Below are positions 1 to 64,000 of a stretch of 64,000 bases of DNA, one piece after another. The notes below the pieces were generated by a model. The model saw nothing but the letters and a program-made list of their open reading frames with translations, was not told the origin of the DNA and did no database searches. How positions within the stretch are numbered: position 1 is the first letter of the stretch; each line of letters opens with the position of its first letter. A program made the translations under genes and the position numbers. Source of the stretch: Thermodesulfobacteriota bacterium (GTDB lineage Bacteria > Desulfobacterota > Syntrophorhabdia > Syntrophorhabdales > JANXAF01); assembly GCA_025062045.1 (NCBI GenBank), contig JANXAF010000008.1:13975-77974 (forward strand). Direction: 5' to 3'.

Positions 1-195
1 TCCAAATGTACAGATGCAACACATGTCGCAGAAAGGAGCGTAAAATGGTTTGTACGTTTTGAGCAATCTCATATCCCAGTTTCTCAGGTCTGAAAGTTCT
101 GGCATAGGCGTAGGACCTACAGGTTCCCAGTTGAGTTCGGCCTTAATTTTCCGATAAACCTCTTCCAGCCTTTTGCTTAACTCTTTCAATTCCAT
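1..195 (-). CDS. cdhA: CO dehydrogenase catalytic subunit of the CODH/ACS complex, archaeal CdhA-type (N-terminal ~65 aa only; gene runs off the left edge)
   Basis: Reverse translation of 195..1 gives [65 protein letters not shown]. The C-x2-C-C-x-C cluster and its flanks match my recollection of the ACDS alpha (CdhA) N-terminus, not the CooS/AcsA pattern. GGGAGGT SD lies 8 nt upstream of the ATG at 195, and the ATG overlaps the acsD stop. Absent from the ORF track because it is truncated. Confidence 0.6.
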
Positions 196-1124
196 ACTTT
201 GTTACCTCCCAACGTTTCTTTTACTAGCTTTAGTGTTTCAGGATGCCGCAATACTAAAAGATTTGCCCCTGCCAGAAGCAGTGTGATGGCAGTTATTCCC
301 TCCCAAAGGATTCCTTGAGTCTTATTTTCCTTTGCCTGCTTTGTCTTCCAGCACTCACCACCCAGATTAGCTATAAGTGGCATCATTGTCATGGTGTCCT
401 TTGTGATGATCCCTATCTGCTTTACCCTTTCCATGATAGAAAAACTGTACTCTATACCATAGCCAAGTGCAGAGGACAGAGGATCGATTACAACCCGTTC
501 AGGCGGGAGAGTCTTGCAGAGCTTGATGTTCAGTTCCTTAAGGAGATTTATATCCAACGGGCTTTGCGCAATAGCCGCATGACCATTATCCAGAATGGCC
601 TTTCCCAGTATCTCATAATTCTCTTTCTGCACAGGACCGATGAGGAGATTTTCTCCGTTACAGGCCTCGGCTACCTTTGCGAGCACTTCGCTATCTTTCT
701 TTTCATCCCCGCATCCGTAAACGATTAGTGGTTTTTTAAGCTCAGAGAGCAATCTCTGAACAAGGTTCACTGCCACGTCTGGTGGGGTGTCCTTTTCCGC
801 AGGATCAGTACTCACAAGCGTAAGGCAAATCGCATCGGCTCCATACTCCTCGCAACGTTTTGCCCATGCCACAGGATCTTTTAGGTTTTCGCCAAACGGT
901 TCCCTTAGAAAGTCAGGCCAATCATGTGGTTCCATGTCTAGCACTTCTAAAGCGAATCTGGGAGGATTAGGGGCTTTTCCCTCATCAAAATAGTGGAATG
1001 GCAGAATGTTCTCCCCACCTATTTTTAAGGTTTTATCTCCCTTTCCGATCACAATTTCTCTCACAACCCCGGTGTATCCTTCCTTGGGTAATTTAAATTC
1101 CATCTCTACCTCCAAAGTTGACAA
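186..1124 (-). CDS. acsD: Corrinoid iron-sulfur protein small subunit (CODH/ACS delta subunit, AcsD/CdhD)
   Basis: The 312-aa ORF aligns along its length with the remembered Moorella AcsD ([22 protein letters not shown] motifs). The track start at 1124 is TTG. The ATG at 1103 (MEFKLPKEG) is preceded by GGAGGT and is the more likely start. Confidence 0.85.
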
Positions 1125-1147
1125 AAATTATTCTAAACTTATAACCT

Positions 1148-2035
1148 TCACATCTCAAGCCAAGCATCAGAATAGAGCGTCTCTCCCATAAGGACCTTGG
1201 CGGTCTTCACGTACTCAATCTCCTTTGGGGTAAGGACCGACATGTCTATCTCTTCTTTGTCCATAACCTTGTATATAAGTTCCCTTATGTTTGGCAACCC
1301 TCCTCTCGCAAGTAACATTAGTTCTTCGTCCAAAGGATCTGCAATTGCAGAGTAAAGTCCGCATCTTTCCAGCATAACAAGATAGGTTCTGTTTATGAGT
1401 GGCCTCAAGTGGTGAGGAACCCCGTTAGAGGTATTAGACAATCCAACAGTAGATTTCACACCAGGTAAAACCTCGGGCAGAATTTTTATAAATTCAAGAT
1501 TCTCAACTGCTATCCTCTGGCCTTCACCCGCTGTACTTACTGGAAGAAGTATGGGATCTATCCAGATATCTTCGTTGGGAATCCCAAGGTCATTTGCGTA
1601 TGCAACAGTATCGAGAACGCTTTCAACCTTGCTTTCAAGATCAGGGGGCATTCCTTTATCAGTCATAACCGATATCACAACGTCACAGTTATATTTTTTT
1701 GCCAGTGGCAACATGTTTTGCTTAGAATCGGTTTTTCCGGATGCCGAGTTAAGAAGAGGCCTCCTTTTGCAGTATTTGAGACCCGCTTCCATGGCAACGG
1801 GATTCATTGTGTCGATGGAAAGAGGAAGGTCGACAACCTCCTGAACACACTCCACAAGCCACCTCATTGTCTCCTCAGTATCCTTTTTGACTGGTCCTAC
1901 GTTTAGATCAAGGTAGTCAGCGCCGGCTTCTTTTTGTTTGATTGCCAGCTCCTGTATCACTTTCGCATTCCTTTCTCGTATCGCCTGTGAAACCTCCTTC
2001 GCAATCACATGTATATTCTCGCCTATAATAATCAT
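1148..2035 (-). CDS. acsE: Methyltetrahydrofolate:corrinoid/iron-sulfur protein methyltransferase (pterin-binding domain)
   Basis: 295 aa. N-terminus MIIIGENIH...LDLNVGP, plus GLSNxS and PLINRTYL motifs, as in the remembered Moorella AcsE. ATGA overlap with the upstream Fe-S gene. Confidence 0.9.
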   Translation of the reverse strand: MIIIGENIHVIAKEVSQAIRERNAKVIQELAIKQKEAGADYLDLNVGPVKKDTEETMRWLVECVQEVVDLPLSIDTMNPVAMEAGLKYCKRRPLLNSASGKTDSKQNMLPLAKKYNCDVVISVMTDKGMPPDLESKVESVLDTVAYANDLGIPNEDIWIDPILLPVSTAGEGQRIAVENLEFIKILPEVLPGVKSTVGLSNTSNGVPHHLRPLINRTYLVMLERCGLYSAIADPLDEELMLLARGGLPNIRELIYKVMDKEEIDMSVLTPKEIEYVKTAKVLMGETLYSDAWLEM

Positions 2036-2697
2036 GAATCCCCTCCTTCGCTTTTTTCTTCCCCCTTAAAAGTGAAAGCCCCAACAGGGCATATACGTAC
2101 AAAAGCATCGATATCTCCGCATTTTGTCGTGCCTATCGGTGCATCTAGAAAGGTTGTGACCCGTCTTTTAAACCCTCTATATGCGAAAGAGAGACATTCT
2201 AAACCGAGCTTGGAAGACAGATACACGCATTTTCCACACTGAACACATTTGTTCGGATCGAAAATAAAGACCCTGGATGAGCGATCTATTGGATAGGCGT
2301 TTAAAAACTTTTGATACTTTTCAGTTTTTAACCTTATCCTCAAAACCTTGGAAATTTTCTGGAGCTCGCAGACCCCATTCTTTCCGCAATTTCCACAGTC
2401 AACAGGATGGTTGCTCATAATAAGTTCAAAGGCGGTTTTTTGGAGTCTATATGCTCTTTCCCCTTTGGTCGTCACTCTCATACCGTCCTCTGTCTTAGTC
2501 GTGCAGGCGCATTTGGGGTCTGCCTCTCCTTCGATCTCCACAAAACAGAGTCTACAACACGCAGGTTGCTCGTCCTCTTCCTCTATGAAGCACAGATTTG
2601 GAATGTAGATACCGTTACGGAGAGCTACTTTTAAAAGATTCTCCCCGCTTTCACAGCGCACTTCCTTTCCATCTATCAACAAAGTGGCCTCTGGCAC
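2032..2697 (-). CDS. Small Fe-S protein resembling the N-terminal module of NuoG/FdhA/[FeFe]-hydrogenase ([2Fe-2S] plus His-ligated [4Fe-4S] plus [4Fe-4S])
   Basis: 221 aa. Cys pattern CF..x..CCRLC..CAC (plant-type 2Fe-2S), then HPVDCGNCGKNGVC (H-x3-C-x2-C-x5-C), then CVQCGKC...CP. 1-nt gap to the folD stop and ATGA overlap with the acsE start. Confidence 0.7.
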   Translation of the reverse strand: MPEATLLIDGKEVRCESGENLLKVALRNGIYIPNLCFIEEEDEQPACCRLCFVEIEGEADPKCACTTKTEDGMRVTTKGERAYRLQKTAFELIMSNHPVDCGNCGKNGVCELQKISKVLRIRLKTEKYQKFLNAYPIDRSSRVFIFDPNKCVQCGKCVYLSSKLGLECLSFAYRGFKRRVTTFLDAPIGTTKCGDIDAFVRICPVGAFTFKGEEKSEGGDS

Positions 2698-2698
2698 T

Positions 2699-3586
2699 TT
2701 ACTTTATTCCCGCGTGGAGCTTCAAGGCCTTAAGAGTGTTTACCATCAACATCGTTATAGTCATAGGACCGACACCGCCAGGAACGGGAGTAATCATGCT
2801 GGCCTTCTCCTTTACGGCATCGAAGTCAACGTCTCCACAAAGCTTAGCCTTTCCGTCGGGAGTTGTGCCTATTCGGTTCACACCGACATCTATCACGACC
2901 GCTCCTTCTTTTACCATGTCTGCAGTTATGGCTTTGGGCTTTCCAGCAGCCACGATGAGAATGTCAGCCCTTCTCGTATGGGAGGCAAGATCTCTGGTTC
3001 CGGTATGACATATTGTTACAGTCGCATTTGCCCCTTTCTGTTTCTGGATCAAGATATTGGCAATGGGCTTTCCAACGATATTCGACCTGCCCACCACAAC
3101 TACGTCCGCACCCTCAATCTGAACTCCAGAACGTATAAGGAGCTGCTGAATACCTGCGGGTGTGCATGGAAGAAAGTCGGGCTCCCCAATCATGAGTTTA
3201 CCCACATTTACAGGGTGAAAGCCGTCCACATCCTTTTTAGGATCGATGGCGTAAAGGATATTGTTTTCATTTATGTGTTTTGGAAGGGGAAGCTGAACTA
3301 AGATTCCGTGGATATTCGGATCCTTGTTGTATTTATCTATCAGTTTAAGAAGCTCCTCTTCGGTTATGGTTTCTGGTTGGTTTTCCTGAACCGAATAAAA
3401 ACCGAGTTCTTTTGCGGTTTTCTGTTTTCCGGTCACGTAAGAGACAGAAGCTGGATTTTCCCCAACAAGGATCGTCACTAGTCCGGGAACAAGGTTATAT
3501 TTTTGTTTTATCTCTTCAACCTCCTTTTTAATCTCTTCCCTTATCTGCTGGGCTATCTCATTCCCATTTATTATTTTCGCAGGCAT
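2699..3586 (-). CDS. folD: Bifunctional methylenetetrahydrofolate dehydrogenase / methenyltetrahydrofolate cyclohydrolase
   Basis: 295 aa. Canonical FolD features are present: ASxxYVxxKxK, VQLPLP, DVDGFHP, PCTPxG, VVVGRSNIVGKP, TPVPGGVGPMT. Confidence 0.95.
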   Translation of the reverse strand: MPAKIINGNEIAQQIREEIKKEVEEIKQKYNLVPGLVTILVGENPASVSYVTGKQKTAKELGFYSVQENQPETITEEELLKLIDKYNKDPNIHGILVQLPLPKHINENNILYAIDPKKDVDGFHPVNVGKLMIGEPDFLPCTPAGIQQLLIRSGVQIEGADVVVVGRSNIVGKPIANILIQKQKGANATVTICHTGTRDLASHTRRADILIVAAGKPKAITADMVKEGAVVIDVGVNRIGTTPDGKAKLCGDVDFDAVKEKASMITPVPGGVGPMTITMLMVNTLKALKLHAGIK

Positions 3587-3608
3587 TTTCTACCCCCATA
3601 AATAGATT

Positions 3609-3631
3609 AACCCGGTCACGAGGACCGGGTT
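3609..3631 (-). promoter_or_regulatory. Intercistronic GC-rich stem-loop between fhs and folD (9-bp stem, 5-nt loop)
   Basis: AACCCGGTC-acgag-GACCGGGTT is a perfect inverted repeat 7 nt after the fhs stop. On the mRNA strand it is followed by AAUCUAUUUAUGGGGG, not a clean U-tract, so it is not a classical terminator. Confidence 0.35.
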
Positions 3632-3637
3632 TGACAC

Positions 3638-5425
3638 TTAGAATAGACCCATGACTTTGCCGGTATTTACGTCCACATCTATCCTTCTGTAAGCTGGATC
3701 AGAACCAGTTCCAGGCATAAGGCTTATCGTTCCGGTCATGGGACACACAAATTTCGCACCTGCAAAGATGAGGATGTCTCTGACCGGAAGGATCCATCCT
3801 TTTGGAACACCTTTCTTTGTGGGATCGTGGGAGAGACTCAAGTGGGTCTTTACCATCATCGTCATGAAGTCTTTCATGTTCGGGTCGGACTCTATCTTTT
3901 TAGCCTTTGCCTCTGCCTCCGGTGTCCAGGAAACTCCGTCGGCCCCGTAAACTTCCTTCGCTATCACTTCCACCCTCTGCCTCAGTGGCATTTCAAGAGG
4001 ATAGAGGAACTTAAACTCAGTTTTCTCGTTACATGCGTCAAGGACCGCATCTGTGAGTTCCAACGCACCTTCTCCACCTTTTAGCCAGTGTTCAGATACT
4101 GCGCATCTCGCGCCCGCCTGTTCGGCATATTTCTTAACAACGGCTATCTCTTCTTTTGTATCGGTGTGGAAAGTGTTAATGCAAACAACCGGGGTGATTC
4201 CTGCCTTCTTTATAATGCTTAGGTGGTGGAGCATGTTTTCGACGCCTTTTTCTACAAGAGCTACATTCTCCTTGGTGTACTCTTCAGGAAGTGGCCTTCC
4301 AGGAACAACCGTCGGTCCTCCTCCATGCATTTTCAGTGCCCTGATCGTTGTAACGAGAACGGATACGTTAGGTACAAGCCCACTCAGTCTACATTTCACG
4401 TTCCAGAACTTCTCAAATCCAATATCAGCACCGAATCCACTCTCTGTTACATGATAGTCGAAGAGTTTGAGCCCCAATTTGTCTCCGATTATTGAAGATT
4501 GACCTACCGCTATGTTCGCGAAGGGTCCGGCATGAACAAGACATGGCTGATACTCAGTTGTCCACATGAGTGTCGGATGAATCGTATTTCTCATCCAGGC
4601 ACACATTGCGCCCGCTACTTCTAGATCAGAAGTTGTTACAGGATTTCCTTTCATATCGTAGGCAACGATTATCTTCCCTATTCTTTCGCGCAGATCCTTA
4701 AGATCGGTGCATATGGAGAGGATTGCCATAAGTTCGGAGCTGACAGTAATCTGGAATTTCGACTGCATCATGTAACCATCCATCTTTCCGCCGATTCCTA
4801 TAATTATGTTTCTTAATGCCTGGGCGCAAAAGTCTATTGCCCAACCCATCTCAACCGCTGTGGGATCAATGTTAAGCCTTCTTAGCCCTCTTTTCGCCAG
4901 TTCTGCATCATCGTAGTTCCTTTCGTGCTGCATCCTTGCTGTTAGAGCAACCATAGCTAGATTATGAGCGTTCGTTATGGCATCGATATCTCCTGTAAGC
5001 CCGAGTGAGAATTCCGTCATGGGGATAAGAAGCGCTTTTCCTCCGCCAGCTGCTGTTCCTTTTATGTTAAAAGTAGGTCCTCCGGACGGCTGTCTGATGC
5101 ATCCTCCAACATTCTTTCCTCTTTTGCCAAGACCTTCAATAAGCCCCATAGTTGTTGTTGTCTTACCCTCTCCGAGAGGCGTGGGTGTTATGGCTGTCAC
5201 CTCAATGTACTTTCCATCAGGTCTGTCTTTTAACCTTTCCATTACCTTCATATAATCGATTTTGCAGAGCCTTCCGTAAGGAATGATCTCGTCCTTTTTC
5301 AGTCCGAGCCTGTCCTGGGCCTCTTCAAGAGTGGGCATTGTCTCTTCCGCAATTTCCGCTATCTGCCAGTCAGCAAGCTTTCTTGGGTCTGCCTCTTGGT
5401 ATCTTTTGGAGATTGTAAAAGGCAT
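3638..5425 (-). CDS. fhs: Formate--tetrahydrofolate ligase (formyl-THF synthetase)
   Basis: 595 aa. Hallmarks include [12 protein letters not shown] (P-loop), the [12 protein letters not shown].. region and the C-terminal GxxxGLF. AAGGAGGA SD upstream. Confidence 0.95.
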
Positions 5426-5457
5426 GACTCATCCTCCTTGTGGGTTTTTTGGTAACA

Positions 5458-5473
5458 AGTGATATTTGTCACA
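5458..5473. promoter_or_regulatory. CRP/FNR-type palindrome TGTGA-N6-TCACT in the fhs leader / divergent promoter region
   Basis: Plus strand reads AGTGATATTTGTCACA, which is TGTGACAAATATCACT on the fhs strand (9/10 match to TGTGA-N6-TCACA). It lies a few nt downstream of the predicted fhs -10 element. Confidence 0.3.
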
Positions 5474-5483
5474 TTCTGGTAAT

Positions 5484-5512
5484 TATTAATAAATGGAGAA
5501 GGAATTTGTCAA
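5484..5512 (-). promoter_or_regulatory. Putative sigma70-type promoter of the fhs operon
   Basis: On the minus strand: TTGACA (5512..5507), 17 nt, TTAATA (5489..5484). This leaves a ~50-nt leader carrying the palindrome and a strong SD. Confidence 0.35.
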
Positions 5513-5556
5513 TAAAAATTTTGTGGCTCGAAAACGACTGAGCTAGAATATTTTCC

Positions 5557-5586
5557 TTGATTTTTCCCGAACCGAGTTCGTAAAAT
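5557..5586 (+). promoter_or_regulatory. Putative promoter abutting the HD-domain gene start (leaderless geometry)
   Basis: TTGATT (5557..5562), 18 nt, TAAAAT (5581..5586), 7 nt, ATG at 5594. No SD in the gap. Confidence 0.4.
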
Positions 5587-5593
5587 TGATCCA

Positions 5594-6148
5594 ATGGACA
5601 GAGAAAGCGCGCTAAGTATCCTTCGGTTGTATCTAACTAATCACAATCTTATAAAACACAGTTTGGCAACTGAAGCATGTATGAAAGGTCTTGCGTCTCG
5701 ACTAGGAGGAGATGAATTAAAGTGGGGACTTTGTGGACTCCTCCATGACATTGACTATGAAGTCGTAAAAGGAAATATGAAGATGCATGGCATAGAAGGG
5801 GCGAGGATTCTAAAAGAACACGGATTTGATGAAGAGATATGTAATGCTGTTCTATCTCACAATGACGTACACGGCATATCTCCTTATTCGCTTATGGCGA
5901 AAGCTCTCTTTTGTGTTGACCCTCTCACGGGCCTTATCGTTGCCGCAACTTTGGTTTTGCCTTCAAAAAGTATAAACGACCTAAAATGTGAAAATTTACT
6001 CAACCGTTTCAAGGAGAAAAATTTCGCAAAGGGAGCAAAAAGGGAGATAATTTCAAAGTGCAAAGAGTATCTCGATATGGACCTTTACGAGTTTTTTTCC
6101 ATATGTCTCGAAGCAACAAAACTAATAGGAAAAGACCTAGGTCTTTGA
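5594..6148 (+). CDS. HD/HDIG-domain metal-dependent phosphohydrolase
   Basis: 184 aa with the H...HD...H..D signature (LLHDIDYE, LSHND). Confidence 0.8.
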   Translation: MDRESALSILRLYLTNHNLIKHSLATEACMKGLASRLGGDELKWGLCGLLHDIDYEVVKGNMKMHGIEGARILKEHGFDEEICNAVLSHNDVHGISPYSLMAKALFCVDPLTGLIVAATLVLPSKSINDLKCENLLNRFKEKNFAKGAKREIISKCKEYLDMDLYEFFSICLEATKLIGKDLGL

Positions 6149-6169
6149 AACAATACTCGTTTGAAATCG

Positions 6170-7150
6170 CTAGACTCTCTGATTTCTGAGGATATTTGCC
6201 CCTTCCTCAGGGGTAAGTGTCGTTACGTAAAATTCATCCTCCCTTTTATATCTTGCGGTCCTGTAGTCCCTAGGCATTATCTCTACATGCCAGTGGAAAT
6301 ACTCTGAAATGGGTATACTTTTCTCAAAGTCGAGTCCATATCCTTTCTCGTTGGGTGATGTATGGTAGACTATGGTATAGGCATTGGTCAGCCTTTCTAT
6401 CCTTTTCATTACGTCCATAAGAATTTCCGCAAGAAGGCTAAGATTTTCACCTCTATCTGTATTCTCAAAGTTAACCTCGTGAATCTTCGGCAGAATCCAA
6501 ACTTCGAATGTAAATCTCGAAGCAAACGGACAGAAAGCGGCAAACCGGCCATTTTCCGTAACTAGTCTCCTTCTGTCCTTTAGCTCCTGCCTGATTATGT
6601 CACAGAAAAGGCATCTCTCTTTTCTTTCGTAGTGAGCTTTCGCATTTTGGATTTCGTTTTCTATCCTTTTAGGAATGATGGGCGTCGCAAGAATGTGGGA
6701 ATGGGCATGGAATATTCTTGAGCCCGTAAGTTCGCCGTGATTTTTAAAGATCTGGATATATTTGAACCTTTTATCCTTTTTTAAGTCCAAGATTCTCTCC
6801 TGATAGAACCTCAAAAGTAACTCCGTCTCATCTTTTGTAAAACGTGAAAAAACTTTCGTATGTTCGGGCGTCTCAACAACTATTTCATGAGCCCCGGGAT
6901 TTGACATCTTATCGTACATCCCTTCCGCTCGTCTCATTTCCTCGACTTCCGCAATGAATAAAAAGTCCTTTGAAGGAAAACACCTTATCTTCCAGTTACC
7001 AAACTCATCCTTAACTTCTCTTATCGTGTCCGGTGTTAGATGTTCGTTTCCAGGACAGAACGGGCATAGTTCTCTATTTAAAATCGGAATGTATTTATGC
7101 CCGACTATGACCCAGTCCCCAGAGACCGGATCCTTCCTTATTTCGGTCAC
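6170..7150 (-). CDS. Galactose-1-phosphate uridylyltransferase-family (HIT superfamily, GalT-type) nucleotidyltransferase
   Basis: 326 aa. CPFCPGNE zinc motif near the N-terminus and HAHSH (H-x-H-x-H-like catalytic motif). N-terminus EIRKDPVSGDWV is typical of the family. Start codon is GTG. Confidence 0.8.
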   Translation of the reverse strand: MTEIRKDPVSGDWVIVGHKYIPILNRELCPFCPGNEHLTPDTIREVKDEFGNWKIRCFPSKDFLFIAEVEEMRRAEGMYDKMSNPGAHEIVVETPEHTKVFSRFTKDETELLLRFYQERILDLKKDKRFKYIQIFKNHGELTGSRIFHAHSHILATPIIPKRIENEIQNAKAHYERKERCLFCDIIRQELKDRRRLVTENGRFAAFCPFASRFTFEVWILPKIHEVNFENTDRGENLSLLAEILMDVMKRIERLTNAYTIVYHTSPNEKGYGLDFEKSIPISEYFHWHVEIMPRDYRTARYKREDEFYVTTLTPEEGANILRNQRV

Positions 7151-7156
7151 GCAATG

Positions 7157-7185
7157 ATAATACCGGAACTGGGCCTTCGTGTCAA
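7157..7185 (-). promoter_or_regulatory. Near-consensus promoter abutting the GalT-like gene start (leaderless geometry)
   Basis: Minus strand: TTGACA (7185..7180), 17 nt, TATTAT (7162..7157), 6 nt, GTG at 7150. No SD. Confidence 0.5.
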
Positions 7186-7275
7186 AGAGTATTACGATTA
7201 TATCAGTACTTTTTGTAGGCCAGATTGTTAGGCTTCTCCAATGTAGAACTTTTTGGTTACTCTTTTTTATAAATC

Positions 7276-7304
7276 TTGCCAGATAGCTAAACTTTTGATA
7301 ATTT
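7276..7304 (+). promoter_or_regulatory. Putative promoter of the YkgJ-like gene
   Basis: TTGCCA (7276..7281), 17 nt, TAATTT (7299..7304), 12 nt, ATG at 7317. No SD. Confidence 0.3.
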
Positions 7305-7316
7305 GTATTTCATGCC

Positions 7317-7961
7317 ATGCATGGCAGGTCTTTTCTCGAATATGTCTCTTTAGAGGTTCTGAAACTTTACGAGGAAATAGACGAAAAGATCGCGCTTTTT
7401 AAATCAGAGACAGGGATCGATTGTGTTAGAGATTGCGGTGAGTGTTGTTGGAAAGGTCGCGCAAAAATGGTACCACTCGAGTTTTTACCGCTTGCTTTTG
7501 AGTTATTCAGAAGAGAACTCCTCTTTAATTACATCGATATCATAAAAGGTAAGGAGAACGACGTCTGTGTGTTTTACCGAGGAGATCTTTGCGATCCGAA
7601 GAAAGGGTTCTGTAGTTTTTACAGATTGAGGGCTGCAACGTGCAGACTTTACGGATTTGGGTTCAAAAGGAATAAGTACGGCTTTTACGAGCCAGTAATG
7701 TGTGACTATCTAAAAGAGAGATATTTAAGGAGAGGTTTAGATTTGGAAACTCTTCCTTTGGTTGACTATGATTCAATCATGATTAGATTGGTCTCCCTGT
7801 GTTTCCCGCTCGGTCTTGAAAGATACCCTGTAAATCAGGCTATTTTGGTCGCGCTAAATAAGGTGGCTATCCTTGGGTTGGCCAGTTTTACCCATGATCA
7901 CTATGAGGGCTACTCCGATAATAAAGAAGGAGCCCAGTGTAAGAAAAACCGTGTTAATTGA
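7317..7961 (+). CDS. YkgJ-family cysteine-cluster (putative Zn/Fe-chelating, CxxCxxCC) protein
   Basis: 214 aa with CVRDCGECC plus further Cys pairs. The 3' end overlaps the convergent MFS gene by 108 nt. Confidence 0.55.
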   Translation: MHGRSFLEYVSLEVLKLYEEIDEKIALFKSETGIDCVRDCGECCWKGRAKMVPLEFLPLAFELFRRELLFNYIDIIKGKENDVCVFYRGDLCDPKKGFCSFYRLRAATCRLYGFGFKRNKYGFYEPVMCDYLKERYLRRGLDLETLPLVDYDSIMIRLVSLCFPLGLERYPVNQAILVALNKVAILGLASFTHDHYEGYSDNKEGAQCKKNRVN

Positions 7962-9383
7962 GAGCATCATCGACTGGCGAACGAGTTCTCGGTAGATAAA
8001 AGCCATTGAGATATCCGTAAGTAGAGGATCAGAAAAGCCTTTAAGGCTCAGCAAGTATTTGAGTTTTTCAAAAGCTAACTGATAAGAAACTTCGTACGGG
8101 GTTAAGTTCTCTACGAGGTAAGTCTGGTATGTCTGCGCCTTTCTCGATAGGAATGTTGAGACAAAAGCTGTCCCAAAACTTCCACCTATATTCCTTATGA
8201 AACTGATTACGGATGTGGCCATCCCCATTTCCTCTTTTTTTACGTCGCTGATTGAAGCAATAGTTAAAGGGATAAAGACGAGGCCCATTCCGAAGCCCAA
8301 TACCACTCTTGGTATCACCAAAGTAACGAAATCTGTATAGAGGTTAAATTTAGACATTTGATAACAGGCAAACGCATTGGTAAGAAGTCCGGCTATCGCA
8401 ATCAAAAGTGGATTGACTCTATTTACGGCTTTTCCCGCAACCCAAAGAGCAACGATCGACATAACACCTCCCGGACCCAAAACGAGTCCTGTAAGGTACG
8501 CAGTGTATCCTAAAAGTTCCTGTAGATATAAAGGTAGTAGAATTATCGTTCCGAAAAGGCAAAAAAAGGTGAAAAAGAGGGCGCCGTTGCCTAAAGAAAA
8601 GCTTCTGTATGTAAAGAGTCGAAGATCAATTACAGGACTTTTGGATTTCAACTCCCAAACTATGAAAGACGAAAGACAAATAGTGGCAACGATCGTAAGA
8701 ACTTGGATTAACCTTGAAGAGAACCAGTCTTTTAGTTGTCCCTGATCCAAAACGATCTGTAAAGCTCCAACCCCACATGAGACTAAGGCTAGGCCTATGT
8801 AATCGATCTTTACCGGAGTCTTTTTTGCCCAGGGTGGATCTTTTATAAAAAGGATGGTCATTAGAATCGATAGTAAACCGATTGGAATGTTGATAAAGAA
8901 GATCCAGTGCCAGGACCAGTTGTCTGTTATATAGCCACCCAGTATCGGACCAATTATAGGTCCGAGTATGACGCCTGTCCCGAAAACTGCCATGGCCGTG
9001 CCTTGTTCTTTTTTAGGGAACGTTTCAAGAAGAATCGCCTGAGAAATAGGCTGCAAACCACCCCCACCAATGCCCTGGAGTATACGAAACAGTACTATTG
9101 AAGGGATGCTCCATGCGATCCCACAGAGAAAGGAACTTAGAGTAAAAAGCGATAGAGAGATAATAAGGTAGTTTTTTCTTCCAAATATTCTGCTTAGCCA
9201 CCCTGTGATAGTCACTATTACCGCGTTCGATACCATGTACATTGTGAGTATCCACGTCGACTCTTCGAAAGCTCCTCCCAAACTACCCCTTATGTGGCCG
9301 AGGGCCACGTTAACTATCGTCATGTCGATTACCTCTACGAGGGTCGGAAGCATAACGGTGAAGGTGACTATCCACTTGTTCAT
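7854..9383 (-). CDS. MFS transporter, DHA2 (EmrB/QacA-like, 14-TM) drug efflux permease
   Basis: 509 aa and very hydrophobic. MFS motif A-like GxLSRIFGRK. Sits in an operon with HlyD- and TolC-family genes. Confidence 0.85.
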   Translation of the reverse strand: MNKWIVTFTVMLPTLVEVIDMTIVNVALGHIRGSLGGAFEESTWILTMYMVSNAVIVTITGWLSRIFGRKNYLIISLSLFTLSSFLCGIAWSIPSIVLFRILQGIGGGGLQPISQAILLETFPKKEQGTAMAVFGTGVILGPIIGPILGGYITDNWSWHWIFFINIPIGLLSILMTILFIKDPPWAKKTPVKIDYIGLALVSCGVGALQIVLDQGQLKDWFSSRLIQVLTIVATICLSSFIVWELKSKSPVIDLRLFTYRSFSLGNGALFFTFFCLFGTIILLPLYLQELLGYTAYLTGLVLGPGGVMSIVALWVAGKAVNRVNPLLIAIAGLLTNAFACYQMSKFNLYTDFVTLVIPRVVLGFGMGLVFIPLTIASISDVKKEEMGMATSVISFIRNIGGSFGTAFVSTFLSRKAQTYQTYLVENLTPYEVSYQLAFEKLKYLLSLKGFSDPLLTDISMAFIYRELVRQSMMLSINTVFLTLGSFFIIGVALIVIMGKTGQPKDSHLI

Positions 9384-9401
9384 AGGGGACTTAAAGATTC
9401 C

Positions 9402-10460
9402 CTATTTGACTATTATTGTTGGAACACACGACATTCCAATGCGCAAAAGCGCCTTCTTTTTTGGATCCTCATCAAAGACTATCTTCACAGGAATCCTTTG
9501 CACAACCTTTACCCAGTTTCCTGTAGCATTCTCAGGTGGAAATAAAGAAAAGGAGGCCCCTGTGCCGGCCATTATCGAATCTACCTTTCCCTCAAAGACG
9601 ATCCCCGGATAGGAATCTACCTTTATCTTTACTTTCTGTCCCGGTTTTATCTTCTCTATCTGCGTCTCCTTATAGTTCGCAACTACCCAGAGATCGTCAA
9701 GGGATACAAGGGCCATAAGCGGTTGTCCTGGCTGAATCTGATTGCCTTTCTCGACCGACTTTTTGGTCACATATCCATCGGCTGGAGCAACTATTTTCGC
9801 ATAGCTTTTTTTAAGTTTAGCCTCTCCGAGTGTAGCTTCCCTAAGCAGGATTGCTGCTTTTTGAGTTTTTACCGTATTGTTTAGCTGCTCTATTTGAAGG
9901 AGCAGAGTCTCCCTTTGAGCCTCAAGCTGTTTTATCCTTTCTTTTATTGCCTTTAGGGTCGTTCGACTTACGTTGTAGGATGTAAGGGCCTTCTCATACC
10001 TTTCCTTAGGGATCGCCTCCTTTTTGAAAAGATTTTCAGCTCTTTCATAATCGATTCTTGCCTGCTCCATAAGGTAGGTCTGAACCTCCATCTGGGCTTT
10101 TTCGGCCTCAATTGCAGCATCAATCTCAGAAAGCTTTTGTTTAAGGATCAAAACGTTACTTTCGATTTCTGTAAGGCGTCTCTTTTCGATCTCATAGGCG
10201 GCCTCTGCCTCTTTGACCTTATAGTCGTAGTCTTTCTCATCTATCTCCAAAAGTACATCCCCTTTCTTTACGAGTCTATTATCTTCAACGTAAACGGCCT
10301 TCACCGTTCCAGGAACCTTTGACGAAATAATATGGATCCTTCCTTCCACGTACGCATTATCGGTAGTTATGTGGGTCTTTCGATAATGAAGGTAGTATAA
10401 GACAGAAATCACAAGCACAAAGAGCGCACCAATGAGAATGCTTACGCGGACTTTACTCAT
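9402..10460 (-). CDS. HlyD/EmrA-family membrane-fusion (periplasmic adaptor) protein
   Basis: 352 aa with an N-terminal TM helix, a long coiled-coil (EAE.../LEAQ...) and beta-barrel/lipoyl-like flanks. 4-nt overlap with the TolC-like gene. Confidence 0.85.
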   Translation of the reverse strand: MSKVRVSILIGALFVLVISVLYYLHYRKTHITTDNAYVEGRIHIISSKVPGTVKAVYVEDNRLVKKGDVLLEIDEKDYDYKVKEAEAAYEIEKRRLTEIESNVLILKQKLSEIDAAIEAEKAQMEVQTYLMEQARIDYERAENLFKKEAIPKERYEKALTSYNVSRTTLKAIKERIKQLEAQRETLLLQIEQLNNTVKTQKAAILLREATLGEAKLKKSYAKIVAPADGYVTKKSVEKGNQIQPGQPLMALVSLDDLWVVANYKETQIEKIKPGQKVKIKVDSYPGIVFEGKVDSIMAGTGASFSLFPPENATGNWVKVVQRIPVKIVFDEDPKKKALLRIGMSCVPTIIVK

Positions 10461-11791
10461 TTAGAGTACTCCTCCTCAAGGTTTCTTCCTGTTGCGTGTA
10501 AAATTCCGGCTTCTGCCCTTAAAAGATCGTAAATTGCCTTGTAGTAATTCATTTCCGAGCGACCGAGTGCCGCTATTGCATCTAAGACGTCTGTTCCCGT
10601 ACCAACTCCTTCCCTATAGCGTATCTTTGTGATCCTCAGATTCTCCTCTGCTTGTTTAAGAGCGTTTTTTGCCATCTCTAGACGCTCTTTTGCGTTAAAA
10701 AAATCGAGATAGTACCTTTCCAACTCAAGTTTTATATCGTCCTTTAACTTCCTTTCTTCAACGGAAAGCTTCTTTTCCTCAATATCTATACTTTTTAGCT
10801 CAGCAGTGGTTTTTCCGCCGTCATACAAATTTACACTCATTCCAAAAGACACGGATGTTATTCCCTCATGTACCTGATATCTATTCTCAGTGTACGTGTA
10901 TTTTCCTTCCAGATAGAATTTCGGAAGTATTTCAGATTTTTTCGCTCGTCTTATGTAAGAGAGCTGATCCTTTAACTTACTAAGGATTCTGAGCTCTGGT
11001 CTCTCCGAATGGGCCTCTTTCAAATAATCTTCGAAACTCTTAGTAAGAAGAGGTGTCCTTTTCGGTTCTTCAAAAATGAGATCTTCCCAATCTTCTTTTC
11101 CCATCATCTTCTTGAGGATAGAAACCGTGAGTTTTTTTGAATTGTTGGCCGTATTCAGTCTCTGTCTTGCATCTGAGAGTAAAACCTCGGTGTATAAAAC
11201 TTCATTTCTTGTTATAACTCCCTCTTCGTAAAGAGCCTTCGCATCATTTAAGTGGGACTCTAACCTTTCAACTTCCTTTTCAAGGACTGAGATGAGCTTC
11301 TCTTTCTCCTTTAAATCGTAGTAGTGGCATAAGAACTGGAATGCGACACTGTTTTTTACTCGCAAAAGCTCTATTCGTTTTATATCTTCTTCGACTTTTT
11401 TAGAACGATAAAGAGAAAAAGTTCCAAAAAAGTCAAAAACGAGTTGCCTTATCGTTATAGAGTAGGTATGGAAATCCCTCTCGCTTACAGGAACTTCCAC
11501 AACCCTTCCTAAAAAAAAGTTTCTGGCCCTTGGCTCGTGGCTCAAGAAAACCTTTCCGTACGACACTCCAATCTGGGGAAAAAGGTAGGACCTTGCGACC
11601 TTCGATTGAAAAAGGGAGATGGCCTCTTCATATTCCTTTATCTTTATCAGGTTTTCTTCTTGGAGAGCCTTTTTTAGGCCATCCGTTAAGGATAGGACAT
11701 CAAGACTGCTACAAAAAGTTTGTCCTGAAAGACATAGTGAAACTAGTATCACGAACACCACATATCTAGCTACTTTTCCGATACCAGACAA
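10457..11791 (-). CDS. TolC-family outer-membrane efflux protein
   Basis: 444 aa with a signal-peptide-like N-terminus and a two-repeat alpha-helical/coiled-coil architecture. TTG start preceded by GAGGGAG. Confidence 0.8.
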   Translation of the reverse strand: MSGIGKVARYVVFVILVSLCLSGQTFCSSLDVLSLTDGLKKALQEENLIKIKEYEEAISLFQSKVARSYLFPQIGVSYGKVFLSHEPRARNFFLGRVVEVPVSERDFHTYSITIRQLVFDFFGTFSLYRSKKVEEDIKRIELLRVKNSVAFQFLCHYYDLKEKEKLISVLEKEVERLESHLNDAKALYEEGVITRNEVLYTEVLLSDARQRLNTANNSKKLTVSILKKMMGKEDWEDLIFEEPKRTPLLTKSFEDYLKEAHSERPELRILSKLKDQLSYIRRAKKSEILPKFYLEGKYTYTENRYQVHEGITSVSFGMSVNLYDGGKTTAELKSIDIEEKKLSVEERKLKDDIKLELERYYLDFFNAKERLEMAKNALKQAEENLRITKIRYREGVGTGTDVLDAIAALGRSEMNYYKAIYDLLRAEAGILHATGRNLEEEYSK

Positions 11792-11882
11792 ACGTAAGAA
11801 CTCCCTCGGTATATGAGATGGAGTTTACTTTTTATAGGCCGGTCAAAAGCATAGCACAAAGGGATCGAAAAAGTAAAAGGGA

Positions 11883-13352
11883 TTAGAAAGAGTTTGGTCC
11901 ATGAGAGCTTGTGGGAGTCTTTCTATCTATTGCGGACTTCAATATTGTAATAGCGGTATCCAGGGAGTTTTGAAGTGAGAAAGAAAGGGCCTCGTCTTTT
12001 GGATTCTTAGGACCTATCCCAGATCTTTTGAGGTCTTCTATGAGTCCTACCCCCTTGACCATACTATCCAAATCTTGCCACAACACCAAACATTCCCACA
12101 TGATTTCCCTTACGGCTCTTAGGATCTCTTTTCGCCTACTTGTGCCGTAATTTAGACGTGGAAGTTCCATGTCTACCAGTTCTGGCTTTGGTATTTCTCT
12201 TCTTTTTGCGTAGCTTGCCGCTGAAATTCCGGCTATTTTTCCAAAAACTATCGCTTCTGTGAGCGCATTTCCACCAAGCCGATTCATTCCGTGCAAGCCA
12301 CAGGTTACTTCCCCTGCCGCAAAAAGACCGGGTTTTTCCGTCTCGCACCTTTCATTTATTGGAATCCCTCCTATCGTGAAATGGGCACAAGGTGTTATTC
12401 TTAGTAGTCGACTGCTTGCGCCGTACCTATCCCGGATGAAGGAAAGAGCCTCTTTTTCCGTTTCTGAAAGGACACTTTCGTCTATCTTTCGCAAATCAAC
12501 ATAAACCTTATGGCCCTTTCTTATCTCGTTAAATATAGCCTCTGAAAACTTATCCCTGGCCCTAATAGCCAAAGGTCGTAGACTAGAAAGTCGATACTTC
12601 TCAACTATATCTTCATTTTTTTCGTTTACTACGCGGGATAGCTCTAGTATGTAAGGTGGACATATGATCCTCGGAAGCCTCTCTTCCCGTATTTGGGCGG
12701 GGTAAAACTGGATGAGATCCATGTCTTTTAATTTAACACCCACCCTTTGAGCAAGGGCATATCCGTCACCCAAATTCCCTGATGGGTTGTCATGAAACTT
12801 AAACAGGGCAGAGGCGCCTCCTGTGGCCATGATAACAGCCTTTGAGAAGCAGGCGACTCTTTTTCCGGAAGATAGGACGAAAATGGCACCACAAATACTA
12901 TCCCCATGATCAAGCAATTTCACTGAAACTGCATATTCTAGCTTTTTAGCACCCCAAGAAAGAGTAGCTTTGAGAACCTTATCGATCACACTTCTGCCGA
13001 CAGTTGGAAACCTTCCTTTAGCCATGACCTGATACTTTCCAACTTCGAAATTCACACCATAAGCTTTCAACTCTTCTATCGCTTTGGGAGCCTCCTCCGC
13101 CAAAATCTTAACGAGTACAGGATCATTTTTGTAGCGGCCGGTATTAAGTGTCTTTTCGATATGTTCTTCTACTGTCATTCCATAATTCGATGTGGCAAAA
13201 GCACCAAGACTTAAAGATGAGGACGTACCTAATCCGATCTTGGCCTTAGAAGCAATGGTGGTCGATACACCTTCTTTCGCAGCGGATAGGCAGGCCATAA
13301 GCCCAGAAAGCCCCCCTCCTACTATCAAAACGTCCGTCTTTATGAGATCCAT
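11883..13352 (-). CDS. FAD-dependent oxidoreductase, SdhA/FrdA/NadB superfamily (divergent)
   Basis: 489 aa. Contains DVLIVGGGLSGL (dinucleotide fold), ATGGAS...NPxGxxGDG, AHFTIGGI and GLFAAGEV..GLHGxNRLGGNAL. Lacks the usual H-P-T and R-G-E-G signatures (it has FYPAQI). Starts 8 nt after the ABC ATPase stop. Confidence 0.7.
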   Translation of the reverse strand: MDLIKTDVLIVGGGLSGLMACLSAAKEGVSTTIASKAKIGLGTSSSLSLGAFATSNYGMTVEEHIEKTLNTGRYKNDPVLVKILAEEAPKAIEELKAYGVNFEVGKYQVMAKGRFPTVGRSVIDKVLKATLSWGAKKLEYAVSVKLLDHGDSICGAIFVLSSGKRVACFSKAVIMATGGASALFKFHDNPSGNLGDGYALAQRVGVKLKDMDLIQFYPAQIREERLPRIICPPYILELSRVVNEKNEDIVEKYRLSSLRPLAIRARDKFSEAIFNEIRKGHKVYVDLRKIDESVLSETEKEALSFIRDRYGASSRLLRITPCAHFTIGGIPINERCETEKPGLFAAGEVTCGLHGMNRLGGNALTEAIVFGKIAGISAASYAKRREIPKPELVDMELPRLNYGTSRRKEILRAVREIMWECLVLWQDLDSMVKGVGLIEDLKRSGIGPKNPKDEALSFSLQNSLDTAITILKSAIDRKTPTSSHGPNSF

Positions 13353-13360
13353 TGCGAAGA

Positions 13361-14074
13361 CTATATAAGAAGGTACCTCTTCTTTATCTCCTCGTTTTTT
13401 TCTAATTCCGTCTTTGTTCCTTCGAACTTTATAACCCCGTTGTCTATCACATAAACCCTGTCTACGAGCTTTAATGCTGAACGGATATTCTGCTCGGCAA
13501 GAAGAATACTGATTCCTGCCTTTTTTAGATTCAGTATCTGTTCTTCTAGTGCCTTTACAACAAGTGGGGCCAAGCCTTCTGTGGGTTCATCTAGAAGTAA
13601 GAGTTCAGGACTTCCCATCAAGGCCCTTGCGATTGTGAGCATCTGCTGTTCTCCGCCCGAAAGATTTCCGGCCCTTCTGTCCCTAATCGATTTTAAAGCT
13701 GGAAATAGTTCATAGACTGTCTCCTTCGTCCATTCGTTCGACCTTTTGTAGACGATTTCAAGATTGTCCTCCACCGTAAGATCCGCAAATACTCTTCTGT
13801 CATCCGGAACGTAACCGATACCTTTTCTAAAAAGCACATACGGCGGTTTTCCAACTATGGATTCTCCTTTAAAGATGATGTCTCCACTTTTTGGCGGATT
13901 TATCCCAATTATGCTTTTCATGGTTGTGCTTTTACCAGCACCGTTCCTCCCTAAAAGCCCAACAATTTCACCCTTAAAGACTTTAAGCGAAACATCAAAG
14001 AGTATATGGCTTAGGCCATAGAAAGTATTTATACTTCTAACTTCCAGAAGACACAGATCATTCATAACTCGCAC
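13361..14074 (-). CDS. Branched-chain-amino-acid-type ABC transporter ATP-binding protein (LivF-like)
   Basis: 237 aa with Walker A GRNGAGKST, signature LSGGEQQ and Walker B LLLLDEP. Confidence 0.9.
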   Translation of the reverse strand: MRVMNDLCLLEVRSINTFYGLSHILFDVSLKVFKGEIVGLLGRNGAGKSTTMKSIIGINPPKSGDIIFKGESIVGKPPYVLFRKGIGYVPDDRRVFADLTVEDNLEIVYKRSNEWTKETVYELFPALKSIRDRRAGNLSGGEQQMLTIARALMGSPELLLLDEPTEGLAPLVVKALEEQILNLKKAGISILLAEQNIRSALKLVDRVYVIDNGVIKFEGTKTELEKNEEIKKRYLLI

Positions 14075-14798
14075 CTAAGTAGGCCTCTTGAACTAGTGGA
14101 TTCGAACTTATCTCATCCCGCGTGCCTTCAGCTATAATCTCCCCTCTTACCATAACGATTATTCTATCTGCGGACCCAAATACAACTTCCATGTCGTGTT
14201 CGCAAAAGAGTATGGTGAGATTCATTTCCAGTTTAAGCCTTTGTATAAGTTCAAGGCATCTTAAAGTTTCTTCAGGAGACATTCCAGCTGTCGGTTCGTC
14301 GAGAATCATAAATTCCGGCTTTCGTCCCAGGGCAATTGCTATCTCAAGAACCTTCTGATCACCATGAGATAAAAAACCAGAAACAACGTCTTTTTTGTCC
14401 TTGAGTCCTACCTGTTCTAAAATCTCTTCCGTCTCCTCTACGTACATTTTAGACGCCCTGCGAAAAAGGTCCCAGGTCTTCTTTTCCCTTGAAAGCACAG
14501 ATAGCTGCACGTTTTCGAATACGGTCAGTCTCTGAAATACGTTAACTATCTGGAAGGACCTCGATATACCCTTTCTTGATATCCTGTGTGGGCTTAAACC
14601 CGTTATATCTTCTTTTTTGTAATAAATTTTTCCCGAGTCGGGTTTTAGTATGCCAGTAATTAGGTTAAAAAGTGTCGTTTTTCCCGCACCGTTTGGACCA
14701 ATAACAGCAACAATTTCACCCTTTTTCACATCCATGTCGACACGGCTCACCGCCAAAAATCCGTCAAAGGACTTTGATACTCCCTTTACCTCAAGCAT
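14058..14798 (-). CDS. Branched-chain-amino-acid-type ABC transporter ATP-binding protein (LivG-like)
   Basis: 246 aa with GPNGAGKTT, LSHGDQK and ILDEPTAG. Confidence 0.9.
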   Translation of the reverse strand: MLEVKGVSKSFDGFLAVSRVDMDVKKGEIVAVIGPNGAGKTTLFNLITGILKPDSGKIYYKKEDITGLSPHRISRKGISRSFQIVNVFQRLTVFENVQLSVLSREKKTWDLFRRASKMYVEETEEILEQVGLKDKKDVVSGFLSHGDQKVLEIAIALGRKPEFMILDEPTAGMSPEETLRCLELIQRLKLEMNLTILFCEHDMEVVFGSADRIIVMVRGEIIAEGTRDEISSNPLVQEAYLGASYE

Positions 14799-15714
14799 GA
14801 TTCTTTACACCTTTTAGTCTCTCCTCAATAAACCCCAAGATCCCATTCGGTAGAAAGAATATGACAAGCGCCATCGTGACACCTAGGACCAAAGCCCAGT
14901 AATCGGTATAGGCACTGACTATAGTCCTCAAAAATAATACCAAAGCCGCACCAAGCATAGGACCTAAAAAACTGAACCAGCCTCCTATAAGGCACATGAT
15001 CACTGCTTCTAGGGAGAGTGTCCAGAACATTATCTCGGGAAAGACATTCGTGTTGACAACAACAAACAACATTCCCGCAACTCCAGCGAAAAAACCGGCG
15101 ATCGTTAAAGCAGTAAGCTGATGAGCTTTTATGTTTACCCCAACCATTTCGCACCTTGTAGGGTTGTCCCTTATGCCTTGTAGCGCTTTTCCGAACGGTG
15201 AAACAACAATCATGTACATAACGGCCATAGATAGAGCAGTTATTATAAGTGTAAAATAGAAGGCACCATTCGTGGACGAGAGTATTTCCGGAACCGGTAT
15301 TCCCTGAATTCCATCATCTCCTCCCGTAAAAGAGTACCATCTGTAAACCACTGCCCACACAAGTGAACCAAGGGAAATCTGTAACATACCGAAGTAAAGC
15401 TTCGAAAGTCGCACACAGATAAGCCCCATCCCCAAGCTCAGTAAAGTCGCTGCAATTGGTCCTGCCACAAAAGCAAAAAAAGCGGATAAGGACGTTTTTT
15501 TAAGGATGAGGGCTGTGGCATACGCGCCTACCCCATAAAAAACACAGTGGTGGAACTGAAAGATCCCCCCATATCCAAGAACGAGGTTTAGACTCGTTGC
15601 CAATAAACCGTGGATAAGGATGAGAGATGTAAGGTAAACGTAAAATCTCGGAAGGAAAAGAGGAAGCAGTAAAAGAACGATAAAAGAGATTGCTACGAGC
15701 TTTTTTACGTTCAT
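14791..15714 (-). CDS. Branched-chain-amino-acid-type ABC transporter permease (LivM-like)
   Basis: 307-aa polytopic membrane protein, positioned between the LivH-like and LivG-like genes with overlapping junctions. Confidence 0.85.
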   Translation of the reverse strand: MNVKKLVAISFIVLLLLPLFLPRFYVYLTSLILIHGLLATSLNLVLGYGGIFQFHHCVFYGVGAYATALILKKTSLSAFFAFVAGPIAATLLSLGMGLICVRLSKLYFGMLQISLGSLVWAVVYRWYSFTGGDDGIQGIPVPEILSSTNGAFYFTLIITALSMAVMYMIVVSPFGKALQGIRDNPTRCEMVGVNIKAHQLTALTIAGFFAGVAGMLFVVVNTNVFPEIMFWTLSLEAVIMCLIGGWFSFLGPMLGAALVLFLRTIVSAYTDYWALVLGVTMALVIFFLPNGILGFIEERLKGVKNHA

Positions 15715-15719
15715 CTCCC

Positions 15720-16598
15720 TTACCAGGTGGATTTGAGAAGACCTTTTGGTTTAAAAAGGAGTACAAGTACAACAGCTGCGTAGGGAAGAACGATTCCGAA
15801 TTTTGGCCATATAAGAATTCCTAAGGACTGAGTAAGACCGAATATCAATGCGCCAAGTAGAGCTCCCCAGATATTGCCGAGACCACCTATTATTACTATC
15901 AGAAAGGACTCCATTATAAGGCTATGATCCATCCCCAGTGTAACACTTATTGTCGGTGCAACAAGCGCTCCTCCTAATCCGGCAAGGAAGCATCCGACAA
16001 CAAAAGTCAAACCAAATACCCAGCTCACATTTATCCCACATGCCCCTACCATTTCCCTATCTACTGCAGAGGCTCTCGCTATCTTACCCATCTTCGTTTT
16101 ATTTACAAAAAGCCATAAAAGAACTGCCACCACGGGACCTACAAGAAGTAGAAAAGCATTATAGAGAGGCAAATTTAGATTTTTAAAGAGGGTCACATAT
16201 CCTTGTAGGACTTTGGGGATAGGAACTGTCTTATATTCACCACCCCAAACCATTTTGACGAGATCACCGAAGATCAATGAGATCCCAAAGGTCAAAAGGA
16301 GTAACATCAGATGTTCCCTTTCGTATAAAAACTGGAAGAGCGACCTTTCGGCGATAAAGCTAATAAGCGCCACAAAAAGCGGGGCACCAAATATCGCCAG
16401 CCAGAATCCGCTATCTCCTCCTAAGTATCTACAGATGGAGTAGGCTGCGTAGGCGCCTATCATGTATAAAGATCCGTGCGCAACGTTAGGTATCCTTAAG
16501 ACCCCCAAAATGAGGCTAAGCCCTGAAGAGACTATAAAAAGGATGACAGTTCTACTTAGGCCAACGAGGATCTGGGACAAAATAGCGTAGATATCCAA
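15720..16598 (-). CDS. Branched-chain-amino-acid-type ABC transporter permease (LivH-like)
   Basis: 292-aa polytopic membrane protein of the LivH family type (AHGSLYMIGAY). Confidence 0.85.
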   Translation of the reverse strand: MDIYAILSQILVGLSRTVILFIVSSGLSLILGVLRIPNVAHGSLYMIGAYAAYSICRYLGGDSGFWLAIFGAPLFVALISFIAERSLFQFLYEREHLMLLLLTFGISLIFGDLVKMVWGGEYKTVPIPKVLQGYVTLFKNLNLPLYNAFLLLVGPVVAVLLWLFVNKTKMGKIARASAVDREMVGACGINVSWVFGLTFVVGCFLAGLGGALVAPTISVTLGMDHSLIMESFLIVIIGGLGNIWGALLGALIFGLTQSLGILIWPKFGIVLPYAAVVLVLLFKPKGLLKSTW

Positions 16599-16608
16599 AG
16601 CCCTTCCG

Positions 16609-17823
16609 TTACTTCCTCCTCAATCTCAGGATCTCTTCACAGCTTGGCATGTAATCTTTACTTGGTATCGTCTGTATGTCCGTTGCTATTAAGAACTCCC
16701 ATCCACCGACCTTTTTTGTCCTTCCGAAATACATCGGAAGGGCCAGCTGGTGGTCACATTTTCTGAGTTCCAATTTGCCTACCGGACTGTCGATTACCAT
16801 GCCCTCTACAGCGTCAATGAACTTCTCTATATCGAAACTTTTTGCCTTTTTGAACCCTTCCGCAATGAGCTTTGCGGTCACATAACCGTAAAGTGCACCG
16901 ATCTTAGGATACCGGTTGTAAGCCTTTCTGAACTGATCGACAAATGCCCTGTTTTCTTTTGTATCTGGATAGTAAAAAAAGTAGTTACACGTTCCGTAAA
17001 CCCCTTCCGGAGCGTCAAGGCCCTGGGGCATAAGAACGGAATGCTCAATTGCTGTATGCTGATAGAATGGAATCTTTTCAGCAAGACCCGTCGCCTTTGC
17101 AGCCCTCTGGAAATTGACCATTGCGGCACCACCAGTAGCAACGATTATAAAGTCGGGTTTCGCGGCAAGGATCTGCGTGATATAAGGCGTAAAGTCAGCC
17201 TCTCCCACTTTCCACCAAGTCTCTCCAATCTTTGTGACCTTCGGATTCAGTTTTGTTAGATGCCTCCAAACTGCATTAGCAATAGAGTGGCCGTATTCGT
17301 AATCATCTCCAGCAATCCAGTACTTAGTATATGGCATCTTCGAAAGCGCAAATGCAGCGGCTCTTCCTGCCATCTCAGTATTTTCGCTTATGCCGAAGAC
17401 GTATCTGTGCCCCTGTTCTCCGGTGATCTTTTCACTTTTGGCAAATGTGACAAAGAACGGGACTTTTTCTTTTTTTGCCAAGTCCGAGATCGCAAGGGCT
17501 GTGGCGCTATTTATGGTGCCCATAAGGATGTCAACCTTTTCTTTCATTAGAAGCTCTTTCGCCATCGCCAGTCCCACATCAGGTTTGAACTTCTCATCCC
17601 TAGTCGTATATTCTATAGTTCTTCCCATAACCCCACCTGCCTTATTTATCTCCCGGACCGCAAGGTCGAATCCATCCCTCACGTCAAAGGTAAAAGTTGT
17701 TGGTGGCCCTGTGTATGTATCGACTATACCGACTTTTATAGTTTTCTGGCTCAGAGATTGGGATGGTAAAAGAGTTAGAATGCCAAACGCAAACACAAAA
17801 AACAAAACTACTTTCTTTTTCAT
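16609..17823 (-). CDS. ABC transporter periplasmic substrate-binding protein (Leu/Ile/Val-binding protein family fold; ligand unknown)
   Basis: 404 aa with a signal peptide (MKKKVVLFFVFAFGILTLLPSQS). Type-I periplasmic binding protein pattern. First gene of the transporter operon, with AGAGGGGG SD. Confidence 0.8.
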   Translation of the reverse strand: MKKKVVLFFVFAFGILTLLPSQSLSQKTIKVGIVDTYTGPPTTFTFDVRDGFDLAVREINKAGGVMGRTIEYTTRDEKFKPDVGLAMAKELLMKEKVDILMGTINSATALAISDLAKKEKVPFFVTFAKSEKITGEQGHRYVFGISENTEMAGRAAAFALSKMPYTKYWIAGDDYEYGHSIANAVWRHLTKLNPKVTKIGETWWKVGEADFTPYITQILAAKPDFIIVATGGAAMVNFQRAAKATGLAEKIPFYQHTAIEHSVLMPQGLDAPEGVYGTCNYFFYYPDTKENRAFVDQFRKAYNRYPKIGALYGYVTAKLIAEGFKKAKSFDIEKFIDAVEGMVIDSPVGKLELRKCDHQLALPMYFGRTKKVGGWEFLIATDIQTIPSKDYMPSCEEILRLRRK

Positions 17824-17848
17824 GCTAACCCCCTCTTGGTTTTAAAAT

Positions 17849-17878
17849 TTGATATCAGAGAAGCTTTTTTCATGTCAA
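17849..17878 (-). promoter_or_regulatory. Putative promoter of the ABC-transporter operon (leadered)
   Basis: Minus strand: TTGACA (17878..17873), 18 nt, TATCAA (17854..17849). This gives a ~25-nt leader with a strong SD before the ATG at 17823. Confidence 0.35.
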
Positions 17879-17910
17879 CGACTGTACTTAAGACCAAAAA
17901 CCTCATCCCA

Positions 17911-19200
<1,290 letters not shown>

Positions 19201-19205
19201 CTACT

Positions 19206-19235
19206 ATTCTACACAGACATTATGCGAAAAGGCAA
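19206..19235 (-). promoter_or_regulatory. Possible purA promoter close to the start codon
   Basis: Minus strand: TTGCCT (19235..19230), 18 nt, TAGAAT (19211..19206), 8 nt, ATG at 19197. purA could equally be read through from the upstream gene, which ends 47 nt away. Confidence 0.3.
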
Positions 19236-19244
19236 CTTTAAAGG

Positions 19245-21236
19245 TCATTTACTTGCCATTGCAACTATTTCTGCCACATCAAAAACCCGCACTTTTCCAG
19301 AGACATTGAGGTCTTTTAATCCATCCTCAAACATCGTCATGCAGTAAGGACAGGATACTGCTATGGTTTGTGGATTTTTTGACAAAGCTTCTTTTGTCCT
19401 TTCTATGTTTACCCTTTTTTCTGGGTCCTCCTCCATCCACATCCTTCCACCGCCTGCACCGCAGCAGAAACTCTTATCGTAATTACGATCCATCTCGTAG
19501 ATCCTTCCTCCTACAGCCTTTTTCAAAAGATTGCGCGGTGCTTCATATATTCCGTTGTACCTCCCTAGGTAGCAAGGGTCATGGAAAATTATCTTTCCCA
19601 GGTGTTTTATTTTTGTAGGATCAAGTTCTATCGCTTTTAAATTATCCCATATGACCTCCGTATAATGGAATACCTCTAATTCCAGTCCGTACTGCTTATA
19701 GTCGTTTTTTAACGTCGAGTAACAGTGGGGACAGTAACAGATGATCTTTTTAACGTTATATTTTTTGAAGGTTTCTACGTTCTGGATCGCGAGTTTCTCA
19801 AAGAGGTATTCGTTTCCAAGGCGCCTTGCGGAATCGCCGCAGCATTTTTCTTCCACCCCTAAAATCCCAAAATCTACTCCCATATGATTTAAAGTATCTG
19901 CGACAGAAACCGCAACCCTCTTTGTTCTGCTGTCAAAAGATCCAGCACAACCTACAAAGAAGAGATACTCAGCCTGAACTTCCTGCGAAAGTACCTTTAC
20001 ATCCAACCCCTTTGCCCATTTAATCCGTTCGGAAGGAGCCATGCCCCAAGGGTTAAACCTCTGTTCCATCCCCTCAAAAAGCACAATGAGTTCCTGGGGA
20101 AAATCACACAGGTTTTCAACAAGATGGCGTCTCATCTTTATTATCTTTGGTACATGTTCAATAAAGACTGGACAGTTCCCCATACAGGCAGCGCATGTGG
20201 TACATGACCAAATTGACTCAACACCAATCGTAGCAGGGTGATCTTCGTCTTTACCGATAAGAGGCACAAGCTCGGCTTCTGGGGCTTTGTATCTTATCCG
20301 ATCACCATTCCAAATAAGGTTCATTTTCCCCTTGTAAATTACGATTCTTGGATTGAGGGGTTTTTTTGTGAGATATGCGGGGCAGTTGGATGTGCAGCGG
20401 CCACATTCAGTACAGGATGTAAAATCCAAAAGATCTTTCCAGGTGAACTGATCTACCCTTGAAACTCCGAACCTTTTTCCCCGTCTGAACTCTTCCCTTG
20501 GCACCGTTTTTATTAGCTCAAAAGACCTAAAAAAAATGTTGGGAATCGAAGTCAGAATGTGGAGGTGCTTACTATACGGAACGTAGTTGAGGAAGAATAG
20601 TAGAATCATTGCGTGAAACCACCAGCATATCCTTTCAAAAACAGAAAGTGAATCAGAAAAGAAAGATAAAAGGAGAGGAGCGACCAAATTCTCACTTATC
20701 GGCATAAAATGGGCTTCCTTTTTGCCCTGGGCTATCTCTGCACCGTGAGTACCGAAAAAGGCGAGCATAAGCCCCGCAACAAGTCCAAGGATCAAAAGCG
20801 CATCCTTACTTTTGTAGTCGATATGCGAAGGTTTTAGGACGAGTCGCCTAAAAATGGCGAAAGCGACACATATGAGGACTATTAGGCTTACAATGTCAAA
20901 AGCCACTAAGAGAACATTGTAGATATATGGGCCAAATAGCACCAATGAAAAGCCGGGAAAGAGTCCTCCTATTAAAAATTCCACGTTTGCTATAATCAAG
21001 ATCATAAACCCCCAGAAAAGAAAAAAATGATTTATCCCGAAAGGTTCTCTTAAAGCACATCTTTGTCCAAATACATGCCATATTGTACTGATCAACCGTT
21101 TGGTCAGATCTTTATTTATCCTCTGTTCTTTCTGTCCTATGCGTATAAATCTTATGAGCCTAGTCACTGAAAGAGCAAAAGAAAAGATTGCAATTGTAAG
21201 TACGATTGCAAAAATGACTACCTCTTTCTGTGACAT
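19245..21236 (-). CDS. Membrane-bound Fe-S oxidoreductase: N-terminal multi-TM (NarI/DsrM-like) domain fused to 2x[4Fe-4S] ferredoxin and two CCG (HdrD/DsrK/GlpC-like) domains; candidate ETF:menaquinone oxidoreductase
   Basis: 663 aa with ~5-6 N-terminal TM helices ending in YSKHLH. Contains CTECGRCTSNCP and CTTCAACMGNCP, then CCG-type motifs (VGCAGSFD, EKCCGDS, HDPCYLGR, SFCCGAGGG). Lies directly downstream of etfBA. Confidence 0.75.
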   Translation of the reverse strand: MSQKEVVIFAIVLTIAIFSFALSVTRLIRFIRIGQKEQRINKDLTKRLISTIWHVFGQRCALREPFGINHFFLFWGFMILIIANVEFLIGGLFPGFSLVLFGPYIYNVLLVAFDIVSLIVLICVAFAIFRRLVLKPSHIDYKSKDALLILGLVAGLMLAFFGTHGAEIAQGKKEAHFMPISENLVAPLLLSFFSDSLSVFERICWWFHAMILLFFLNYVPYSKHLHILTSIPNIFFRSFELIKTVPREEFRRGKRFGVSRVDQFTWKDLLDFTSCTECGRCTSNCPAYLTKKPLNPRIVIYKGKMNLIWNGDRIRYKAPEAELVPLIGKDEDHPATIGVESIWSCTTCAACMGNCPVFIEHVPKIIKMRRHLVENLCDFPQELIVLFEGMEQRFNPWGMAPSERIKWAKGLDVKVLSQEVQAEYLFFVGCAGSFDSRTKRVAVSVADTLNHMGVDFGILGVEEKCCGDSARRLGNEYLFEKLAIQNVETFKKYNVKKIICYCPHCYSTLKNDYKQYGLELEVFHYTEVIWDNLKAIELDPTKIKHLGKIIFHDPCYLGRYNGIYEAPRNLLKKAVGGRIYEMDRNYDKSFCCGAGGGRMWMEEDPEKRVNIERTKEALSKNPQTIAVSCPYCMTMFEDGLKDLNVSGKVRVFDVAEIVAMASK

Positions 21237-21275
21237 GATAAAACTCCCACGCGTTTATTTATTTTTATTGAAGGA

Positions 21276-22625
21276 CTATTCCCCTACGGCACAGACTTTT
21301 TTATTCATAAGTTCCCTAAGACGTCTCGTAAGGATAGGTACTATCTGGAAGAGGTCACCTACTATCCCGTAATGGGCCACCTCAAATATGGGTGCATCTC
21401 TGTCCCTATTTATGGCTATTATGATTTGAGAGTCCTGCATACCAACGAGATGCTGAATGGCTCCTGAGATTCCACAGGCTATGTATATCTTAGGCCTTAC
21501 GGTCTTTCCAGTTTGCCCTACCTGCCTTTCGTAAGGTACCCATCCCGCATCCACAGCCGCCCTTGACGCCGATACGGTACCACCTAATACCTCCGCTAGT
21601 TCTTCGAGAAGTTTGAAGTTTTCAGCCGCTTGTAGACCTCTTCCACCGGAAACCAGTATTTCCGCACCAGATATATCTATGGTTTGAACTGCTTCCTCCC
21701 GTGTGATCTCCAAAACTTTAACCTTTATTTCTTCTTCCCTTAAGGCAATCTCTTCTCTTATAATCTCACCCTTTGCGTTTGGATTTTTTGGCGGCATAGG
21801 CATAACATGCGGTCTTACTGATGCCATCTGTGGTCTATGGTTCCGCGTAAGTATCGTTGCCATAATATTCCCACCAAATGCAGGTCGGGTCTGCTCCAAA
21901 AGCCTTGTCTCTTTGTCTATAGTGAGGCCGGTACAGTCTGCGGTAAGACCAGTCTCGAGCTCGGTCGCAACCGCTCCCGCAAGATCACGCCCCAACCCCG
22001 TAGCTCCCATAAGTACGATTTCTGGTTTGTACTTCCTTATTAGGTAGACCGTAGCTTTTAAGTAAGGTTCAGTTCTATAGTGTTTTAGGACAGGGTTGTC
22101 TATAAGATAAACTTTCTGTGCCCCGTATGTGAATGCCTCGTAAGCAAGATGCTCTATTTCGTGTCCGAGAATAAAGGCGCTCAACTCCACATCAAGGTCT
22201 TTTGCGAGTTTTGATCCGACACCCAAAAGCTCCCAGCTTACTGTCGCGGCACATCCGAACTCCTGCTCCACAAATACCCAGACCCCCCGATACTCATTCA
22301 GCCCTTTGACTTTTAGATCCAGTTTTTCTTCCGGCTCCTCTTTCCAAAGCCCTCTACTTTTTAATTCCTCTATGATCTTCAGTTCTTCCTCAGTGTAAAA
22401 GTGCTCTATTGCGTCAACCGGGCATACTTTTATGCACCTTTTGCAACCTATACATGCGTCGAGTGATATGATTGGTTCGCCCTTGTCATTCATTACGATC
22501 GCATCGGCCGGGCACTCGGCCTGGCATCTGGCTCCGCAAGCTATGCATTTATTCTCGATAAGTCTTACCTTTCCTCTTGGTTTTTTTACTCTTTCTCTTT
22601 TTTCTTCCAGTCCCATATCTTTCAC
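21276..22625 (-). CDS. etfA: Electron transfer flavoprotein alpha subunit with N-terminal 2x[4Fe-4S] ferredoxin domain
   Basis: 449 aa. N-terminus has CIACGARCQAECP and CIGCKRCIKVCP. The C-terminal half has the ETF-alpha FAD-binding signature (SASRAAVDAGW, QVGQTGKTV.P, YIACGISGAIQH). Confidence 0.85.
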   Translation of the reverse strand: MKDMGLEEKRERVKKPRGKVRLIENKCIACGARCQAECPADAIVMNDKGEPIISLDACIGCKRCIKVCPVDAIEHFYTEEELKIIEELKSRGLWKEEPEEKLDLKVKGLNEYRGVWVFVEQEFGCAATVSWELLGVGSKLAKDLDVELSAFILGHEIEHLAYEAFTYGAQKVYLIDNPVLKHYRTEPYLKATVYLIRKYKPEIVLMGATGLGRDLAGAVATELETGLTADCTGLTIDKETRLLEQTRPAFGGNIMATILTRNHRPQMASVRPHVMPMPPKNPNAKGEIIREEIALREEEIKVKVLEITREEAVQTIDISGAEILVSGGRGLQAAENFKLLEELAEVLGGTVSASRAAVDAGWVPYERQVGQTGKTVRPKIYIACGISGAIQHLVGMQDSQIIIAINRDRDAPIFEVAHYGIVGDLFQIVPILTRRLRELMNKKVCAVGE

Positions 22626-22630
22626 TACTC

Positions 22631-23458
22631 CTAGAGAGGAAGAATGTCTTTTTCGATAAGCTTTTCTAACAAGAGCTCAACCGCTCCTTCCGGATCGGCT
22701 TCTCCATCGCCTAGAATCTCTCCCCTTTTCCTCTCAGGTGCAAAGATCCGTTTTACATTTGTTGGGGAACCTTTAAGTCCTATTTTGTCCTCCGGCAGAT
22801 TAAGAACTGAGTTACTCCAAACTGGAATCTCTGCTTCTTCCGCCTCGAGAGCCCTTAAAACCGTAAAGTAACGCGGGGTATTTATCTCTCTTACTACTGT
22901 AAGGAGTGCTGGTAGACTTGCTCTAACTATCTCTTTTCTTCCTTCGAGCTTCCTTCTTACCGTGATCGTGTATTGAACTAAATCAATGTCAAGTATTTTG
23001 TCCACAAGTGTTAGCTGAGAGAACCTAAGTCTTGTCGCTATGCCTGGGCCGACTTGAGCGGTATCTCCATCTATCGTTTGTTTGCCACATATTACAAGAT
23101 CGACTCTCCCATACTCAGCCATAATCTTCTTTATAGCTTCTGCGAGGACAAGGCTTGTGGCAAGGGTATCTGCACCCGCAAATTTTATGTCAGAAAGAAG
23201 TATAGCCTCATCCACGCCCATCGCTAAACATCTTTTCAGTGTGTATATCGCATTGGGAGGTCCCATAGATATGGCTATAACTTTACAGCCAAAGGCGTCT
23301 TTAATCCTTAAGGCCTCTTCCACAGCGTGGGTATCGAAAGGATTCATAATGAAAGGAACGCCTTCTCTTATTAAGGTTCCGGTATTTGGATCGACCCGAA
23401 CCTGCGTTGTGTCAGGAACCTGTTTCACTGCAACTACGATTCTATTTAGTGTTCTCAT
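22631..23458 (-). CDS. etfB: Electron transfer flavoprotein beta subunit
   Basis: 275 aa. N-terminus has the VAVKQVPD motif, and the DLVICGKQTIDGDTAQVGP region is typical of EtfB. Confidence 0.85.
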   Translation of the reverse strand: MRTLNRIVVAVKQVPDTTQVRVDPNTGTLIREGVPFIMNPFDTHAVEEALRIKDAFGCKVIAISMGPPNAIYTLKRCLAMGVDEAILLSDIKFAGADTLATSLVLAEAIKKIMAEYGRVDLVICGKQTIDGDTAQVGPGIATRLRFSQLTLVDKILDIDLVQYTITVRRKLEGRKEIVRASLPALLTVVREINTPRYFTVLRALEAEEAEIPVWSNSVLNLPEDKIGLKGSPTNVKRIFAPERKRGEILGDGEADPEGAVELLLEKLIEKDILPL

Positions 23459-23467
23459 GCTAAGCGT

Positions 23468-23496
23468 TTTTTATCACACGAACCTCCATGTGTCAA
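23468..23496 (-). promoter_or_regulatory. Putative etfBA promoter close to the start codon
   Basis: Minus strand: TTGACA (23496..23491), 17 nt, TAAAAA (23473..23468), 9 nt, ATG at 23458. No SD. An alternative -10 reading is TGtGATAAA. Confidence 0.3.
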
Positions 23497-23590
23497 TGAT
23501 TTGGGCTTGTAATTCATCTGCATGAGGTTTCAGTTTCGGATCCAATTGACAGAAAAATAGGAGATGTTGTAGAGAAAAGGCCAGACTTCC

Positions 23591-24559
23591 ATGGAGAAAA
23601 TGAAGATCCTTATTACGGGTGGATGCGGATTTATAGGTTCGCATGTAGTAGACTTCTACATTGAATTGGGCCACGATGTTGCAATCGTTGACAACCTCTC
23701 TACAGGAAAGATTGAAAACAAAAATCCCAAAGCCCGCTTCTACCACGTAGATATAACAGACGATGCGCTAAAAGACGTTTTTGAAGCAGAAAATCCTGAT
23801 GTTGTTAATCATCATGCGGCTCAGATATCTGTTCCTTATTCAGTAGAAAATCCTTTATTCGATGCGAAAGTGAACATCGAAGGCACAATAAGGCTTTTGG
23901 AACTTTCAAGAAAGTACAGAATAAAAAAGTTCATATTCGCATCAACGGGTGGTGCCATATACGGGGAAACAAGCGTAGTTCCAACAGATGAGGACTTAAC
24001 TCCTGATCCAAGATCGCCATATGCGGTGTCTAAACTTGCGTGCGAAAGATATATTCTCTTCTACTATTATCACTACGGCCTCAATTTCACCATTTTGAGA
24101 TACAGTAACGTTTACGGGCCTAGACAGATCCCCCACGGAGAAGCAGGCGTTGTTGCGATATTCATCGAAAAGCTCCTTCGCAAAGAAAGGCCTGTTCTTT
24201 ACCATTATCCCGAAGACGAAGACGGAATGGTAAGGGATTACGTATACGTTAAGGATGTGGCAAAAGCGAATGTACTTGCAACGTTTTCCGGAAAGAATGG
24301 GATCTACAACATAAGTACCGGCACTGGAACGAAAACGATTAAGCTCTACAACCAAATTCTTGAAGCTTTAACCGAAAGGGGTTTGGAGATAAGCAAAGAA
24401 TTGAAGGAACCGATAAGGGCTTTTGCGAGACCTGGAGATCTGAAAGTGAGTGTTCTAAGTCCAAAAAAGGCAAAAGAGGAGCTTAGTTGGCACCCAGAGC
24501 ATGACCTTCCTCTGGGACTGAGAAAGACCTTAACGTGGTATCTGGATGGTAAGGATTAA
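23591..24559 (+). CDS. NAD-dependent epimerase/dehydratase (extended SDR, UDP-glucose 4-epimerase-like)
   Basis: 322 aa with ILITGGCGFIGSH (Rossmann) and the YAVSK catalytic motif. Confidence 0.85.
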   Translation: MEKMKILITGGCGFIGSHVVDFYIELGHDVAIVDNLSTGKIENKNPKARFYHVDITDDALKDVFEAENPDVVNHHAAQISVPYSVENPLFDAKVNIEGTIRLLELSRKYRIKKFIFASTGGAIYGETSVVPTDEDLTPDPRSPYAVSKLACERYILFYYYHYGLNFTILRYSNVYGPRQIPHGEAGVVAIFIEKLLRKERPVLYHYPEDEDGMVRDYVYVKDVAKANVLATFSGKNGIYNISTGTGTKTIKLYNQILEALTERGLEISKELKEPIRAFARPGDLKVSVLSPKKAKEELSWHPEHDLPLGLRKTLTWYLDGKD

Positions 24560-25277
24560 ATTTTTAGGAACGGGGACTTCTTATCCAACCTCCAAAAGGG
24601 TTTCATCCTCGTGCCTTATCTTCGTCGACGAGAAGAAGTTACTCCTCGATATCGGTCCTGGCGTACTTCGCAGGCTCACTGAGATGAATATCCCACTGGA
24701 GGAAATAGATATCGTTTTTCTCACACATTTCCATGTGGACCACTCTTCCGACCTTCCCGCATTTCTTTTCTCCTCCAATTATGGCATGGGACCCAGAAAA
24801 AGACCCCTTTTTATAATCGGTGGTGATGGCGTAAAGTCCTTTTTTTCAAAACTTTGTAAGGCTTATCCTTGGATTAAACCGAAAACCTATACCTTAACGA
24901 TCTTAAAACTTGTCAACCGAAGTTATGAGTGGAACGGGATCTTAATAAGTACAAAGAGGGTAAACCACAATAAAGAAAGTATAGCCATCCGATTGGATAC
25001 TTCTGTTTCTCTAGTATTTACCGGGGATACGGATTTTTCTAAGAACTTGATCGAAATTTCTAGAGGCGTTGATCTTCTCATTACCGAATGCTCTTTTCCT
25101 CGGACGAAGATTAAAGGCCATATGAACCTTGAAACAGTAAAAAAGGTAGTTTGTAAGGCAAAGCCTAAGGAAGTCATTTTGACACATCTCTACCCTGAAT
25201 GGGATGAAATCAAATGTGACAAGCTTGCGCCTTTTAGACTCGCCGAAGATGGGATGGAGATAGTTTTTGGTGACTAG
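24546..25277 (+). CDS. MBL-fold metallo-hydrolase (RNase Z/ElaC-like)
   Basis: 243 aa with THFHVDHSSD (H-x-H-x-D-H). 14-nt overlap with the epimerase gene. Confidence 0.75.
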   Translation: MVRIKFLGTGTSYPTSKRVSSSCLIFVDEKKLLLDIGPGVLRRLTEMNIPLEEIDIVFLTHFHVDHSSDLPAFLFSSNYGMGPRKRPLFIIGGDGVKSFFSKLCKAYPWIKPKTYTLTILKLVNRSYEWNGILISTKRVNHNKESIAIRLDTSVSLVFTGDTDFSKNLIEISRGVDLLITECSFPRTKIKGHMNLETVKKVVCKAKPKEVILTHLYPEWDEIKCDKLAPFRLAEDGMEIVFGD

Positions 25278-25528
25278 TCAAGATAAGGCACCTTTTCATC
25301 CTCTTTATCAACACTCATGCTCTGAACCCTTTTTATCTCTTTGAGCTTCATCCATATGATGACAATGAGAGCTAAAATGAAGATCCAAAATAGAGCCAAC
25401 GATTGGTAAATAATGTATCTGTCGAAGGGCCTTTCTGGCATAAGAGGGATCACCTCACTAGCGTAACCCAAATGGGGCCAAAATAGAGAAACTGTAAGTA
25501 AAATGACACTAACAATCAAAAAGCTCAT
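25274..25528 (-). CDS. Small two-TM membrane protein, last gene of the sdh-Rieske-cytochrome b operon
   Basis: 84 aa with two hydrophobic helices and an acidic C-terminus. No CxxCH. ATGA overlap with the cytochrome b stop. Confidence 0.5.
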   Translation of the reverse strand: MSFLIVSVILLTVSLFWPHLGYASEVIPLMPERPFDRYIIYQSLALFWIFILALIVIIWMKLKEIKRVQSMSVDKEDEKVPYLD

Positions 25529-26625
25529 GTCACAAACCCGAGTATGGTCATAACGATAAAATAAACGAGGTAAAAAGTTCCAATAGCGGTATATACAGGG
25601 CTTTTCTCACCCATACTCGATTTTCTATCGAAAAAGGGGATAAGGAGGAAAAATAGTATCGCAAGAGTGACAAGAGTTACCGCCACAGTTTCTCCGTTAA
25701 GTCCTAAAACCTCTCCAGGAAAGATTTTTAACGTTTGAAACAAAAAGAGGAAATACCATTCTGGCTTTATATTTTCAGGCGGAGGGGCGTACGGATCAGC
25801 CTTCTTTCCGAGAGATGGGGGAAAAAGAACGGAAAGTGTCACAAGAATCCCTAAAAAGATCAGCCAGATCATGAGATCTTTCAAAAATACGTTAGGAAAG
25901 AAAGGAATTTTGTCCACCCTTTTCCCTTCAAGAGAAAGAGGAACGCTCATTCCGTGGAATTGAACCAAAGCAATGTGAAAAACTACTAGAAAAACTGTAA
26001 TGAGGGGAAGTATACACACATGGAAAGCATAAAATCTCGTCAGAGTCTCTCCCGTAACGTCTGCTCCGCCTCTTAAAAAGACCTTTAGGTATTCCCCGAA
26101 GAGAGGTAGACTACCAGCTCCTCCTGTGGCAACTCTCACAGCCGCAAAAGCCCTTTCATCCCAAATGAGAAGATAACCGCTGAGCCCGAAAAAGATCGTT
26201 ATTCCAAGAAGAAGAACACCGCTTACCCAGATAAGTTCACGAGGTTTTCTGTATGACTTTAGCAAAAGAGTGGTAAAGCAGTGAAAAAAGAGGACTCCAA
26301 TGAGAAGCTGGGCACCCCAATGGTGTAAAGACCGGAAAAGCCAACCGAAGTTGAGCTTGGTGATGATATCCATTACACTTTTGTTTGCGTGCTCAGGATG
26401 GGGAACGTAGTAAAGCGCAAGAGCAAATCCGGTAAGAAACTGTAAGGCAAACAAAAATAGGGTCAGTCCGCCGAAATAATAGAATATCTCGTACCTGTGG
26501 GAAGGGACATATTTCTTTTTAAAGAACCATTTTAGTGACTCAAAATCGTATCTTTCGGAAAACCAGTTTCTAACTTTTTGGCAATTCAACTTTGACTCCT
26601 TTTTTCGCCACAATGAGCTTTTCAT
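25525..26625 (-). CDS. Cytochrome b of a Rieske/cytochrome b complex (b6-like core fused to a subunit-IV-like C-terminal part)
   Basis: The ORF is 366 aa. Helix-B His pair is H-x13-H (LHHWGAQLLIGVLFFH) and helix-D His pair is H-x14-H (FHVCILPLITVFLVVFH). A PEWY motif is present (KPEWYFLF). The likely true start is TTG at 26589, preceded by AAGGAG 6 nt upstream, giving (M)NCQKVRNWFSERY. Confidence 0.85.
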   Translation of the reverse strand: MKSSLWRKKESKLNCQKVRNWFSERYDFESLKWFFKKKYVPSHRYEIFYYFGGLTLFLFALQFLTGFALALYYVPHPEHANKSVMDIITKLNFGWLFRSLHHWGAQLLIGVLFFHCFTTLLLKSYRKPRELIWVSGVLLLGITIFFGLSGYLLIWDERAFAAVRVATGGAGSLPLFGEYLKVFLRGGADVTGETLTRFYAFHVCILPLITVFLVVFHIALVQFHGMSVPLSLEGKRVDKIPFFPNVFLKDLMIWLIFLGILVTLSVLFPPSLGKKADPYAPPPENIKPEWYFLFLFQTLKIFPGEVLGLNGETVAVTLVTLAILFFLLIPFFDRKSSMGEKSPVYTAIGTFYLVYFIVMTILGFVT

Positions 26626-27040
26626 CTTCTATTGTAATATCAAAGAACTCCAAAGGCTTAGGTGGTGGACCCTCTATGTTCTTCCCATCCTCATCGAACC
26701 AGCCTTTGTGGCAGGCGCAGTAAAACTTCTTCAGCTCCGGTTTGTAGGTGATATTACAGTCCATATGCGTACACACACCTTTGAGAGCGTAAAGTGTTCC
26801 ATCGCTCTTTTTAAATATGAGCCCCAGTTTTGCACCCCAAGGGAAAGGTTTTGTGGAATTATTCGGGATATTCAAAAAATCCTTCGCGTTAAGTACGACA
26901 AAGTCGGGCTCCCTTCCCAAGCTCGGATAAATAAACTTTAAAAGAGGGTACAGGGACCCCAAACAAAAAGCCACAAACCATCCTGAAAAGAGCGTATTTA
27001 AAAAAGTTCTTCTTGTGATTATCGATTGCTCTAACCTCAT
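26570..27040 (-). CDS. Rieske [2Fe-2S] protein with twin-arginine signal/anchor
   Basis: 156 aa. TRRTFL Tat motif plus a hydrophobic helix. Rieske boxes CTHMDC and CACHKGWF. ATGA overlap with the sdhB stop. Confidence 0.85.
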   Translation of the reverse strand: MRLEQSIITRRTFLNTLFSGWFVAFCLGSLYPLLKFIYPSLGREPDFVVLNAKDFLNIPNNSTKPFPWGAKLGLIFKKSDGTLYALKGVCTHMDCNITYKPELKKFYCACHKGWFDEDGKNIEGPPPKPLEFFDITIEDEKLIVAKKGVKVELPKS

Positions 27041-27771
27041 TTTCTGTCCTTTCCAAAAAGTCTCAACTTAATGAGCCTTTTTCTGAGATTCACTATGGAA
27101 TCCGTAGGTCTCACATTTTTTGGACAGGCTTCGATACACTTCAAAACAGTATCACAGCCCCAAAGACCGTGTGGATTATCAAATTCGAGAAGGTCGGACA
27201 GGGGTCTTTCATCCCTTGAATCACTGATAAAACGCTCAAGCTTTGCGAAAGCGTGCGGTCCAAGATATTCCGGATCGCGGGCGACAACAGGACACGCACT
27301 GTAGCAAGAAGCGCAAAGTATGCAGTTTACGAACTGGTCTATTCTCTTCCTCTCCTCTTCACTCTGCGGTAACTCTTTTTGGGGCGACGGAGTTTTTCTT
27401 ATGAGGTACGGCTTTACTCTTTCGTACATCCTCCAAAAGGGGGTCATATCGACAACCAGATCTTTTATGATATCTAAATTCGGCAAGGGCTCTAGGATTA
27501 TTGTTTTTTCGTCGAATTTCGAGACCTGCGTTCTACACGCAAGATCTATCTTTCCGTTTATAACCATTGCACAGGAACCACACACTGCACTTCGACAAGA
27601 GGACCTAAAAGCGAGTGTGCCGTCTATCTCATCCCGTATCCTTAATAGCACCATAAGAACAGTGAGACCAGGCTCCACCCTAACATCGTAAGTTTGAAAG
27701 TATGGACCACTTTCTCGCTCGGATGGGTCGTATCTAAATATTTTGAACCTATATACGTTCTCCCCTCTCAA
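27037..27771 (-). CDS. sdhB: Succinate dehydrogenase / fumarate reductase iron-sulfur subunit
   Basis: 244 aa with [22 protein letters not shown] (2Fe-2S), [12 protein letters not shown] (4Fe-4S) and [12 protein letters not shown] (3Fe-4S). TTG start overlaps the sdhA stop (TTGA), with GGAGAGGG upstream. Confidence 0.9.
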
Positions 27772-29474
27772 TACACCCTCTCCACAGGCTCAAACCTCGT
27801 TATTATCACGTCTTTATATGAGACTTCCGGTTCCCCATCCTCATTGAATTTGAATACCGTGTGTTTTAGCCAATTCTTATCATCTCTTTTCTCCCAGTCC
27901 CTCCTGAAATGAGCGCCCCTGCTTTCTTTTCTAAGGTAAGCACCAAGTGCAATTGTATGGGCCACATCTAGCATGAATTCGAGTTCTAAGGCTCCCGTAA
28001 GTTCATAATTGAAAGCTCTTCTCCTCGAGCTTACTTTTACGTTCTTGTATCTCTCTTTCAGCTCCATGATCTTCGTTAAAGCAAATTTTAGCTGTTCCTC
28101 GGTTCTGAAAATTCCCACATACTCGCTCATCGTCTTACTCAGTTCCACTTGAATCTTTGAAGCCTTCTCGCCTTCGCCATTCATAAGCCTTTCTATCTTT
28201 TTTTCCAACCTTTTCTTTTCCTCTAACAAAAGCCCTCGGTCAGGTTTTACTTCGTTCCCACAAAGATACTCCGATATGGATTCTGAGGCTATCTTTCCGA
28301 ATACTACAGTTTCCAAAAGAGAATTCCCGCCAAGTCTATTTGCACCATGAACACTCACGCACGCACATTCTCCCGCTGCAAAAAAATTTCTAAGTGCTGT
28401 TTCACATTTCTCATTAGTATCTATTCCTCCCATGGAATAATGTTGACAGGGCATTACCGGTATTGGTTCGTACACTGGATCTATACCTAAGAAGTCAAGA
28501 CAAATGCTTCTTATGCCCGGTAACCTCTCCATTATCTTTTTTTCTCCGAGATGCCTCAGGTCTAGTAAAACGTATTTACCATGGGGGTGGTCGAATCCTC
28601 TTCCCTCTTCTATCTCTGTCTGAATGCTCCTTGAAACTATGTCTCTGGGAGCGAGTTCCATAGCTATGGGGGCATATTTTTCCATGAATCTTTCGCCAAG
28701 CCTGTTTATAAGGTACCCGCCTTCTCCCCTGCAGGCCTCAGTCATGAGGATGTTCGTCCCTACGAGACCCGTTGGATGGAACTGTACAAATTCCATATCT
28801 TTAAGTGGCACACCCGCCCTATAGGCTATCCCTATACCGGAGCCAGTATTTATGAGCGCATTTGTCGAGTAATAGTAGACCCTTCCGTAGCCACCTGTGG
28901 CAAAAAGCACAGCCTTTGCAGCGCACGGTACAATTTCACCTGTGAGAAGGTCGAAGGCTATCACCCCGTGGCAAGTAATTCCATCACTTACAAGCGCAAA
29001 AACGTACCACTCGGGATAAACTTTAAGCCTTTTTGAAATCGCTCTCTCAAAAAGGGTATGGAGGAGGACGTGTCCTGTAAGGTCAGCAGAATAACAGGTT
29101 CGCGGAAATCCAGCACCTCCGAAAGGTCTCTGGGCAATGGAGCCATCTGGAAATCGACTAAACGGGCAACCCCAGTGCTCAAGCTCGTAAATTGCCCGCG
29201 GAGCATCTTTACACATTATTTCAACTGCGTGCTGGTCTGCTAAATAATCACTTCCTTTTACTGTATCGAACATGTGTTTTTCCCAAGAGTCGTCCCTTCC
29301 CTCTGGGTGATTTCCTAAAGACGCGTTTATTCCACCTTGGGCTGCAACCGAATGTGAACGAAGGGGATAGACTTTCGAAATCAAACCAACATCGTATTTC
29401 TCGCAAAGACCCACCGCCGCTCTGAGTCCCGCAAGACCGCCTCCTACTATTATTACTTCGTGCTCAATCATCAA
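27768..29474 (-). CDS. sdhA: Succinate dehydrogenase / fumarate reductase flavoprotein subunit
   Basis: 568 aa. Contains [24 protein letters not shown] (covalent-FAD His), [16 protein letters not shown] and HYSMGG. No signal peptide. Confidence 0.95.
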
Positions 29475-29789
29475 CTATGAGAATAAGGCGTAGAGATAAA
29501 TTAAAACCAATGAGATTATTCCGGCTAGCGCATTCGAAGCGATAAAGAGCTTTTTTTCGTTCCTGTAACCCAAATCTAGCACTATATTGCGGATACCGTA
29601 TACGCTATGGAAGGTGAAAAGAACAAGAATGAGAATATCCATCGCCGGATTCCTATGGAGGCTTAACGCCCAATCAGGCTTGGCATCCTTAGTAAAAAGA
29701 AAGAAACTTGTAAAAATCTTTATCCCGAAAAGGATAAGAAGGGCAACTCCACTTATTCTGTGGAAGAGCCATATGAACATGGCTTTCAA
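29475..29789 (-). CDS. sdhC: Short (3-TM) succinate dehydrogenase/fumarate reductase membrane-anchor subunit
   Basis: 104-aa ORF (TTG) or 101 aa from the ATG at 29780. Three hydrophobic helices with His residues (FHRISG, LHRNP, FHSVYG). Directly abuts the sdhA start. It is the only anchor-like gene upstream of sdhA. Confidence 0.65.
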   Translation of the reverse strand: MKAMFIWLFHRISGVALLILFGIKIFTSFFLFTKDAKPDWALSLHRNPAMDILILVLFTFHSVYGIRNIVLDLGYRNEKKLFIASNALAGIISLVLIYLYALFS

Positions 29790-29818
29790 TTAGTAACAGT
29801 TAATGGAACTTGAGTCAA
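29790..29818 (-). promoter_or_regulatory. Putative promoter of the sdh-Rieske-cytochrome b operon
   Basis: Minus strand: TTGACT (29818..29813), 17 nt, TACTAA (29795..29790), 9 nt, ATG at 29780. No SD. The -35 element is embedded in the palindrome CTTGAcTCAAG. Confidence 0.35.
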
Positions 29819-29835
29819 GAATTTTTTATGAAAGC

Positions 29836-29865
29836 TTGATGGAGTATCAGGGTTTTCTGTATAAT
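29836..29865 (+). promoter_or_regulatory. Putative promoter of the FmdB-like gene (leadered)
   Basis: TTGATG (29836..29841), 18 nt, TATAAT (29860..29865). GAGGTG SD lies 8 nt before the ATG at 29883. Confidence 0.45.
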
Positions 29866-29882
29866 GAAAGAGGTGCTTTTAT

Positions 29883-30236
29883 ATGCCGATATACGAGTAT
29901 AGATGCCCAGAGTGTAAAAAAATCTCTACCTTCCTTTCCCTTAGGGTAAGTGAGACTATCGAGCCTTATTGTAAGTTTTGTGGAAGCAAAAGGGTCGAGA
30001 AGATGATTTCGAGGGTGGCCATTCTAAAAAGCGAAGAGAAACGGATCGAAAGCATGTTAGATCCAGCTAAATTTTCAGATCTTGATGAGAATAACCCAAG
30101 AAGTGTTGAAAGGTTTATGAGAAGGATAGGGAAGGAATTCGGCGATGAACTCGGAGAGGATTTCGAAGAAACGATAGAGGAAGCTTTATCCGAGGCTCAA
30201 AGTTCAAAAGAGTCTAAAGAGGAAGAAGATCAATAG
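29883..30236 (+). CDS. FmdB-family zinc-ribbon protein (CxxC...CxxC) with acidic C-terminal tail
   Basis: 117 aa. The N-terminus MPIYEYRCPECKK...CKFCGS is typical of the family. Confidence 0.75.
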   Translation: MPIYEYRCPECKKISTFLSLRVSETIEPYCKFCGSKRVEKMISRVAILKSEEKRIESMLDPAKFSDLDENNPRSVERFMRRIGKEFGDELGEDFEETIEEALSEAQSSKESKEEEDQ

Positions 30237-30828
30237 GGCCTTTACCGGTTCTTAAGATCTCCACTCTGTCATCCACAAGTTTCACTACGGTGGAGGGTTC
30301 ACTTCCTAGAAGGAGTCCGCCGTCTATTACAATATCTATGAGCCCTTTAAGCCTTCTCTCAATCGATTTGGGATCTGTAAGAACGTCCTCACCCGAAACC
30401 TTTGCCGTTGTGTTAAGTATCGGTCGATCGATAAGATTTGCAAGACCGATGGGTACATCATGAAGTGGCATGCGGATTCCGATTTCCTTGCGGGGTGTCA
30501 TCATAATCTTGGGGACTATCTTTTTTGCCCTGAGTACAACTGTATAAGGACCGGGCAATATGAGTTTCATGATTTTGAAAGCAAACTCACTTACTATCGC
30601 ATAGGTGCTAATCTCTTTGAATGACCTACAGATAAGGCTCATCGCTTTCTTCTCATCCATTTTCCTTATCTGGTAGAGCTTCTTTATGGCCTTTACGTTG
30701 TAAGAGTCACATCCGAGCCCGTAAAAAGTGTCAGTAGGATAAGCTATAACGCCTCCAGAAAGGAGGACTTCCCTTAGTTTTTCTGTTATCTTTCTCTTTG
30801 GCCTTTTTGGGTTCCACTCAACGATCAT
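30214..30828 (-). CDS. tsaC: L-threonylcarbamoyladenylate synthase (YrdC/TsaC family)
   Basis: 204 aa with the YPTDTFYGLGCD motif and YrdC-domain length. Confidence 0.8.
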   Translation of the reverse strand: MIVEWNPKRPKRKITEKLREVLLSGGVIAYPTDTFYGLGCDSYNVKAIKKLYQIRKMDEKKAMSLICRSFKEISTYAIVSEFAFKIMKLILPGPYTVVLRAKKIVPKIMMTPRKEIGIRMPLHDVPIGLANLIDRPILNTTAKVSGEDVLTDPKSIERRLKGLIDIVIDGGLLLGSEPSTVVKLVDDRVEILRTGKGPIDLLPL

Positions 30829-31388
30829 TTTTTTCTTCCGACAAATCTGGCCAAAGCTCTCCTTTTTCCATTCGTCTCAAATATCCCTTCTTCGTAAAAG
30901 ATGCATTCAAAGTCCTCGAATAGATGGAGCAACTCTCCGTCTTCCAAAAGATAGTCCGGGTTGCGAAATCCCTCTATTAAGTTTTGCCGTTTAAGATATG
31001 TCTCGTATACTAAAAGTCCATCCTTTTTGAGCAGATTTTTAAGTTCTTTCACGATCCCTCGTATCAGAAAGTAAAAAACGAGAACACAACCAAATTTACC
31101 TTCCTTGAAAGGCAGGTTTTGGGCATCGGCCCTCACAAGGAAGAAATCTTTCATTCCTTTTTTATTAAACCTCTCTTTTGCCTGTCTTAGCGCCTCCATA
31201 GATATGTCCATTCCTATAGCCCTATATCCTCTCTCCGAAAGAAAGATTAAGTCCCTGCCAATACCCATGGCGATCTCGAGTACTGGTCCCGATTTTATCA
31301 AAGAATGGTACCTTTCAAGGACCCAGTGTGTCTTTAAATCTCGCGAATAAAAGCCTTCTTTGTACCTTCTCTCCCAGTCTACACTCAT
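30825..31388 (-). CDS. Class I SAM-dependent methyltransferase
   Basis: Motif I VLEIAMGIGRD and the post-I acidic residue GMDIS. The ORF track starts at TTG 31424, but the ATG at 31388 (MSVDWERRY) fits the family N-terminus and the adjacent promoter. Confidence 0.75.
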   Translation of the reverse strand: MSVDWERRYKEGFYSRDLKTHWVLERYHSLIKSGPVLEIAMGIGRDLIFLSERGYRAIGMDISMEALRQAKERFNKKGMKDFFLVRADAQNLPFKEGKFGCVLVFYFLIRGIVKELKNLLKKDGLLVYETYLKRQNLIEGFRNPDYLLEDGELLHLFEDFECIFYEEGIFETNGKRRALARFVGRKK

Positions 31389-31395
31389 GTCGAAG

Positions 31396-31424
31396 ATTGT
31401 AGGATAGACTTTTTCAGTTTTCAA
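31396..31424 (-). promoter_or_regulatory. Promoter abutting the methyltransferase start (leaderless geometry)
   Basis: Minus strand: TTGAAA (31424..31419), 17 nt, TACAAT (31401..31396), 7 nt, ATG at 31388. No SD. Confidence 0.45.
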
Positions 31425-31433
31425 TGCTATAAA
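31405..31433 (+). promoter_or_regulatory. Extended -10 promoter abutting the HAD hydrolase start (leaderless geometry)
   Basis: TAGACT (31405..31410), 17 nt (the last three being TGc), TATAAA (31428..31433), 6 nt, ATG at 31440. No SD. Confidence 0.45.
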
Positions 31434-31439
31434 ACGGGT

Positions 31440-32081
31440 ATGCCTTCAAGGGTACTATTTTTGGATTGCGATGGAACCCTAACTCAAATCAAAAGTAGCT
31501 GGGAGTATCTCCACAGACGCTTAAACTTATGGGATGATCTGGCAGAGCACTTCCAAAGGCTATACCTTGAAGGAAAGATCGACTATTACGAATTTTGCAG
31601 AAAAGATGCCTACCTCTGGGCAGGGAGATCGCTAAAAGAAGTATTAGAAATCGTAAAAGAGATACCTCTCACAAAAGGTGCGGAAAAAGCTATAAAGATT
31701 TTAAAGGATATGGGTTTTTACACAGTTATAGTTTCTACGGGACTTAGCCTCGTTGTAAACAGAGTGAAGGAATTACTTGGTATCGATCTTGCGGTATCCA
31801 ATGAACTTTTAACCTCCGATGGGTTTATAACAGGGAAGATTAATATAAACGTGGAACAGGGAAGAAAGGACAGAGTCGTCAAAAACGTACTAAAGAGATT
31901 TGGCCTAAGAAGGGAAGACGCCTTCGCCATAGGGGATGGGGTAGGCGATCTTACAATGTTTCAAAGCGTGGGGGTCTCGATAGGGTTTAACCCTGAACCA
32001 GAAATCATTCCCTACGTGAACTACTCGGTAACAAGCGATAATCTTTTGGATGTGGTCCCGCTTTTGGAGTTGCATCGGTGA
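31440..32081 (+). CDS. HAD-superfamily hydrolase (phosphoserine-phosphatase-like subfamily IB)
   Basis: 213 aa with DCDGTLT (DxDxT), VSTGLS and GDGVGD motifs. Confidence 0.75.
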   Translation: MPSRVLFLDCDGTLTQIKSSWEYLHRRLNLWDDLAEHFQRLYLEGKIDYYEFCRKDAYLWAGRSLKEVLEIVKEIPLTKGAEKAIKILKDMGFYTVIVSTGLSLVVNRVKELLGIDLAVSNELLTSDGFITGKININVEQGRKDRVVKNVLKRFGLRREDAFAIGDGVGDLTMFQSVGVSIGFNPEPEIIPYVNYSVTSDNLLDVVPLLELHR

Positions 32082-32536
32082 GAGAAATCCTGCCTTTGGT
32101 CCTATTATCCATTATAATCGTATCCCTTTTTGGATGCGCTCCCAAAAAAATCAGAGTTTATGAGGGACAAGAAGAGATAAGAAACCGGATCGTTGAGGTT
32201 TCATTATCCCTTCTCGGAAAACCGTACATGGCTGGTGGAAAAGGACCGGAAAGGTTCGACTGTAGCGGACTTATTCATTACGTATTCAAGAAAGTGAATA
32301 TAGACCTACCAATCTCGACAGAAAAGCTAATTAAAGTTGGAATTGAGGTCGCAAAAGAAAACGTCTTGCCCGGAGATATCGTCTTTTTTAAAATTCAAAA
32401 GGATTTACACGCCGGAATTATGTTGAATAAAGAAGAGTTCATCCATGCCTCCAAAGCCAAGGGTGTAGGGGTCGATTCTCTCCGTTCTCCATACTGGGAA
32501 AGAAGGGTTTTGACTTTCCGATCAGTAATCTTTTGA
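32078..32536 (+). CDS. NlpC/P60 (C40) family peptidoglycan peptidase, probable lipoprotein
   Basis: 152 aa. Lipobox-like LFGC. Catalytic FDCSGL Cys plus downstream His residues (LHAG, IHAS). Confidence 0.8.
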   Translation: MREILPLVLLSIIIVSLFGCAPKKIRVYEGQEEIRNRIVEVSLSLLGKPYMAGGKGPERFDCSGLIHYVFKKVNIDLPISTEKLIKVGIEVAKENVLPGDIVFFKIQKDLHAGIMLNKEEFIHASKAKGVGVDSLRSPYWERRVLTFRSVIF

Positions 32537-32592
32537 TTTACTTATGCGGTTTCTGTGTGGTATATGCATCTATAATCCAAAAAAGGAGGGAT

Positions 32593-33063
32593 ATGATGAA
32601 AGAGCCGATTCTTGACGGAAAAAAGATCCTTGCTGTGGATGATGAACCGGATGTCTTGCAAGTTCTAAGGGAAGAGATTGTAGACGCGTGTGAGACCTGT
32701 CAGTTTGACGAAGCAAGAACGTTTGAAGAGGCAAAAGAGAAACTGGAAAAGAACGATTATGACATAGTCATTTTGGACATTATGGGAGTTAGGGGTTTTG
32801 ATCTTTTAGATATGGCGGTAAAGAAGGGCTTAAAAGTTGTCATGCTTACCGCCCATTCCCTCAATTCTGAATCACTGAAACGTTCCTATGAGATGAAGGC
32901 CAGAGCTTATTTACCGAAAAACAAGCTTGGAGAAATCGTGCCCTTCCTTAAAGATGTTTTGACAAGCGAGTATGAGTCTGGTTGGAGAAAGATTTTGAAA
33001 AAGCTTGAAAAATTCTTTGATGAGGAATTTGAGCCCGACTGGAGAAAGAAGATAGGATACTGA
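32593..33063 (+). CDS. Stand-alone response-regulator receiver-domain protein
   Basis: AVDDEPD, phospho-acceptor ILDIMG, MLTAHS and YLPKN form a complete receiver signature. There is a short helical C-terminal tail and no output domain. The ATG at 32593 is preceded by AAGGAGGG, so the upstream part of the track ORF (from 32533) is unlikely to be translated. Confidence 0.8.
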   Translation: MMKEPILDGKKILAVDDEPDVLQVLREEIVDACETCQFDEARTFEEAKEKLEKNDYDIVILDIMGVRGFDLLDMAVKKGLKVVMLTAHSLNSESLKRSYEMKARAYLPKNKLGEIVPFLKDVLTSEYESGWRKILKKLEKFFDEEFEPDWRKKIGY

Positions 33064-33064
33064 G

Positions 33065-34057
33065 CTAAAAAAGAGATCTTATGTAATTTACAAGCTTTGG
33101 CGCGCAGACCTCAACCGTAAAGTTGGACGTGACCTTTTTCCTTCCCATCTCGCCCATCTTTCTTCTTAGGCTTGGGTTCTCGATAAGCAGAGAAAGCTTT
33201 TCAATCCACTCCTCCTTCGTACGGGCCCAAAATCCCTCTATTCCGTCATCGACTATATCCTTATTTATGCCCACCGGCGTACAAACGCACGGTATTCCCA
33301 TCCCTAGGTACTGGATAATTTTAAAACCACATTTCCCCTTAGACCAAAGGTCATCAAAAAGGGGCATGACTCCAATATCGATTTTTGAGAGCTCCTCGGT
33401 TTCGGTTTCTAAGCTCCACCTTACGGGATTTACTTTTATGTGCTCTGTCTCTATGGATGTGTCGCAGATAATAGTGAGAATCACGTTCTTGTAGCTCTTT
33501 CCAATTTCTTCCCATACATCCTTGTAGCTTTCTAAATAGTGTATACTTCCATGGTCTCCTATCCAGCCTATGTTTACCGTGCCCGTCTCTTTGTGTGGCC
33601 TTTGAAAGTAACGGCTTCCATCTATTGGCGTAGGTAGCACGTAAACGTTGCTATTGAATTTTAGAGCCTCCTCTTTTAAAAAACTGTTTCCTGCTATCAC
33701 AAGATCAGAAAACCGCATGATCCTTCTAAAGCTCATCATTCTTCTTAGCGAATAGGGATTTTCTGAGAGGGAGTTTTTGAACATAATTGCATCGTCAAAG
33801 TCGTATATGATCTTTTTTTTCATGAGTTTTAAAAGAATAAGGAGGTTTAGCGGTGGTCTCTTCCTCTGAAAGAAGATGGCATCCGAACCCCTAAAATACG
33901 TATACATCTTGATCCATCCAGAAATATTCTTCGGATACTCAAAGACTTTAGGGTTGATCTCCGCTTTTTTGAGATAGGGTATGTACTGAAGGACCCTAAG
34001 CCTTGAAGACGCTACATTATGTCCCTGGATGAAAAAGGTTAGGTTTATACTTCCCAT
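33065..34057 (-). CDS. Glycosyltransferase family 1 (GT-B fold)
   Basis: 330 aa. The C-terminal half has the EGFWARTKEEW / E-x7-E-like GT1 pattern. Located within the glycan cluster. Confidence 0.7.
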   Translation of the reverse strand: MGSINLTFFIQGHNVASSRLRVLQYIPYLKKAEINPKVFEYPKNISGWIKMYTYFRGSDAIFFQRKRPPLNLLILLKLMKKKIIYDFDDAIMFKNSLSENPYSLRRMMSFRRIMRFSDLVIAGNSFLKEEALKFNSNVYVLPTPIDGSRYFQRPHKETGTVNIGWIGDHGSIHYLESYKDVWEEIGKSYKNVILTIICDTSIETEHIKVNPVRWSLETETEELSKIDIGVMPLFDDLWSKGKCGFKIIQYLGMGIPCVCTPVGINKDIVDDGIEGFWARTKEEWIEKLSLLIENPSLRRKMGEMGRKKVTSNFTVEVCAPKLVNYIRSLF

Positions 34058-35496
34058 CGCTTAAAAACGAGACCTTCTTTTCCCACGTAGACTATTTCCC
34101 TTTCTTTTGAGTTCTCCGTAACTTTTTTTATGAGTTTTCTCTTCTCTTCTTTCGAGAGAGCATCGATTGAGGCGATGATTCTTAACCGATCCATAATAGA
34201 TACCTTTTTGGGAATGGTGTTATTGAGGGTTGAAAGCATGGATGCTAGCTCTTCCCATCCTAACTTTTTAAAAACAATATCTTCAACGTCCAAAAGGTAA
34301 AAGCCTACCTGGGGAACAAAAAAGATGTTACAGCCCTTAAAGTCCTTATGAAAGATACCGAGCTTGATTAGCTTAAGAAGGAAGGCTGAAAAATCTTTGA
34401 GAAGTGTGAGCCTTTGGGTTTCTTCCATCCTTTCGTAGGTTTGATCTAAAAACCTATCAAGCTCAAAACCGCCTTGCTTTTTCAGATCTTCCATGAGGAT
34501 AAAACCGTGCGACCTAAAACTAGGAAGCCTCATGGCAAAGGCCCTAGGAACTATACGGGTACCGAGGTATTCAAAAACTACACTATTGGCCCAAGCCCGC
34601 TTCAATCTTCTTCTGCTTTTGTAAATTTTTTTTACGCAGTTGGAGTATCTCAAAAGAGTGACTTTCCTATCTTCTTTTATAAGCTCCACCAAGTTACCTT
34701 CTCTTACTCCCTCAAAGCCTTTCAAAAATCTAAAGCCGTTTTGACTCAAAACTAAAGATGTGGTTTTGTCCGACCTTTTGAGCTTCCTTTGAATCCAAGA
34801 CCTTCTTAGGTCCTCGATTTTCCTTTCGACACTTCCTCTAATCGATGGATCTCCGTAGAAATTAAAAAAGACCTGAAGCTCGTCATGTCTGAGCTCGTCG
34901 TATAAGGTATGAAGCGCATAAGAGATGTTCGATATTTCGTCCTTTTTGCCAAATCTCTTTTTAATCTTTACCTTGTGAAAATCAACGAGAATCAAACGAC
35001 CATCCACGATCAATAGATTATCCAAGTGTAAGTCATCATGCCTTACTTTTTTCGATTTAAGTTTTTTTAAGAACTCGGCAAGAATTTTAAGTAAAAGCGA
35101 CCTGTCTTTAGCCTCCTTAAACTTTTTAAGATAAGTTTCTGCCTCTACATACTCCCAGACTGAAAAAGAACGTAAAGATCCTAATCCGTACCCTAAGCCT
35201 TTAGGCGTCTCGATGGCAAGGTCTTTTAGCCTTTCATAAGTTTCAAACTCTTTTTTTCCTCTCGGAGAAAAGAAGTTCCTTAGATATCCGAAGATACCTT
35301 TCTCAACAAAACATTTGACAAAGATCCTATTATTACCCGCAAGTTCTATGATTTTGTGGGCCCGTGCCCATCCGAAATGCTGAGACTTAAGGACATTTTT
35401 TAGACTTTCATCCTTCAGATACCAGACGATTGAATCCTTTTTTAACATTGCCTTACAAGAAATCCTTGTCCATAATTGACTCAATGTATTCAACAC
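34045..35496 (-). CDS. Tandem lipopolysaccharide-kinase (Kdo/WaaP/RIO-like) domain protein
   Basis: 483 aa with two kinase-like halves, each having a catalytic-loop motif (HDDLHLDNLLI..LVDFHK and HKDFKGCNIFF..LLDVED). An alternative start is the ATG at 35448 (MLKKDSIVWY). Confidence 0.65.
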   Translation of the reverse strand: MLNTLSQLWTRISCKAMLKKDSIVWYLKDESLKNVLKSQHFGWARAHKIIELAGNNRIFVKCFVEKGIFGYLRNFFSPRGKKEFETYERLKDLAIETPKGLGYGLGSLRSFSVWEYVEAETYLKKFKEAKDRSLLLKILAEFLKKLKSKKVRHDDLHLDNLLIVDGRLILVDFHKVKIKKRFGKKDEISNISYALHTLYDELRHDELQVFFNFYGDPSIRGSVERKIEDLRRSWIQRKLKRSDKTTSLVLSQNGFRFLKGFEGVREGNLVELIKEDRKVTLLRYSNCVKKIYKSRRRLKRAWANSVVFEYLGTRIVPRAFAMRLPSFRSHGFILMEDLKKQGGFELDRFLDQTYERMEETQRLTLLKDFSAFLLKLIKLGIFHKDFKGCNIFFVPQVGFYLLDVEDIVFKKLGWEELASMLSTLNNTIPKKVSIMDRLRIIASIDALSKEEKRKLIKKVTENSKEREIVYVGKEGLVFKRWEV

Positions 35497-36415
35497 TTAC
35501 CCTTCTTTTTTTTTGAACTTTTTTTCTCTCTTCAAGCACATAGGGTAACTTGAGAAATGCCGAAAAAATTCCTGATAGAAAATAGTACGTTCTAATCTTG
35601 TAGAAGTTAAGGAAAGTTCTCTCAAAAAGCATAGACAGCCTATATCTTAACACCTTTGGAAAGTTTTTCACGATAAGCTCATACGGCATGTTCTTTACAA
35701 AGCACAAAAGGGAGTTTCTATTGTTGAGGTAAGTCTGGAGGTACCTTTTTCTCTTTATCGTCGCTCCAACCATGTGGTAGGCAACGGCGTAAGGAACGAA
35801 GATGGCTTTATATCCCGCAAGCTGGGCCCTAAAACTCAAATCCACATCTTCAAAGGACGCAAAAAAGGTCTCATCGAAAAGACCTATATCTTCGAACATG
35901 CTCCTTCTATATAGAGAGGCGCCGGCGTTTACACCGAAGATGTACCTTATGTTGCTACAGTATTCATATCTGTCCTCTTTTCCTGCGCCTATGATTTCTA
36001 CCGCACTGTTACTGTTATAACGGATACCTAAAACATTTATTCTATCTGGCTCACGGTACCTTAGAACTTTGGGGTTGCAAGCCCCCGCATCTTGATACCT
36101 ATCAAGGGCATCAACCATCTCTCTCAACCATCCCGGTGTGACTTCCATATCATTGTTGAGAAGTGCTATGTACTCCGATTCTGCGGCTTCGATTCCACGA
36201 TTGACAGCGAATGAGAAACCGTAATTTTTTTCCAATCTTATGACCGTTATCTCAGGATATCTTTCTTTCAAAAGGGAAAGAGAATTATCTTTCGATCCGT
36301 TATCCACGACTACGGTTGTGAAATCTTTAAAGTCCTGCGTTTTTAAGGACTCAAGCGGAAGAGGAAGTAGCTTTTCTCCGTTGTAGTTGGGAATAATGAT
36401 AGTAACCCTTGACAA
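35453..36415 (-). CDS. Glycosyltransferase family 2 (GT-A fold)
   Basis: 320 aa with the N-terminus VTIIIPNYNG, VVDNGSKD and the LNNDMEV (DxD-like) motif. Confidence 0.85.
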   Translation of the reverse strand: MSRVTIIIPNYNGEKLLPLPLESLKTQDFKDFTTVVVDNGSKDNSLSLLKERYPEITVIRLEKNYGFSFAVNRGIEAAESEYIALLNNDMEVTPGWLREMVDALDRYQDAGACNPKVLRYREPDRINVLGIRYNSNSAVEIIGAGKEDRYEYCSNIRYIFGVNAGASLYRRSMFEDIGLFDETFFASFEDVDLSFRAQLAGYKAIFVPYAVAYHMVGATIKRKRYLQTYLNNRNSLLCFVKNMPYELIVKNFPKVLRYRLSMLFERTFLNFYKIRTYYFLSGIFSAFLKLPYVLEERKKVQKKRRVSVEYIESIMDKDFL

Positions 36416-36418
36416 GAA

Positions 36419-37063
36419 TCAAAACCTTTTATCTTTTACGGCCAAGATCAGGTATTGCCGGGCCAAAAACTCAAGGAGAATCTTTCCCAAGCACTCATTG
36501 AGTAATTTGAGCCATCGCGCTCCAGAAATCCTAAATTTTACTACCCGAACCTTAAATCCCGCCTCACTAATCATATCTTTCGCGGTCTTAAGTGTAAAAA
36601 ACCTAAGATGAGTTCTATCGAGAATCCCCTCATCCGTGTAATCCCAGGTTCCATAAAAGATAAGTTTTTTTAAAACCCTGTAGTGTCTCACATTGGGGAT
36701 GCTCACAACCAAAAATCCATCCATCCTAAGATACTTATTGTGTTTTTTAAGTAGCGACCAAGGATCCACAAGGTGCTCAAGGATGTCTCCGTAAATTATA
36801 CAGTCAAAGTAACCAGGCGGAAATGGTAGGTCTATTTCTTCCACATCACCCACAAACACTTCATCGTAATATTGGGCAGCGAACTTGGCTATATCCTTTC
36901 TTATCTCAATGCCTACTACTGTCTTTCCTTTTTCCTTGAGTATCCGGCTAGTTTCCCCACCACCGCATCCAATGTCCAAAATTCTTTCAACACCCTCAGG
37001 GACCATCTCTATAATATCGATCCGAGGTGTGAAGTAATAAGGGTGTTTATCCAATCGTTCCAT
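36419..37063 (-). CDS. Class I SAM-dependent methyltransferase
   Basis: 214 aa with ILDIGCGGGE (motif I), GIEI and the YGDILEHL motif. Confidence 0.8.
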   Translation of the reverse strand: MERLDKHPYYFTPRIDIIEMVPEGVERILDIGCGGGETSRILKEKGKTVVGIEIRKDIAKFAAQYYDEVFVGDVEEIDLPFPPGYFDCIIYGDILEHLVDPWSLLKKHNKYLRMDGFLVVSIPNVRHYRVLKKLIFYGTWDYTDEGILDRTHLRFFTLKTAKDMISEAGFKVRVVKFRISGARWLKLLNECLGKILLEFLARQYLILAVKDKRF

Positions 37064-38000
37064 CTATGAACGCCGCACCCAAAATGCCGGCACGGTCGCC
37101 AAGTTTAGAAATTTCGATGGAGAGATGTCTTTTGCTTTCGAACATGGCCTTTTCTTCAAAAACCCTCTTTGCTTCCGAAACGAGCCTTTTTGTCCCATCT
37201 ATAACACCCCCCCCAAGAATTATCAATTCTGGGTTAAAAATATTCGCTATGTTGACCAAGGCGAAGCCTAAATAGACTATAACCTCTTCCCAGATGTTTT
37301 TTAAGATTTCATCTCCAAGATAATAACCTTCCTCAACATAGGATACATAGAGCTTACCATTCCTTATCATTTCCCATATTTTGCCTTTTGGACTCCCATC
37401 TAAAATCCTGCGAACCCTTTGCAATATGTAATCTCCTCCGCATATGGCTTCGAAACATCCTCTGGAACCGCAGTTGCATGGGTATTTGTCAGGATTTAAA
37501 ATCATATGCCCGATCTCTCCTGCGAGAGATTTGGAGCCTCGGTACAGCCTTCCGTCTATGATAATGCCTCCCCCGACCCCAGTACCTATAAAGATACCAA
37601 CAACGTTTTTCGGCTTTCCCGAAAAAGAGAATCTCCATTCTCCGTATGTTGCAGCATTTGCATCATTTTCAACGTAAGTTTCTACGGAAAAAAAAGACTC
37701 AAAATCGGTCTTCAGAGGTATATCGCGCCATCCAAGGTTTGGCGAAAATTTCACTATCCCTTTTTCCGTGTCTATCTGTCCGGCACAAGCAATCCCTATT
37801 TTTTTTATGTCTTTGATCTTTATCCCTTTTTCCGAAACAACCCTAACTATGGAACTTAACATTTTATCCTTTAGGTATTCGTAATCTTTTTCAGTTCCAA
37901 TCTTTTCAAAAAATACTAGCTTTCCCGCCTCGTCGAAAAACCCAAAGCTTGTCTTGGTTCCTCCTATGTCGATCCCGATCCTTACACCGCCATGGACCAT
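37047..38000 (-). CDS. ROK-family sugar kinase (glucokinase-like)
   Basis: 317 aa with IGIDIGGTKT, the GTGVGGGIIIDG motif and the ROK zinc motif GHMILNP...CNCGSRGCFE. Confidence 0.85.
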   Translation of the reverse strand: MVHGGVRIGIDIGGTKTSFGFFDEAGKLVFFEKIGTEKDYEYLKDKMLSSIVRVVSEKGIKIKDIKKIGIACAGQIDTEKGIVKFSPNLGWRDIPLKTDFESFFSVETYVENDANAATYGEWRFSFSGKPKNVVGIFIGTGVGGGIIIDGRLYRGSKSLAGEIGHMILNPDKYPCNCGSRGCFEAICGGDYILQRVRRILDGSPKGKIWEMIRNGKLYVSYVEEGYYLGDEILKNIWEEVIVYLGFALVNIANIFNPELIILGGGVIDGTKRLVSEAKRVFEEKAMFESKRHLSIEISKLGDRAGILGAAFIDGTIG

Positions 38001-38024
38001 TTGGCCGATTCCAGTAACTTTAAA

Positions 38025-38053
38025 TTGACAGGTGAGAACTTGTTTAATAATAT
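38025..38053 (+). promoter_or_regulatory. Near-consensus promoter abutting the LOG-family gene start (leaderless geometry)
   Basis: TTGACA (38025..38030), 17 nt, TAATAT (38048..38053), 6 nt, ATG at 38060. Confidence 0.5.
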
Positions 38054-38059
38054 AACGCC

Positions 38060-38746
38060 ATGTCCAAAAATCTCAAGCCAAAAGGGGCAACTCAGATGGA
38101 AAAGCAATTTTTGATCGATGAAATAACTCTTCGAGACACATGGAGGCTTTTCAGAATCATGGCGGAGTTTGTCGAAGGGTTCGAAAATCTTTCAGATATA
38201 TACCCGGCAGTCAGTATTTTCGGAAGCGCCAGGTGCAAGAAGGATGACCCTCTTTACGCCAAGACCTACCAGCTTGCAAGGTCCTTGGGAAGAAATGGCT
38301 TTAACATAATAACTGGCGGCGGTGGAGGAGTAATGGAGGCTGCAAATAAGGGGGCAAGGGATGCAGGTGTAAAATCCGTAGGCCTAAACATAGAACTGCC
38401 CCTTGAGCAAAAACCCAATCCTTATGCTAACATTAAGCTGAATTTCAGGTACTTCTTCGTAAGAAAGGTTATGTTTATCAAGTATGCTATAGGCTACATA
38501 ATAATGCCCGGTGGCTTCGGAACCCTAGATGAATGCTTTGAAGCTATAACCCTTATCCAGACGAAAAAGGTAAAACCGTTTCCAGTTGTACTTGTAGACT
38601 CGGAATATTGGGCGGGCCTTGTGGAGTGGATCAAAAACAAACTTTTGGGCTCCGGTGCTATATGTCCTGAAGACTTAAATATTTTTACCGTCATGGACGA
38701 CATAGATGAAATTGTTGCTTACATTAAGAAATTCATAATTCTTTGA
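38060..38746 (+). CDS. LOG-family (TIGR00730-type) Rossmann-fold nucleotide N-ribohydrolase
   Basis: 228 aa with the GGGGGVMEAANKGA and PGGFGTLDE motifs. An alternative internal start is the ATG at 38099 (MEKQF), preceded by AAGGGG. Confidence 0.85.
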   Translation: MSKNLKPKGATQMEKQFLIDEITLRDTWRLFRIMAEFVEGFENLSDIYPAVSIFGSARCKKDDPLYAKTYQLARSLGRNGFNIITGGGGGVMEAANKGARDAGVKSVGLNIELPLEQKPNPYANIKLNFRYFFVRKVMFIKYAIGYIIMPGGFGTLDECFEAITLIQTKKVKPFPVVLVDSEYWAGLVEWIKNKLLGSGAICPEDLNIFTVMDDIDEIVAYIKKFIIL

Positions 38747-39485
38747 CCTTTCTTGCAAATATGAGGTAGCCTGTGTGTGCCACCATTCTGTCGACCGGTC
38801 TTATCCTTTCCGGAACAGTTTTATAAGGTCTGATAAGTATCTCCAATACTTCAATATTTGCAAATCCGCGTTCCAGTCCCTTCAAGGTTTCAGAGATCTG
38901 GTTGGCTGTCGGAACTATAGTTCCTACAACACCGCTCGGTTTTAAGACTTCCCAGATTTTTTCGGTATATAGCCAAGGCTCCCTGACATCGATAAAACAC
39001 GCATCGAATTCATCCCCCTTAATAGAGTCTACATCTCCAAGTATTAGATCCACGTTCGCTAGCTCTCCGAAAGATTCGAGATTTTTTTTCAAATTTTTGT
39101 AATGCCTCTCTTCCCTCTCTAGGCTCACAACCTTTCCCTCCTTACCGCACGCACGGGAAAACACAAGGGTGAGACCTCCGCTTCCAGCTCCTATTTCTAA
39201 TACTTTCGAACCATTTTTCAGGTTCAATTTGAGGCATACATAGGCACTGTCTTTCGGATAAACAATCTGCGTCTCCCTCCTTAGTCCCAGCATGATGACG
39301 TCTTCTAAAGTCGGTTCTAAAATCGCATACTCCCCGTATTTAAAACCAAATTCCTTGCCTATTAGCTCGTCGTATGACAATCTTCCACCCTTTCCAAAGT
39401 AGGATTCCCCCTTTTTTACTCGCTTTAGGTATCTTCTGTCATTATGGACGATTAGGACATACGTGCCGTCTTCGATCTTGGGCAT
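38733..39485 (-). CDS. trmI: tRNA (adenine-N1)-methyltransferase (TrmI/GCD14 family)
   Basis: Contains VLEIGAGSGGLT (SAM motif), FDACFIDVREPW and the C-terminal HTGYLIFARK. The track ORF extends to 39593 across the divergent promoter and the response-regulator start, but the ATG at 39485 (MPKIEDGTYV) fits the family N-terminus. Confidence 0.8.
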   Translation of the reverse strand: MPKIEDGTYVLIVHNDRRYLKRVKKGESYFGKGGRLSYDELIGKEFGFKYGEYAILEPTLEDVIMLGLRRETQIVYPKDSAYVCLKLNLKNGSKVLEIGAGSGGLTLVFSRACGKEGKVVSLEREERHYKNLKKNLESFGELANVDLILGDVDSIKGDEFDACFIDVREPWLYTEKIWEVLKPSGVVGTIVPTANQISETLKGLERGFANIEVLEILIRPYKTVPERIRPVDRMVAHTGYLIFARKVKEL

Positions 39486-39530
39486 TGCGTAAAAAGTATT
39501 CAGAATCTTTAAGATTTTTTCAACGGAAAA

Positions 39531-39539
39531 TGCTATAAT
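39531..39539 (+). promoter_or_regulatory. Extended -10 element (TGcTATAAT) abutting the response-regulator start
   Basis: TGCTATAAT at 39531..39539, 7 nt, GTG at 39547. No SD and no in-frame ATG upstream before a stop. Confidence 0.4.
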
Positions 39540-39546
39540 AACCTTT

Positions 39547-40218
39547 GTGGAAGTCCTTCTCATCGAAGATGAGGAAAAGCTTTTAGACTTCATGAAGAAA
39601 GGGCTCGAAGAAGAAGGTTATGCAGTGGATGTCGCACTTGACGGCAAATCAGGTCTCGAACTGATCCTTAAAAAGAACTACGACATAATATTACTTGACC
39701 TCATGATTCCCGAAATAGACGGGCTTGAGCTTCTAAGAATCGTAAGAGCACAAGGTGTCGATACGCCTGTCCTAATAATTACCGCAAGGACTTCAAAGGA
39801 GGACATAGTGAGGGGACTTGATTTAGGAAGCGATGACTATCTTACGAAACCTTTTTCGTTCGACGAGTTACTTGCGAGGATGAGGGCTCTCCTTCGGAGG
39901 AGTAAATCGAAGGATTCACGGATTATGGAGTACAAAGAACTTAAGCTCGATCCTTACACGAGAAAACTCATGGTTTCCTCGAAGGATGTGGATCTTACCG
40001 AAAAGGAATTTATGATTTTGGAATACATGTTCAGACATAGAGAAAGACCATTGACGAGGGAAGAGATTGGAGCGTATGTGTGGGGAGGGAAGATCGATTC
40101 CACAAACATTGTGGATGTGTACGTAAATTTTTTGAGGAAGAAGATGGAAAAGCTTTCAAAGAAAAGGTACATCCAAACCATAAGAGGAACTGGATACATT
40201 CTCAAGGATGAAAATTAA
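39547..40218 (+). CDS. OmpR/PhoB-family DNA-binding response regulator
   Basis: 223 aa with a receiver domain (LLIEDEE, ILLDLMIP, ITART, YLTKPF) and a winged-helix domain (IQTIRGTGYIL). Confidence 0.9.
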   Translation: MEVLLIEDEEKLLDFMKKGLEEEGYAVDVALDGKSGLELILKKNYDIILLDLMIPEIDGLELLRIVRAQGVDTPVLIITARTSKEDIVRGLDLGSDDYLTKPFSFDELLARMRALLRRSKSKDSRIMEYKELKLDPYTRKLMVSSKDVDLTEKEFMILEYMFRHRERPLTREEIGAYVWGGKIDSTNIVDVYVNFLRKKMEKLSKKRYIQTIRGTGYILKDEN

Positions 40219-41617
40219 AGGTGTAGTGCTACCCATCAAATGGAAGTTAGCTCTCTGGTACGGATCGATCCTCGGTCTTGTTCTTATAGCTTTTTCTGTA
40301 TGGGTGTACGTTTACTATAAGACTAGTCTAGAGCAAAGCATAGACAGAAAGCTCAAGTCAATTGCGGATGTTCTTTCCTCATCTATAGTCGATACGAGCG
40401 CACCCACAATTTTTGGAAACTTCGAGAGTTATCTTGAGAACATTTTTGGAAGAAAACCGAAAGGTAAAGTTATCCAGATACTCGACGCATCAGGAAAGAT
40501 TGGTGCCCAGATGAGCGACCTTGAAACTCAAACATTGCCGATAAGTTACAAATCTTTAGAGAAGGCTCTTTCGGGAATAGCAACGTACGAAACAATAGGG
40601 GAGAAAGGCTCAAGGTTACGAATCATAACACTTCCTATAATCGAAAATGGCAAAGTAGTTAGCATAGTACAGGTTGGTACCTCTCTCGAAGATTACTATG
40701 AGTCGCTTTCGAAGCTTATTGTTGTCATGGCCATCAGTATCCCAAGTGCCCTAATTTTCACTTTGATAGGTGGATATTTTTTGGCAAAGAAAAGCCTAAG
40801 ACCAGTAGACCAGATAAGAAAGGCAGCTATAAAGATATCTTCTAGTAATCTCGATGAAAAGATAGATGTGGGTGGCAGAAGGGACGAGCTAGGTAAGCTC
40901 GCAGAGACGTTTAACGAGATGATAGAGAGGCTGAGGGATTCTTTTCAAAGGATAAACCAGTTTAGTCTAGACGTCTCCCACGAGCTTAAAACACCGCTTG
41001 CGATAATGAAAGGAGAAACAGAAGTGGCGCTTAGGAAGGAAAGGGACAAAGAGGAGTACCAAAGGATACTAAGAAGCAATCTCGAGGAGATAGACAGGAT
41101 GACAAAGATAATAGACGATCTGCTTTTCCTTTCCAAAGCTGAGACTAACAATTTGCCTTTAGTTAAAGAACCTGTTGCACTTCACGATCTCATAACGGAT
41201 GTGTGCCTCGACATGAAAAGTTACGCTGAGGAGAAGGGGGTCAATCTGGAGATAGGGTACTTGGAAGATGTGAGTATCTTGGGAGATGAACTGAAATTGA
41301 GAAGGATGCTTGTAAATATCATCGACAACGGAATAAAGTACACTAACCCCGGAGGAAAGGTGGAAGTAACGAGTTACGTGGAAAATGGATACGCCCGGAT
41401 AGATGTAAAGGACACTGGAATAGGCATAAGCGAAACAGACATTAAATACATTTTTGATCGGTTCTACAGGGCTGATAAGTCGAGAAGGAGAGAGTCTGGA
41501 ACAGGACTCGGCCTTTCTATAAGCAAGTGGATCGCCGAGGCCCACAACGGTATGATCGAGGTTAAAAGCACACCTCGTCTCGGAAGCACCTTCTCGGTCA
41601 GACTACCCATTGGGTAA
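40208..41617 (+). CDS. Sensor histidine kinase (2 TM, periplasmic loop, HAMP, HisKA, HATPase_c)
   Basis: 469 aa with H-box SHELKTPL, N-box DNGIKYT and G-boxes DTGIGI and GTGLGLS. Overlaps the response-regulator stop. Confidence 0.9.
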   Translation: MKIKGVVLPIKWKLALWYGSILGLVLIAFSVWVYVYYKTSLEQSIDRKLKSIADVLSSSIVDTSAPTIFGNFESYLENIFGRKPKGKVIQILDASGKIGAQMSDLETQTLPISYKSLEKALSGIATYETIGEKGSRLRIITLPIIENGKVVSIVQVGTSLEDYYESLSKLIVVMAISIPSALIFTLIGGYFLAKKSLRPVDQIRKAAIKISSSNLDEKIDVGGRRDELGKLAETFNEMIERLRDSFQRINQFSLDVSHELKTPLAIMKGETEVALRKERDKEEYQRILRSNLEEIDRMTKIIDDLLFLSKAETNNLPLVKEPVALHDLITDVCLDMKSYAEEKGVNLEIGYLEDVSILGDELKLRRMLVNIIDNGIKYTNPGGKVEVTSYVENGYARIDVKDTGIGISETDIKYIFDRFYRADKSRRRESGTGLGLSISKWIAEAHNGMIEVKSTPRLGSTFSVRLPIG

Positions 41618-41635
41618 AATAAGGAGGAGCGCCAA

Positions 41636-43093
41636 ATGAGGCTAAAGAGACCTTATCTCATTTTGGTTTTGGTTTTAGGCTGTATTTTCCTTCTAGCCTA
41701 TATGAAGGACAGGGTGGTCTCTCGGGATGTAAGTTTAGAACTTGTGAAAGCTCAGACGGGACTATCTCCAGCAGAAAGGTCTCTCCCCAATTTTACTGAG
41801 CTTGTGAAGAAAGTTAAACCTTCCGTTGTTAATATAAGCACAACAACCATAGTCAGAGGACCCGATCTGAGAGAGTGGTTTTTTGGAAGGAGAAGCCCGT
41901 TCGATGACTTTTTCGGCGATTATTTTGAAAGGTTCTTCGGGGATATTCCTCAGAGAGAATACAAGCAGAGAAGCCTCGGATCCGGTTTTATAATCGATAA
42001 AGAAGGATACATTCTCACGAATAATCACGTAGTTGAAAGAGCACAAACAATAAAGGTGAAACTATACGATTCTCGAGAATACGATGCCATTGTTGTAGGA
42101 CGAGACCCAAAGACGGACATAGCCCTCATAAAGATAAATCCTCGCCAGGATCTTCCAGTTGCAGTTTTAGGAGATTCAGACAAGCTTGAAGTAGGCGAGT
42201 GGGTAATCGCTATCGGTAATCCCTTCGGGCTTGAACATACGGTCACAGCTGGCATAGTAAGCGCAAAAGGGAGGGTCATAGGTCAAGGACCATACGATGA
42301 TTTTATCCAAACGGACGCATCAATCAATCCAGGAAATAGCGGAGGCCCTCTTTTTAACCTCAGAGGAGAGGTGGTGGGTATAAATACGGCCATCATATCT
42401 GGAGGCCAGGGTATCGGTTTTGCCATTCCTATAAATCTGGCTAAAGGAATTGTGGAACAGCTTAAAACAAGAAAGAGGGTAGTAAGAGGTTGGCTTGGAG
42501 TTAGCATCCAGAGAGTCACACCAGAGATAGCAAAGACATTCGGCTTGAAAGAACCGGGTGGCGCACTTGTAGCCCAGGTTGAAGAAGGGTCGCCTGCTGA
42601 TCTGGCAGGAATTAAACGGGGAGATATAATAGTCGAATACGATGGAAAACCTGTGGACATGGACACACTTCCTCGGCTTGTCGCTTCAACTGAGGTCGGA
42701 AAGAAAGTGAAAATTAAAATCATAAGAGACGGCAAAACGATAGAAAAGGAAGTGATTATAGGAGAACAGAAAGATGAGCCCCAAAGGGCGTCTCGGCAAC
42801 CTGAAGTAGAGAAAAATTTGGGTCTTGTGGTCCAGGATCTGACACCTGAAATAGCAAGGCACCTAAATCTCAAGGAAAGAACCGGTGTGATAGTGACCGA
42901 TGTACAGGTAGGAAGTCCTGCGTATGAAGCGGATATAAGACGGGGCGACATAATAAAAGAGGTCAATAGAAAACAGATAAAGAATACCAGAGACTTCAAG
43001 GAGGCTATACGAAATGTGAACTTAAAAGAAGGGGTTGTCATGCTTTTGAACCGGCAAAATACTACGTTTTATGTGGTTGTCAAAGCAGATTAG
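41636..43093 (+). CDS. htrA: Do/DegP/HtrA-family periplasmic serine endoprotease with two PDZ domains
   Basis: 485 aa with a signal/anchor, the catalytic triad context (TNNHVV, DIALIK, GNSGGPL) and two PDZ-like repeats. Confidence 0.9.
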   Translation: MRLKRPYLILVLVLGCIFLLAYMKDRVVSRDVSLELVKAQTGLSPAERSLPNFTELVKKVKPSVVNISTTTIVRGPDLREWFFGRRSPFDDFFGDYFERFFGDIPQREYKQRSLGSGFIIDKEGYILTNNHVVERAQTIKVKLYDSREYDAIVVGRDPKTDIALIKINPRQDLPVAVLGDSDKLEVGEWVIAIGNPFGLEHTVTAGIVSAKGRVIGQGPYDDFIQTDASINPGNSGGPLFNLRGEVVGINTAIISGGQGIGFAIPINLAKGIVEQLKTRKRVVRGWLGVSIQRVTPEIAKTFGLKEPGGALVAQVEEGSPADLAGIKRGDIIVEYDGKPVDMDTLPRLVASTEVGKKVKIKIIRDGKTIEKEVIIGEQKDEPQRASRQPEVEKNLGLVVQDLTPEIARHLNLKERTGVIVTDVQVGSPAYEADIRRGDIIKEVNRKQIKNTRDFKEAIRNVNLKEGVVMLLNRQNTTFYVVVKAD

Positions 43094-43101
43094 GGGGCTT
43101 T

Positions 43102-44304
43102 ATGCCTGTGTATGAATGGGTCGGCAGGGCTATAAATGGGGAACCCCAAAGGGGTACGATGAGTGCCGATTCAGAACTTTCCCTCCGAATAGCTCTAAGA
43201 AAGGACGGGATTATACTCCTTAAAGCAACAGAAAAGAAGAAAAAAAAGGAGGACTATAACCCAAAGGCAAAGATAAACGTGATGGACATAGTCGTATTTA
43301 CTAGACAACTCTCAACGATGATCACTTCCGGTTTGACGCTAGTTCAGTCTTTGGACGTTTTAGCGAATCAGGCTGAAAATCGCAACCTAAAAGGCATAAT
43401 AAAGGAGATAAAGACAAAGATAGAAGAAGGGTCCTCCTTTGCAGAGGCTTTGAAGGACTACCCGCAGTGTTTCGACTCTTTGTACGTGAATCTCGTACGG
43501 GCAGGGGAAGAAGCAGGTATGATAGATACCGTCCTTTTGAGACTCGCAACGTATATGGAGAAGATCGCTAAGTTGAAAAAAAAGATCAAATCGGCGCTTA
43601 TATATCCCGCAAGCATAGTCACTGTTGCCATAGGGGTCGTAATGGTTCTCCTCGTTTTCGTTATTCCCGTATTTGAGACCATGTTCAGAGATGTTGGGGC
43701 AACCCTGCCTGCTCCGACTCAATTCGTTGTGAATCTTAGCAAATTTGTCAAAAGCTACATTTTGTACATCTTTGGCTTTTTGATCGTTTTGCTCTTTTCT
43801 TTTAAAAAGTATTATGCCACTGAGGACGGTAAACGGAAGATCGATAATCTCATTTTAAAGCTTCCGATCTTCGGAGTGCTAGCCATTAAAAGCTCGGTGG
43901 CTCGGGTCTCTAGAACCCTTGCGACTTTACTCTCGAGTGGCGTGCCTATCCTTGAAAGTTTAAACGTAGTTGCCAAGGTGGCGGGTAATAAAGTCGTGGA
44001 GGATGCTATCCTTACCGCAAAATCTCGCATAACTGAAGGGAAAAGCATGTCGGAACCGCTAGGTGAAAGCGGTGTCTTTCCCCCTATGGTTGTGCAGATG
44101 GTGGAAGTTGGGGAATCGACGGGTGCCCTGGACACTATGCTCAATAAAGTTGCTGACTTTTACGAGGATGATGTGGATAACATGATAGCGAATCTCATGA
44201 CGCTTATGGAACCAATAATTATGGTGTTTCTAGGTGTTGTCCTGGGTGGGCTTATTATCGCAATGTACTTACCAATTTTCCAGCTAGGTCAAACGATCAA
44301 ATAG
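43102..44304 (+). CDS. pilC: Type II secretion system F / type IV pilus platform protein (PilC/GspF family)
   Basis: 400 aa with a duplicated T2SF domain architecture and three TM segments. 8 nt after the htrA stop. Confidence 0.85.
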   Translation: MPVYEWVGRAINGEPQRGTMSADSELSLRIALRKDGIILLKATEKKKKKEDYNPKAKINVMDIVVFTRQLSTMITSGLTLVQSLDVLANQAENRNLKGIIKEIKTKIEEGSSFAEALKDYPQCFDSLYVNLVRAGEEAGMIDTVLLRLATYMEKIAKLKKKIKSALIYPASIVTVAIGVVMVLLVFVIPVFETMFRDVGATLPAPTQFVVNLSKFVKSYILYIFGFLIVLLFSFKKYYATEDGKRKIDNLILKLPIFGVLAIKSSVARVSRTLATLLSSGVPILESLNVVAKVAGNKVVEDAILTAKSRITEGKSMSEPLGESGVFPPMVVQMVEVGESTGALDTMLNKVADFYEDDVDNMIANLMTLMEPIIMVFLGVVLGGLIIAMYLPIFQLGQTIK

Positions 44305-45574
44305 ATGCTTTATAGGACTTCATCTCCGTTAGGGCTCGTTCTATTAGAGCTTCCTTTTTCTTTTTTGTATAGTCCTTTAAAAGTCCAAAGTTTATATTCA
44401 TAGGTTGGAAATCGGACCTTTTCTCTGTTATGTAAGCGATGAGTGCTCCAATACAGGTTGTGGACGGAGGCGGAGTAAATTCCTTTCCATCATAAAGAAA
44501 AGAGGCGGAAATACCCGCTATAATTCCCATTGCGGCTGCCTCCATATAACCTTCCACACCCGTTATCTGGCCCGCAAATAGAATCCTTTGATCTTTTTTA
44601 AGTCTTAGGGCTGGAGTTAGAAGTTCTGGGGAATTTATAAACGTGTTCCTATGTATGCTTCCGTATCTTAAAAATTTTGCGTTCCGCAACGCAGGAATGA
44701 GTCTAAAGACTCTTTCCTGCTCAGGATAGGTCATCTTTGTCTGAAATCCTACCATGTTGTACATGGACCCTTCCTTGTCCTCCCTGCGCAACTGCACGAC
44801 CGCGTAAGGCATTTTATTTGTTCTTGGGTCTTTTAATCCCACAGGCTTCATGGGACCGTAAAGCAAGGTTTTAATGCCCCTCTCCGCAAGAACTTCAATG
44901 GGAAGACATCCCTCAAAGTACGGAGTCTTTTCGAATTCTCTAAGCTCAACCTTTTTGGCGTTTATCAGCTCCCTATAGAATACCTCGTATTCCTCCTTTG
45001 AAAGAGGTAAGTTGAGATAGTCAGACTGATCTTTAGCGTACCTTGAACCAAAAAAAGCTTTCTCCATGTCTATTGTGGTTCCATCAACTATGGGAGAAAT
45101 AGCATCGAAGAAATGTAAATTCTCTTTCCCCGTAAGTTCGACGATTTTTTGTGTAAGGGCCTCAGATGTTAAAGGCCCCGTAGCAATGATGACTATACCT
45201 TCGGGGATATCGGTTATTTCCTCTCTCACTATTCTAATTAGCGGATTTTTTGAAATCTCCTCGGTTATTCTCTCCGCAAATCTCCATCTATCCACAACCA
45301 GAGCTTTTCCACCAGGAATCTCGGTCTCTTTTGCAATCTTTAAGACTATCGAGTCTAGGATGCTCATCTCCTCTTTTAGCAGGCCGTGAGCATCTTTTAT
45401 GTCCTTGGACTTAAATGAGTTACTACACACTATCTCGGCGAGAAACCCGCTCCTGTGGGCCGGTGTCATTTTTTTTGGCCTCATCTCATAAAGAATGACC
45501 TCCTTTTTTCTCTTCGCTATCTGGTAAGCTGCCTCGACCCCGGCAAGTCCACCACCTATGACTCTGATTGCCAA
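44297..45574 (-). CDS. trmFO: Methylenetetrahydrofolate--tRNA-(uracil54-C5)-methyltransferase (FADH2-oxidizing)
   Basis: 425 aa with N-terminus VIGGGLAGVEAAYQ, internal NSFKS and GQITGVEGYMEAAAMG. Confidence 0.9.
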   Translation of the reverse strand: MAIRVIGGGLAGVEAAYQIAKRKKEVILYEMRPKKMTPAHRSGFLAEIVCSNSFKSKDIKDAHGLLKEEMSILDSIVLKIAKETEIPGGKALVVDRWRFAERITEEISKNPLIRIVREEITDIPEGIVIIATGPLTSEALTQKIVELTGKENLHFFDAISPIVDGTTIDMEKAFFGSRYAKDQSDYLNLPLSKEEYEVFYRELINAKKVELREFEKTPYFEGCLPIEVLAERGIKTLLYGPMKPVGLKDPRTNKMPYAVVQLRREDKEGSMYNMVGFQTKMTYPEQERVFRLIPALRNAKFLRYGSIHRNTFINSPELLTPALRLKKDQRILFAGQITGVEGYMEAAAMGIIAGISASFLYDGKEFTPPPSTTCIGALIAYITEKRSDFQPMNINFGLLKDYTKKKKEALIERALTEMKSYKASI

Positions 45575-47769
45575 TTACATCCCTCCCTTAGACACACTTT
45601 TTTACCCTTTTTGATGAAGAGAGTTGGACATCCACATAAAGGACAGGGGCCTTTTTCCGGCTCGAGATTTGTGATAAAAGAACACTTTGGGTAGTTGCTA
45701 CAAGCTACGTACGGCCTCTTTTTCTTTTTGGACCTTTTTTCTACAAGCTTACCGTTGCATTCAAGGATAGGACAACTAAGCCCGGTCGAGTAGGGTTCAG
45801 TGTAAGTACATAGAGGATAGGCGGAACAAGCTATAAACTTGCCATACTTTCCTATTTTCTCAACCAGGGCTCCGCCACACCTAGGACAGCTTCCTTTTCT
45901 TTCTTCTTCGATTATTTTGATCTTTCCATCTTCTGTCACTACGACGTTCTTCCTATTTTTACAGTTCTCCTTGTCCGAGCAATAGATATATTCACCATTC
46001 TTACTCCACCGGAGAACCATTGGTTTACCACATCTATCGCAGACTATTTCTGTTAGTCTCTCCTCCTTCTTTAGGTTCCTCATCTCCTCTTTCGCTTTTT
46101 TTAGTTCTTCATCGAAGACCAAGTAAAACTTTTCCAGTATCTTAGACCAATTTGCCTTTCCGTTTTCTATTTGATCGAGTCTTTCCTCCATTTTTGCCGT
46201 AAAATCTAAATCTACGACTAATGGGAAGAATTGCTTAAGAAGACTGTTCACTGTCCGCCCAAGAGGTGTTGGCTTAAGTTTACCCTCTTCTTTCTTTGCG
46301 TATCCCCTCTCTAAAATGGTGCTCAGTATCGTTGCGTACGTTGAAGGCCTTCCGATCCCATTAGTCTCCAGAGCCTTTATTAGACTTGCCTCTGTGAATC
46401 TGGGAGGTGGTGTTGTGTACTTCTTTTCCAGTTTTACCTCCTTCAGTCTTACTCTCTTATCTTTGTCCACATCAGGAAGAATGTGTCTTTCTTCTTCTGC
46501 TTCCTGCGCTTCTTCATAGAGTTTTGAAAATCCGTCAAAAATGACCCTTTCTCCCTTTGCCACAAACGTGTACTTCCCCGCTATAATTTCTACGGTTCTA
46601 GAGTCCACTATCTTTTCTGCCATCTGAGAGGCCACAAATCTCTTCCAGATGAGATCGTAAAGCAAGTAAAGATCCCTTGTGAGGTAAGGTTTTACACTTT
46701 CGGGAGTCCGCCAAACATCCGTTGGGCGGATAGCCTCGTGGGCATCCTGGGCAGTACTTTTATTTTTGAAAATACGGGGAGAAGAAGGGAGGTATTCTGA
46801 GCCGAAAAGCTCGTAGATCAGTTTTTTAGCATCTTCTCTAGCCTCTTCGGAAATTCGCACCGAATCAGTCCTCATGTACGTTATAAGGCCGGTTACCTTT
46901 CCTTCTTCCAACTCTACGCCTTCATAGAGAATCTGGGCGAGTAACATGGTTTTTTTAGGCGAAAACTTGAGAACTTTTGAAGCTTCCTGCTGCATTCTAC
47001 TTGTGATGAAGGGCGGTTGAGGAGCAATTTCTCTTTTCTTTTTCGTTACGGATTTTATTTCGAAAGAAAGTGATTCTAGTTCTTTTTTTATTTTTTGTGC
47101 TTCCTCTTCTTTTTGGATTTTGGCTTTTTCTCCGTCTATACTCGCAAGGCTTGCTTCAAATTGGGTCCCGGAATCGAGCTCAAGAACGACATTTATCTTC
47201 CAGTACTCCTCCTTTACAAACTTTTCAATCTCTTCTTCCCTATCACAGATCATTCTCAGCGCTGCAGACTGTACACGTCCTGCCGATAACCTGTGGCTCA
47301 CCTTTTCCCACAGGATCGGGCTTATCTGGTATCCCACGAGCCTGTCCAAAATTCTTCTGGCTTTTTGTGCGTTATATTTATTTTCGTTAAGATCTGTGAT
47401 GGAGCGTAGGCCCTTCTCTATCCCTTTCTTCGTTATTTCATGGAAGAGGACCCTCTTTATCTCTTTATGCCCGTCCAAAAGTTCCGCCACGTGGAATGCT
47501 ATAGCCTCCCCCTCCCTATCTGGATCGGAACCTATAAGAACTCTGTCCGCCTCCCTGCTAGACTTTTTTATATCCTCTACGATTTTTGATTTCCCCTTGA
47601 TCACCACAAACTCGGGGGTGAATCCGTTCTTTATGTCGACACCTAGACGATCTTCAGGAAGATCTTTTATGTGGCCATATGTGGCCTTGATGATGTAATT
47701 TGAGTCGAGAAATTTGGCGAGGGTCTTAACCTTTGTCGGAGACTCAACTATAAGGAGAGATTTTCCCAT
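45556..47769 (-). CDS. topA: DNA topoisomerase I (type IA) with C-terminal zinc ribbons
   Basis: 737 aa with a TOPRIM N-terminus (LLIVESPTKVKT, DPDREGEAI), the YMRTDS active-site Tyr region and multiple CxxC...CxxC fingers at the C-terminus. Confidence 0.95.
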   Translation of the reverse strand: MGKSLLIVESPTKVKTLAKFLDSNYIIKATYGHIKDLPEDRLGVDIKNGFTPEFVVIKGKSKIVEDIKKSSREADRVLIGSDPDREGEAIAFHVAELLDGHKEIKRVLFHEITKKGIEKGLRSITDLNENKYNAQKARRILDRLVGYQISPILWEKVSHRLSAGRVQSAALRMICDREEEIEKFVKEEYWKINVVLELDSGTQFEASLASIDGEKAKIQKEEEAQKIKKELESLSFEIKSVTKKKREIAPQPPFITSRMQQEASKVLKFSPKKTMLLAQILYEGVELEEGKVTGLITYMRTDSVRISEEAREDAKKLIYELFGSEYLPSSPRIFKNKSTAQDAHEAIRPTDVWRTPESVKPYLTRDLYLLYDLIWKRFVASQMAEKIVDSRTVEIIAGKYTFVAKGERVIFDGFSKLYEEAQEAEEERHILPDVDKDKRVRLKEVKLEKKYTTPPPRFTEASLIKALETNGIGRPSTYATILSTILERGYAKKEEGKLKPTPLGRTVNSLLKQFFPLVVDLDFTAKMEERLDQIENGKANWSKILEKFYLVFDEELKKAKEEMRNLKKEERLTEIVCDRCGKPMVLRWSKNGEYIYCSDKENCKNRKNVVVTEDGKIKIIEEERKGSCPRCGGALVEKIGKYGKFIACSAYPLCTYTEPYSTGLSCPILECNGKLVEKRSKKKKRPYVACSNYPKCSFITNLEPEKGPCPLCGCPTLFIKKGKKVCLREGCNWQSES

Positions 47770-47770
47770 C

Positions 47771-48802
47771 TTACACCCTCAAGTAGAATCCCCCAGGGAA
47801 ACCCTTTATGAGTCCTTTGAGTTCCAACCTTGTTAGAATTGCGAGGACTTTTGGCGAATCCATCCTCGCCTTCTCGATTATTTCATCTACATGTGTACTT
47901 TCATTTCCTATTGCGGAAAACACTAAAAGTTCTTCATTTTCAAGCTCAACCTTCGATTCTTTTTTAGGTCTTATGTGCGGGAAAGAGTATTCTATTATGT
48001 CTCCTATTTCAGTCACGAGCCTTGCACCTTCTTTTATCAAAAGGTTTGTTCCCGAATGGGACTCATCGTATACGTTTCCTGGAACAGCCATAACATCCCT
48101 TCCGTAGTCGAGTCCCAGCCTTGCCGTGATAAGCGCCCCACTTTTTCTCGAGGCTTCAACCACAAGGATCGCTTTTGACAAACCGGCTATAATTCGATTC
48201 CTCTCTGGAAAGTGATACGGAAAAGGCGGGACACCAGGCGCGTATTCTGAAAAAATCATCCCCTCCTCAGAGATTTGTTCGTAAAGGCGCCTATTCTCTG
48301 CCGGGTAACACACATCTATACCACATCCCAGAACAGCAACGGTTTTCCCATTTCCTTTGAGAGCCCCTCTATGTGCTTGCGCATCTATACCCCTAGCTAG
48401 CCCACTGACTATTGTAATTCCAAGTTCCGATAAAGTTTCACCTACTCTTTCTGCGAGATTTAAACCCTCGTAGGAAGCTTTTCTCGATCCTACAATCGCA
48501 ATAGTCTCGTTAAGGTAACGCATTTTTCCTTTGACGTAAAGGACTATAGGGGCATCGGGAATTGTTCTTAGGATTGATGGATACGAGTCATCAAGAATGG
48601 TAACGATTGAAGAGCCAATCTTTTGTAGGTACGTAAGTTCCTTCTCCAGTTCCTTTTCAATTTCTTTATTTACGATTTTCTCCATCATTTTGAGCGAACC
48701 AGTTCTTTTTTTGCTAATCTCATCGGCCAGTCTTCTTTTTTCTGTCCTTGAGAGCCCCTTCATTTTTGAGAGGGCAAAAAGACAGACTCTCAAGTAGTCC
48801 AT
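47771..48802 (-). CDS. dprA: DNA-processing protein DprA (Smf)
   Basis: 343 aa with the Rossmann-like core IAIVGSRKAS..., GLARGIDAQAH and ERNRIIAGL. Conserved dprA-topA-trmFO neighbourhood. Confidence 0.9.
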   Translation of the reverse strand: MDYLRVCLFALSKMKGLSRTEKRRLADEISKKRTGSLKMMEKIVNKEIEKELEKELTYLQKIGSSIVTILDDSYPSILRTIPDAPIVLYVKGKMRYLNETIAIVGSRKASYEGLNLAERVGETLSELGITIVSGLARGIDAQAHRGALKGNGKTVAVLGCGIDVCYPAENRRLYEQISEEGMIFSEYAPGVPPFPYHFPERNRIIAGLSKAILVVEASRKSGALITARLGLDYGRDVMAVPGNVYDESHSGTNLLIKEGARLVTEIGDIIEYSFPHIRPKKESKVELENEELLVFSAIGNESTHVDEIIEKARMDSPKVLAILTRLELKGLIKGFPGGFYLRV

Positions 48803-48804
48803 TT

Positions 48805-49452
48805 TCAGGCTTTTATTCTGAAAATCTTTTCTTTTTTCAATTCATCGAAATAGAGGGATCCTATAGCAGCGTACTCCCTGATCACCAGTTCCCTAGAAAG
48901 AGTCTCCCTCCACCACTTCTCAACGTTAAAAAAGGTGACTTTTACGGGATTTACAAAGAAGAGAGGACCTTTTGTTCCTGATTCACCGTAAAGTACTTTG
49001 TACCTCCGGGAAGCGTATTCCGGAACAAGAATCATCACCTTTTTTATCCCTGCTTTTTTGCACATCTCGATTAGGGATTTAGACTTTTCTTTTTCTTTTC
49101 CGTCTAGTCTTACTCCTTTTATCAAATCTCCTTTTATACCCTTACTTTTTGCCATCCCTTTTATCAGTTGGGTTACTGACGTGTCAAGGAGGGTGTACTC
49201 TTCAATCCATATAGCTTTTACGCTGCCTTTTTTTAATTCTTCTATTGCAGCCTTGTAGACTTCCCCATTTTTATCTTCCCGGAAACAGGGTACAAAGGCT
49301 ATGTCCGAGGAATTGGCTTTATCGGCATAGAGAAGTTGCTTTCCCACAAATTTCAAACTCAAAGGGTGAAAAAGAACGGCGAGTACAACTAGCACTACAA
49401 TAAGTAACATGAAAAGGCAACCACAACCTATTCTTCCCCTTTCTCTTCTCAT
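48805..49452 (-). CDS. Membrane-anchored hypothetical protein, possibly DUF218/YdcF-ElyC-like
   Basis: 215 aa with an N-terminal TM helix. There is weak resemblance (ILVPEYASRRY versus the family's TSxxHxxRA) only. Confidence 0.35.
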   Translation of the reverse strand: MRRERGRIGCGCLFMLLIVVLVVLAVLFHPLSLKFVGKQLLYADKANSSDIAFVPCFREDKNGEVYKAAIEELKKGSVKAIWIEEYTLLDTSVTQLIKGMAKSKGIKGDLIKGVRLDGKEKEKSKSLIEMCKKAGIKKVMILVPEYASRRYKVLYGESGTKGPLFFVNPVKVTFFNVEKWWRETLSRELVIREYAAIGSLYFDELKKEKIFRIKA

Positions 49453-50183
49453 TTTTTTATGCTTTCGTAATGGATTATGGAAAGCACTACAAGCGGTGTT
49501 GTTTCTGTTCGGAAGATTGTGTTACCGAGAGAAACAGGTATAAATCCATTTTCCTTAAGCCAAGATATTTCCGACTCCTCTATTCCTCCTTCAGGCCCTA
49601 TAGCAATACAGATCTGACCATCCCCGGTCTCCCCAAAGACATCCCTTAACTGCCTTTCCCTTTCATGCTCGTAGAGAACCCATCTCACATCCGCATCCTT
49701 GACGTACGGAAGAATTCCCCTTAGAGGGACGGGGTTCAAAATTTCGGGAACGGTAAATCTCCCCGATTGTCTAGATGCTTCCACTGCCAGTCTTTTCCAT
49801 CTTTCGACCTTTTTATCCTTTTCATCAAGCTTTATTATTGTCCTCTTAAAAAGGGTCGGTAGAATCCTATCTACACCTAATTCCGTTGCTTTCTCTATCA
49901 TCCAGTCCATTCGCGGTCCTTTTATTGGACTCACACAGAGGGTAACTTTCCGTTTTTTTTCCTCGGGATGATAAACGACATCCAGTATCTTAAAATACAC
50001 TTCCTTTTTCTTTACACTGTGAATGTGTGCCCTGTAGAGGTAACCTTTTCCGTCTATTAGGTCTATTCTGTCTCCTGGAGCTTTTCTTAAAACATTGACT
50101 ACGTATCTGTACATGGGACCAGTAACAAAGATAAGCCCGTTTTTCGCCTTGACTTTATCGACAAATATCCTTCTCACTTCCAT
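49449..50183 (-). CDS. rsmE: 16S rRNA (uracil1498-N3)-methyltransferase
   Basis: 244 aa with N-terminus RIFV...YRYVVNVLR, a PUA-like domain, and the SPOUT C-terminus (IGPEGG, SLGNTIFRTETT). Confidence 0.85.
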   Translation of the reverse strand: MEVRRIFVDKVKAKNGLIFVTGPMYRYVVNVLRKAPGDRIDLIDGKGYLYRAHIHSVKKKEVYFKILDVVYHPEEKKRKVTLCVSPIKGPRMDWMIEKATELGVDRILPTLFKRTIIKLDEKDKKVERWKRLAVEASRQSGRFTVPEILNPVPLRGILPYVKDADVRWVLYEHERERQLRDVFGETGDGQICIAIGPEGGIEESEISWLKENGFIPVSLGNTIFRTETTPLVVLSIIHYESIKK

Positions 50184-51160
50184 TATCTCTCCCCTTCATA
50201 AGAGTCTCGATCTGATATATTGTAAAAGCGAGACTCGTAAACCCTGTGGTACTCGGTCCATCTTTCGTCCGCCATTCTTTCCCGCATGTACTCTTTCACT
50301 CCCATTACCTTTGCATCCAGATTGTCCAGATAATGGACTATCAATGCCTCTATAAACATCGGTTTTTTTGGCGACCCCCACTCTTCGAGCCCGTGATGAC
50401 TGATGATTATGTGTAAGAGAGCGTTGTAAAGGGTATCCGGAAAATTTGGTATTTGACTTACGACTCCCTTTACAATATCTATCCCCAAGGCTATATGACC
50501 CAAAAGTCTTCCTCTGTCTGAATACCTGAATCCTCCTCTCACTTCAATTTCCTCAATCTTGCCTATATCGTGTATGAGGCAGCCAGTAAGGACTATGTCC
50601 ATGTTTCCGCCTATTATGTTGACAACTTCCTTGCCCATTTTAGCCATAGTCACCGAATGCTCAAGAAGGCCTCCAATCGAGACATGGTGGACGTTCAAAG
50701 ATGCGGGGTAAAAAAAGAACCTCCGTACCACGTCGCTCCTTTTTTCGATTTCCGCAAAAAGCGAACGGAGATATGGGTTCTTTATGCCACTTACAATCTG
50801 CTTGTACTCTTCTTTCATTGTGTCTATACCTTTTTCGGTCTCAGGGAAAAAAGCTTTCATGTCTTCTATTGTTATGTTTTCCTGCACTTTTTTAATGTCG
50901 GTTATGGTGAGTTGTAGCTTTTCCTGGTAAATGGTTGCCCTGGAATGTAAAAAAACCAAATCGTCCTTTTCAAATCGGGCCTCAAGTTCGTCAACCCTGT
51001 CCCAGATCCGCCCTTCCACAGTTCCTGAAGAATCCCTAAGCGTAACGCTTATGTACCTTGCATTGTTCTTCGAAAAAGATACGCTCTTTCTCACTACAAG
51101 AAAGTATCCGTTCACTTCTTGGTTGTTTACTATGTCTTTAACATAGATTCCTTTTTCCAT
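50183..51160 (-). CDS. OB-fold plus HD-domain protein (YhaM-like 3'-5' exoribonuclease family)
   Basis: 325 aa with an N-terminal OB-fold-like segment and an HD domain (GGLLEHS, IHDIGK, ISHHG). Confidence 0.75.
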   Translation of the reverse strand: MEKGIYVKDIVNNQEVNGYFLVVRKSVSFSKNNARYISVTLRDSSGTVEGRIWDRVDELEARFEKDDLVFLHSRATIYQEKLQLTITDIKKVQENITIEDMKAFFPETEKGIDTMKEEYKQIVSGIKNPYLRSLFAEIEKRSDVVRRFFFYPASLNVHHVSIGGLLEHSVTMAKMGKEVVNIIGGNMDIVLTGCLIHDIGKIEEIEVRGGFRYSDRGRLLGHIALGIDIVKGVVSQIPNFPDTLYNALLHIIISHHGLEEWGSPKKPMFIEALIVHYLDNLDAKVMGVKEYMRERMADERWTEYHRVYESRFYNISDRDSYEGER

Positions 51161-51163
51161 AGG

Positions 51164-52129
51164 CTATCCGTTCGTGAAATGATCGTATCCCTTAATCTTG
51201 TACTCCACAGCCTTCCCATCTTTTATAAGCTTCACTCCCTTCCCGGATACGACTTCACCGATCACTGAAATCTTATATCCCTTTTTTATGAGCGACTCCA
51301 GAAGACCTATTTTAGTTTTCGAAAATGTGAAGAGAAACTGGTAATCCTCCCCGCCAGAAAGGGCAAGATCCTCGAGCTTCTCTTTTTTTAGATCCCTAGG
51401 GATTGGAAGCTTGTCGAAGTAGATAATTCCACATTTCTTACTCTCCTCCATCATCCTTTCTAGGTCTATGAGGAGTCCATCACTTATGTCCATCATGGCA
51501 TTTGTTATATCATGTTTAATCAGTTCCTTCCAAATCTCGTAAGGAGGCCTTGGATTACGATACCTATCAACGAACCTCTTTTGACCCTTCTTCCCTTCCA
51601 GTCCGCTTCGTAGAAGCAAAAGCCCATAGGCACTCTCTCCCAAATATCCTGTGACCCCTATAAGGTCTCTCTCTCGTGCAAGGTTTCTGCCCTTGTAGGT
51701 GTCCAATTTCAAAAGTCCAACCATGGAGACGTCGATAAAAAAATCGGTCTTTGTGGATACGACGTCCCCCCCGACTAGAGTTATTCCAAACTCACATCCA
51801 ACCCTTCTCATTCCTCGATAGATGGCTCGAACGGAATCGGAGCCAATTCTTTTTGGGATTCCCAATGTCACTTGGTAAAAGAGTGGCTCGGCACCCATTG
51901 AGAGAACATCAGCGATGTTTACGTAAAGAGCTTTTTTACCCACTTGATAAGGACTGAGATACGAAAAGGTGAAGTGGATGCCCTCCACGATGGCATCCTG
52001 ACAAAGAACTACAGAACTATCCTCTATTCTCACTACTGCTCCGTCATCCCCAATCCCTCTAATAATCGCCGGTTTCTTTTCTCCGAACTTTTTTAGGATT
52101 TTAACGAGCTCTCTCTCTGGAATCTCCAT
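51164..52129 (-). CDS. thiL: Thiamine-monophosphate kinase
   Basis: 321 aa with the GIGDDGAVV motif and AIR-synthase-like domains (LVGGD, DISDGL). Confidence 0.85.
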   Translation of the reverse strand: MEIPERELVKILKKFGEKKPAIIRGIGDDGAVVRIEDSSVVLCQDAIVEGIHFTFSYLSPYQVGKKALYVNIADVLSMGAEPLFYQVTLGIPKRIGSDSVRAIYRGMRRVGCEFGITLVGGDVVSTKTDFFIDVSMVGLLKLDTYKGRNLARERDLIGVTGYLGESAYGLLLLRSGLEGKKGQKRFVDRYRNPRPPYEIWKELIKHDITNAMMDISDGLLIDLERMMEESKKCGIIYFDKLPIPRDLKKEKLEDLALSGGEDYQFLFTFSKTKIGLLESLIKKGYKISVIGEVVSGKGVKLIKDGKAVEYKIKGYDHFTNG

Positions 52130-53435
52130 CCGGATCTCCGTATATGATATTTCTCGCTTTTTCGAGGTACTCTTTGAGCTTCACCTCATAACCCCTCGTC
52201 GTTGGAAAGTAGTACCTTTTCTGTGCGATCTCTTCCGGTCTGTAACTTTGTTTCACAATACCGCCCTCAAAATCGTGCGGGTATAAGTACTCTTTCCCAT
52301 ATCCCAAATCCCGCATCAGTTTGGTAGGCGCAGTCCTAAGATGAATAGGAACCGGATATTCTGGAAGTTCAGAGACATCTTTTTCTGCTTTTTGTAGTGC
52401 CACGTAAACGGAATTACTCTTCTCACATAACGATAGGTATATGCAAGCTTGGGCAAGGGCGAGATAACCTTCTGGAGGACCCAAAAACTCAAAAGCCTCC
52501 TTTGCCGATATGGCAAGTGTTAGAGCATATGGGTCTGCACAACCCACATCCTCAGACGCAAATATTACCATTCTACGCGCAATATAGAGGGGATCTTCTC
52601 CTGCATTTATCATCCGCATCATCCAGTACAAAGCCGCATCTGGATCGGAGCCTCTCATGCTCTTTATAAACGCACTTGCAAGTCCGTAATGCATGTCACC
52701 TTTTCTGTCGTAAGTCCTCGGTCTTATCTGGCAAGCCTCAAATATGCATTCACTGTCAACTGACTGAAGATTCTTCTCTTTCGCTAAAGAATGGCTCATT
52801 TCCAATATCGTTAGAGCCCTTCTTGCGTCACCATCAGAAAGAGAGGCTATAAGAGAAAGCATCTCATCGTTTACTAAAACGCCAGAAGTGTTAAGCTCAG
52901 AGTTGTCTTTCGCCCTTTTTAATATAAAAAATAATTCCTCCTCTGATAGCGGGTTGAGCTTCACCACCTTCATTCGCGAAAGAAGAGGTTTTATTATCGC
53001 GAAGGAAGGGTTTTCCGTCGTTGCTCCGATAAGAAGAATCTGACCTTTCTCCACATAAGGTAGAAATAGATCCTGCTTGCTTCTATTGAGACTGTGAAAT
53101 TCGTCCAAGAAAAGAAGAATCTTCTCATTTTTAGACCTTTTTATAATCTCCCTCATTTCTTTTACACCGATGCTAACTGCGCTTAAAAATATTGCGTAAA
53201 GACCAAGCTCTTTCGCTATTATATAAGCTAAAGTCGTCTTTCCACACCCGCTTGGGCCCCAAAGGACCATAGATGGAACCTTTTTCTGTTTAATTAAGGT
53301 AAAGAGCAATTTTCCTTTCCCCAGAACGTGTGTCTGACCTACGAATTCCTTAAGAGTTTGCGGTCTCATTCTTTCCGCAAGAGGGACAGTATAAGGTTCT
53401 TTTCTTCCTGTATCAAAGAGATCCACAATCGTCAT
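52101..53435 (-). CDS. rarA: Replication-associated recombination protein A (AAA+ ATPase RarA/MgsA)
   Basis: 444 aa with PLAERMRPQTL.EFVGQ, Walker A GPSGCGKTT, Walker B LFLDEFH and the MgsA C-terminal domain (HYGLASAFIKSMRGSDPDAALYW). Confidence 0.95.
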   Translation of the reverse strand: MTIVDLFDTGRKEPYTVPLAERMRPQTLKEFVGQTHVLGKGKLLFTLIKQKKVPSMVLWGPSGCGKTTLAYIIAKELGLYAIFLSAVSIGVKEMREIIKRSKNEKILLFLDEFHSLNRSKQDLFLPYVEKGQILLIGATTENPSFAIIKPLLSRMKVVKLNPLSEEELFFILKRAKDNSELNTSGVLVNDEMLSLIASLSDGDARRALTILEMSHSLAKEKNLQSVDSECIFEACQIRPRTYDRKGDMHYGLASAFIKSMRGSDPDAALYWMMRMINAGEDPLYIARRMVIFASEDVGCADPYALTLAISAKEAFEFLGPPEGYLALAQACIYLSLCEKSNSVYVALQKAEKDVSELPEYPVPIHLRTAPTKLMRDLGYGKEYLYPHDFEGGIVKQSYRPEEIAQKRYYFPTTRGYEVKLKEYLEKARNIIYGDPDGDSRERAR

Positions 53436-53559
53436 GATACCAGTTTTCTTTTCGCATTTTCAAACAGTCAAGAAGGGCTTTTGAGTCTTTATCTGGCGAG
53501 AAAATCTGTTTTAAAGGGGTAAGTTGGATTCTGGCTTAAACAGAAATTTAAAAAGGAGC

Positions 53560-53943
53560 CTATTTTTTCTCTTCCTGCTTTTTCTCCTTTTTCCTTGTAA
53601 GCTCGATCAGCGCCATTCTGGCACAGTCTCCCTTTCTCGTTCCAAGGTTCAAAACCCTAATATACCCGCCGTTCACATCCTTAAACCTTTCTCCTATATC
53701 CGAGAATAACTTTTTCACAGCCTCTTTGTTTCTGAGCGCGCTAAAAGCCATTCTCATAGAGTGCAGATCCTTCCTTTTAGCAAGCGTGATTAACCTTTCG
53801 GCGTAGCTTTTGAGAGCCATCGCCTTGGCTTTTGTTGTCTTTATGCTCTCGTGAATGAAAAGGGATGTAGCGAGGTTTCTAAGTAAAGCCACCCTATGGC
53901 TTTTTGTTCTGTTAAGTTTTTTTACCTTATCGAGATGTCTCAT
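53560..53943 (-). CDS. rplQ: 50S ribosomal protein L17
   Basis: 127 aa with N-terminus MRHLDKVKKLNRTKSHR, typical of L17. Follows rpoA. Confidence 0.95.
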   Translation of the reverse strand: MRHLDKVKKLNRTKSHRVALLRNLATSLFIHESIKTTKAKAMALKSYAERLITLAKRKDLHSMRMAFSALRNKEAVKKLFSDIGERFKDVNGGYIRVLNLGTRKGDCARMALIELTRKKEKKQEEKK

Positions 53944-53953
53944 GTCCTGCTCC

Positions 53954-54973
53954 TTAAATCTGTTGTTTTCTCTTTTCGGCCATTCTATCCAGTTCTTCCC
54001 GGGATGGGAAGTTTTCTAAGTGCATGCCGAGCCTTAGCCCCATACTCGCGAGAATCTCTTTTATCTCGTTTAAGGACTTTCTCCCAAAATTCTTCGTTTC
54101 TAGGATCTGCTGCTCTGTCTTTTGCACAAGCTCACCTATGTACTTGATATTGGCGTTTCTTAGACAGTTAGCACTTCTTACCGAGAGCTCAAGTTCATCT
54201 ACGGTTTTGAAAAGATTCTCGTTAAATTCGTACTTTTCCTTGGGTTTCTCCTCTTTTTCAATTACTTCCTCTTTCTCCTCGAAGCGGATAAATACGTTCA
54301 ACTGTTCCTTGAGAATCTTTGCAGCATAAGATAACGCGTCGAGAGGGTTGATGCTCCCGTTCGTCCATATCTCCATTGTTAGTTTGTCATAGTCAGTTCT
54401 CTCACCAACCCTTGCTGGATTCACATTATAGGCAACTTTCACGATAGGGCAGAATGCAGCATCGATAGGAATTGTCCCTAATGGCTCGCCGTCCAACTTC
54501 ATCTGCTCTGCCGGGACGTAACCCCTGCCATATCTTGCTTTCATAACCATGTAAAGACGACCATCACTGTTTAAAGTGGCTATATGATGATCAGGATTTA
54601 TGATTTCAACTCCACCGTCGTGAATTATATCTCCAGCTTTCACCTCACAGGGTCCTTTTTTGTCTATCTTAAGCTCCTTAGTCTTTCCGTCGTTTATCCT
54701 AAGAACCACTTTCTTCAAATTGAGGACTATTTCGACCACATCTTCCTTTACGCCCCTGATGGTAGAGAATTCATGGGGAACACCCTCTATCCAGACCGAA
54801 ACGATGGCAGATCCCATAATGGAGGAAAGTAAAACTCTTCTTAGTGAATTTCCGACAGTTATTCCGAAACCTCTTTCTAAGGGCTCGACTGAGAACTTGA
54901 GATAATTTGGTTCGCTCTTTTCTATGTCTAGCTTTTTTGGGGTTATAAGTTCTGTCCAGTTCTTTTCTATCAT
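53954..54973 (-). CDS. rpoA: DNA-directed RNA polymerase alpha subunit
   Basis: 339 aa with the [11 protein letters not shown] motif and the C-terminal-domain motif [11 protein letters not shown]. Confidence 0.97.
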
Positions 54974-55001
54974 GAAATTATCCCTCCTTTAGCAAGGGAA
55001 C

Positions 55002-55622
55002 CTAACGAGAATAAAACTCAACGATTAGCTGCTCCTTTATAGGCATCGTTATATCTTCTCTGGTAGGCATTACCCTCACCGTGGCTTTTAAATTGGCCTT
55101 ATCCACGCTGAGCCATGAAGGAATCCCCCTCCTTACAACAGATTCAACGGCGTTTTTTACAGGAAGTAGATCCTTGTTCTTTATCTCTATGACATCGCCC
55201 GGTTTTACAAGGTACGAAGGGATGTTCACACACTTCCCATTCACTAGTACGTGTCTGTGGGAAACAAGCTGTCGTGCCTCCCTTCTGGAAGAGGCAAATC
55301 CACATCTGTAAACGGTGTTATCGAGCCTTCTTTCCAAAAGCACGAGGAGGTTTGTACCCACAATACCTTTCATTCTCTCTGCCATTTCAAAAAATCTTTT
55401 AAACTGCCTCTCCGTAAGCCCGTACATTCTTTTTACCTTCTGTTTCTCTCTCAGACGCATCCCATACTCCATGAACTTACCGCGCACCTCCGTATGTTGT
55501 CCGGGCGGATAATTACGCCTTTCGATCGCACATTTCTCAGTATAACACCGCTCACCTTTGAGGTAGAGCTTCATTCCTTCTCTTCTACATAGCCTGCAGA
55601 CTGGTCCTGTATACCTCGCCAT
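55002..55622 (-). CDS. rpsD: 30S ribosomal protein S4 (Cys4 zinc-ribbon form)
   Basis: 206 aa beginning [31 protein letters not shown]. Confidence 0.97.
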
Positions 55623-55633
55623 CTCTTTCTCCT

Positions 55634-56023
55634 TTAAACTCTTCTTCTTTTTGGCGGTCTACAACCGTCGTGAGGAATGGGAGTTATATCTTTTATCATG
55701 TGTATCTTCAGCCCTGCACTCTGTAGTGCTCTCAACGCAGCTTCCCTTCCTGCTCCCGGTCCTTTAATGAAGACATCCACTGTCTTCATTCCATGCTCCA
55801 TAGCCTTTTTTGCAGCATCTTCTGCTGCAAGCTGTGCCGCAAAAGGTGTGCTTTTTCTTGAACCCTTAAACCCCACGACTCCGCCGCTCGACCAGGCAAT
55901 GACATTCCCTTGAGGATCTGTGATAGTCACTATGGTGTTATTAAAGCTGGAGTGTATGTAGGCCGAGCCAAAAGGCACGTTCTTTTTGACCTTTTTCTTC
56001 GACGTCTTTTTAGGTTTACCCAT
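55634..56023 (-). CDS. rpsK: 30S ribosomal protein S11
   Basis: 129 aa with the [15 protein letters not shown] signature. Confidence 0.97.
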
Positions 56024-56032
56024 TTTACCACC

Positions 56033-56401
56033 TCACTTCTTCTTCCTCATAGAACTCTTTCTTGGTCCTTTTCTCGTTCTAGCATTAGTTCTAGTTCTCT
56101 GTCCCCGAACCGGCAGACCCCGTCTGTGTCTTAGGCCCCTGTAGCATCCAATGTCCATGAGCCTTTTTATGTTCATGCTTATCTCTTTTCTTAAATCCCC
56201 TTCGATCTTATAGTTTTTCTCTATTATGTCCCTTATTTTGGCTATCTCCTCATCCTTTAAATCCTTGGTCTTTCTTGAGGGATCAATACCGGCCTGTTCT
56301 AGGATTTTACTTGCGGAAGATTTACCAATACCGAATATGTAGGTTAAAGCTATGTCTATTCGCTTTTCTTTGGGGATATCTACGCCCGCTATTCTTGCCA
56401 A
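56033..56401 (-). CDS. rpsM: 30S ribosomal protein S13
   Basis: 122 aa beginning [14 protein letters not shown]. Confidence 0.97.
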
Positions 56402-56412
56402 TTTTTCCTCCT

Positions 56413-56526
56413 TTAACCCTGTCTCTGCTTATGCTTGGGATTTACGCAGATTACGCGCAAAATCCCCTTTCTCTTGATTATTTTGCACTTGTCGCACCTT
56501 CTCTTAATAGATGGTCTTACCTTCAT
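56413..56526 (-). CDS. rpmJ: 50S ribosomal protein L36 (zinc-binding form)
   Basis: Not in the ORF track because it is under 60 aa. Reverse translation of 56526..56413 gives [37 protein letters not shown] followed by a stop. Located between infA and rpsM, as expected. Confidence 0.9.
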
Positions 56527-56535
56527 TTTTGCTCC

Positions 56536-56754
56536 TCATTTAACTCGACTGATTATCCTCCCCCTCGTCAGATCGTAGGGGGAAAGTTCGACTATAACTT
56601 TGTCTCCTTTGAGTATTTTAATGTAGTGCATCCTCATCTTGCCAGAAACGTGAGCGAGGACTTTGTGTCCATTTGGCAGTTCGACCCGAAACATGGCGTT
56701 TGGAAGAGGCTCTATTACGGTTCCTTCTACTTCTATTCCTTCACCTTTAGGCAT
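56536..56754 (-). CDS. infA: Translation initiation factor IF-1
   Basis: 72 aa with the S1-like domain sequence [31 protein letters not shown]. Confidence 0.97.
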
Positions 56755-56758
56755 AACT

Positions 56759-57508
56759 TCAAACCAAACTTAGAATTTCTGGACCTTTTTCAGTTATTGC
56801 CACCGTGTGTTCAAAATGGGCTGACAAGCTCATATCCTTTGCGTATGCTGTCCATCCGTTTTCGGCAATAGATATTTCATTTCTTCCCATGTTCACCATC
56901 GGCTCGATTGCTAAAACCATTCCCTTCTTTAACCTTGGTCCGGTACCTTTCTCTCCAAAATTTGGAATCTGAGGCTCCTCGTGAAGACTCCTTCCTATCC
57001 CGTGGCCTACAAACTCTTTTACAACCGAAAACCCGTTTCCTTCAACATGGGACTGGATTGCATGCGATATATCGTATAGTCTATTTCCCTCGCGTGCCAT
57101 CTCTATGCCCTTAAATAACGCTTCTCTCGTAACATCGATCAGTTTCTGGGCCGCCTTTGATATCTTTCCCACACCATAAGTAACAGCCACGTCTCCATAG
57201 TAGCCTTCGTATATAACACCGAAATCGAGACTAACGATGTCTCCTTCTTTTAGAATCCTATCCGAAGGCATTCCATGCACAATCTCTTCATTAACCGACA
57301 CACAAAGCATAAAAGGATAGCCGTTATAGCCTTTAAAGGCAGCTCTAACCTTCTTTAAGGCCTTTATTTTCTCCTCGCATATTTTTTCTAGTTCCTTCGT
57401 TCTTATGCCTTCTTTTATAAACTCACCAAGGTAAAGAAGTATCTCCATGGCATATTTGCTCGCTGTCCTTATCTTTTCTATCTCCTCCTCAGTTTTGAGG
57501 ACTATCAT
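56759..57508 (-). CDS. map: Type I methionyl aminopeptidase
   Basis: [14 protein letters not shown] is a canonical Map N-terminus. Metal ligands are in the expected context (DIVSLD, GYYGD, GHGIG, EPM, EH). The track ORF begins at an upstream TTG (57541), which is unlikely to be the start. Confidence 0.9.
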
Positions 57509-57515
57509 TGTAAAT

Positions 57516-57524
57516 ATTATACCA
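57516..57524 (-). promoter_or_regulatory. Perfect extended -10 element (TGgTATAAT) 7 nt upstream of the map ATG
   Basis: The minus strand reads TGGTATAAT (57524..57516), then atttaca, then ATG at 57508. It lies in the 45-nt secY-map spacer. No SD. Confidence 0.45.
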
Positions 57525-57553
57525 CCCGTGCGAGTCTGCAAGCCAGAAGCCAG

Positions 57554-58861
57554 CTACCTTCTTCCCCGCATCCTGGCGGTTTTTCTCACAAGGCCATCGT
57601 AATGCCTCAAAATGAGGTGAGCTTCTATCTGCTGAATCGTGTCCAAAGCGACGCCAACCACAATAAGTAGCGCTGTTCCGCCAAAGTAGAAAGGAACATT
57701 GAATTCTTTAACTAGGATTGTTGGCAAAACACACACAAAGGAGACGTAAAGGGCACCCAAAAAAGTAATTCGAGTAAGAATCCTCTCAATGTACTCTGAA
57801 GTTTTTTTACCAGGCCTAATTCCGGGAATATAACCTCCATATTTCTGAATATTTTCGGCAACGTTGTCCGGATTAAACACTATGGCGGTGTAAAAAAAGC
57901 AGAAAAAAATAATGAACCCCACGTACAGCAACTCGTGAAGAAGCGTCCCAGGAGTCAAATATTCAGCAAACTGCTTCATGTATGGATGGGGAACGAAGTT
58001 TGCAACTGTGGCAGGAAACATTATCAAGGAAGAAGCAAAGATCGGTGGGATTACTCCAGATGTGTTTATCTTAAGCGGTAAGTGAGTAGTCTGTCCTCCG
58101 TATATCCTTCTTCCCACGATCCTTTTCGCATACTGAACAGGTATCCTTCTTTGGGCTGTCTCCATGAATATTATGAAGCCCACAACGAGTAACATCATAA
58201 CTATGAGGAGAGCTACTACAAACCAGTTGATTTCACCTGCAGAAACTAGCGTTAATGTCTTTGCGATGGCGTTCGGCATCCTGGCAACTATTCCAGCGAA
58301 TATTATCAACGAGATCCCATTCCCTATCCCCTTTTCCGTGATCTGCTCTCCAAGCCACATAAGAAACGATGTCCCACCTGTGAGCGTAAGCATAGTCATG
58401 AATCTAAAACCCCACCCTGGGTTGTAGACGACAGGTTCACCATCTATACCTCTCATCTGTTCGAGACCTATACTTATGCCGAACCCCTGAATCAGACTTA
58501 TTATAACTGTACCGTACCTCGTGTACTGCGTGATTTTCCTTCTGCCAAGCTCTCCCTCTTTTGATAGTCGCTCCAAGGACGGCACAACGACGGTGAGAAG
58601 TTGAAGTATTATGGAGGCGCTTATATACGGCATTATACCTAAGGCAAAGACGGACAGCCTTTCCAAACCACCCCCGGCAAACATATCAAGAAAGCTCAAT
58701 ATTGTACCTTTTGCCCTTTCGAATATCTCAGCGAGTACCCTTCCGTCTATTCCTGGCGTGGGTATATGCACCCCGATTCTATAGACGGAAAGAAGGGCTA
58801 ATGTCACGAGTATCCGTCTTTTAAGCTCCGGGATTTTCCCTATGTTCCAGAAACCATTCAT
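57554..58861 (-). CDS. secY: Preprotein translocase subunit SecY
   Basis: 435 aa, 10-TM pattern, with LGIMPYISASII and the position after rplO. Confidence 0.97.
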   Translation of the reverse strand: MNGFWNIGKIPELKRRILVTLALLSVYRIGVHIPTPGIDGRVLAEIFERAKGTILSFLDMFAGGGLERLSVFALGIMPYISASIILQLLTVVVPSLERLSKEGELGRRKITQYTRYGTVIISLIQGFGISIGLEQMRGIDGEPVVYNPGWGFRFMTMLTLTGGTSFLMWLGEQITEKGIGNGISLIIFAGIVARMPNAIAKTLTLVSAGEINWFVVALLIVMMLLVVGFIIFMETAQRRIPVQYAKRIVGRRIYGGQTTHLPLKINTSGVIPPIFASSLIMFPATVANFVPHPYMKQFAEYLTPGTLLHELLYVGFIIFFCFFYTAIVFNPDNVAENIQKYGGYIPGIRPGKKTSEYIERILTRITFLGALYVSFVCVLPTILVKEFNVPFYFGGTALLIVVGVALDTIQQIEAHLILRHYDGLVRKTARMRGRR

Positions 58862-59304
58862 GAAGTTAGAACCTCTACCTTGCCCCCTTTACTCTCGATC
58901 TTCTCAATGGCTTTTTTGGAGGCCTTATGAACCTGTACGGTGATTGGAAAATCGATCTCTCCGTCAGAAAGGAGTTTTATCCCACTTTTTAATTTTTTAA
59001 CGATTTTTGCACTAAGGAAGTCCTCTACTTTTACCACGTCTTTACCTTTAAATTTCGCAAGATCTCCCACCTTCACGATGGCATATTCCTTTCTGAAGGG
59101 ATTTCTGAACCCCCTTTTGGGAATCCTTCTCGTAAGGGGCATCTGACCGCCTTCAAATCCCTTTCCCTTAGCTCCTCCGCTTCGGGCTTTTTGTCCCTTA
59201 TTACCCCTAGTTGCGGTGGTTCCGTGACCAGAACCTGTACCTCTTCCTACCCTCTTTCTTTTTTTCCTCGACCCCTCTTTTGGCTTTAAATCCTCAAGTC
59301 TCAT
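58858..59304 (-). CDS. rplO: 50S ribosomal protein L15
   Basis: 148 aa with a Gly/Arg-rich N-terminus (RVGRGTGSGHGTT..RGNKGQK). Confidence 0.95.
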   Translation of the reverse strand: MRLEDLKPKEGSRKKRKRVGRGTGSGHGTTATRGNKGQKARSGGAKGKGFEGGQMPLTRRIPKRGFRNPFRKEYAIVKVGDLAKFKGKDVVKVEDFLSAKIVKKLKSGIKLLSDGEIDFPITVQVHKASKKAIEKIESKGGKVEVLTS

Positions 59305-59490
59305 CTATCTCACGTCCTCCAAGACTTTGACGAGATGTATTACCTTCTTAATCATACCTCTTATTTCTGGCGTGTTTTTAAGAATCCTTTCCTCATTAAG
59401 CCTTTTAAATCCCAGACTCCTTATGGTATCCCTCTGATCTTTGGAGCGTCCTATGTAGCTTTTTGCCCATTTGACCCTCAAGTATCCCAC
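59305..59490 (-). CDS. rpmD: 50S ribosomal protein L30
   Basis: 61 aa. Assigned from its position between rpsE and rplO and from the TIRSLGFKRLN motif. Confidence 0.9.
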   Translation of the reverse strand: MGYLRVKWAKSYIGRSKDQRDTIRSLGFKRLNEERILKNTPEIRGMIKKVIHLVKVLEDVR

Positions 59491-59491
59491 T

Positions 59492-59995
59492 TTACTCCTC
59501 CTTAGGAAGCTTTCCCCTCTGTCTCAACGATTTTTCAGGGGATTTGAGCATAGAGAGACCTCGTATGGTGGCTTTAACTACATTGTGATAGTTTCTCGAA
59601 CCGTAGCACTTGGTTAAAATATTCTTTATACCTGCCACCTCCACAACGGCTCTTACTGCCCTTCCAGCGATAACTCCTGTGCCTTCCCTTGCCGGTTTCA
59701 TGAAAACTTTACTTGCTCCATACTTTACCATTATCGCATGAGGGATTGTACCGTTGTGGATGGGCACAGTTATCATATTCTTCTTCGCCTTTTCTAAAGC
59801 TTTTCTTATTGCGTCCGGCACCTCTCTCGCCTTCCCTAACCCGTAACCCACCCTTCCATTTCCGTCACCTACAACGACAATGGCGTTAAAACTAAATCTT
59901 CTACCGCCTTTTACGACCTTGGCAACCCTGTTTATGTAAACAAGCCGGTCTTGTATTTCAGTTTCTTCTTTTAAGTCCAAAGTGGTGTTTGCCAA
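59492..59995 (-). CDS. rpsE: 30S ribosomal protein S5
   Basis: 167 aa with [16 protein letters not shown] and the GTGVIAG motif. Confidence 0.97.
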
Positions 59996-60010
59996 TTTCT
60001 AACCTCCCCT

Positions 60011-60388
60011 CTAAAAGATAAGCCCAGCTTCCCTTGCAGCATCTGCAAGGGCTTTTACTCTACCGTGGTATTTGAAGCCATTTCTATCAAATACTACTTT
60101 GGTTATTCCTAAGGCCAAAGCCTTCTCTGCGATCATCTTACCGACAAGTTTGGCAGCCTCTTTGTTACCTCCATTTTTTATTTCACTTCTTATGGAGGGT
60201 GTAAGCGTTGACACACCAGTGATGACCCTTCTAGACTCATCGTCTACGAGTTGGGCGTACATGTGCTTTAGGCTTTTATAAACGCACAACCTGGGCCTTT
60301 CGGCAGTCCCAAATATCTTTTTTCTAATCCTTTTATGTCTCCTTCGTCTTCTCTCTTCTTTTTCCTTCCTTTCCATCCTCGTCCTCAC
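60011..60388 (-). CDS. rplR: 50S ribosomal protein L18
   Basis: 125 aa with [23 protein letters not shown]. Confidence 0.95.
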
Positions 60389-60921
60389 TTACCACCTTTG
60401 CCAGCTTTCTTTCTTAGTATTTCGTCAACATACTTTATACCTTTGTTCTTATACACGTCAGGTTTCCTTAAGGATCTGATCTTCGCCGCAACTATTCCAA
60501 CAAGCTCCTTATCTATTCCTCGAACGGCAACCAAATTCTGCTTCTCCACCTCCAGCTGGATTCCTTCTGGAACTTTAAATACGATAGGATGCGAATATCC
60601 GAGATGAAAAACCACATCCTTTCCCTTCATCTCCGCCCGGTATCCAATTCCCACAATTTCTAGTTTTTTTTCGTAGCCTCTAACAACCCCTTCAACCATG
60701 TTGTTTATGAGGGTTCGCATAAGCCCATGATAGGCTTTCGTTTTTTTGTCGTCTCCATTCCTTTTCACAAACAGCTGATTACCCTCAATTGAAATCTCGA
60801 GCCCTGGAAGAATCCTACGAGAGAGACTCCCTTTTGGTCCGGAAACCACAACAAATCCGTCTTTAACCTCAATCTTTGTATTTTCGGGAATCAAAATAGG
60901 CTTTCTTCCAATCCTCGACAT
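60385..60921 (-). CDS. rplF: 50S ribosomal protein L6
   Basis: MSRIGRKPI is the canonical L6 start and is preceded by GAGGTG. The track ORF starts 18 nt upstream, at 60939. Confidence 0.95.
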
Positions 60922-60928
60922 AGCCACC

Positions 60929-61330
60929 TCACCAAACATGTAGGAGGGCTTCTCCGCCTACGTTTAGTTTTCTCGCTTCAACATCACTTATTATGCCTTT
61001 GTTCGTAGAAAGGATGATGAAACCCACATGGTTTTTGAGCTTCTGTGCTTCTTTCGCGCCAACGTATATTCTTCTTCCAGGTTTACTTATCCTTTTTAAC
61101 CCCGAAATTACCGATTCGCCATTTTCATCATAACCAAGGTACACTTTTATGACCTTCTTTTTGTTTTCATCCACGAAGACTTTATAATTCTTAATGTAAC
61201 CTTCCTCCTTTAAGATTTTTAGTATTCCGATTTTCACGTTTGAATACGGGACATCCACGTATTCGTGCCGAGCCATAATTCCATTTCTCATTCTCGTTAA
61301 CATATCGGCTATCGGATCCGTCATAACCAT
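60929..61330 (-). CDS. rpsH: 30S ribosomal protein S8
   Basis: 133 aa with the DPIADMLTRMRNG motif. Confidence 0.97.
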   Translation of the reverse strand: MVMTDPIADMLTRMRNGIMARHEYVDVPYSNVKIGILKILKEEGYIKNYKVFVDENKKKVIKVYLGYDENGESVISGLKRISKPGRRIYVGAKEAQKLKNHVGFIILSTNKGIISDVEARKLNVGGEALLHVW

Positions 61331-61337
61331 GGTACCC

Positions 61338-61523
61338 TCACCAACTCGATTTTATGACACCGGGTATTTCCCCTCTTAGGGCTAGAGTCCGAAAACATAT
61401 TCTGCACATTTGGAAAAATCGGAGAAAGCCCCTTGGCCTTCCGCAAAGGGGACATCTGTTCCTCTTTCTCACCTTAAACTTAGGTTCTCTTTTTGCCTTC
61501 TCCATCATAGCCTTTCTTGCCAT
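61338..61523 (-). CDS. rpsN: 30S ribosomal protein S14 type Z (zinc-binding, 61 aa)
   Basis: 61 aa with CPLCGRPRG...CRICFR (CxxC...CxxC). Confidence 0.95.
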
Positions 61524-61536
61524 AACTGCCGCTCCT

Positions 61537-62079
61537 TTAACTTCTAAATGGCATGCCCATAAGCTTTAAAAGTTCATAAGCCTCTTCGTCCGTTTCAGCT
61601 GTTGTATTTATCGTTATATTCATTCCCCTCACCTTGTCGGTCTTATCGTAATCGACTTCGGGAAAGATTATCTGTTCTCTGAGACCGAGGGTGTAATTTC
61701 CCCTTCCATCAAACGATTTGGGAGAAACCCCTTTGAAATCCCTAACCCTCGGAAGCACTATCATTACAAGCTTATGGAAGAACTCGTACATTCTTTCCCT
61801 TCTTAAGGTTACCATACATCCTATGGGCATGCCGGCTCTGAGCTTAAAAGAGGCTATCGATTTTTTTGCCTTCGTTATGACCGGCCTCTGTCCTGTAATT
61901 AGCATTAGATCGTTTCTTGCATAATCTAAAACCTTTATGTTTTGTATAGCTTCACCGAGACCCATGTTGACAACTATTTTTTCCAGTCTCGGCACCTGCA
62001 TGATATTTTTGTATCCGAACCGCTTCATCATGAGAGGTCTAACTTCCTTTTCGTAGTATTCCATGAACGGTGTCTTCAA
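61537..62079 (-). CDS. rplE: 50S ribosomal protein L5
   Basis: 180 aa with [11 protein letters not shown] and FPEVDYDK motifs. Confidence 0.97.
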
Positions 62080-62088
62080 GAAAGCCTC

Positions 62089-62424
62089 CTACTTATCTAT
62101 GATTTCATTACACTTTTTGCAGTATCTCACCTTTCTTCCATCTTCTAGTACCTTCCTTCCAATCCTTACCGGCTTTGCACATTTTTCACAGTATATCATG
62201 ACATTAGAAACGTGTATCGGGCTTTCCACCTCGAGTATCCCGCCTTTTGATTTAGCGGACGGTCTTACATGTTTTTTTACAATGTTGACCTTTTCCACTA
62301 TCACCCGGTCCTTTTTTTTGAGAACCTTCAAAACCCTTCCAGTCTTGCCCTTATCCTTCCCGGCAATCACCATAACCAAATCATTCTTTTTTACATGGTA
62401 ATGTTTGTTAGCCACCTTTTCCAT
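62089..62424 (-). CDS. rplX: 50S ribosomal protein L24 (with Cys4 motif)
   Basis: 111 aa with the KOW motif ([17 protein letters not shown]). The C-terminal part contains CEKC...CKKC. Confidence 0.95.
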
Positions 62425-62426
62425 TC

Positions 62427-62795
62427 TCAGACAACCTCCGGAGCAAGTGACACGATCTTTAAAAACTTTTTGGCCCGGAGTTCCCTTGCAACCGGTCCAA
62501 ATATCCTTGTCCCTATTGGTTCGTTGTACTGGTTGATAATCACGGCAGAATTATCATCGAACCTAACGTAAGAGCCATCTGGTCTCCTTATCTCTTTTTT
62601 CGTTCTAACAACCACTGCTTTTACAACATCTCCCTTTTTCACCTTCGCGTTAGGTAGAGCTTCCTTTACAGAGGCCACAATTATGTCTCCTACTGTCGCG
62701 TATCTCTTCTTTGAGCCACCAAGTACCCTTATGCAACCTAGCTTTTTTGCTCCGGAGTTGTCTGCAACATCAAGCCTGGACCTCATCTGTATCAT
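62427..62795 (-). CDS. rplN: 50S ribosomal protein L14
   Basis: 122 aa beginning [17 protein letters not shown]. Confidence 0.97.
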
Positions 62796-63081
62796 CTTTT
62801 ATCACCTCTTCTGGCTGTGGCATTTGTCTTCTCTCAAGTATTTGTTTTACTAGCCATCTTTTTTCCTTGCTCAAAGGTCTTGTTTCGACAATAAGAACTT
62901 TGTCTCCTATCTGACAGCTATTGTTTTCATCATGGGCCTTGTATCTTTTTCTCTTTTTCACGTATTTTTTGTATTTCGGATGTTTGAATAGCTTTTCCAC
63001 CTCAACTACTACTGTTTTCTGCATCTTGTTACTCACAACAGTTCCTATCATCTTTTTCCTCTTCGATACTTGCGTCTCCAT
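62770..63081 (-). CDS. rpsQ: 30S ribosomal protein S17
   Basis: 103 aa with [14 protein letters not shown]. An acidic C-terminal extension overlaps the rplN start by 26 nt. Confidence 0.95.
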
Positions 63082-63083
63082 GA

Positions 63084-63284
63084 TTAATTTTTCCCCTTTT
63101 TCCTTCTCTCATTCAAAATGGTTTCTATCCTCGCTATATCTTTCTTCACAGCCTTTATCCTTGCCGTATTCTCCAGCTGACCTGTCGAGAGCTGGAACCT
63201 CAGATTGAAGAGTTCCTCCTTGAGATCCTTTTTCTTCTTCATTAACTCATCGTCTGTCAATTCCCTCAGTTCCCTGGCTCTCAT
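63084..63284 (-). CDS. rpmC: 50S ribosomal protein L29
   Basis: 66 aa with [10 protein letters not shown]...LFNLRFQ. Confidence 0.95.
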
Positions 63285-63697
63285 AATTCCTCACTTCTCG
63301 AAACTATCCGAGTCTTGATAGGAAGTTTGAAGGCAGCAATCCGCAAAGCCTCCTTTGCTTTATCCTCAGGGACTCCCTTTATTTCATAAAGGATCCTTCC
63401 AGGCTTCACAACGGCCACCCAACCCTCAACAGGCCCCTTCCCTTTACCCATCCTGGTCTCTAAAGGTTTCTTCGTTATGGGTTTGTCCGGGAAAATCCGT
63501 ATCCATATCTTTCCCGTCCTTTTTATAAACCTCGTTAATGCAACCCTTGCTGCCTCTATTTGCCTTGCTGTAACCCATCCGCATTCCAAAGCTTGTAATC
63601 CGTAGTCACCAAAGCTTATTCTATTCCCCCTCATTGCAAAACCCTTCATCCTTCCCTTTTGCTGCTTCCTATACTTGACCCTTTTCGGTGCTAACAT
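63281..63697 (-). CDS. rplP: 50S ribosomal protein L16
   Basis: 138 aa beginning [19 protein letters not shown]. Confidence 0.97.
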
Positions 63698-64000
63698 CAG
63701 TACACCTCCGTAAGCACATCTCCCTTATAAATCCAAACCTTTACACCTATAACCCCGTACTTGGTTTTCGCCTCGGCAAATCCGTAGTCAATATCGGCCC
63801 TAATCGTCTGGAGTGGGACCCTACCTTCTCTGTACCATTCTGATCTTGCTATCTCAGCCCCGGCAAGTCTCCCGGAACACATGATCTTTATCCCCTTTGC
63901 CCCAAACTTGAGCGCTTGACTTACGTGGCGTTTCATCGCCCTTCGGAAAGAGACTCTCCTCTCAATCTGCAAAGCCACGTTTTCCGCAACAAGCTGAGCA
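63697..64000 (-). CDS. rpsC: 30S ribosomal protein S3 (C-terminal part; gene continues beyond the right edge)
   Basis: The reading frame is open to the window edge. The sequence [30 protein letters not shown] is typical of the S3 C-terminal domain. The M at 63978 in the ORF track is internal. Confidence 0.9.

Follow-up and report, generated by a model that had tools for sequence, protein, structure and literature searches.

Sigma-70-type promoters abutting start codons in an uncultured Desulfobacterota bacterium: candidate leaderless and near-leaderless first genes

About ten transcription units in the 64,000-nt stretch of DNA analysed here (the window) are predicted to open with a sigma-70-type promoter placed directly against the start codon. 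These putative promoters have either a TTGACA-like -35 and a TAnnnT -10 spaced by 17-18 bp or an extended -10 of the type TGnTATAAT, the -10 hexamer ending 6-9 nt 5' of the start codon. The observation of promoters abutting start codons, made in an earlier note on this DNA, is confirmed: all twelve motif strings that it listed were located where it had placed them. First genes with such promoters probably give leaderless or near-leaderless mRNAs, while coupled genes would use a Shine-Dalgarno (SD) sequence. RNA polymerase usually initiates some 7 nt past the -10, so that at gaps of 6-7 nt the first transcribed base should be the A or G of the ATG or GTG (GalT, HAD, HD, OmpR, the methyltransferase (MTase), map and rarA). 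At gaps of 8-9 nt (purA, sdhC, etfB, GCD14) the transcript would begin 1-3 nt upstream. Such mRNAs would have no space for an SD and would follow the leaderless route, in which the ribosome and initiator tRNA bind the 5'-terminal AUG or GUG directly. The position of transcription start, deduced from promoter geometry, and the mode of ribosome recruitment are both inferred here. Coordinates are given in Table 1.

Table 1. Positions of abutting promoters, SDs and leader in the window (notation: -35, spacer, -10, gap, start codon with its position; dG, anti-SD duplex)
Gene	Element	Position	Strand	Reading
HD-domain	TTGATT-18-TAAAAT-7-ATG(5594)	5557..5596	+	leaderless candidate; without SD (dG -2.2)
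GalT-like (DUF4931)	TTGACA-17-TATTAT-6-GTG(7150)	7148..7185	-	strongest leaderless candidate
YkgJ-like	TTGCCA-17-TGaTAATTT-12-ATG(7317)	7276..7319	+	ambiguous; without SD
purA	TTGCCT-18-TAGAAT-8-ATG(19197)	19195..19235	-	candidate, leaderless or 1-2 nt leader; without SD (dG -2.7)
etfB	TTGACA-17-TGaTAAAAA-9-ATG(23458)	23456..23496	-	near-leaderless candidate, weak -10; without SD (dG +0.6)
sdhC	TTGACT-17-TGtTACTAA-9-ATG(29780)	29778..29818	-	near-leaderless candidate
MTase	TTGAAA-17-TACAAT-7-ATG(31388)	31386..31424	-	leaderless candidate, start uncertain
HAD hydrolase	TAGACT-17-TGcTATAAA-6-ATG(31440)	31405..31442	+	leaderless candidate
GCD14-type tRNA methyltransferase	TTGAAA-17-AATACT-9-ATG(39485)	39483..39523	-	candidate added to the earlier list
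OmpR-type response regulator	extended -10 TGcTATAAT-7-GTG(39547)	39531..39549	+	leaderless candidate; without SD (dG +1.8)
rarA	TTGAAA-18-TGgTATCAT-7-GTG(53426)	53424..53463	-	revised promoter and start
map	extended -10 TGgTATAAT-7-ATG(57508)	57506..57524	-	leaderless candidate
LOG	promoter TTGACA-17-TAATAT, ATG 38060 6 nt 3'	38025..38062	+	ATG at predicted transcription start
LOG	conserved 5' leader: box, SD, then ATG 38096 (Met13)	38063..38098	+	conserved start ATG 38096
fhs	SD AAGGAGGA, 6 nt 5' of ATG 5425	5432..5439	-	SD-led first gene; dG -11.4
ABC binding protein	SD AGAGGGGG, ATG 17823	17829..17836	-	dG -11.8
fmdB-like	SD GAGGTG, ATG 29883	29870..29875	+	

What is unusual is only the placement of promoter-like sites relative to start codons, not their number, which in positions 1-20000 of the window is not enriched (38 vs 31.3 +/- 5.6 in shuffles). 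A fixed promoter criterion was used (at least 4/6 per hexamer and at least 9/12 in total, with A2 and T6 in the -10; alternatively TGn plus at least 5/6). By this criterion the -10 ends 6-8 nt 5' of the start codon in six of the 21 first genes of the window, a small sample, and the remaining 3-nt offset bins yield 0-1. Dinucleotide shuffles of the upstream regions of these genes averaged 0.11, with 3 as the highest value, and none of the 5000 reached six. An annotation-free scan for promoter-like sites ahead of an ATG or GTG that begins an ORF of 80 codons or more finds nine sites at gaps 6-8 in the window, where offsets 12-45 predict 1.9 (Poisson P = 1.4e-4). When the same scan is applied to unrelated control loci, from Syntrophales (1 vs 3.8) and from a further 66 GTDB loci (33 vs 31.4), no peak appears at the abutting gap. 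Chance matches in AT-rich intergenic DNA, gathered after the fact, would be consistent with the ordinary overall number of sites and with the weakness of several listed -10 boxes, some of which lack T6 or T1 (TATAAA, TAAAAA, TACTAA, AATACT). As an account of the whole set, however, chance is refuted by the shuffles, the control taxa and the start-agnostic scan, and with the geometry also kept in orthologues it is scarcely credible; individual weak cases (etfB, YkgJ) could be due to it.

The excess concerns ATG (13 vs 4.5) and GTG (11 vs 2.1) and is absent for TTG (1 vs 1.7) and CTG (1 vs 1.9). Note that TTG is the start of 7 of the 38 SD-led genes in the window. Gaps of 6-7 nt are the most frequent in the window, and a gap of 6 nt in relatives, which would place +1 on the start codon. 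These two features argue against real promoters followed by leaders of 1-10 nt and translated independently of an SD, for instance through an unstructured A/U-rich 5' end, since restriction to ATG and GTG is expected of leaderless, not of leadered, initiation. Such very short leaders are an unlikely explanation of the set, though three observations speak for them. At gaps of 8-12 nt, as in purA, sdhC, etfB, GCD14 and YkgJ, a short leader is implied and the mRNA would not be leaderless in the strict sense. In six Syntrophorhabdus-type loci sdhC is preceded by TTGACA-17/18-TATCTA-like-7..11-ATG without an SD, the gap thus ranging from 7 to 11. In L083, the closest relative, the hexamers of the MTase promoter are identical, but there a TAG comes directly after the ATG, which does not share the frame of the gene; the sole in-frame start is a GTG 12 nt 3' of the -10, and no in-frame upstream start corresponds to TTG 31424 of the window. 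The abutting MTase start described earlier stands as a string in the window and fails in the closest relative.

Leaderless or near-leaderless transcription is also favoured by conservation: syntenic relatives keep the geometry while the sequences of spacer and gap diverge. The counts from relatives come from orthologous genes, however, and so are not independent. The GalT promoter is the best match of the promoter scan (11/12); its -35, -10 and gap are kept in L163, L165 and Syntrophorhabdus aromaticivorans (L164), four genomes including the window, while the spacer diverges and GTG and ATG swap. The HD geometry is found in three genomes in all (L163, gap 6, ATG; L165, gap 6, GTG). The L083 orthologues have TGtTATAAA-6-GTG before HAD, TGaTATAAT, a diverged gap and then GTG (gap 6 by scan) before OmpR, and TTGAAA-17-GATACT-8-GTG with a matching N-terminus for GCD14. 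For rarA the promoter had been mis-assigned: the string TTGACT-17-GAAAAC-7-ATG is present, but its ATG 53435 falls within the -10 of the conserved promoter, and in L168 and L169 it is not in frame. The arrangement kept in these two loci (gap 6, GTG GAT), and hence in three genomes with the window, leads to GTG 53426. The map promoter sits in the 45-nt secY-map spacer, within the ribosomal protein operon; L168 and L169 carry TGGTATAAT-8-ATG (three genomes including the window), and the abutting promoter is absent in Syntrophorhabdaceae L170. The geometry of purA (L166: TAGACT-9-ATG, without SD) and sdhC is kept more loosely than that of GalT, HD, HAD, OmpR, map, rarA and GCD14. For etfB the string exists, but the arrangement is not conserved, the L166 and L167 orthologues having SDs and no abutting promoter; sdhC likewise has SDs in Syntrophales and Aminicenantes. 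YkgJ, previously counted among the weaker abutting cases, has its string at a gap of 12, and the ATG found 7 nt past the -10 (7312) is in another frame and opens only 13 codons. An inositol-monophosphatase gene shows abutting geometry in three relatives.

In two divergent pairs the start codons lie only 51 nt (MTase/HAD, whose promoters overlap back to back) and 61 nt (GCD14/OmpR) apart, so there is no room for two promoters and their leaders, nor non-coding space for distal promoters. This bears on another reading, in which the TA-rich hexamers would be an A/U-rich translation enhancer or a non-SD ribosome-binding signal on mRNAs from distal promoters. AT-richness is common upstream of start codons, and other phyla are known to have non-SD motifs close to the start (group B, PMC6028130). 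Conservation of the -35 TTGACA 17-18 bp upstream across a diverging spacer, absence of the motif before TTG starts and operon-internal genes, and use of canonical GGAGG by the internal genes nevertheless make a translation signal very improbable.

The promoters could instead make ordinary leaders of 20-40 nt if the annotated starts were wrong and the real ones lay downstream behind an SD. This holds for LOG, one of the two best leaderless examples of the earlier note: the promoter is real, its -35 and -10 being invariant across 10 sequences, but the conserved start is SD-led and lies 36 nt downstream. Apart from the window, only L083 has the gap-6 ATG. In L084-L092 and L098 the leader, with its supposed 12 codons, has in-frame stops or no ATG, yet is conserved at the nucleotide level, with the box AAATCTCAAG (38068-38077) and the SD AAAAGGGG (38080-38087; dG -7.0) before Met13. 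Since relatives of 69-74% identity keep this non-coding leader after the same promoter, the start is assigned to 38096, and ATG 38060 may at most be a second start; a conserved promoter abutting an in-frame ATG here coexists with a conserved SD-led start. For the epimerase, too, the second ATG, which follows GGAGA, is the probable start. For the other candidates wrong starts are quite improbable. None except LOG has a downstream in-frame start with an SD better than about -5 kcal/mol, and Pfam domains begin 2-20 residues from the proposed starts (residue 6 in purA, 5 in HAD, 3 for the OmpR receiver domain). Homologue lengths agree as well: mostly 325-326 aa for GalT, 184 for HD, 428 for purA and 249 for Map, the last in 120/120 among the matches listed. 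Independent support for the proposed starts comes from these three lines. HAD has no in-frame start upstream of ATG 31440, and a public gene call on the same DNA (L081) gives GCD14 250 aa, in agreement with ATG 39485. The expected effect on start choice holds for sdhC, where the conserved N-terminus MF[IV]W fixes ATG 29780, and for map, where homologue length fixes ATG 57508.

The anti-SD duplex dG is -3.0 or weaker in all abutting candidates but map (GGGTGG 13 nt upstream, dG -7.2). Genes scored as SD-bearing have a dG of -6 or below (range -6 to -12): among first genes they are 0/11 of the promoter-abutting ones vs 7/10 of the others (Fisher P = 0.001), an anticorrelation partly forced because both elements would sit on the same bases. 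A canonical GGAGG-type SD is present in about a third of first genes. The strong SDs earlier cited as a contrast are all present (fhs, ABC binding protein, fmdB-like, and GGGAGGT in the cdhA-like gene). That of fhs is kept in L163 and L165, the ABC binding protein gene has GGGGGG at the SD position in L166, and the fmdB-like SD lies downstream of a TATAAT at gap 17. The proposal of two initiation modes fits all the computational tests applied, namely position statistics, lack of SD, restriction to ATG/GTG and conserved geometry, although several of the genes listed for it fail.

The pattern is best read as of the GeneMarkS-2 group C type, already described in Actinobacteria, Deinococcus and some delta-proteobacteria. 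In group C the first gene of an operon has a Pribnow box 6-8 nt from its start, leaderless transcription is predicted for 25-50% of operons, and the other first genes, like internal genes, use SD sites (Lomsadze et al. 2018, PMC6028130). Its reported members are mainly Actinobacteria and Deinococcus-Thermus, and few Proteobacteria belong to it (5.6%; PMC6028130). About 11 of the 21 first genes of the window fit, as judged from promoter layout in 64 kb; here, however, the genome is a Desulfobacterota MAG of 43% GC with full TTGACA/TATAAT-type promoters. Zheng et al. 2011 (PMC3160421) recognise 'TA-led' genes as leaderless by a TANNNT signal some 10-12 bp before the start codon, a mark validated by dinucleotide shuffling. 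Such genes occurred in 8 of the 33 delta-proteobacterial genomes, at an average of 15.8% of genes, and medium-GC groups had a full TAtaaT box. The main text of that study names no delta-proteobacterial species, nor Syntrophorhabdus or relatives. Its orthologues can switch initiation mode, as etfB and sdhC appear to do here; it covered whole genomes, whereas the present case covers 64 kb and relatives. In mycobacteria ATG or GTG at +1 is necessary and sufficient and TTG and CTG fail, leaderless mRNAs being demonstrated by transcription-start mapping, ribosome profiling and reporters (Shell et al. 2015, PMC4633059). Abutting starts here are likewise ATG or GTG only and interchange between orthologues, but the evidence is from sequence, and mycobacterial promoters usually have no clear -35, unlike the TTGACA-like -35 or extended -10 seen here. 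In Deinococcus deserti, according to the account in PMC6028130, 167 of 262 mapped, start-verified genes are leaderless (de Groot et al. 2014); there too the -10 is directly upstream of the start, in another phylum and with experimental verification. The layout described here is itself real and conserved in relatives, and would represent a known way of starting translation in one more lineage.

In several first genes of transcription units in the window a sigma-70-type promoter sequence abuts the start codon, with a gap of 6-9 nt between the end of the -10 hexamer and the start. The hexamers show 9-11/12 matches, or TGn with at least 5/6, and their spacing is 16-18 bp unless an extended -10 (TGnTATAAT) is present. 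The 12 motif strings listed in the earlier note all occur exactly as written, and so do the four Shine-Dalgarno (SD) sequences that it set against them. A single promoter criterion was set beforehand, that of the scanning tool plus the extended -10 rule. The -10-to-start distance compared with shuffled controls gave an excess at gaps of 6-8 nt. Such a promoter precedes 6 of the 21 genes that have intergenic DNA upstream (HD, GalT, purA, methyltransferase (MTase), LOG and OmpR), against a mean of 0.11 and a maximum of 3 in 5000 dinucleotide-shuffled versions of these 60-nt stretches. The remaining 3-nt offset bins, from 0 to 29, hold 0-1 genes each. Five of the six genes use longest-ORF starts and are thus independent of the hypothesis. 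An annotation-free scan took the distance from 121 promoter-like sites on both strands to any ATG or GTG opening an ORF of 80 codons or more. It placed 9 sites at gaps of 6-8 nt against 1.9 expected (0.62 per offset elsewhere; P = 1.4e-4), and 11 against 2.1 in three close relatives. Control taxa have no peak (1 vs 3.8 in Syntrophales loci, 33 vs 31.4 in 66 other GTDB loci), which argues that the peak is not made by the method. Note that promoter-like sites overall are not enriched in the window, only their position relative to starts being unusual; promoter density was therefore dropped as evidence and position was used alone.

The sigma-70 -10 hexamer occupies positions -12 to -7, so that after a 6-nt gap +1 falls on the start codon's first base. 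This base is always a purine at the abutting promoters. An mRNA from such a promoter would have AUG or GUG as its 5' end and no SD, and gaps of 8-9 nt would give a predicted leader of 1-3 nt. It would be translated in the leaderless way already described for lambda cI, Actinobacteria and Deinococcus. The transcription start and ribosome-binding route of the candidates are deduced here from sequence, and most promoter-abutting genes quite probably yield leaderless or near-leaderless mRNAs.

The energy of the candidates' duplex with the 16S 3' end (dG) is -3.0 kcal/mol or weaker. The exception is map (-7.2, GGGTGG 13 nt upstream). Genes were scored as SD-led at dG <= -6, the scored genes spanning -6 to -12. 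An SD is found in 0/11 promoter-abutting first genes vs 7/10 other first genes (folD, fhs, OEP, ABC binding protein, CCG protein, fmdB and rpsM; P = 0.001), a contrast that is partly forced because both signals would use the same bases. Most operon-internal genes, those of the ribosomal protein operon included, are SD-led by GGAGG-type motifs. First genes that abut promoters, without SD, and internal genes, most of them with a GGAGG SD, form a two-mode pattern in one genome. The core of the earlier interpretation, leaderless-type first genes and SD-led coupled genes, is upheld, with several details revised. The restriction of start codons is more telling than the SD contrast. In the window and six clade loci the excess at gaps of 6-8 nt is carried by ATG (13 vs 4.5) and GTG (11 vs 2.1) and is absent for TTG (1 vs 1.7) and CTG (1 vs 1.9); TTG starts 7/38 SD-led genes of the window. 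This matches the ATG/GTG rule that was set by experiment for mycobacterial leaderless mRNAs (PMC4633059).

A set of operon-internal genes has no detectable SD. Their stop and start codons mostly overlap or abut, and they may be translated by coupling or have starts mis-set by the longest-ORF rule (e.g., sdhA TTG ATG, 29474/29471).

The window has a GC content of 43%. Its genes include a Wood-Ljungdahl cluster with fhs, folD, CdhD-type genes and a CODH, one operon for ETF and one for sdh/Rieske/cytochrome b, a cluster of glycosyltransferases, a two-component system and the ribosomal protein operons spc/alpha. The Logan assemblies SRR15826899/900 contain the same DNA. Among named organisms the nearest are Syntrophorhabdaceae, with amino-acid identities of 55-74%. 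The syntenic loci compared were L083 and L168, which belong to one 221-kb JGI contig (50-88% amino-acid identity to the window), L163 and L169 of assembly GCA_026417175.1, L165, L166, cultured Syntrophorhabdus aromaticivorans (L164) and further Syntrophorhabdus MAG loci. A search of genome contigs with SdhA (best match 71%, Syntrophorhabdus MAGs) supplied the sdhC comparison and control loci. The whole window has no tRNA genes and no Rfam family at gathering thresholds; its intergenic regions are therefore not accounted for by a known riboswitch or leader RNA. The gene rpmJ was found in an apparent gap of the ribosomal protein genes. Terminator-like hairpins in positions 1-20000 number 31 vs 18.3 +/- 4.6 in shuffles, and many lie within coding regions.

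Start arrangements and other features, with window coordinates; single positions are start codons, and numbers between motifs are lengths in nt
Feature	Position	Arrangement in the window	Relatives and remarks
HD	5594	gap 7, ATG	L163 gap 6 ATG; L165 gap 6 GTG
GalT (DUF4931)	7150	TTGACA-17-TATTAT-6-GTG	L163 gap 6 GTG; L165 gap 6 ATG; L164 gap 7 ATG
ORF overlapping ykgJ start	7312-7353	13 codons, MPCMAGLFSNMSL	
Internal genes without detectable SD	11883-13352, 25525-26625, 27768-29474, 32533-33063, 47771-49452	dG about 0 to +2	
Epimerase start region	23591-23602	second ATG 23600 (MKILITGG), GGAGA 3-4 nt upstream	dG -6.4
sdhC	29780	TTGACT-17-TACTAA-9-ATG	six Syntrophorhabdus-type loci: TTGACA-17/18-TATCTA-like-7..11-ATG, no SD
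MTase/HAD promoters	31396-31433		
HAD	31440	TGcTATAAA-6-ATG	L083 TGtTATAAA-6-GTG
LOG leader	38063-38098		
LOG leader box	38068-38077	AAATCTCAAG, upstream of SD	window form of AAAATCTCAAGG
LOG SD	38080-38087	then ATG 38096	dG -7.0
GCD14	39485	TTGAAA-17-AATACT-9-ATG	L083 TTGAAA-17-GATACT-8-GTG
GCD14/OmpR promoters	39495-39539		
OmpR	39547	TGcTATAAT-7-GTG	L083 TGaTATAAT, divergent gap, GTG
rarA	53426	TTGAAA-18-TGgTATCAT-7-GTG	L168, L169 gap 6, GTG GAT
rpmJ (L36, 37 aa)	56413-56526, minus strand	in 134-nt infA-rpsM "gap", below ORF-length cut-off	also in L169, L170
map	57508	TGGTATAAT-7-ATG	L168, L169 gap 8; absent in Syntrophorhabdaceae L170

Relatives keep the promoter hexamers and their spacers diverge. 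In the GalT alignment conservation is confined to the hexamers and the coding part. Orthologues exchange ATG and GTG starts freely and the sequence of the 6-8 nt gap is not kept, as expected if the gap serves spacing alone. An inositol-monophosphatase gene that lies outside the window has the same layout, with a gap of 6, in three relatives. The sdhC orthologues of Syntrophales and Aminicenantes carry clear SDs. Domain offsets and homologue lengths back the proposed starts of GalT, HD, purA, HAD, OmpR, map and sdhC. The GCD14 start, added here to the original list, agrees with a 250-aa public gene call on identical DNA (L081). The choices previously made for sdhC and map were right, their upstream TTG starts being rejected.

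Other entries of that list require correction. The promoter attributed to rarA, TTGACT-17-GAAAAC-7-ATG, is not the conserved element, which is the one in the table; the ATG at 53435 lies within that -10 box and falls out of frame in the two relatives. The etfB string is present, with a weak -10, in a lineage-specific arrangement, and its orthologues in L166 and L167 are SD-led in another context. That of YkgJ likewise occurs, its start lying at gap 12, and a nearer ATG (gap 7) is out of frame. This ATG, at the predicted transcription start, opens a 13-codon ORF overlapping the ykgJ start, which may be a leaderless mini-ORF or have no significance. The MTase start is uncertain. Its promoter is identical in L083, where TAG comes directly after the ATG and a GTG 12 nt past the -10 is the sole start in frame. 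There (3340-3360) the promoter and gap-7 ATG are kept, and the sequence differs in length from that of the window by 1 nt, through either an indel of the assembly or a genuine shift of the start to GTG. An upstream MTase start at TTG 31424 is unlikely, having no in-frame counterpart in L083. The epimerase probably starts at the second ATG of its start region rather than at ATG 23591.

Two divergent gene pairs have start-to-start distances of 51 nt (MTase/HAD) and 61 nt (GCD14/OmpR), and both layouts are conserved in L083. Their promoters lie back to back, each -35 being within the 17-bp spacer of its partner. This interdigitation leaves no space for leaders and implies that the paired promoters compete for polymerase, the geometry suggesting that polymerase binding is mutually exclusive.

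The LOG promoter is invariant in ten sequences. The earlier note placed a leaderless start at ATG 38060. The stretch of codons 1-12 that this start would add has in-frame stops or no ATG in eight relatives (69-74% identity). Five of the six codon differences between the window and L083, as read from the sequences, alter the amino acid, which counts against protein-level constraint. The leader is conserved as nucleotides: the box AAAATCTCAAGG, the SD AAAAAGGGG, then ATG GA(A/G) AA. Stops or missing ATG in relatives, taken with the conserved leader and SD, identify the conserved start as the normal SD-led ATG 38096. The ATG at 38060, in frame and at the predicted 5' end, might speculatively begin a second, longer isoform. 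The box is shared across relatives of 69-88% identity, is non-coding in most, and may serve as a regulatory RNA or as an operator. It has no Rfam match and 10 matches elsewhere in the window vs 10.3 expected; an operator shared among genes was rejected, the box not being repeated in the window beyond chance. The ROK kinase gene divergent from LOG (ATG 38000; about 9940 in L083) has neither SD nor abutting promoter in either genome, and the 59-nt intergenic region is largely taken up by the LOG promoter.

The Desulfobacterota group is usually regarded as SD-dominated. The window pattern belongs to the same class as GeneMarkS-2 group C, in which the Pribnow box sits 6-8 nt before the starts of first genes, leaderless operons make up 25-50% and SDs are used elsewhere (PMC6028130). 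It is also of the class of TA-led genes, found in 8/33 delta-proteobacterial genomes, whose initiation mode varies among orthologues (Zheng et al. 2011, PMC3160421). A literature search returned no paper connecting leaderless genes with Syntrophorhabdus, and none on the sample or assembly accessions. The kind of initiation is already known and mechanistic knowledge is unchanged by the result; new are the lineage and the local features, namely full -35/-10 promoters, overlapping divergent pairs, the internal map promoter and the dual LOG arrangement. It is tentatively proposed that this uncultured Desulfobacterota clade adjacent to Syntrophorhabdaceae is an unrecognised leaderless-rich lineage. 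It would tolerate 5'-GUG, pack overlapping divergent leaderless pairs within 51-61 bp, use a leaderless sub-operonic map promoter inside a ribosomal protein operon, and make two LOG protein isoforms from an mRNA that bears one AUG at its 5' end and another, SD-led AUG in frame.

The chief practical value concerns gene-start annotation in the lineage. Longest-ORF calls in the window would misplace the starts of sdhC, map, rarA and GCD14. The GalT-like gene of S. aromaticivorans (KI867150.1; L164 10001-10039) is annotated as 337 aa from the TTG of its own -35, TTGACA. This is 12 codons too early, the conserved N-terminus MAELRKDP lying that far downstream, 7 nt after TAATAT. The 337-aa length recurs in several entries, and these homologues may carry the same N-terminal extension. 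An anaerobic Desulfobacterota clade of medium GC content, akin to a syntrophic family, would join the bacteria that mix leaderless and SD-led initiation, and the orthologue switches of sdhC, etfB and LOG show the ease of moving between initiation modes.

Follow-up and report, generated by a model that had tools for sequence, protein, structure and literature searches.

A six-gene operon joining sdhCAB to a Rieske/cytochrome b module in syntrophic Thermodesulfobacteriota, and the composite enzyme it may encode

Introduction

Do succinate dehydrogenase genes that run without a gap into genes for a Rieske protein and a cytochrome b encode two respiratory complexes or one, and if one, by which route would its electrons travel? 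The question is raised by an operon in the window, meaning the whole stretch of 64,000 nucleotides analysed here, and a full-text literature search found no description of an sdhCAB-Rieske/cytochrome b operon.

Results and Discussion

Operon layout

The operon runs on the minus strand from 29780 to 25274 in the order sdhC-sdhA-sdhB-Rieske-cytochrome b-p84. Its genes and flanks are as follows.

24546–25277, plus strand: convergent gene, overlapping the p84 stop by 4 nt
25274–25528, minus strand: p84, 84-aa small membrane subunit with a Sec-type signal peptide, one TM helix and a conserved cytoplasmic tail (KLxEIxRxQ...PxLD)
25525–26589, minus strand: cytochrome b of the fused b6 plus subunit-IV type, 354 aa (PF00033 and PF00032)
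26570–27040, minus strand: Rieske [2Fe-2S] protein, 156 aa, with an uncleaved Tat-type N-terminal anchor (PF00355)
27037–27771, minus strand: sdhB, iron-sulfur subunit, 244 aa (PF13085 and 4Fe-4S; NF004616 at 278.6 bits, cutoff 228)
27768–29471, minus strand: sdhA, flavoprotein subunit, 567 aa from ATG 29471 (PF00890 and PF02910; the ORF opens at TTG 29474)
29475–29780, minus strand: sdhC, three-helix membrane anchor, 101 aa (PF01127, E=1e-9; the ORF reaches TTG 29789, 104 aa)
29781–29882, no strand: divergent intergenic region of 102 nt that must hold the operon promoter, with a −35-like TTGACT at 29818–29813

All junctions are spacers of 0–3 nt or overlaps of 4–20 nt. The sdhC TAG is followed directly by the TTG-ATG of sdhA, sdhA and sdhB overlap as TTGA, sdhB/Rieske and cytochrome b/p84 overlap as ATGA, and the Rieske and cytochrome b genes overlap by 20 nt from TTG 26589 or by 56 nt from ATG 26625. 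The predicted cytochrome b start is TTG 26589, giving 354 aa; it is preceded at 7 nt by an AAGGAG Shine-Dalgarno sequence, is the start called by NCBI and is favoured by the −20 overlap kept in 89 % of 82 loci. For sdhC and sdhA, ATG 29780 (101 aa, the same as in 71 loci) and ATG 29471 are the most likely starts. The six tightly coupled genes of the preliminary description, with their ORFs, domains, coordinates and junctions, were thus confirmed, as was the convergent gene closing the unit. Of its two candidate starts for cytochrome b only the TTG stands, and its abutment of the sdhC stop with the sdhA ATG holds with the proviso that a TTG intervenes, so that the spacer is 0 or 3 nt. The promoter-like element it placed before sdhC is weak: at 17 nt from the TTGACT the −10 reads TACTAA (3/6 match), a consensus scan reported no minus-strand promoter upstream of sdhC, and the single promoter-like site in the intergenic region lies on the plus strand at 29836–29865.

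Conservation of the operon

All 80 related species fetched keep the six-gene order wherever the contig allows; they span two classes of Thermodesulfobacteriota and include the cultured Syntrophorhabdus aromaticivorans UI. The sdhB/Rieske (−4/−11) and Rieske/cytochrome b (−20) overlaps are kept among the relatives as well, in 94 % of loci sdhB and the Rieske gene lie no more than 10 nt apart, and the same operon is recovered when the look-up starts from SdhC. The operon is common to at least 80 species of syntrophic anaerobes, far beyond chance, and because this adjacency is conserved, the six genes very probably form an obligate functional unit.

The operon retains every haem, Fe-S, Qo (PEWY) and flavin catalytic residue. 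It is hardly credible that Rieske and cytochrome b represent a module in decay, or a scaffold without redox function, beside an SdhCAB that alone is functional. Such a loss would agree with the lack of a cytochrome c partner encoded nearby, but 80 species show little or no variation in the four haem His, PEWY, the two Rieske boxes with their disulfide cysteines and the Tat motif, and mean divergence is equal for Rieske, cytochrome b, SdhA and SdhB (~0.33–0.35), which implies equal purifying selection.

Subunits

SdhA scores 800.9 bits against TIGR01812 (cutoff 567) and carries the covalent-FAD His motif SHSVAAQGG with an SQR-type Gln, together with the catalytic motifs FHPTG, CRGEGG, HYSMGG and GANRLGG; no twin-arginine motif was found at its N-terminus. 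SdhB has all three cluster motifs (C59x4Cx2Cx11C, C150x2Cx2Cx3CP, C206x5Cx3CP), and its best PDB matches are mitochondrial SdhB, E. coli SdhB and 6LUM SdhB. In agreement with the preliminary description, neither protein has an export signal and the Rieske protein bears a conserved (S/T)RRxFLN Tat motif.

SdhC, labelled hypothetical by NCBI, reaches 44.8 bits against TIGR02970, under the 52.3 cutoff. Its AF2 model (pLDDT 93) predicts three TM helices and a short periplasmic helix, with E. coli SdhC and M. smegmatis Sdh2 SdhC as top Foldseek matches (TM 0.69–0.79). H7, R8, K21, H42, R43 and H58 (101-aa numbering) are invariant, as are 13 of the 17 positions of the periplasmic loop, H42 and R43 among them. 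The protein retains the proximal-haem His and the HRxSG motif of canonical quinone-site SdhCs. Compared with class C and A SQRs (E. coli 1NEK; M. smegmatis Sdh2 6LUM), SdhA and SdhB are of the same Gram-negative/mitochondrial type and SdhC has the same three-helix fold and TM2 haem His. Those enzymes, however, have two 3-TM anchors (plus the single-pass SdhF in Sdh2) where the operon encodes one: sdhD is absent from every locus of the operon clade, leaving sdhC as the only anchor gene there. Moreover, an invariant Lys of SdhC takes the TM1 position whose His ligates the distal haem of dihaem class-A anchors, and SdhB has other residues at the sites equivalent to E. coli W164 and H207, Asp207 being conserved in at least 98 % of 77 family sequences.

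Comparison of cytochrome b with cytochrome b6 gives E=4e-54, and with subunit IV ~1e-9. Its PEWY at 276–279 (Qo), the invariant haem ligands H89, H103, H190 and H205, and on the N side the nearly invariant Q210 and invariant H212 together indicate a working Q-cycle core. The Rieske protein aligns with b6f Rieske proteins across TM helix, hinge and cluster domain, and has RRTFL at 10–14, CTHMDC at 90–95 and CACHKGWF at 108–115. Box I bears an acidic residue in the operon clade, CTHM(E/D)C, and box II reads C(A/P)CH(K/Q)GWF in 77 of 81 family sequences. As known from site-directed work, the Ser and Tyr of box II are hydrogen-bond donors that raise the Rieske potential. Against CPCHGSQY in b6f, the operon clade has CACH(K/Q)GWF, so both donors to the cluster are gone. 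With cytochrome bc1/b6f (PDB 1VF5/2E74 for b6f, 6KLS for Aquifex bc1) the module thus shares a Tat-anchored Rieske protein and a cytochrome b with two bis-His haems, b6-type spacing and PEWY, but differs in lacking a cytochrome c1, f or dihaem c subunit, the two hydrogen-bond donors and the Cys for haem ci (b6 Cys35 is replaced by Tyr), and in being genetically welded to complex II.

The last product, p84, has no match in Pfam, NCBIfam or PDB, and lacks Cys and is therefore not a cytochrome c. It occurs in 78 of 80 related loci, always downstream of cytochrome b, and in none of the 80 loci of the sister clade treated below. Its family has 773 members; among 120 listed, lengths are 72–100 aa, mostly ~82, and no fusions occur. 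Judged from sequence and distribution, p84 is a clade-specific subunit.

A sister clade with cytochrome c in place of SdhCAB

The nearest full-length cytochrome b representatives from outside the operon clade reach at most 48 % identity, compared with at least 61 % for those inside it. A sister clade of 80 loci (L085–L164) comes from uncultured soil and sediment bacteria, with a cytochrome b identity of 43–52 %. Both clades share the Rieske-then-cytochrome b order, the fused b6/subunit-IV type with PEWY and a low-potential-type Rieske protein with Gly for Ser in box II, where the sister clade keeps the Tyr (CACHNGxY) that is Phe in the operon clade. The Rieske gene adjoins sdhB in 80/80 related species and sdh genes occur in 0/80 sister loci, so that the synteny raised in the preliminary description is borne out as a trait of one clade. 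Where the flank is long enough, in 59 sister loci, 54 carry an ORF with 4 or more CxxCH beside Rieske-cytochrome b and on the same strand; it encodes a multihaem cytochrome c of ~420 aa with ~9 CxxCH, adjacent or fused. The operon clade instead has sdhCAB upstream and p84 downstream: none of 81 loci has a cytochrome c gene (an ORF with two or more CxxCH) within ±7 kb, and no ORF of the whole 64-kb window has even one CxxCH.

A possible composite enzyme

We tentatively propose, at somewhat less than even confidence, that SdhCAB took over the place of cytochrome c as redox partner of the Rieske protein, giving a reversible succinate:(methyl)menaquinone oxidoreductase driven by a reverse Q cycle. 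The six products would form one composite membrane enzyme in which electrons travel between the cytoplasmic FAD and SdhB Fe-S clusters and the Rieske [2Fe-2S] cluster via putative haem(s) held by SdhC, which spans the membrane, could connect the periplasmic cluster with cytoplasmic SdhB and probably pairs with itself or with p84. Quinone would be handled at the Qo and Qi sites of cytochrome b. During succinate oxidation the pmf would drive a reverse Q cycle, in which Rieske and haem bL each deliver one electron to quinone at Qo while quinol oxidised at Qi replenishes haem bL. Each 2 e− would take an investment of up to 4 charges, sufficient to lift electrons from the +30 mV of succinate to the −74 mV of menaquinone, or to the ~−150 mV of the methylmenaquinone used by relatives (PMC8805022). 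At low pmf or excess fumarate the enzyme would operate in the forward direction, reducing fumarate and conserving energy. Operation of bc complexes in reverse is documented (PMC5861303).

Several features speak for this proposal: the conserved order and overlaps of the operon, the exchange of cytochrome c for sdhCAB and p84 between the clades, the Rieske box II that has lost both hydrogen-bond donors, the lone SdhC with its proximal-haem His and conserved periplasmic loop, the Q-cycle core of cytochrome b and the SQR-type Gln of SdhA. The mirror-tree value for SdhC and Rieske given below, from a weak method, also favours it. Against it, a single mid-membrane haem would sit too far from the periplasmic Rieske cluster, and given the invariant Lys at the distal-haem site a second haem would need unusual ligation by H42 or Lys. 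HRxSG may leave room for an ordinary proximal quinone site, the Rieske acceptor may be encoded elsewhere in the genome outside the window, spending 4 charges per 2 e− is expensive for life near the thermodynamic limit, and operon-bearing benzoate and fatty-acid degraders are without obvious catabolic need for succinate oxidation.

Rather unlikely, in our view, are two ordinary complexes that are co-expressed from one operon and communicate only via the (methyl)menaquinone pool, SdhCAB reducing or oxidising quinone at a conventional site while Rieske/cytochrome b/p84 serve a soluble periplasmic carrier encoded elsewhere, perhaps for oxygen or nitrite detoxification or extracellular electron transfer. 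Operon linkage alone does not prove contact, HRxSG and the proximal-haem His are typical of canonical anchors, and cytochrome b resembles a complete Q-cycle core. Yet no complete anchor is known that consists of one 3-TM SdhC and lacks SdhD (PMC10238741), both classes preserve the sdhB/Rieske overlap, cytochrome c vanishes at 81/81 loci where sdhCAB and p84 appear, and succinate oxidation by methylmenaquinone, ~180 mV uphill, cannot run at an uncoupled N-side site. The preliminary description held direct electron transfer to be unlikely and preferred a quinone pool; the comparative data point the opposite way, because sdhCAB and p84 replace the sister clade's cytochrome c with no cytochrome c nearby and the sole anchor is a haem-ligand-bearing SdhC with an unusually conserved periplasmic loop, although neither route is proven. 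Its idea that a Q-cycle pmf contribution offsets the endergonic succinate-to-menaquinone step comes close to the best explanation here.

More doubtful still is a coupling on the N side, in which SdhAB, held by SdhC and the p84 tail, would exchange electrons with haem bH or Qi. It would resemble the anammox Rieske/cytochrome b complexes, whose b haems are proposed to supply a cytoplasmic flavoprotein, and also Mitchell's original Q cycle, where at centre N a dehydrogenase gives the second electron. PMC5600118 revisits Mitchell's scheme. No topology problem arises, as SdhB lies on the N side and haem bH faces it too, and the conserved cytoplasmic tail of p84 would fit. Mirror-tree partial correlations, a weak method, give 0.66 and 0.33 for the known partners SdhA-SdhB and Rieske-cytochrome b and place SdhC closest to Rieske (0.40, 95 % 0.19–0.59); SdhA-cytochrome b at 0.32 would fit N-side coupling, whereas SdhB-cytochrome b (0.07) and SdhC-cytochrome b (0.08) are near zero. 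Furthermore, the strongly conserved SdhC loop is periplasmic, not cytoplasmic, and the Rieske protein would have no acceptor or donor, which leaves the loss of cytochrome c unexplained.

Relation to known systems

The Rieske/cytochrome b complexes of anammox bacteria (Kuenenia) likewise have their core encoded with an unrelated redox module, here an extra flavoprotein and HAO-like subunits, and are proposed to channel Q-cycle electrons into another reaction; they keep multihaem cytochromes c, their flavoprotein is of NAD(P) type rather than SdhAB, and they belong to another taxonomic group. The composite enzyme proposed here would share its function with the pmf-dependent dihaem succinate:menaquinone reductases of Bacillus subtilis, Desulfovibrio and Pelotomaculum (reverse redox loop). 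In these, membrane potential drives the endergonic oxidation of succinate with a low-potential naphthoquinone (PMC10308238; Zaunmüller 2006; PMC12663545). They have a 5-TM dihaem anchor whose quinone site is distal, at ~2 H+ per 2 e−, whereas here quinone chemistry would sit in Rieske/cytochrome b at up to 4 charges per 2 e−. A pmf-driven reverse Q cycle is shared with the reverse-operating bc1 of Acidithiobacillus ferrooxidans and nitrite oxidisers (PMC5861303), and physical association of complexes II and III2 with the Tetrahymena megacomplexes (PMC10227065). In both, unlike in the operon, complexes II and III are complete and separately encoded, with their own anchors and cytochrome c1.

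Conclusion

The operon suggests an undescribed respiratory enzyme that would couple succinate/fumarate chemistry to a proton-pumping Q cycle.

Organization and conservation of the operon

Six successive open reading frames, read on the minus strand from 29789 to 25274, encode an SdhC-type anchor, SdhA, SdhB, a Rieske protein, a cytochrome b and p84, a membrane protein of 84 aa. Both SdhC and p84 are annotated as hypothetical proteins by NCBI.

Genes of the operon in the window, in gene order, and the gene flanking it upstream
29475-29780, minus strand: SdhC-type anchor, PF01127
minus strand: SdhA, TIGR01812 (800.9 bits against a cutoff of 567)
minus strand: SdhB, NF004616 (278.6 bits against a cutoff of 228)
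minus strand: Rieske protein, PF00355
minus strand: cytochrome b of the fused b6/subunit-IV type, PF00033 and PF00032
minus strand: p84, 84 aa, no Pfam or NCBIfam match
29883-30236, plus strand: divergent Zn-ribbon gene, 117 aa, PF09723, sharing a 102-nt intergenic region with the operon

The tight packing reported in the preliminary description is borne out by the sequence: the sdhC stop adjoins the sdhA start, sdhA/sdhB overlap as TTGA, sdhB/Rieske as ATGA, Rieske/cytochrome b by 20 nt and cytochrome b/p84 again as ATGA. Of the two starts considered there for cytochrome b, TTG 26589 stands and ATG 26625 with its 56-nt overlap falls, as the former is preceded 7 nt upstream by AAGGAG, is also the NCBI call and gives the overlap of 20 nt that is kept in relatives. 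The starts of sdhC and sdhA are probably ATG 29780 and ATG 29471, respectively. The promoter-like element thought to precede sdhC is weak, consisting of TTGACT and a -10 element with three of six matches at 17 nt. A promoter scan of the region upstream of sdhC reported no minus-strand site, and the sole consensus promoter-like site in the 102-nt intergenic region (29836-29865) faces the Zn-ribbon gene at 29883-30236. The convergent gene proposed to close the operon is present as an MBL-fold gene (24546-25277, plus strand, matching PF23023/PF00753) that overlaps the p84 stop by 4 nt and thus leaves no space for a terminator hairpin; it neighbours an epimerase gene (23591-24559, plus strand), and both are kept downstream of the operon in about 20 related loci.

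A scan with an alignment of cytochrome b homologues, taking one genome per GTDB species, yielded 80 related loci, among them that of the cultured Syntrophorhabdus aromaticivorans UI. The metagenome-assembled genomes (MAGs) carry the names Syntrophorhabdus, Syntrophus, Syntrophaceae, Smithellaceae and Syntrophales, and the carriers span two classes, Syntrophorhabdia and Syntrophia. In tblastn searches with the six window proteins, the same six genes were found in the same order in every one of the 80 loci as far as the contig extends, and the same operon is recovered when the look-up starts from SdhC.

Distances between neighbouring genes in the related loci
sdhC/sdhA: median +2 nt
sdhA/sdhB: median -4 nt
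sdhB/Rieske: median -4 nt; almost always -4 or -11 nt, and no more than 10 nt in 94 %
Rieske/cytochrome b: median -20 nt; almost always exactly -20 nt, and no more than 10 nt in 89 %
cytochrome b/p84: median +11 nt

Outliers in these distances stem mostly from long-read MAGs with evident frameshifts. The six genes form a unit that is conserved and translationally coupled, and its redox cofactor sites are intact. The adjacency of sdhB and the Rieske gene, for which a synteny search had been suggested, is kept across the related species. The arrangement is strongly non-random, and the earlier suggestion of a functional unit has good support. The family is also abundant in public metagenomes, with 543 sequence clusters of the SdhC type and 773 of the p84 type. 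No description of an sdhCAB-Rieske-cytochrome b operon was found in searches of openly accessible full texts.

Around the 80 loci (±7 kb), the only further conserved gene lies about 30 nt 3' of p84 on the same strand; it was found in 41 loci, mainly from records named Syntrophorhabdus, and is missing from the window. The encoded protein, about 630 aa long and cytoplasmic, has neither a Pfam match nor CxxCH; examples lie at 8349-10241 in the related locus L003 and at 8361-10262 in L018, the locus of S. aromaticivorans UI. The window itself further holds, 1.8 kb downstream of the operon and on the same strand, genes for EtfB, an FeS-fused EtfA and a 663-aa membrane Fe-S oxidoreductase with Fer4 and CCG domains (19245-23458, minus strand), a set that resembles the ETF:methylmenaquinone oxidoreductase (EMO) system of Syntrophus; this adjacency is not kept in the 80 related loci. 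A second SdhA/NadB-like flavoprotein of 489 aa (FAD_binding_2, PF00890; 11883-13352, minus strand) is encoded next to genes for an ABC transporter and outer-membrane efflux.

Redox modules and the anchor subunit

SdhA and SdhB are unremarkable members of the complex II family. SdhA carries the covalent-FAD His and the dicarboxylate-binding catalytic His/Arg that mark complex II flavoproteins, together with the SQR-type Gln (SQR, succinate:quinone oxidoreductase); its motifs are SHSVAAQGG, FHPTG, CRGEGG, HYSMGG and GANRLGG. All three Cys motifs, for the [2Fe-2S], [4Fe-4S] and [3Fe-4S] clusters, are found in SdhB. Of the residues that form the proximal quinone site in E. coli (SdhB W164/H207, SdhC S27/R31), the SdhC Arg is retained as R8/R11, and SdhB has other residues in place of W164 and H207, with Asp for H207; menaquinone-type enzymes deviate at these positions too. 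As stated previously, neither SdhA nor SdhB has an export signal, and the SdhA N-terminus is devoid of RR. The methylmenaquinol:fumarate reductase (MFR, SdhABE) of Campylobacterota differs in having a Tat signal on its flavoprotein and an SdhE-type anchor, and a periplasmic MFR-type SdhAB was rejected (NF042982, 553 against a cutoff of 1100; NF042952, 132 against 600).

The Rieske/cytochrome b pair is likewise a true member of its family, save for the cytochrome c feature. The four haem-ligand His residues of cytochrome b (H89, H103, H190 and H205) are invariant and show b6-type spacing, 80 of 81 sequences have the Qo motif PEWY, and on the N side Q210 is nearly invariant and H212 invariant. 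A haem ci of the b6f type was rejected, since Tyr occupies the position of b6 Cys35 (FYYFGG vs FYCLGG); no Cys was seen there in the recovered family motifs, which cover 60 of the 81 sequences. The Rieske protein can be aligned with those of b6f complexes all the way from the TM anchor through the cluster domain, and RRTFL (10-14), CTHMDC (90-95) and CACH (108-111) are conserved in 81 sequences, so that both cluster boxes, including the disulfide Cys pair, are in place and the Tat signal noted before recurs as (S/T)RRxFLN. Decay of these two genes was rejected on account of the invariant haem His residues and a purifying selection equal to that on SdhA and SdhB. In bc1 and b6f complexes, a Ser and a Tyr hydrogen-bond the Rieske cluster and raise its potential. 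Gly and Phe replace them in box II of the operon proteins, C(A/P)CH(K/Q)GWF, whereas the sister clade described below keeps the Tyr; box I, CTHM(E/D)C, contains an acidic residue. From the sequence we infer an unusually low Rieske potential, which would fit a low-potential quinone and a partner near the fumarate/succinate couple.

SdhC, with 101 aa and three TM helices, is the only anchor subunit: neither sdhD nor another conserved anchor ORF (70 aa or longer) was found within ±7 kb in the 80 related loci. According to PMC10238741, known complex II enzymes have two 3-TM subunits (classes A, C and D), one subunit of 5-6 TM helices (B and F) or SdhE/F (E), and SdhC fits none of the classes described there. 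Its AF2 model (pLDDT 93) shows the 3-helix SdhC/SdhD fold and is nearest to SdhC of E. coli and of M. smegmatis Sdh2. The haem His in TM2 is kept. With residues numbered on the 101-aa protein, the invariant K21 in the middle of TM1 aligns, in a profile alignment, with the TM1 His of both SdhC and SdhD in 6LUM; these two residues are presumably the distal-haem ligands in dihaem class A enzymes such as Sdh2, which have this His in both anchors whereas the operon's SdhC has Lys. In the periplasmic loop D32-D48 (PDWALSLHRxP..D), 13 of 17 positions are invariant, a His and an Arg among them.

Proposed replacement of cytochrome c

An exhaustive representative search placed the closest full-length cytochrome b proteins outside the operon family at no more than 48 % identity, while members share at least 61 %; some outgroup proteins carry a fused multihaem cytochrome c or an extra C-terminal helix. 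As a sister clade we sampled 80 metagenomic loci with cytochrome b proteins 43-52 % identical to that of the window. None of the 80 loci contains sdhA, sdhB, sdhC or p84, and sdh genes are likewise absent from all 37 loci with at least 2.5 kb of upstream sequence. A same-strand ORF with at least four CxxCH motifs, typically of about 420 aa with about nine CxxCH, lies within 2.5 kb in 54 of 59 sister-clade loci. In the operon clade, ORFs with at least two CxxCH number 0 in 81 loci (±7 kb), and not one CxxCH occurs in any ORF of 60 aa or more across the whole 64-kb window (1-64000), so that sdhCAB and p84 appear where cytochrome c disappears. A c-type cytochrome subunit is thus neither encoded with nor fused to the Rieske/cytochrome b core.

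As far as sampled, p84 is confined to this operon type. The protein combines a signal peptide of the Sec type with a single TM helix and a cytoplasmic tail that is conserved; it lacks Cys and matches neither known families nor PDB chains. Comparison with the extra C-terminal helix of sister-clade cytochrome b is weakly suggestive (hhalign probability 15 % and 0.5 %). Fusion proteins were not seen among the best 120 matches of either p84 or SdhC.

Proposed mechanism and alternatives

We tentatively propose, as a possibility that falls somewhat short of even chances, that the Rieske centre has SdhCAB as its partner in place of cytochrome c, with SdhC providing the transmembrane link. With a little more reserve, the operon may be taken to encode a new class of complex II that reacts with quinone through a Rieske/cytochrome b Q-cycle module. 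Over 54 species, a mirror-tree analysis recovered the known contacts (SdhA-SdhB 0.66, SdhB-SdhC 0.33, Rieske-cytochrome b 0.33) and gave 0.40 for SdhC-Rieske, 0.32 for SdhC-p84, 0.29 for cytochrome b-p84 and 0.08 for SdhC-cytochrome b; these values are no more than suggestive.

A reverse Q cycle together with electron transfer from SdhB on the N side to the Rieske centre on the P side would invest up to four charges per two electrons. Reduction of menaquinone by succinate would be 104 mV uphill. For the methylmenaquinone of Syntrophus, with a potential of about -150 mV (PMC8805022), the step would be about 180 mV uphill. Four charges would cover more than the required 360 meV whenever the pmf is higher than about 90 mV; with its two charges, a reverse redox loop of the conventional dihaem kind would be marginal. 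At a pmf below about 90 mV the enzyme would act as a fumarate reductase that conserves energy. bc-type complexes are known to operate in reverse (PMC5861303). In its logic the operon resembles such reverse-running complexes, the pmf-dependent dihaem succinate:menaquinone reductases and, in the addition of modules, the Rieske/cytochrome b complexes of anammox bacteria.

Several observations count against the proposed partnership. SdhC retains HRxSG, a motif of ordinary quinone-site anchors. Since the distal-haem His is Lys, a two-haem wire through SdhC would need unusual ligation. Four H+ per succinate would be a high price, and the known carriers, degraders of aromatics and fatty acids, have no obvious catabolic succinate step. 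A Rieske acceptor could be encoded elsewhere in the genome. Two rival readings deserve serious attention. One, which we regard as rather unlikely, has two complexes that are co-expressed and coupled through the quinone pool only. The other, which we consider improbable, has SdhAB coupled on the N side to haem bH or Qi, as in Mitchell's original scheme (PMC5600118) or as has been proposed for the anammox complexes.

How succinate (+30 mV) can be oxidised with naphthoquinones of low potential has long been a problem in bioenergetics. It is sharpest in syntrophs, bacteria that live close to the thermodynamic limit and are the drivers of methane formation in sediments and digesters. With S. aromaticivorans UI as a cultured carrier, the idea is directly testable. 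If the SdhCAB-Rieske partnership is true, this would be the first Rieske/cytochrome b complex in which a succinate/fumarate flavoenzyme, reached via a transmembrane SdhC, takes the place of a cytochrome or cupredoxin as the high-potential partner. It would be a naturally occurring merger of complexes II and III in one enzyme, and a Q-cycle-coupled succinate dehydrogenase would represent both a new solution to the problem and a new type of Rieske/cytochrome b partner. Syntrophs could then convert succinate to fumarate and back using (methyl)menaquinone of very low potential, with up to 4 H+ spent or gained per two electrons.
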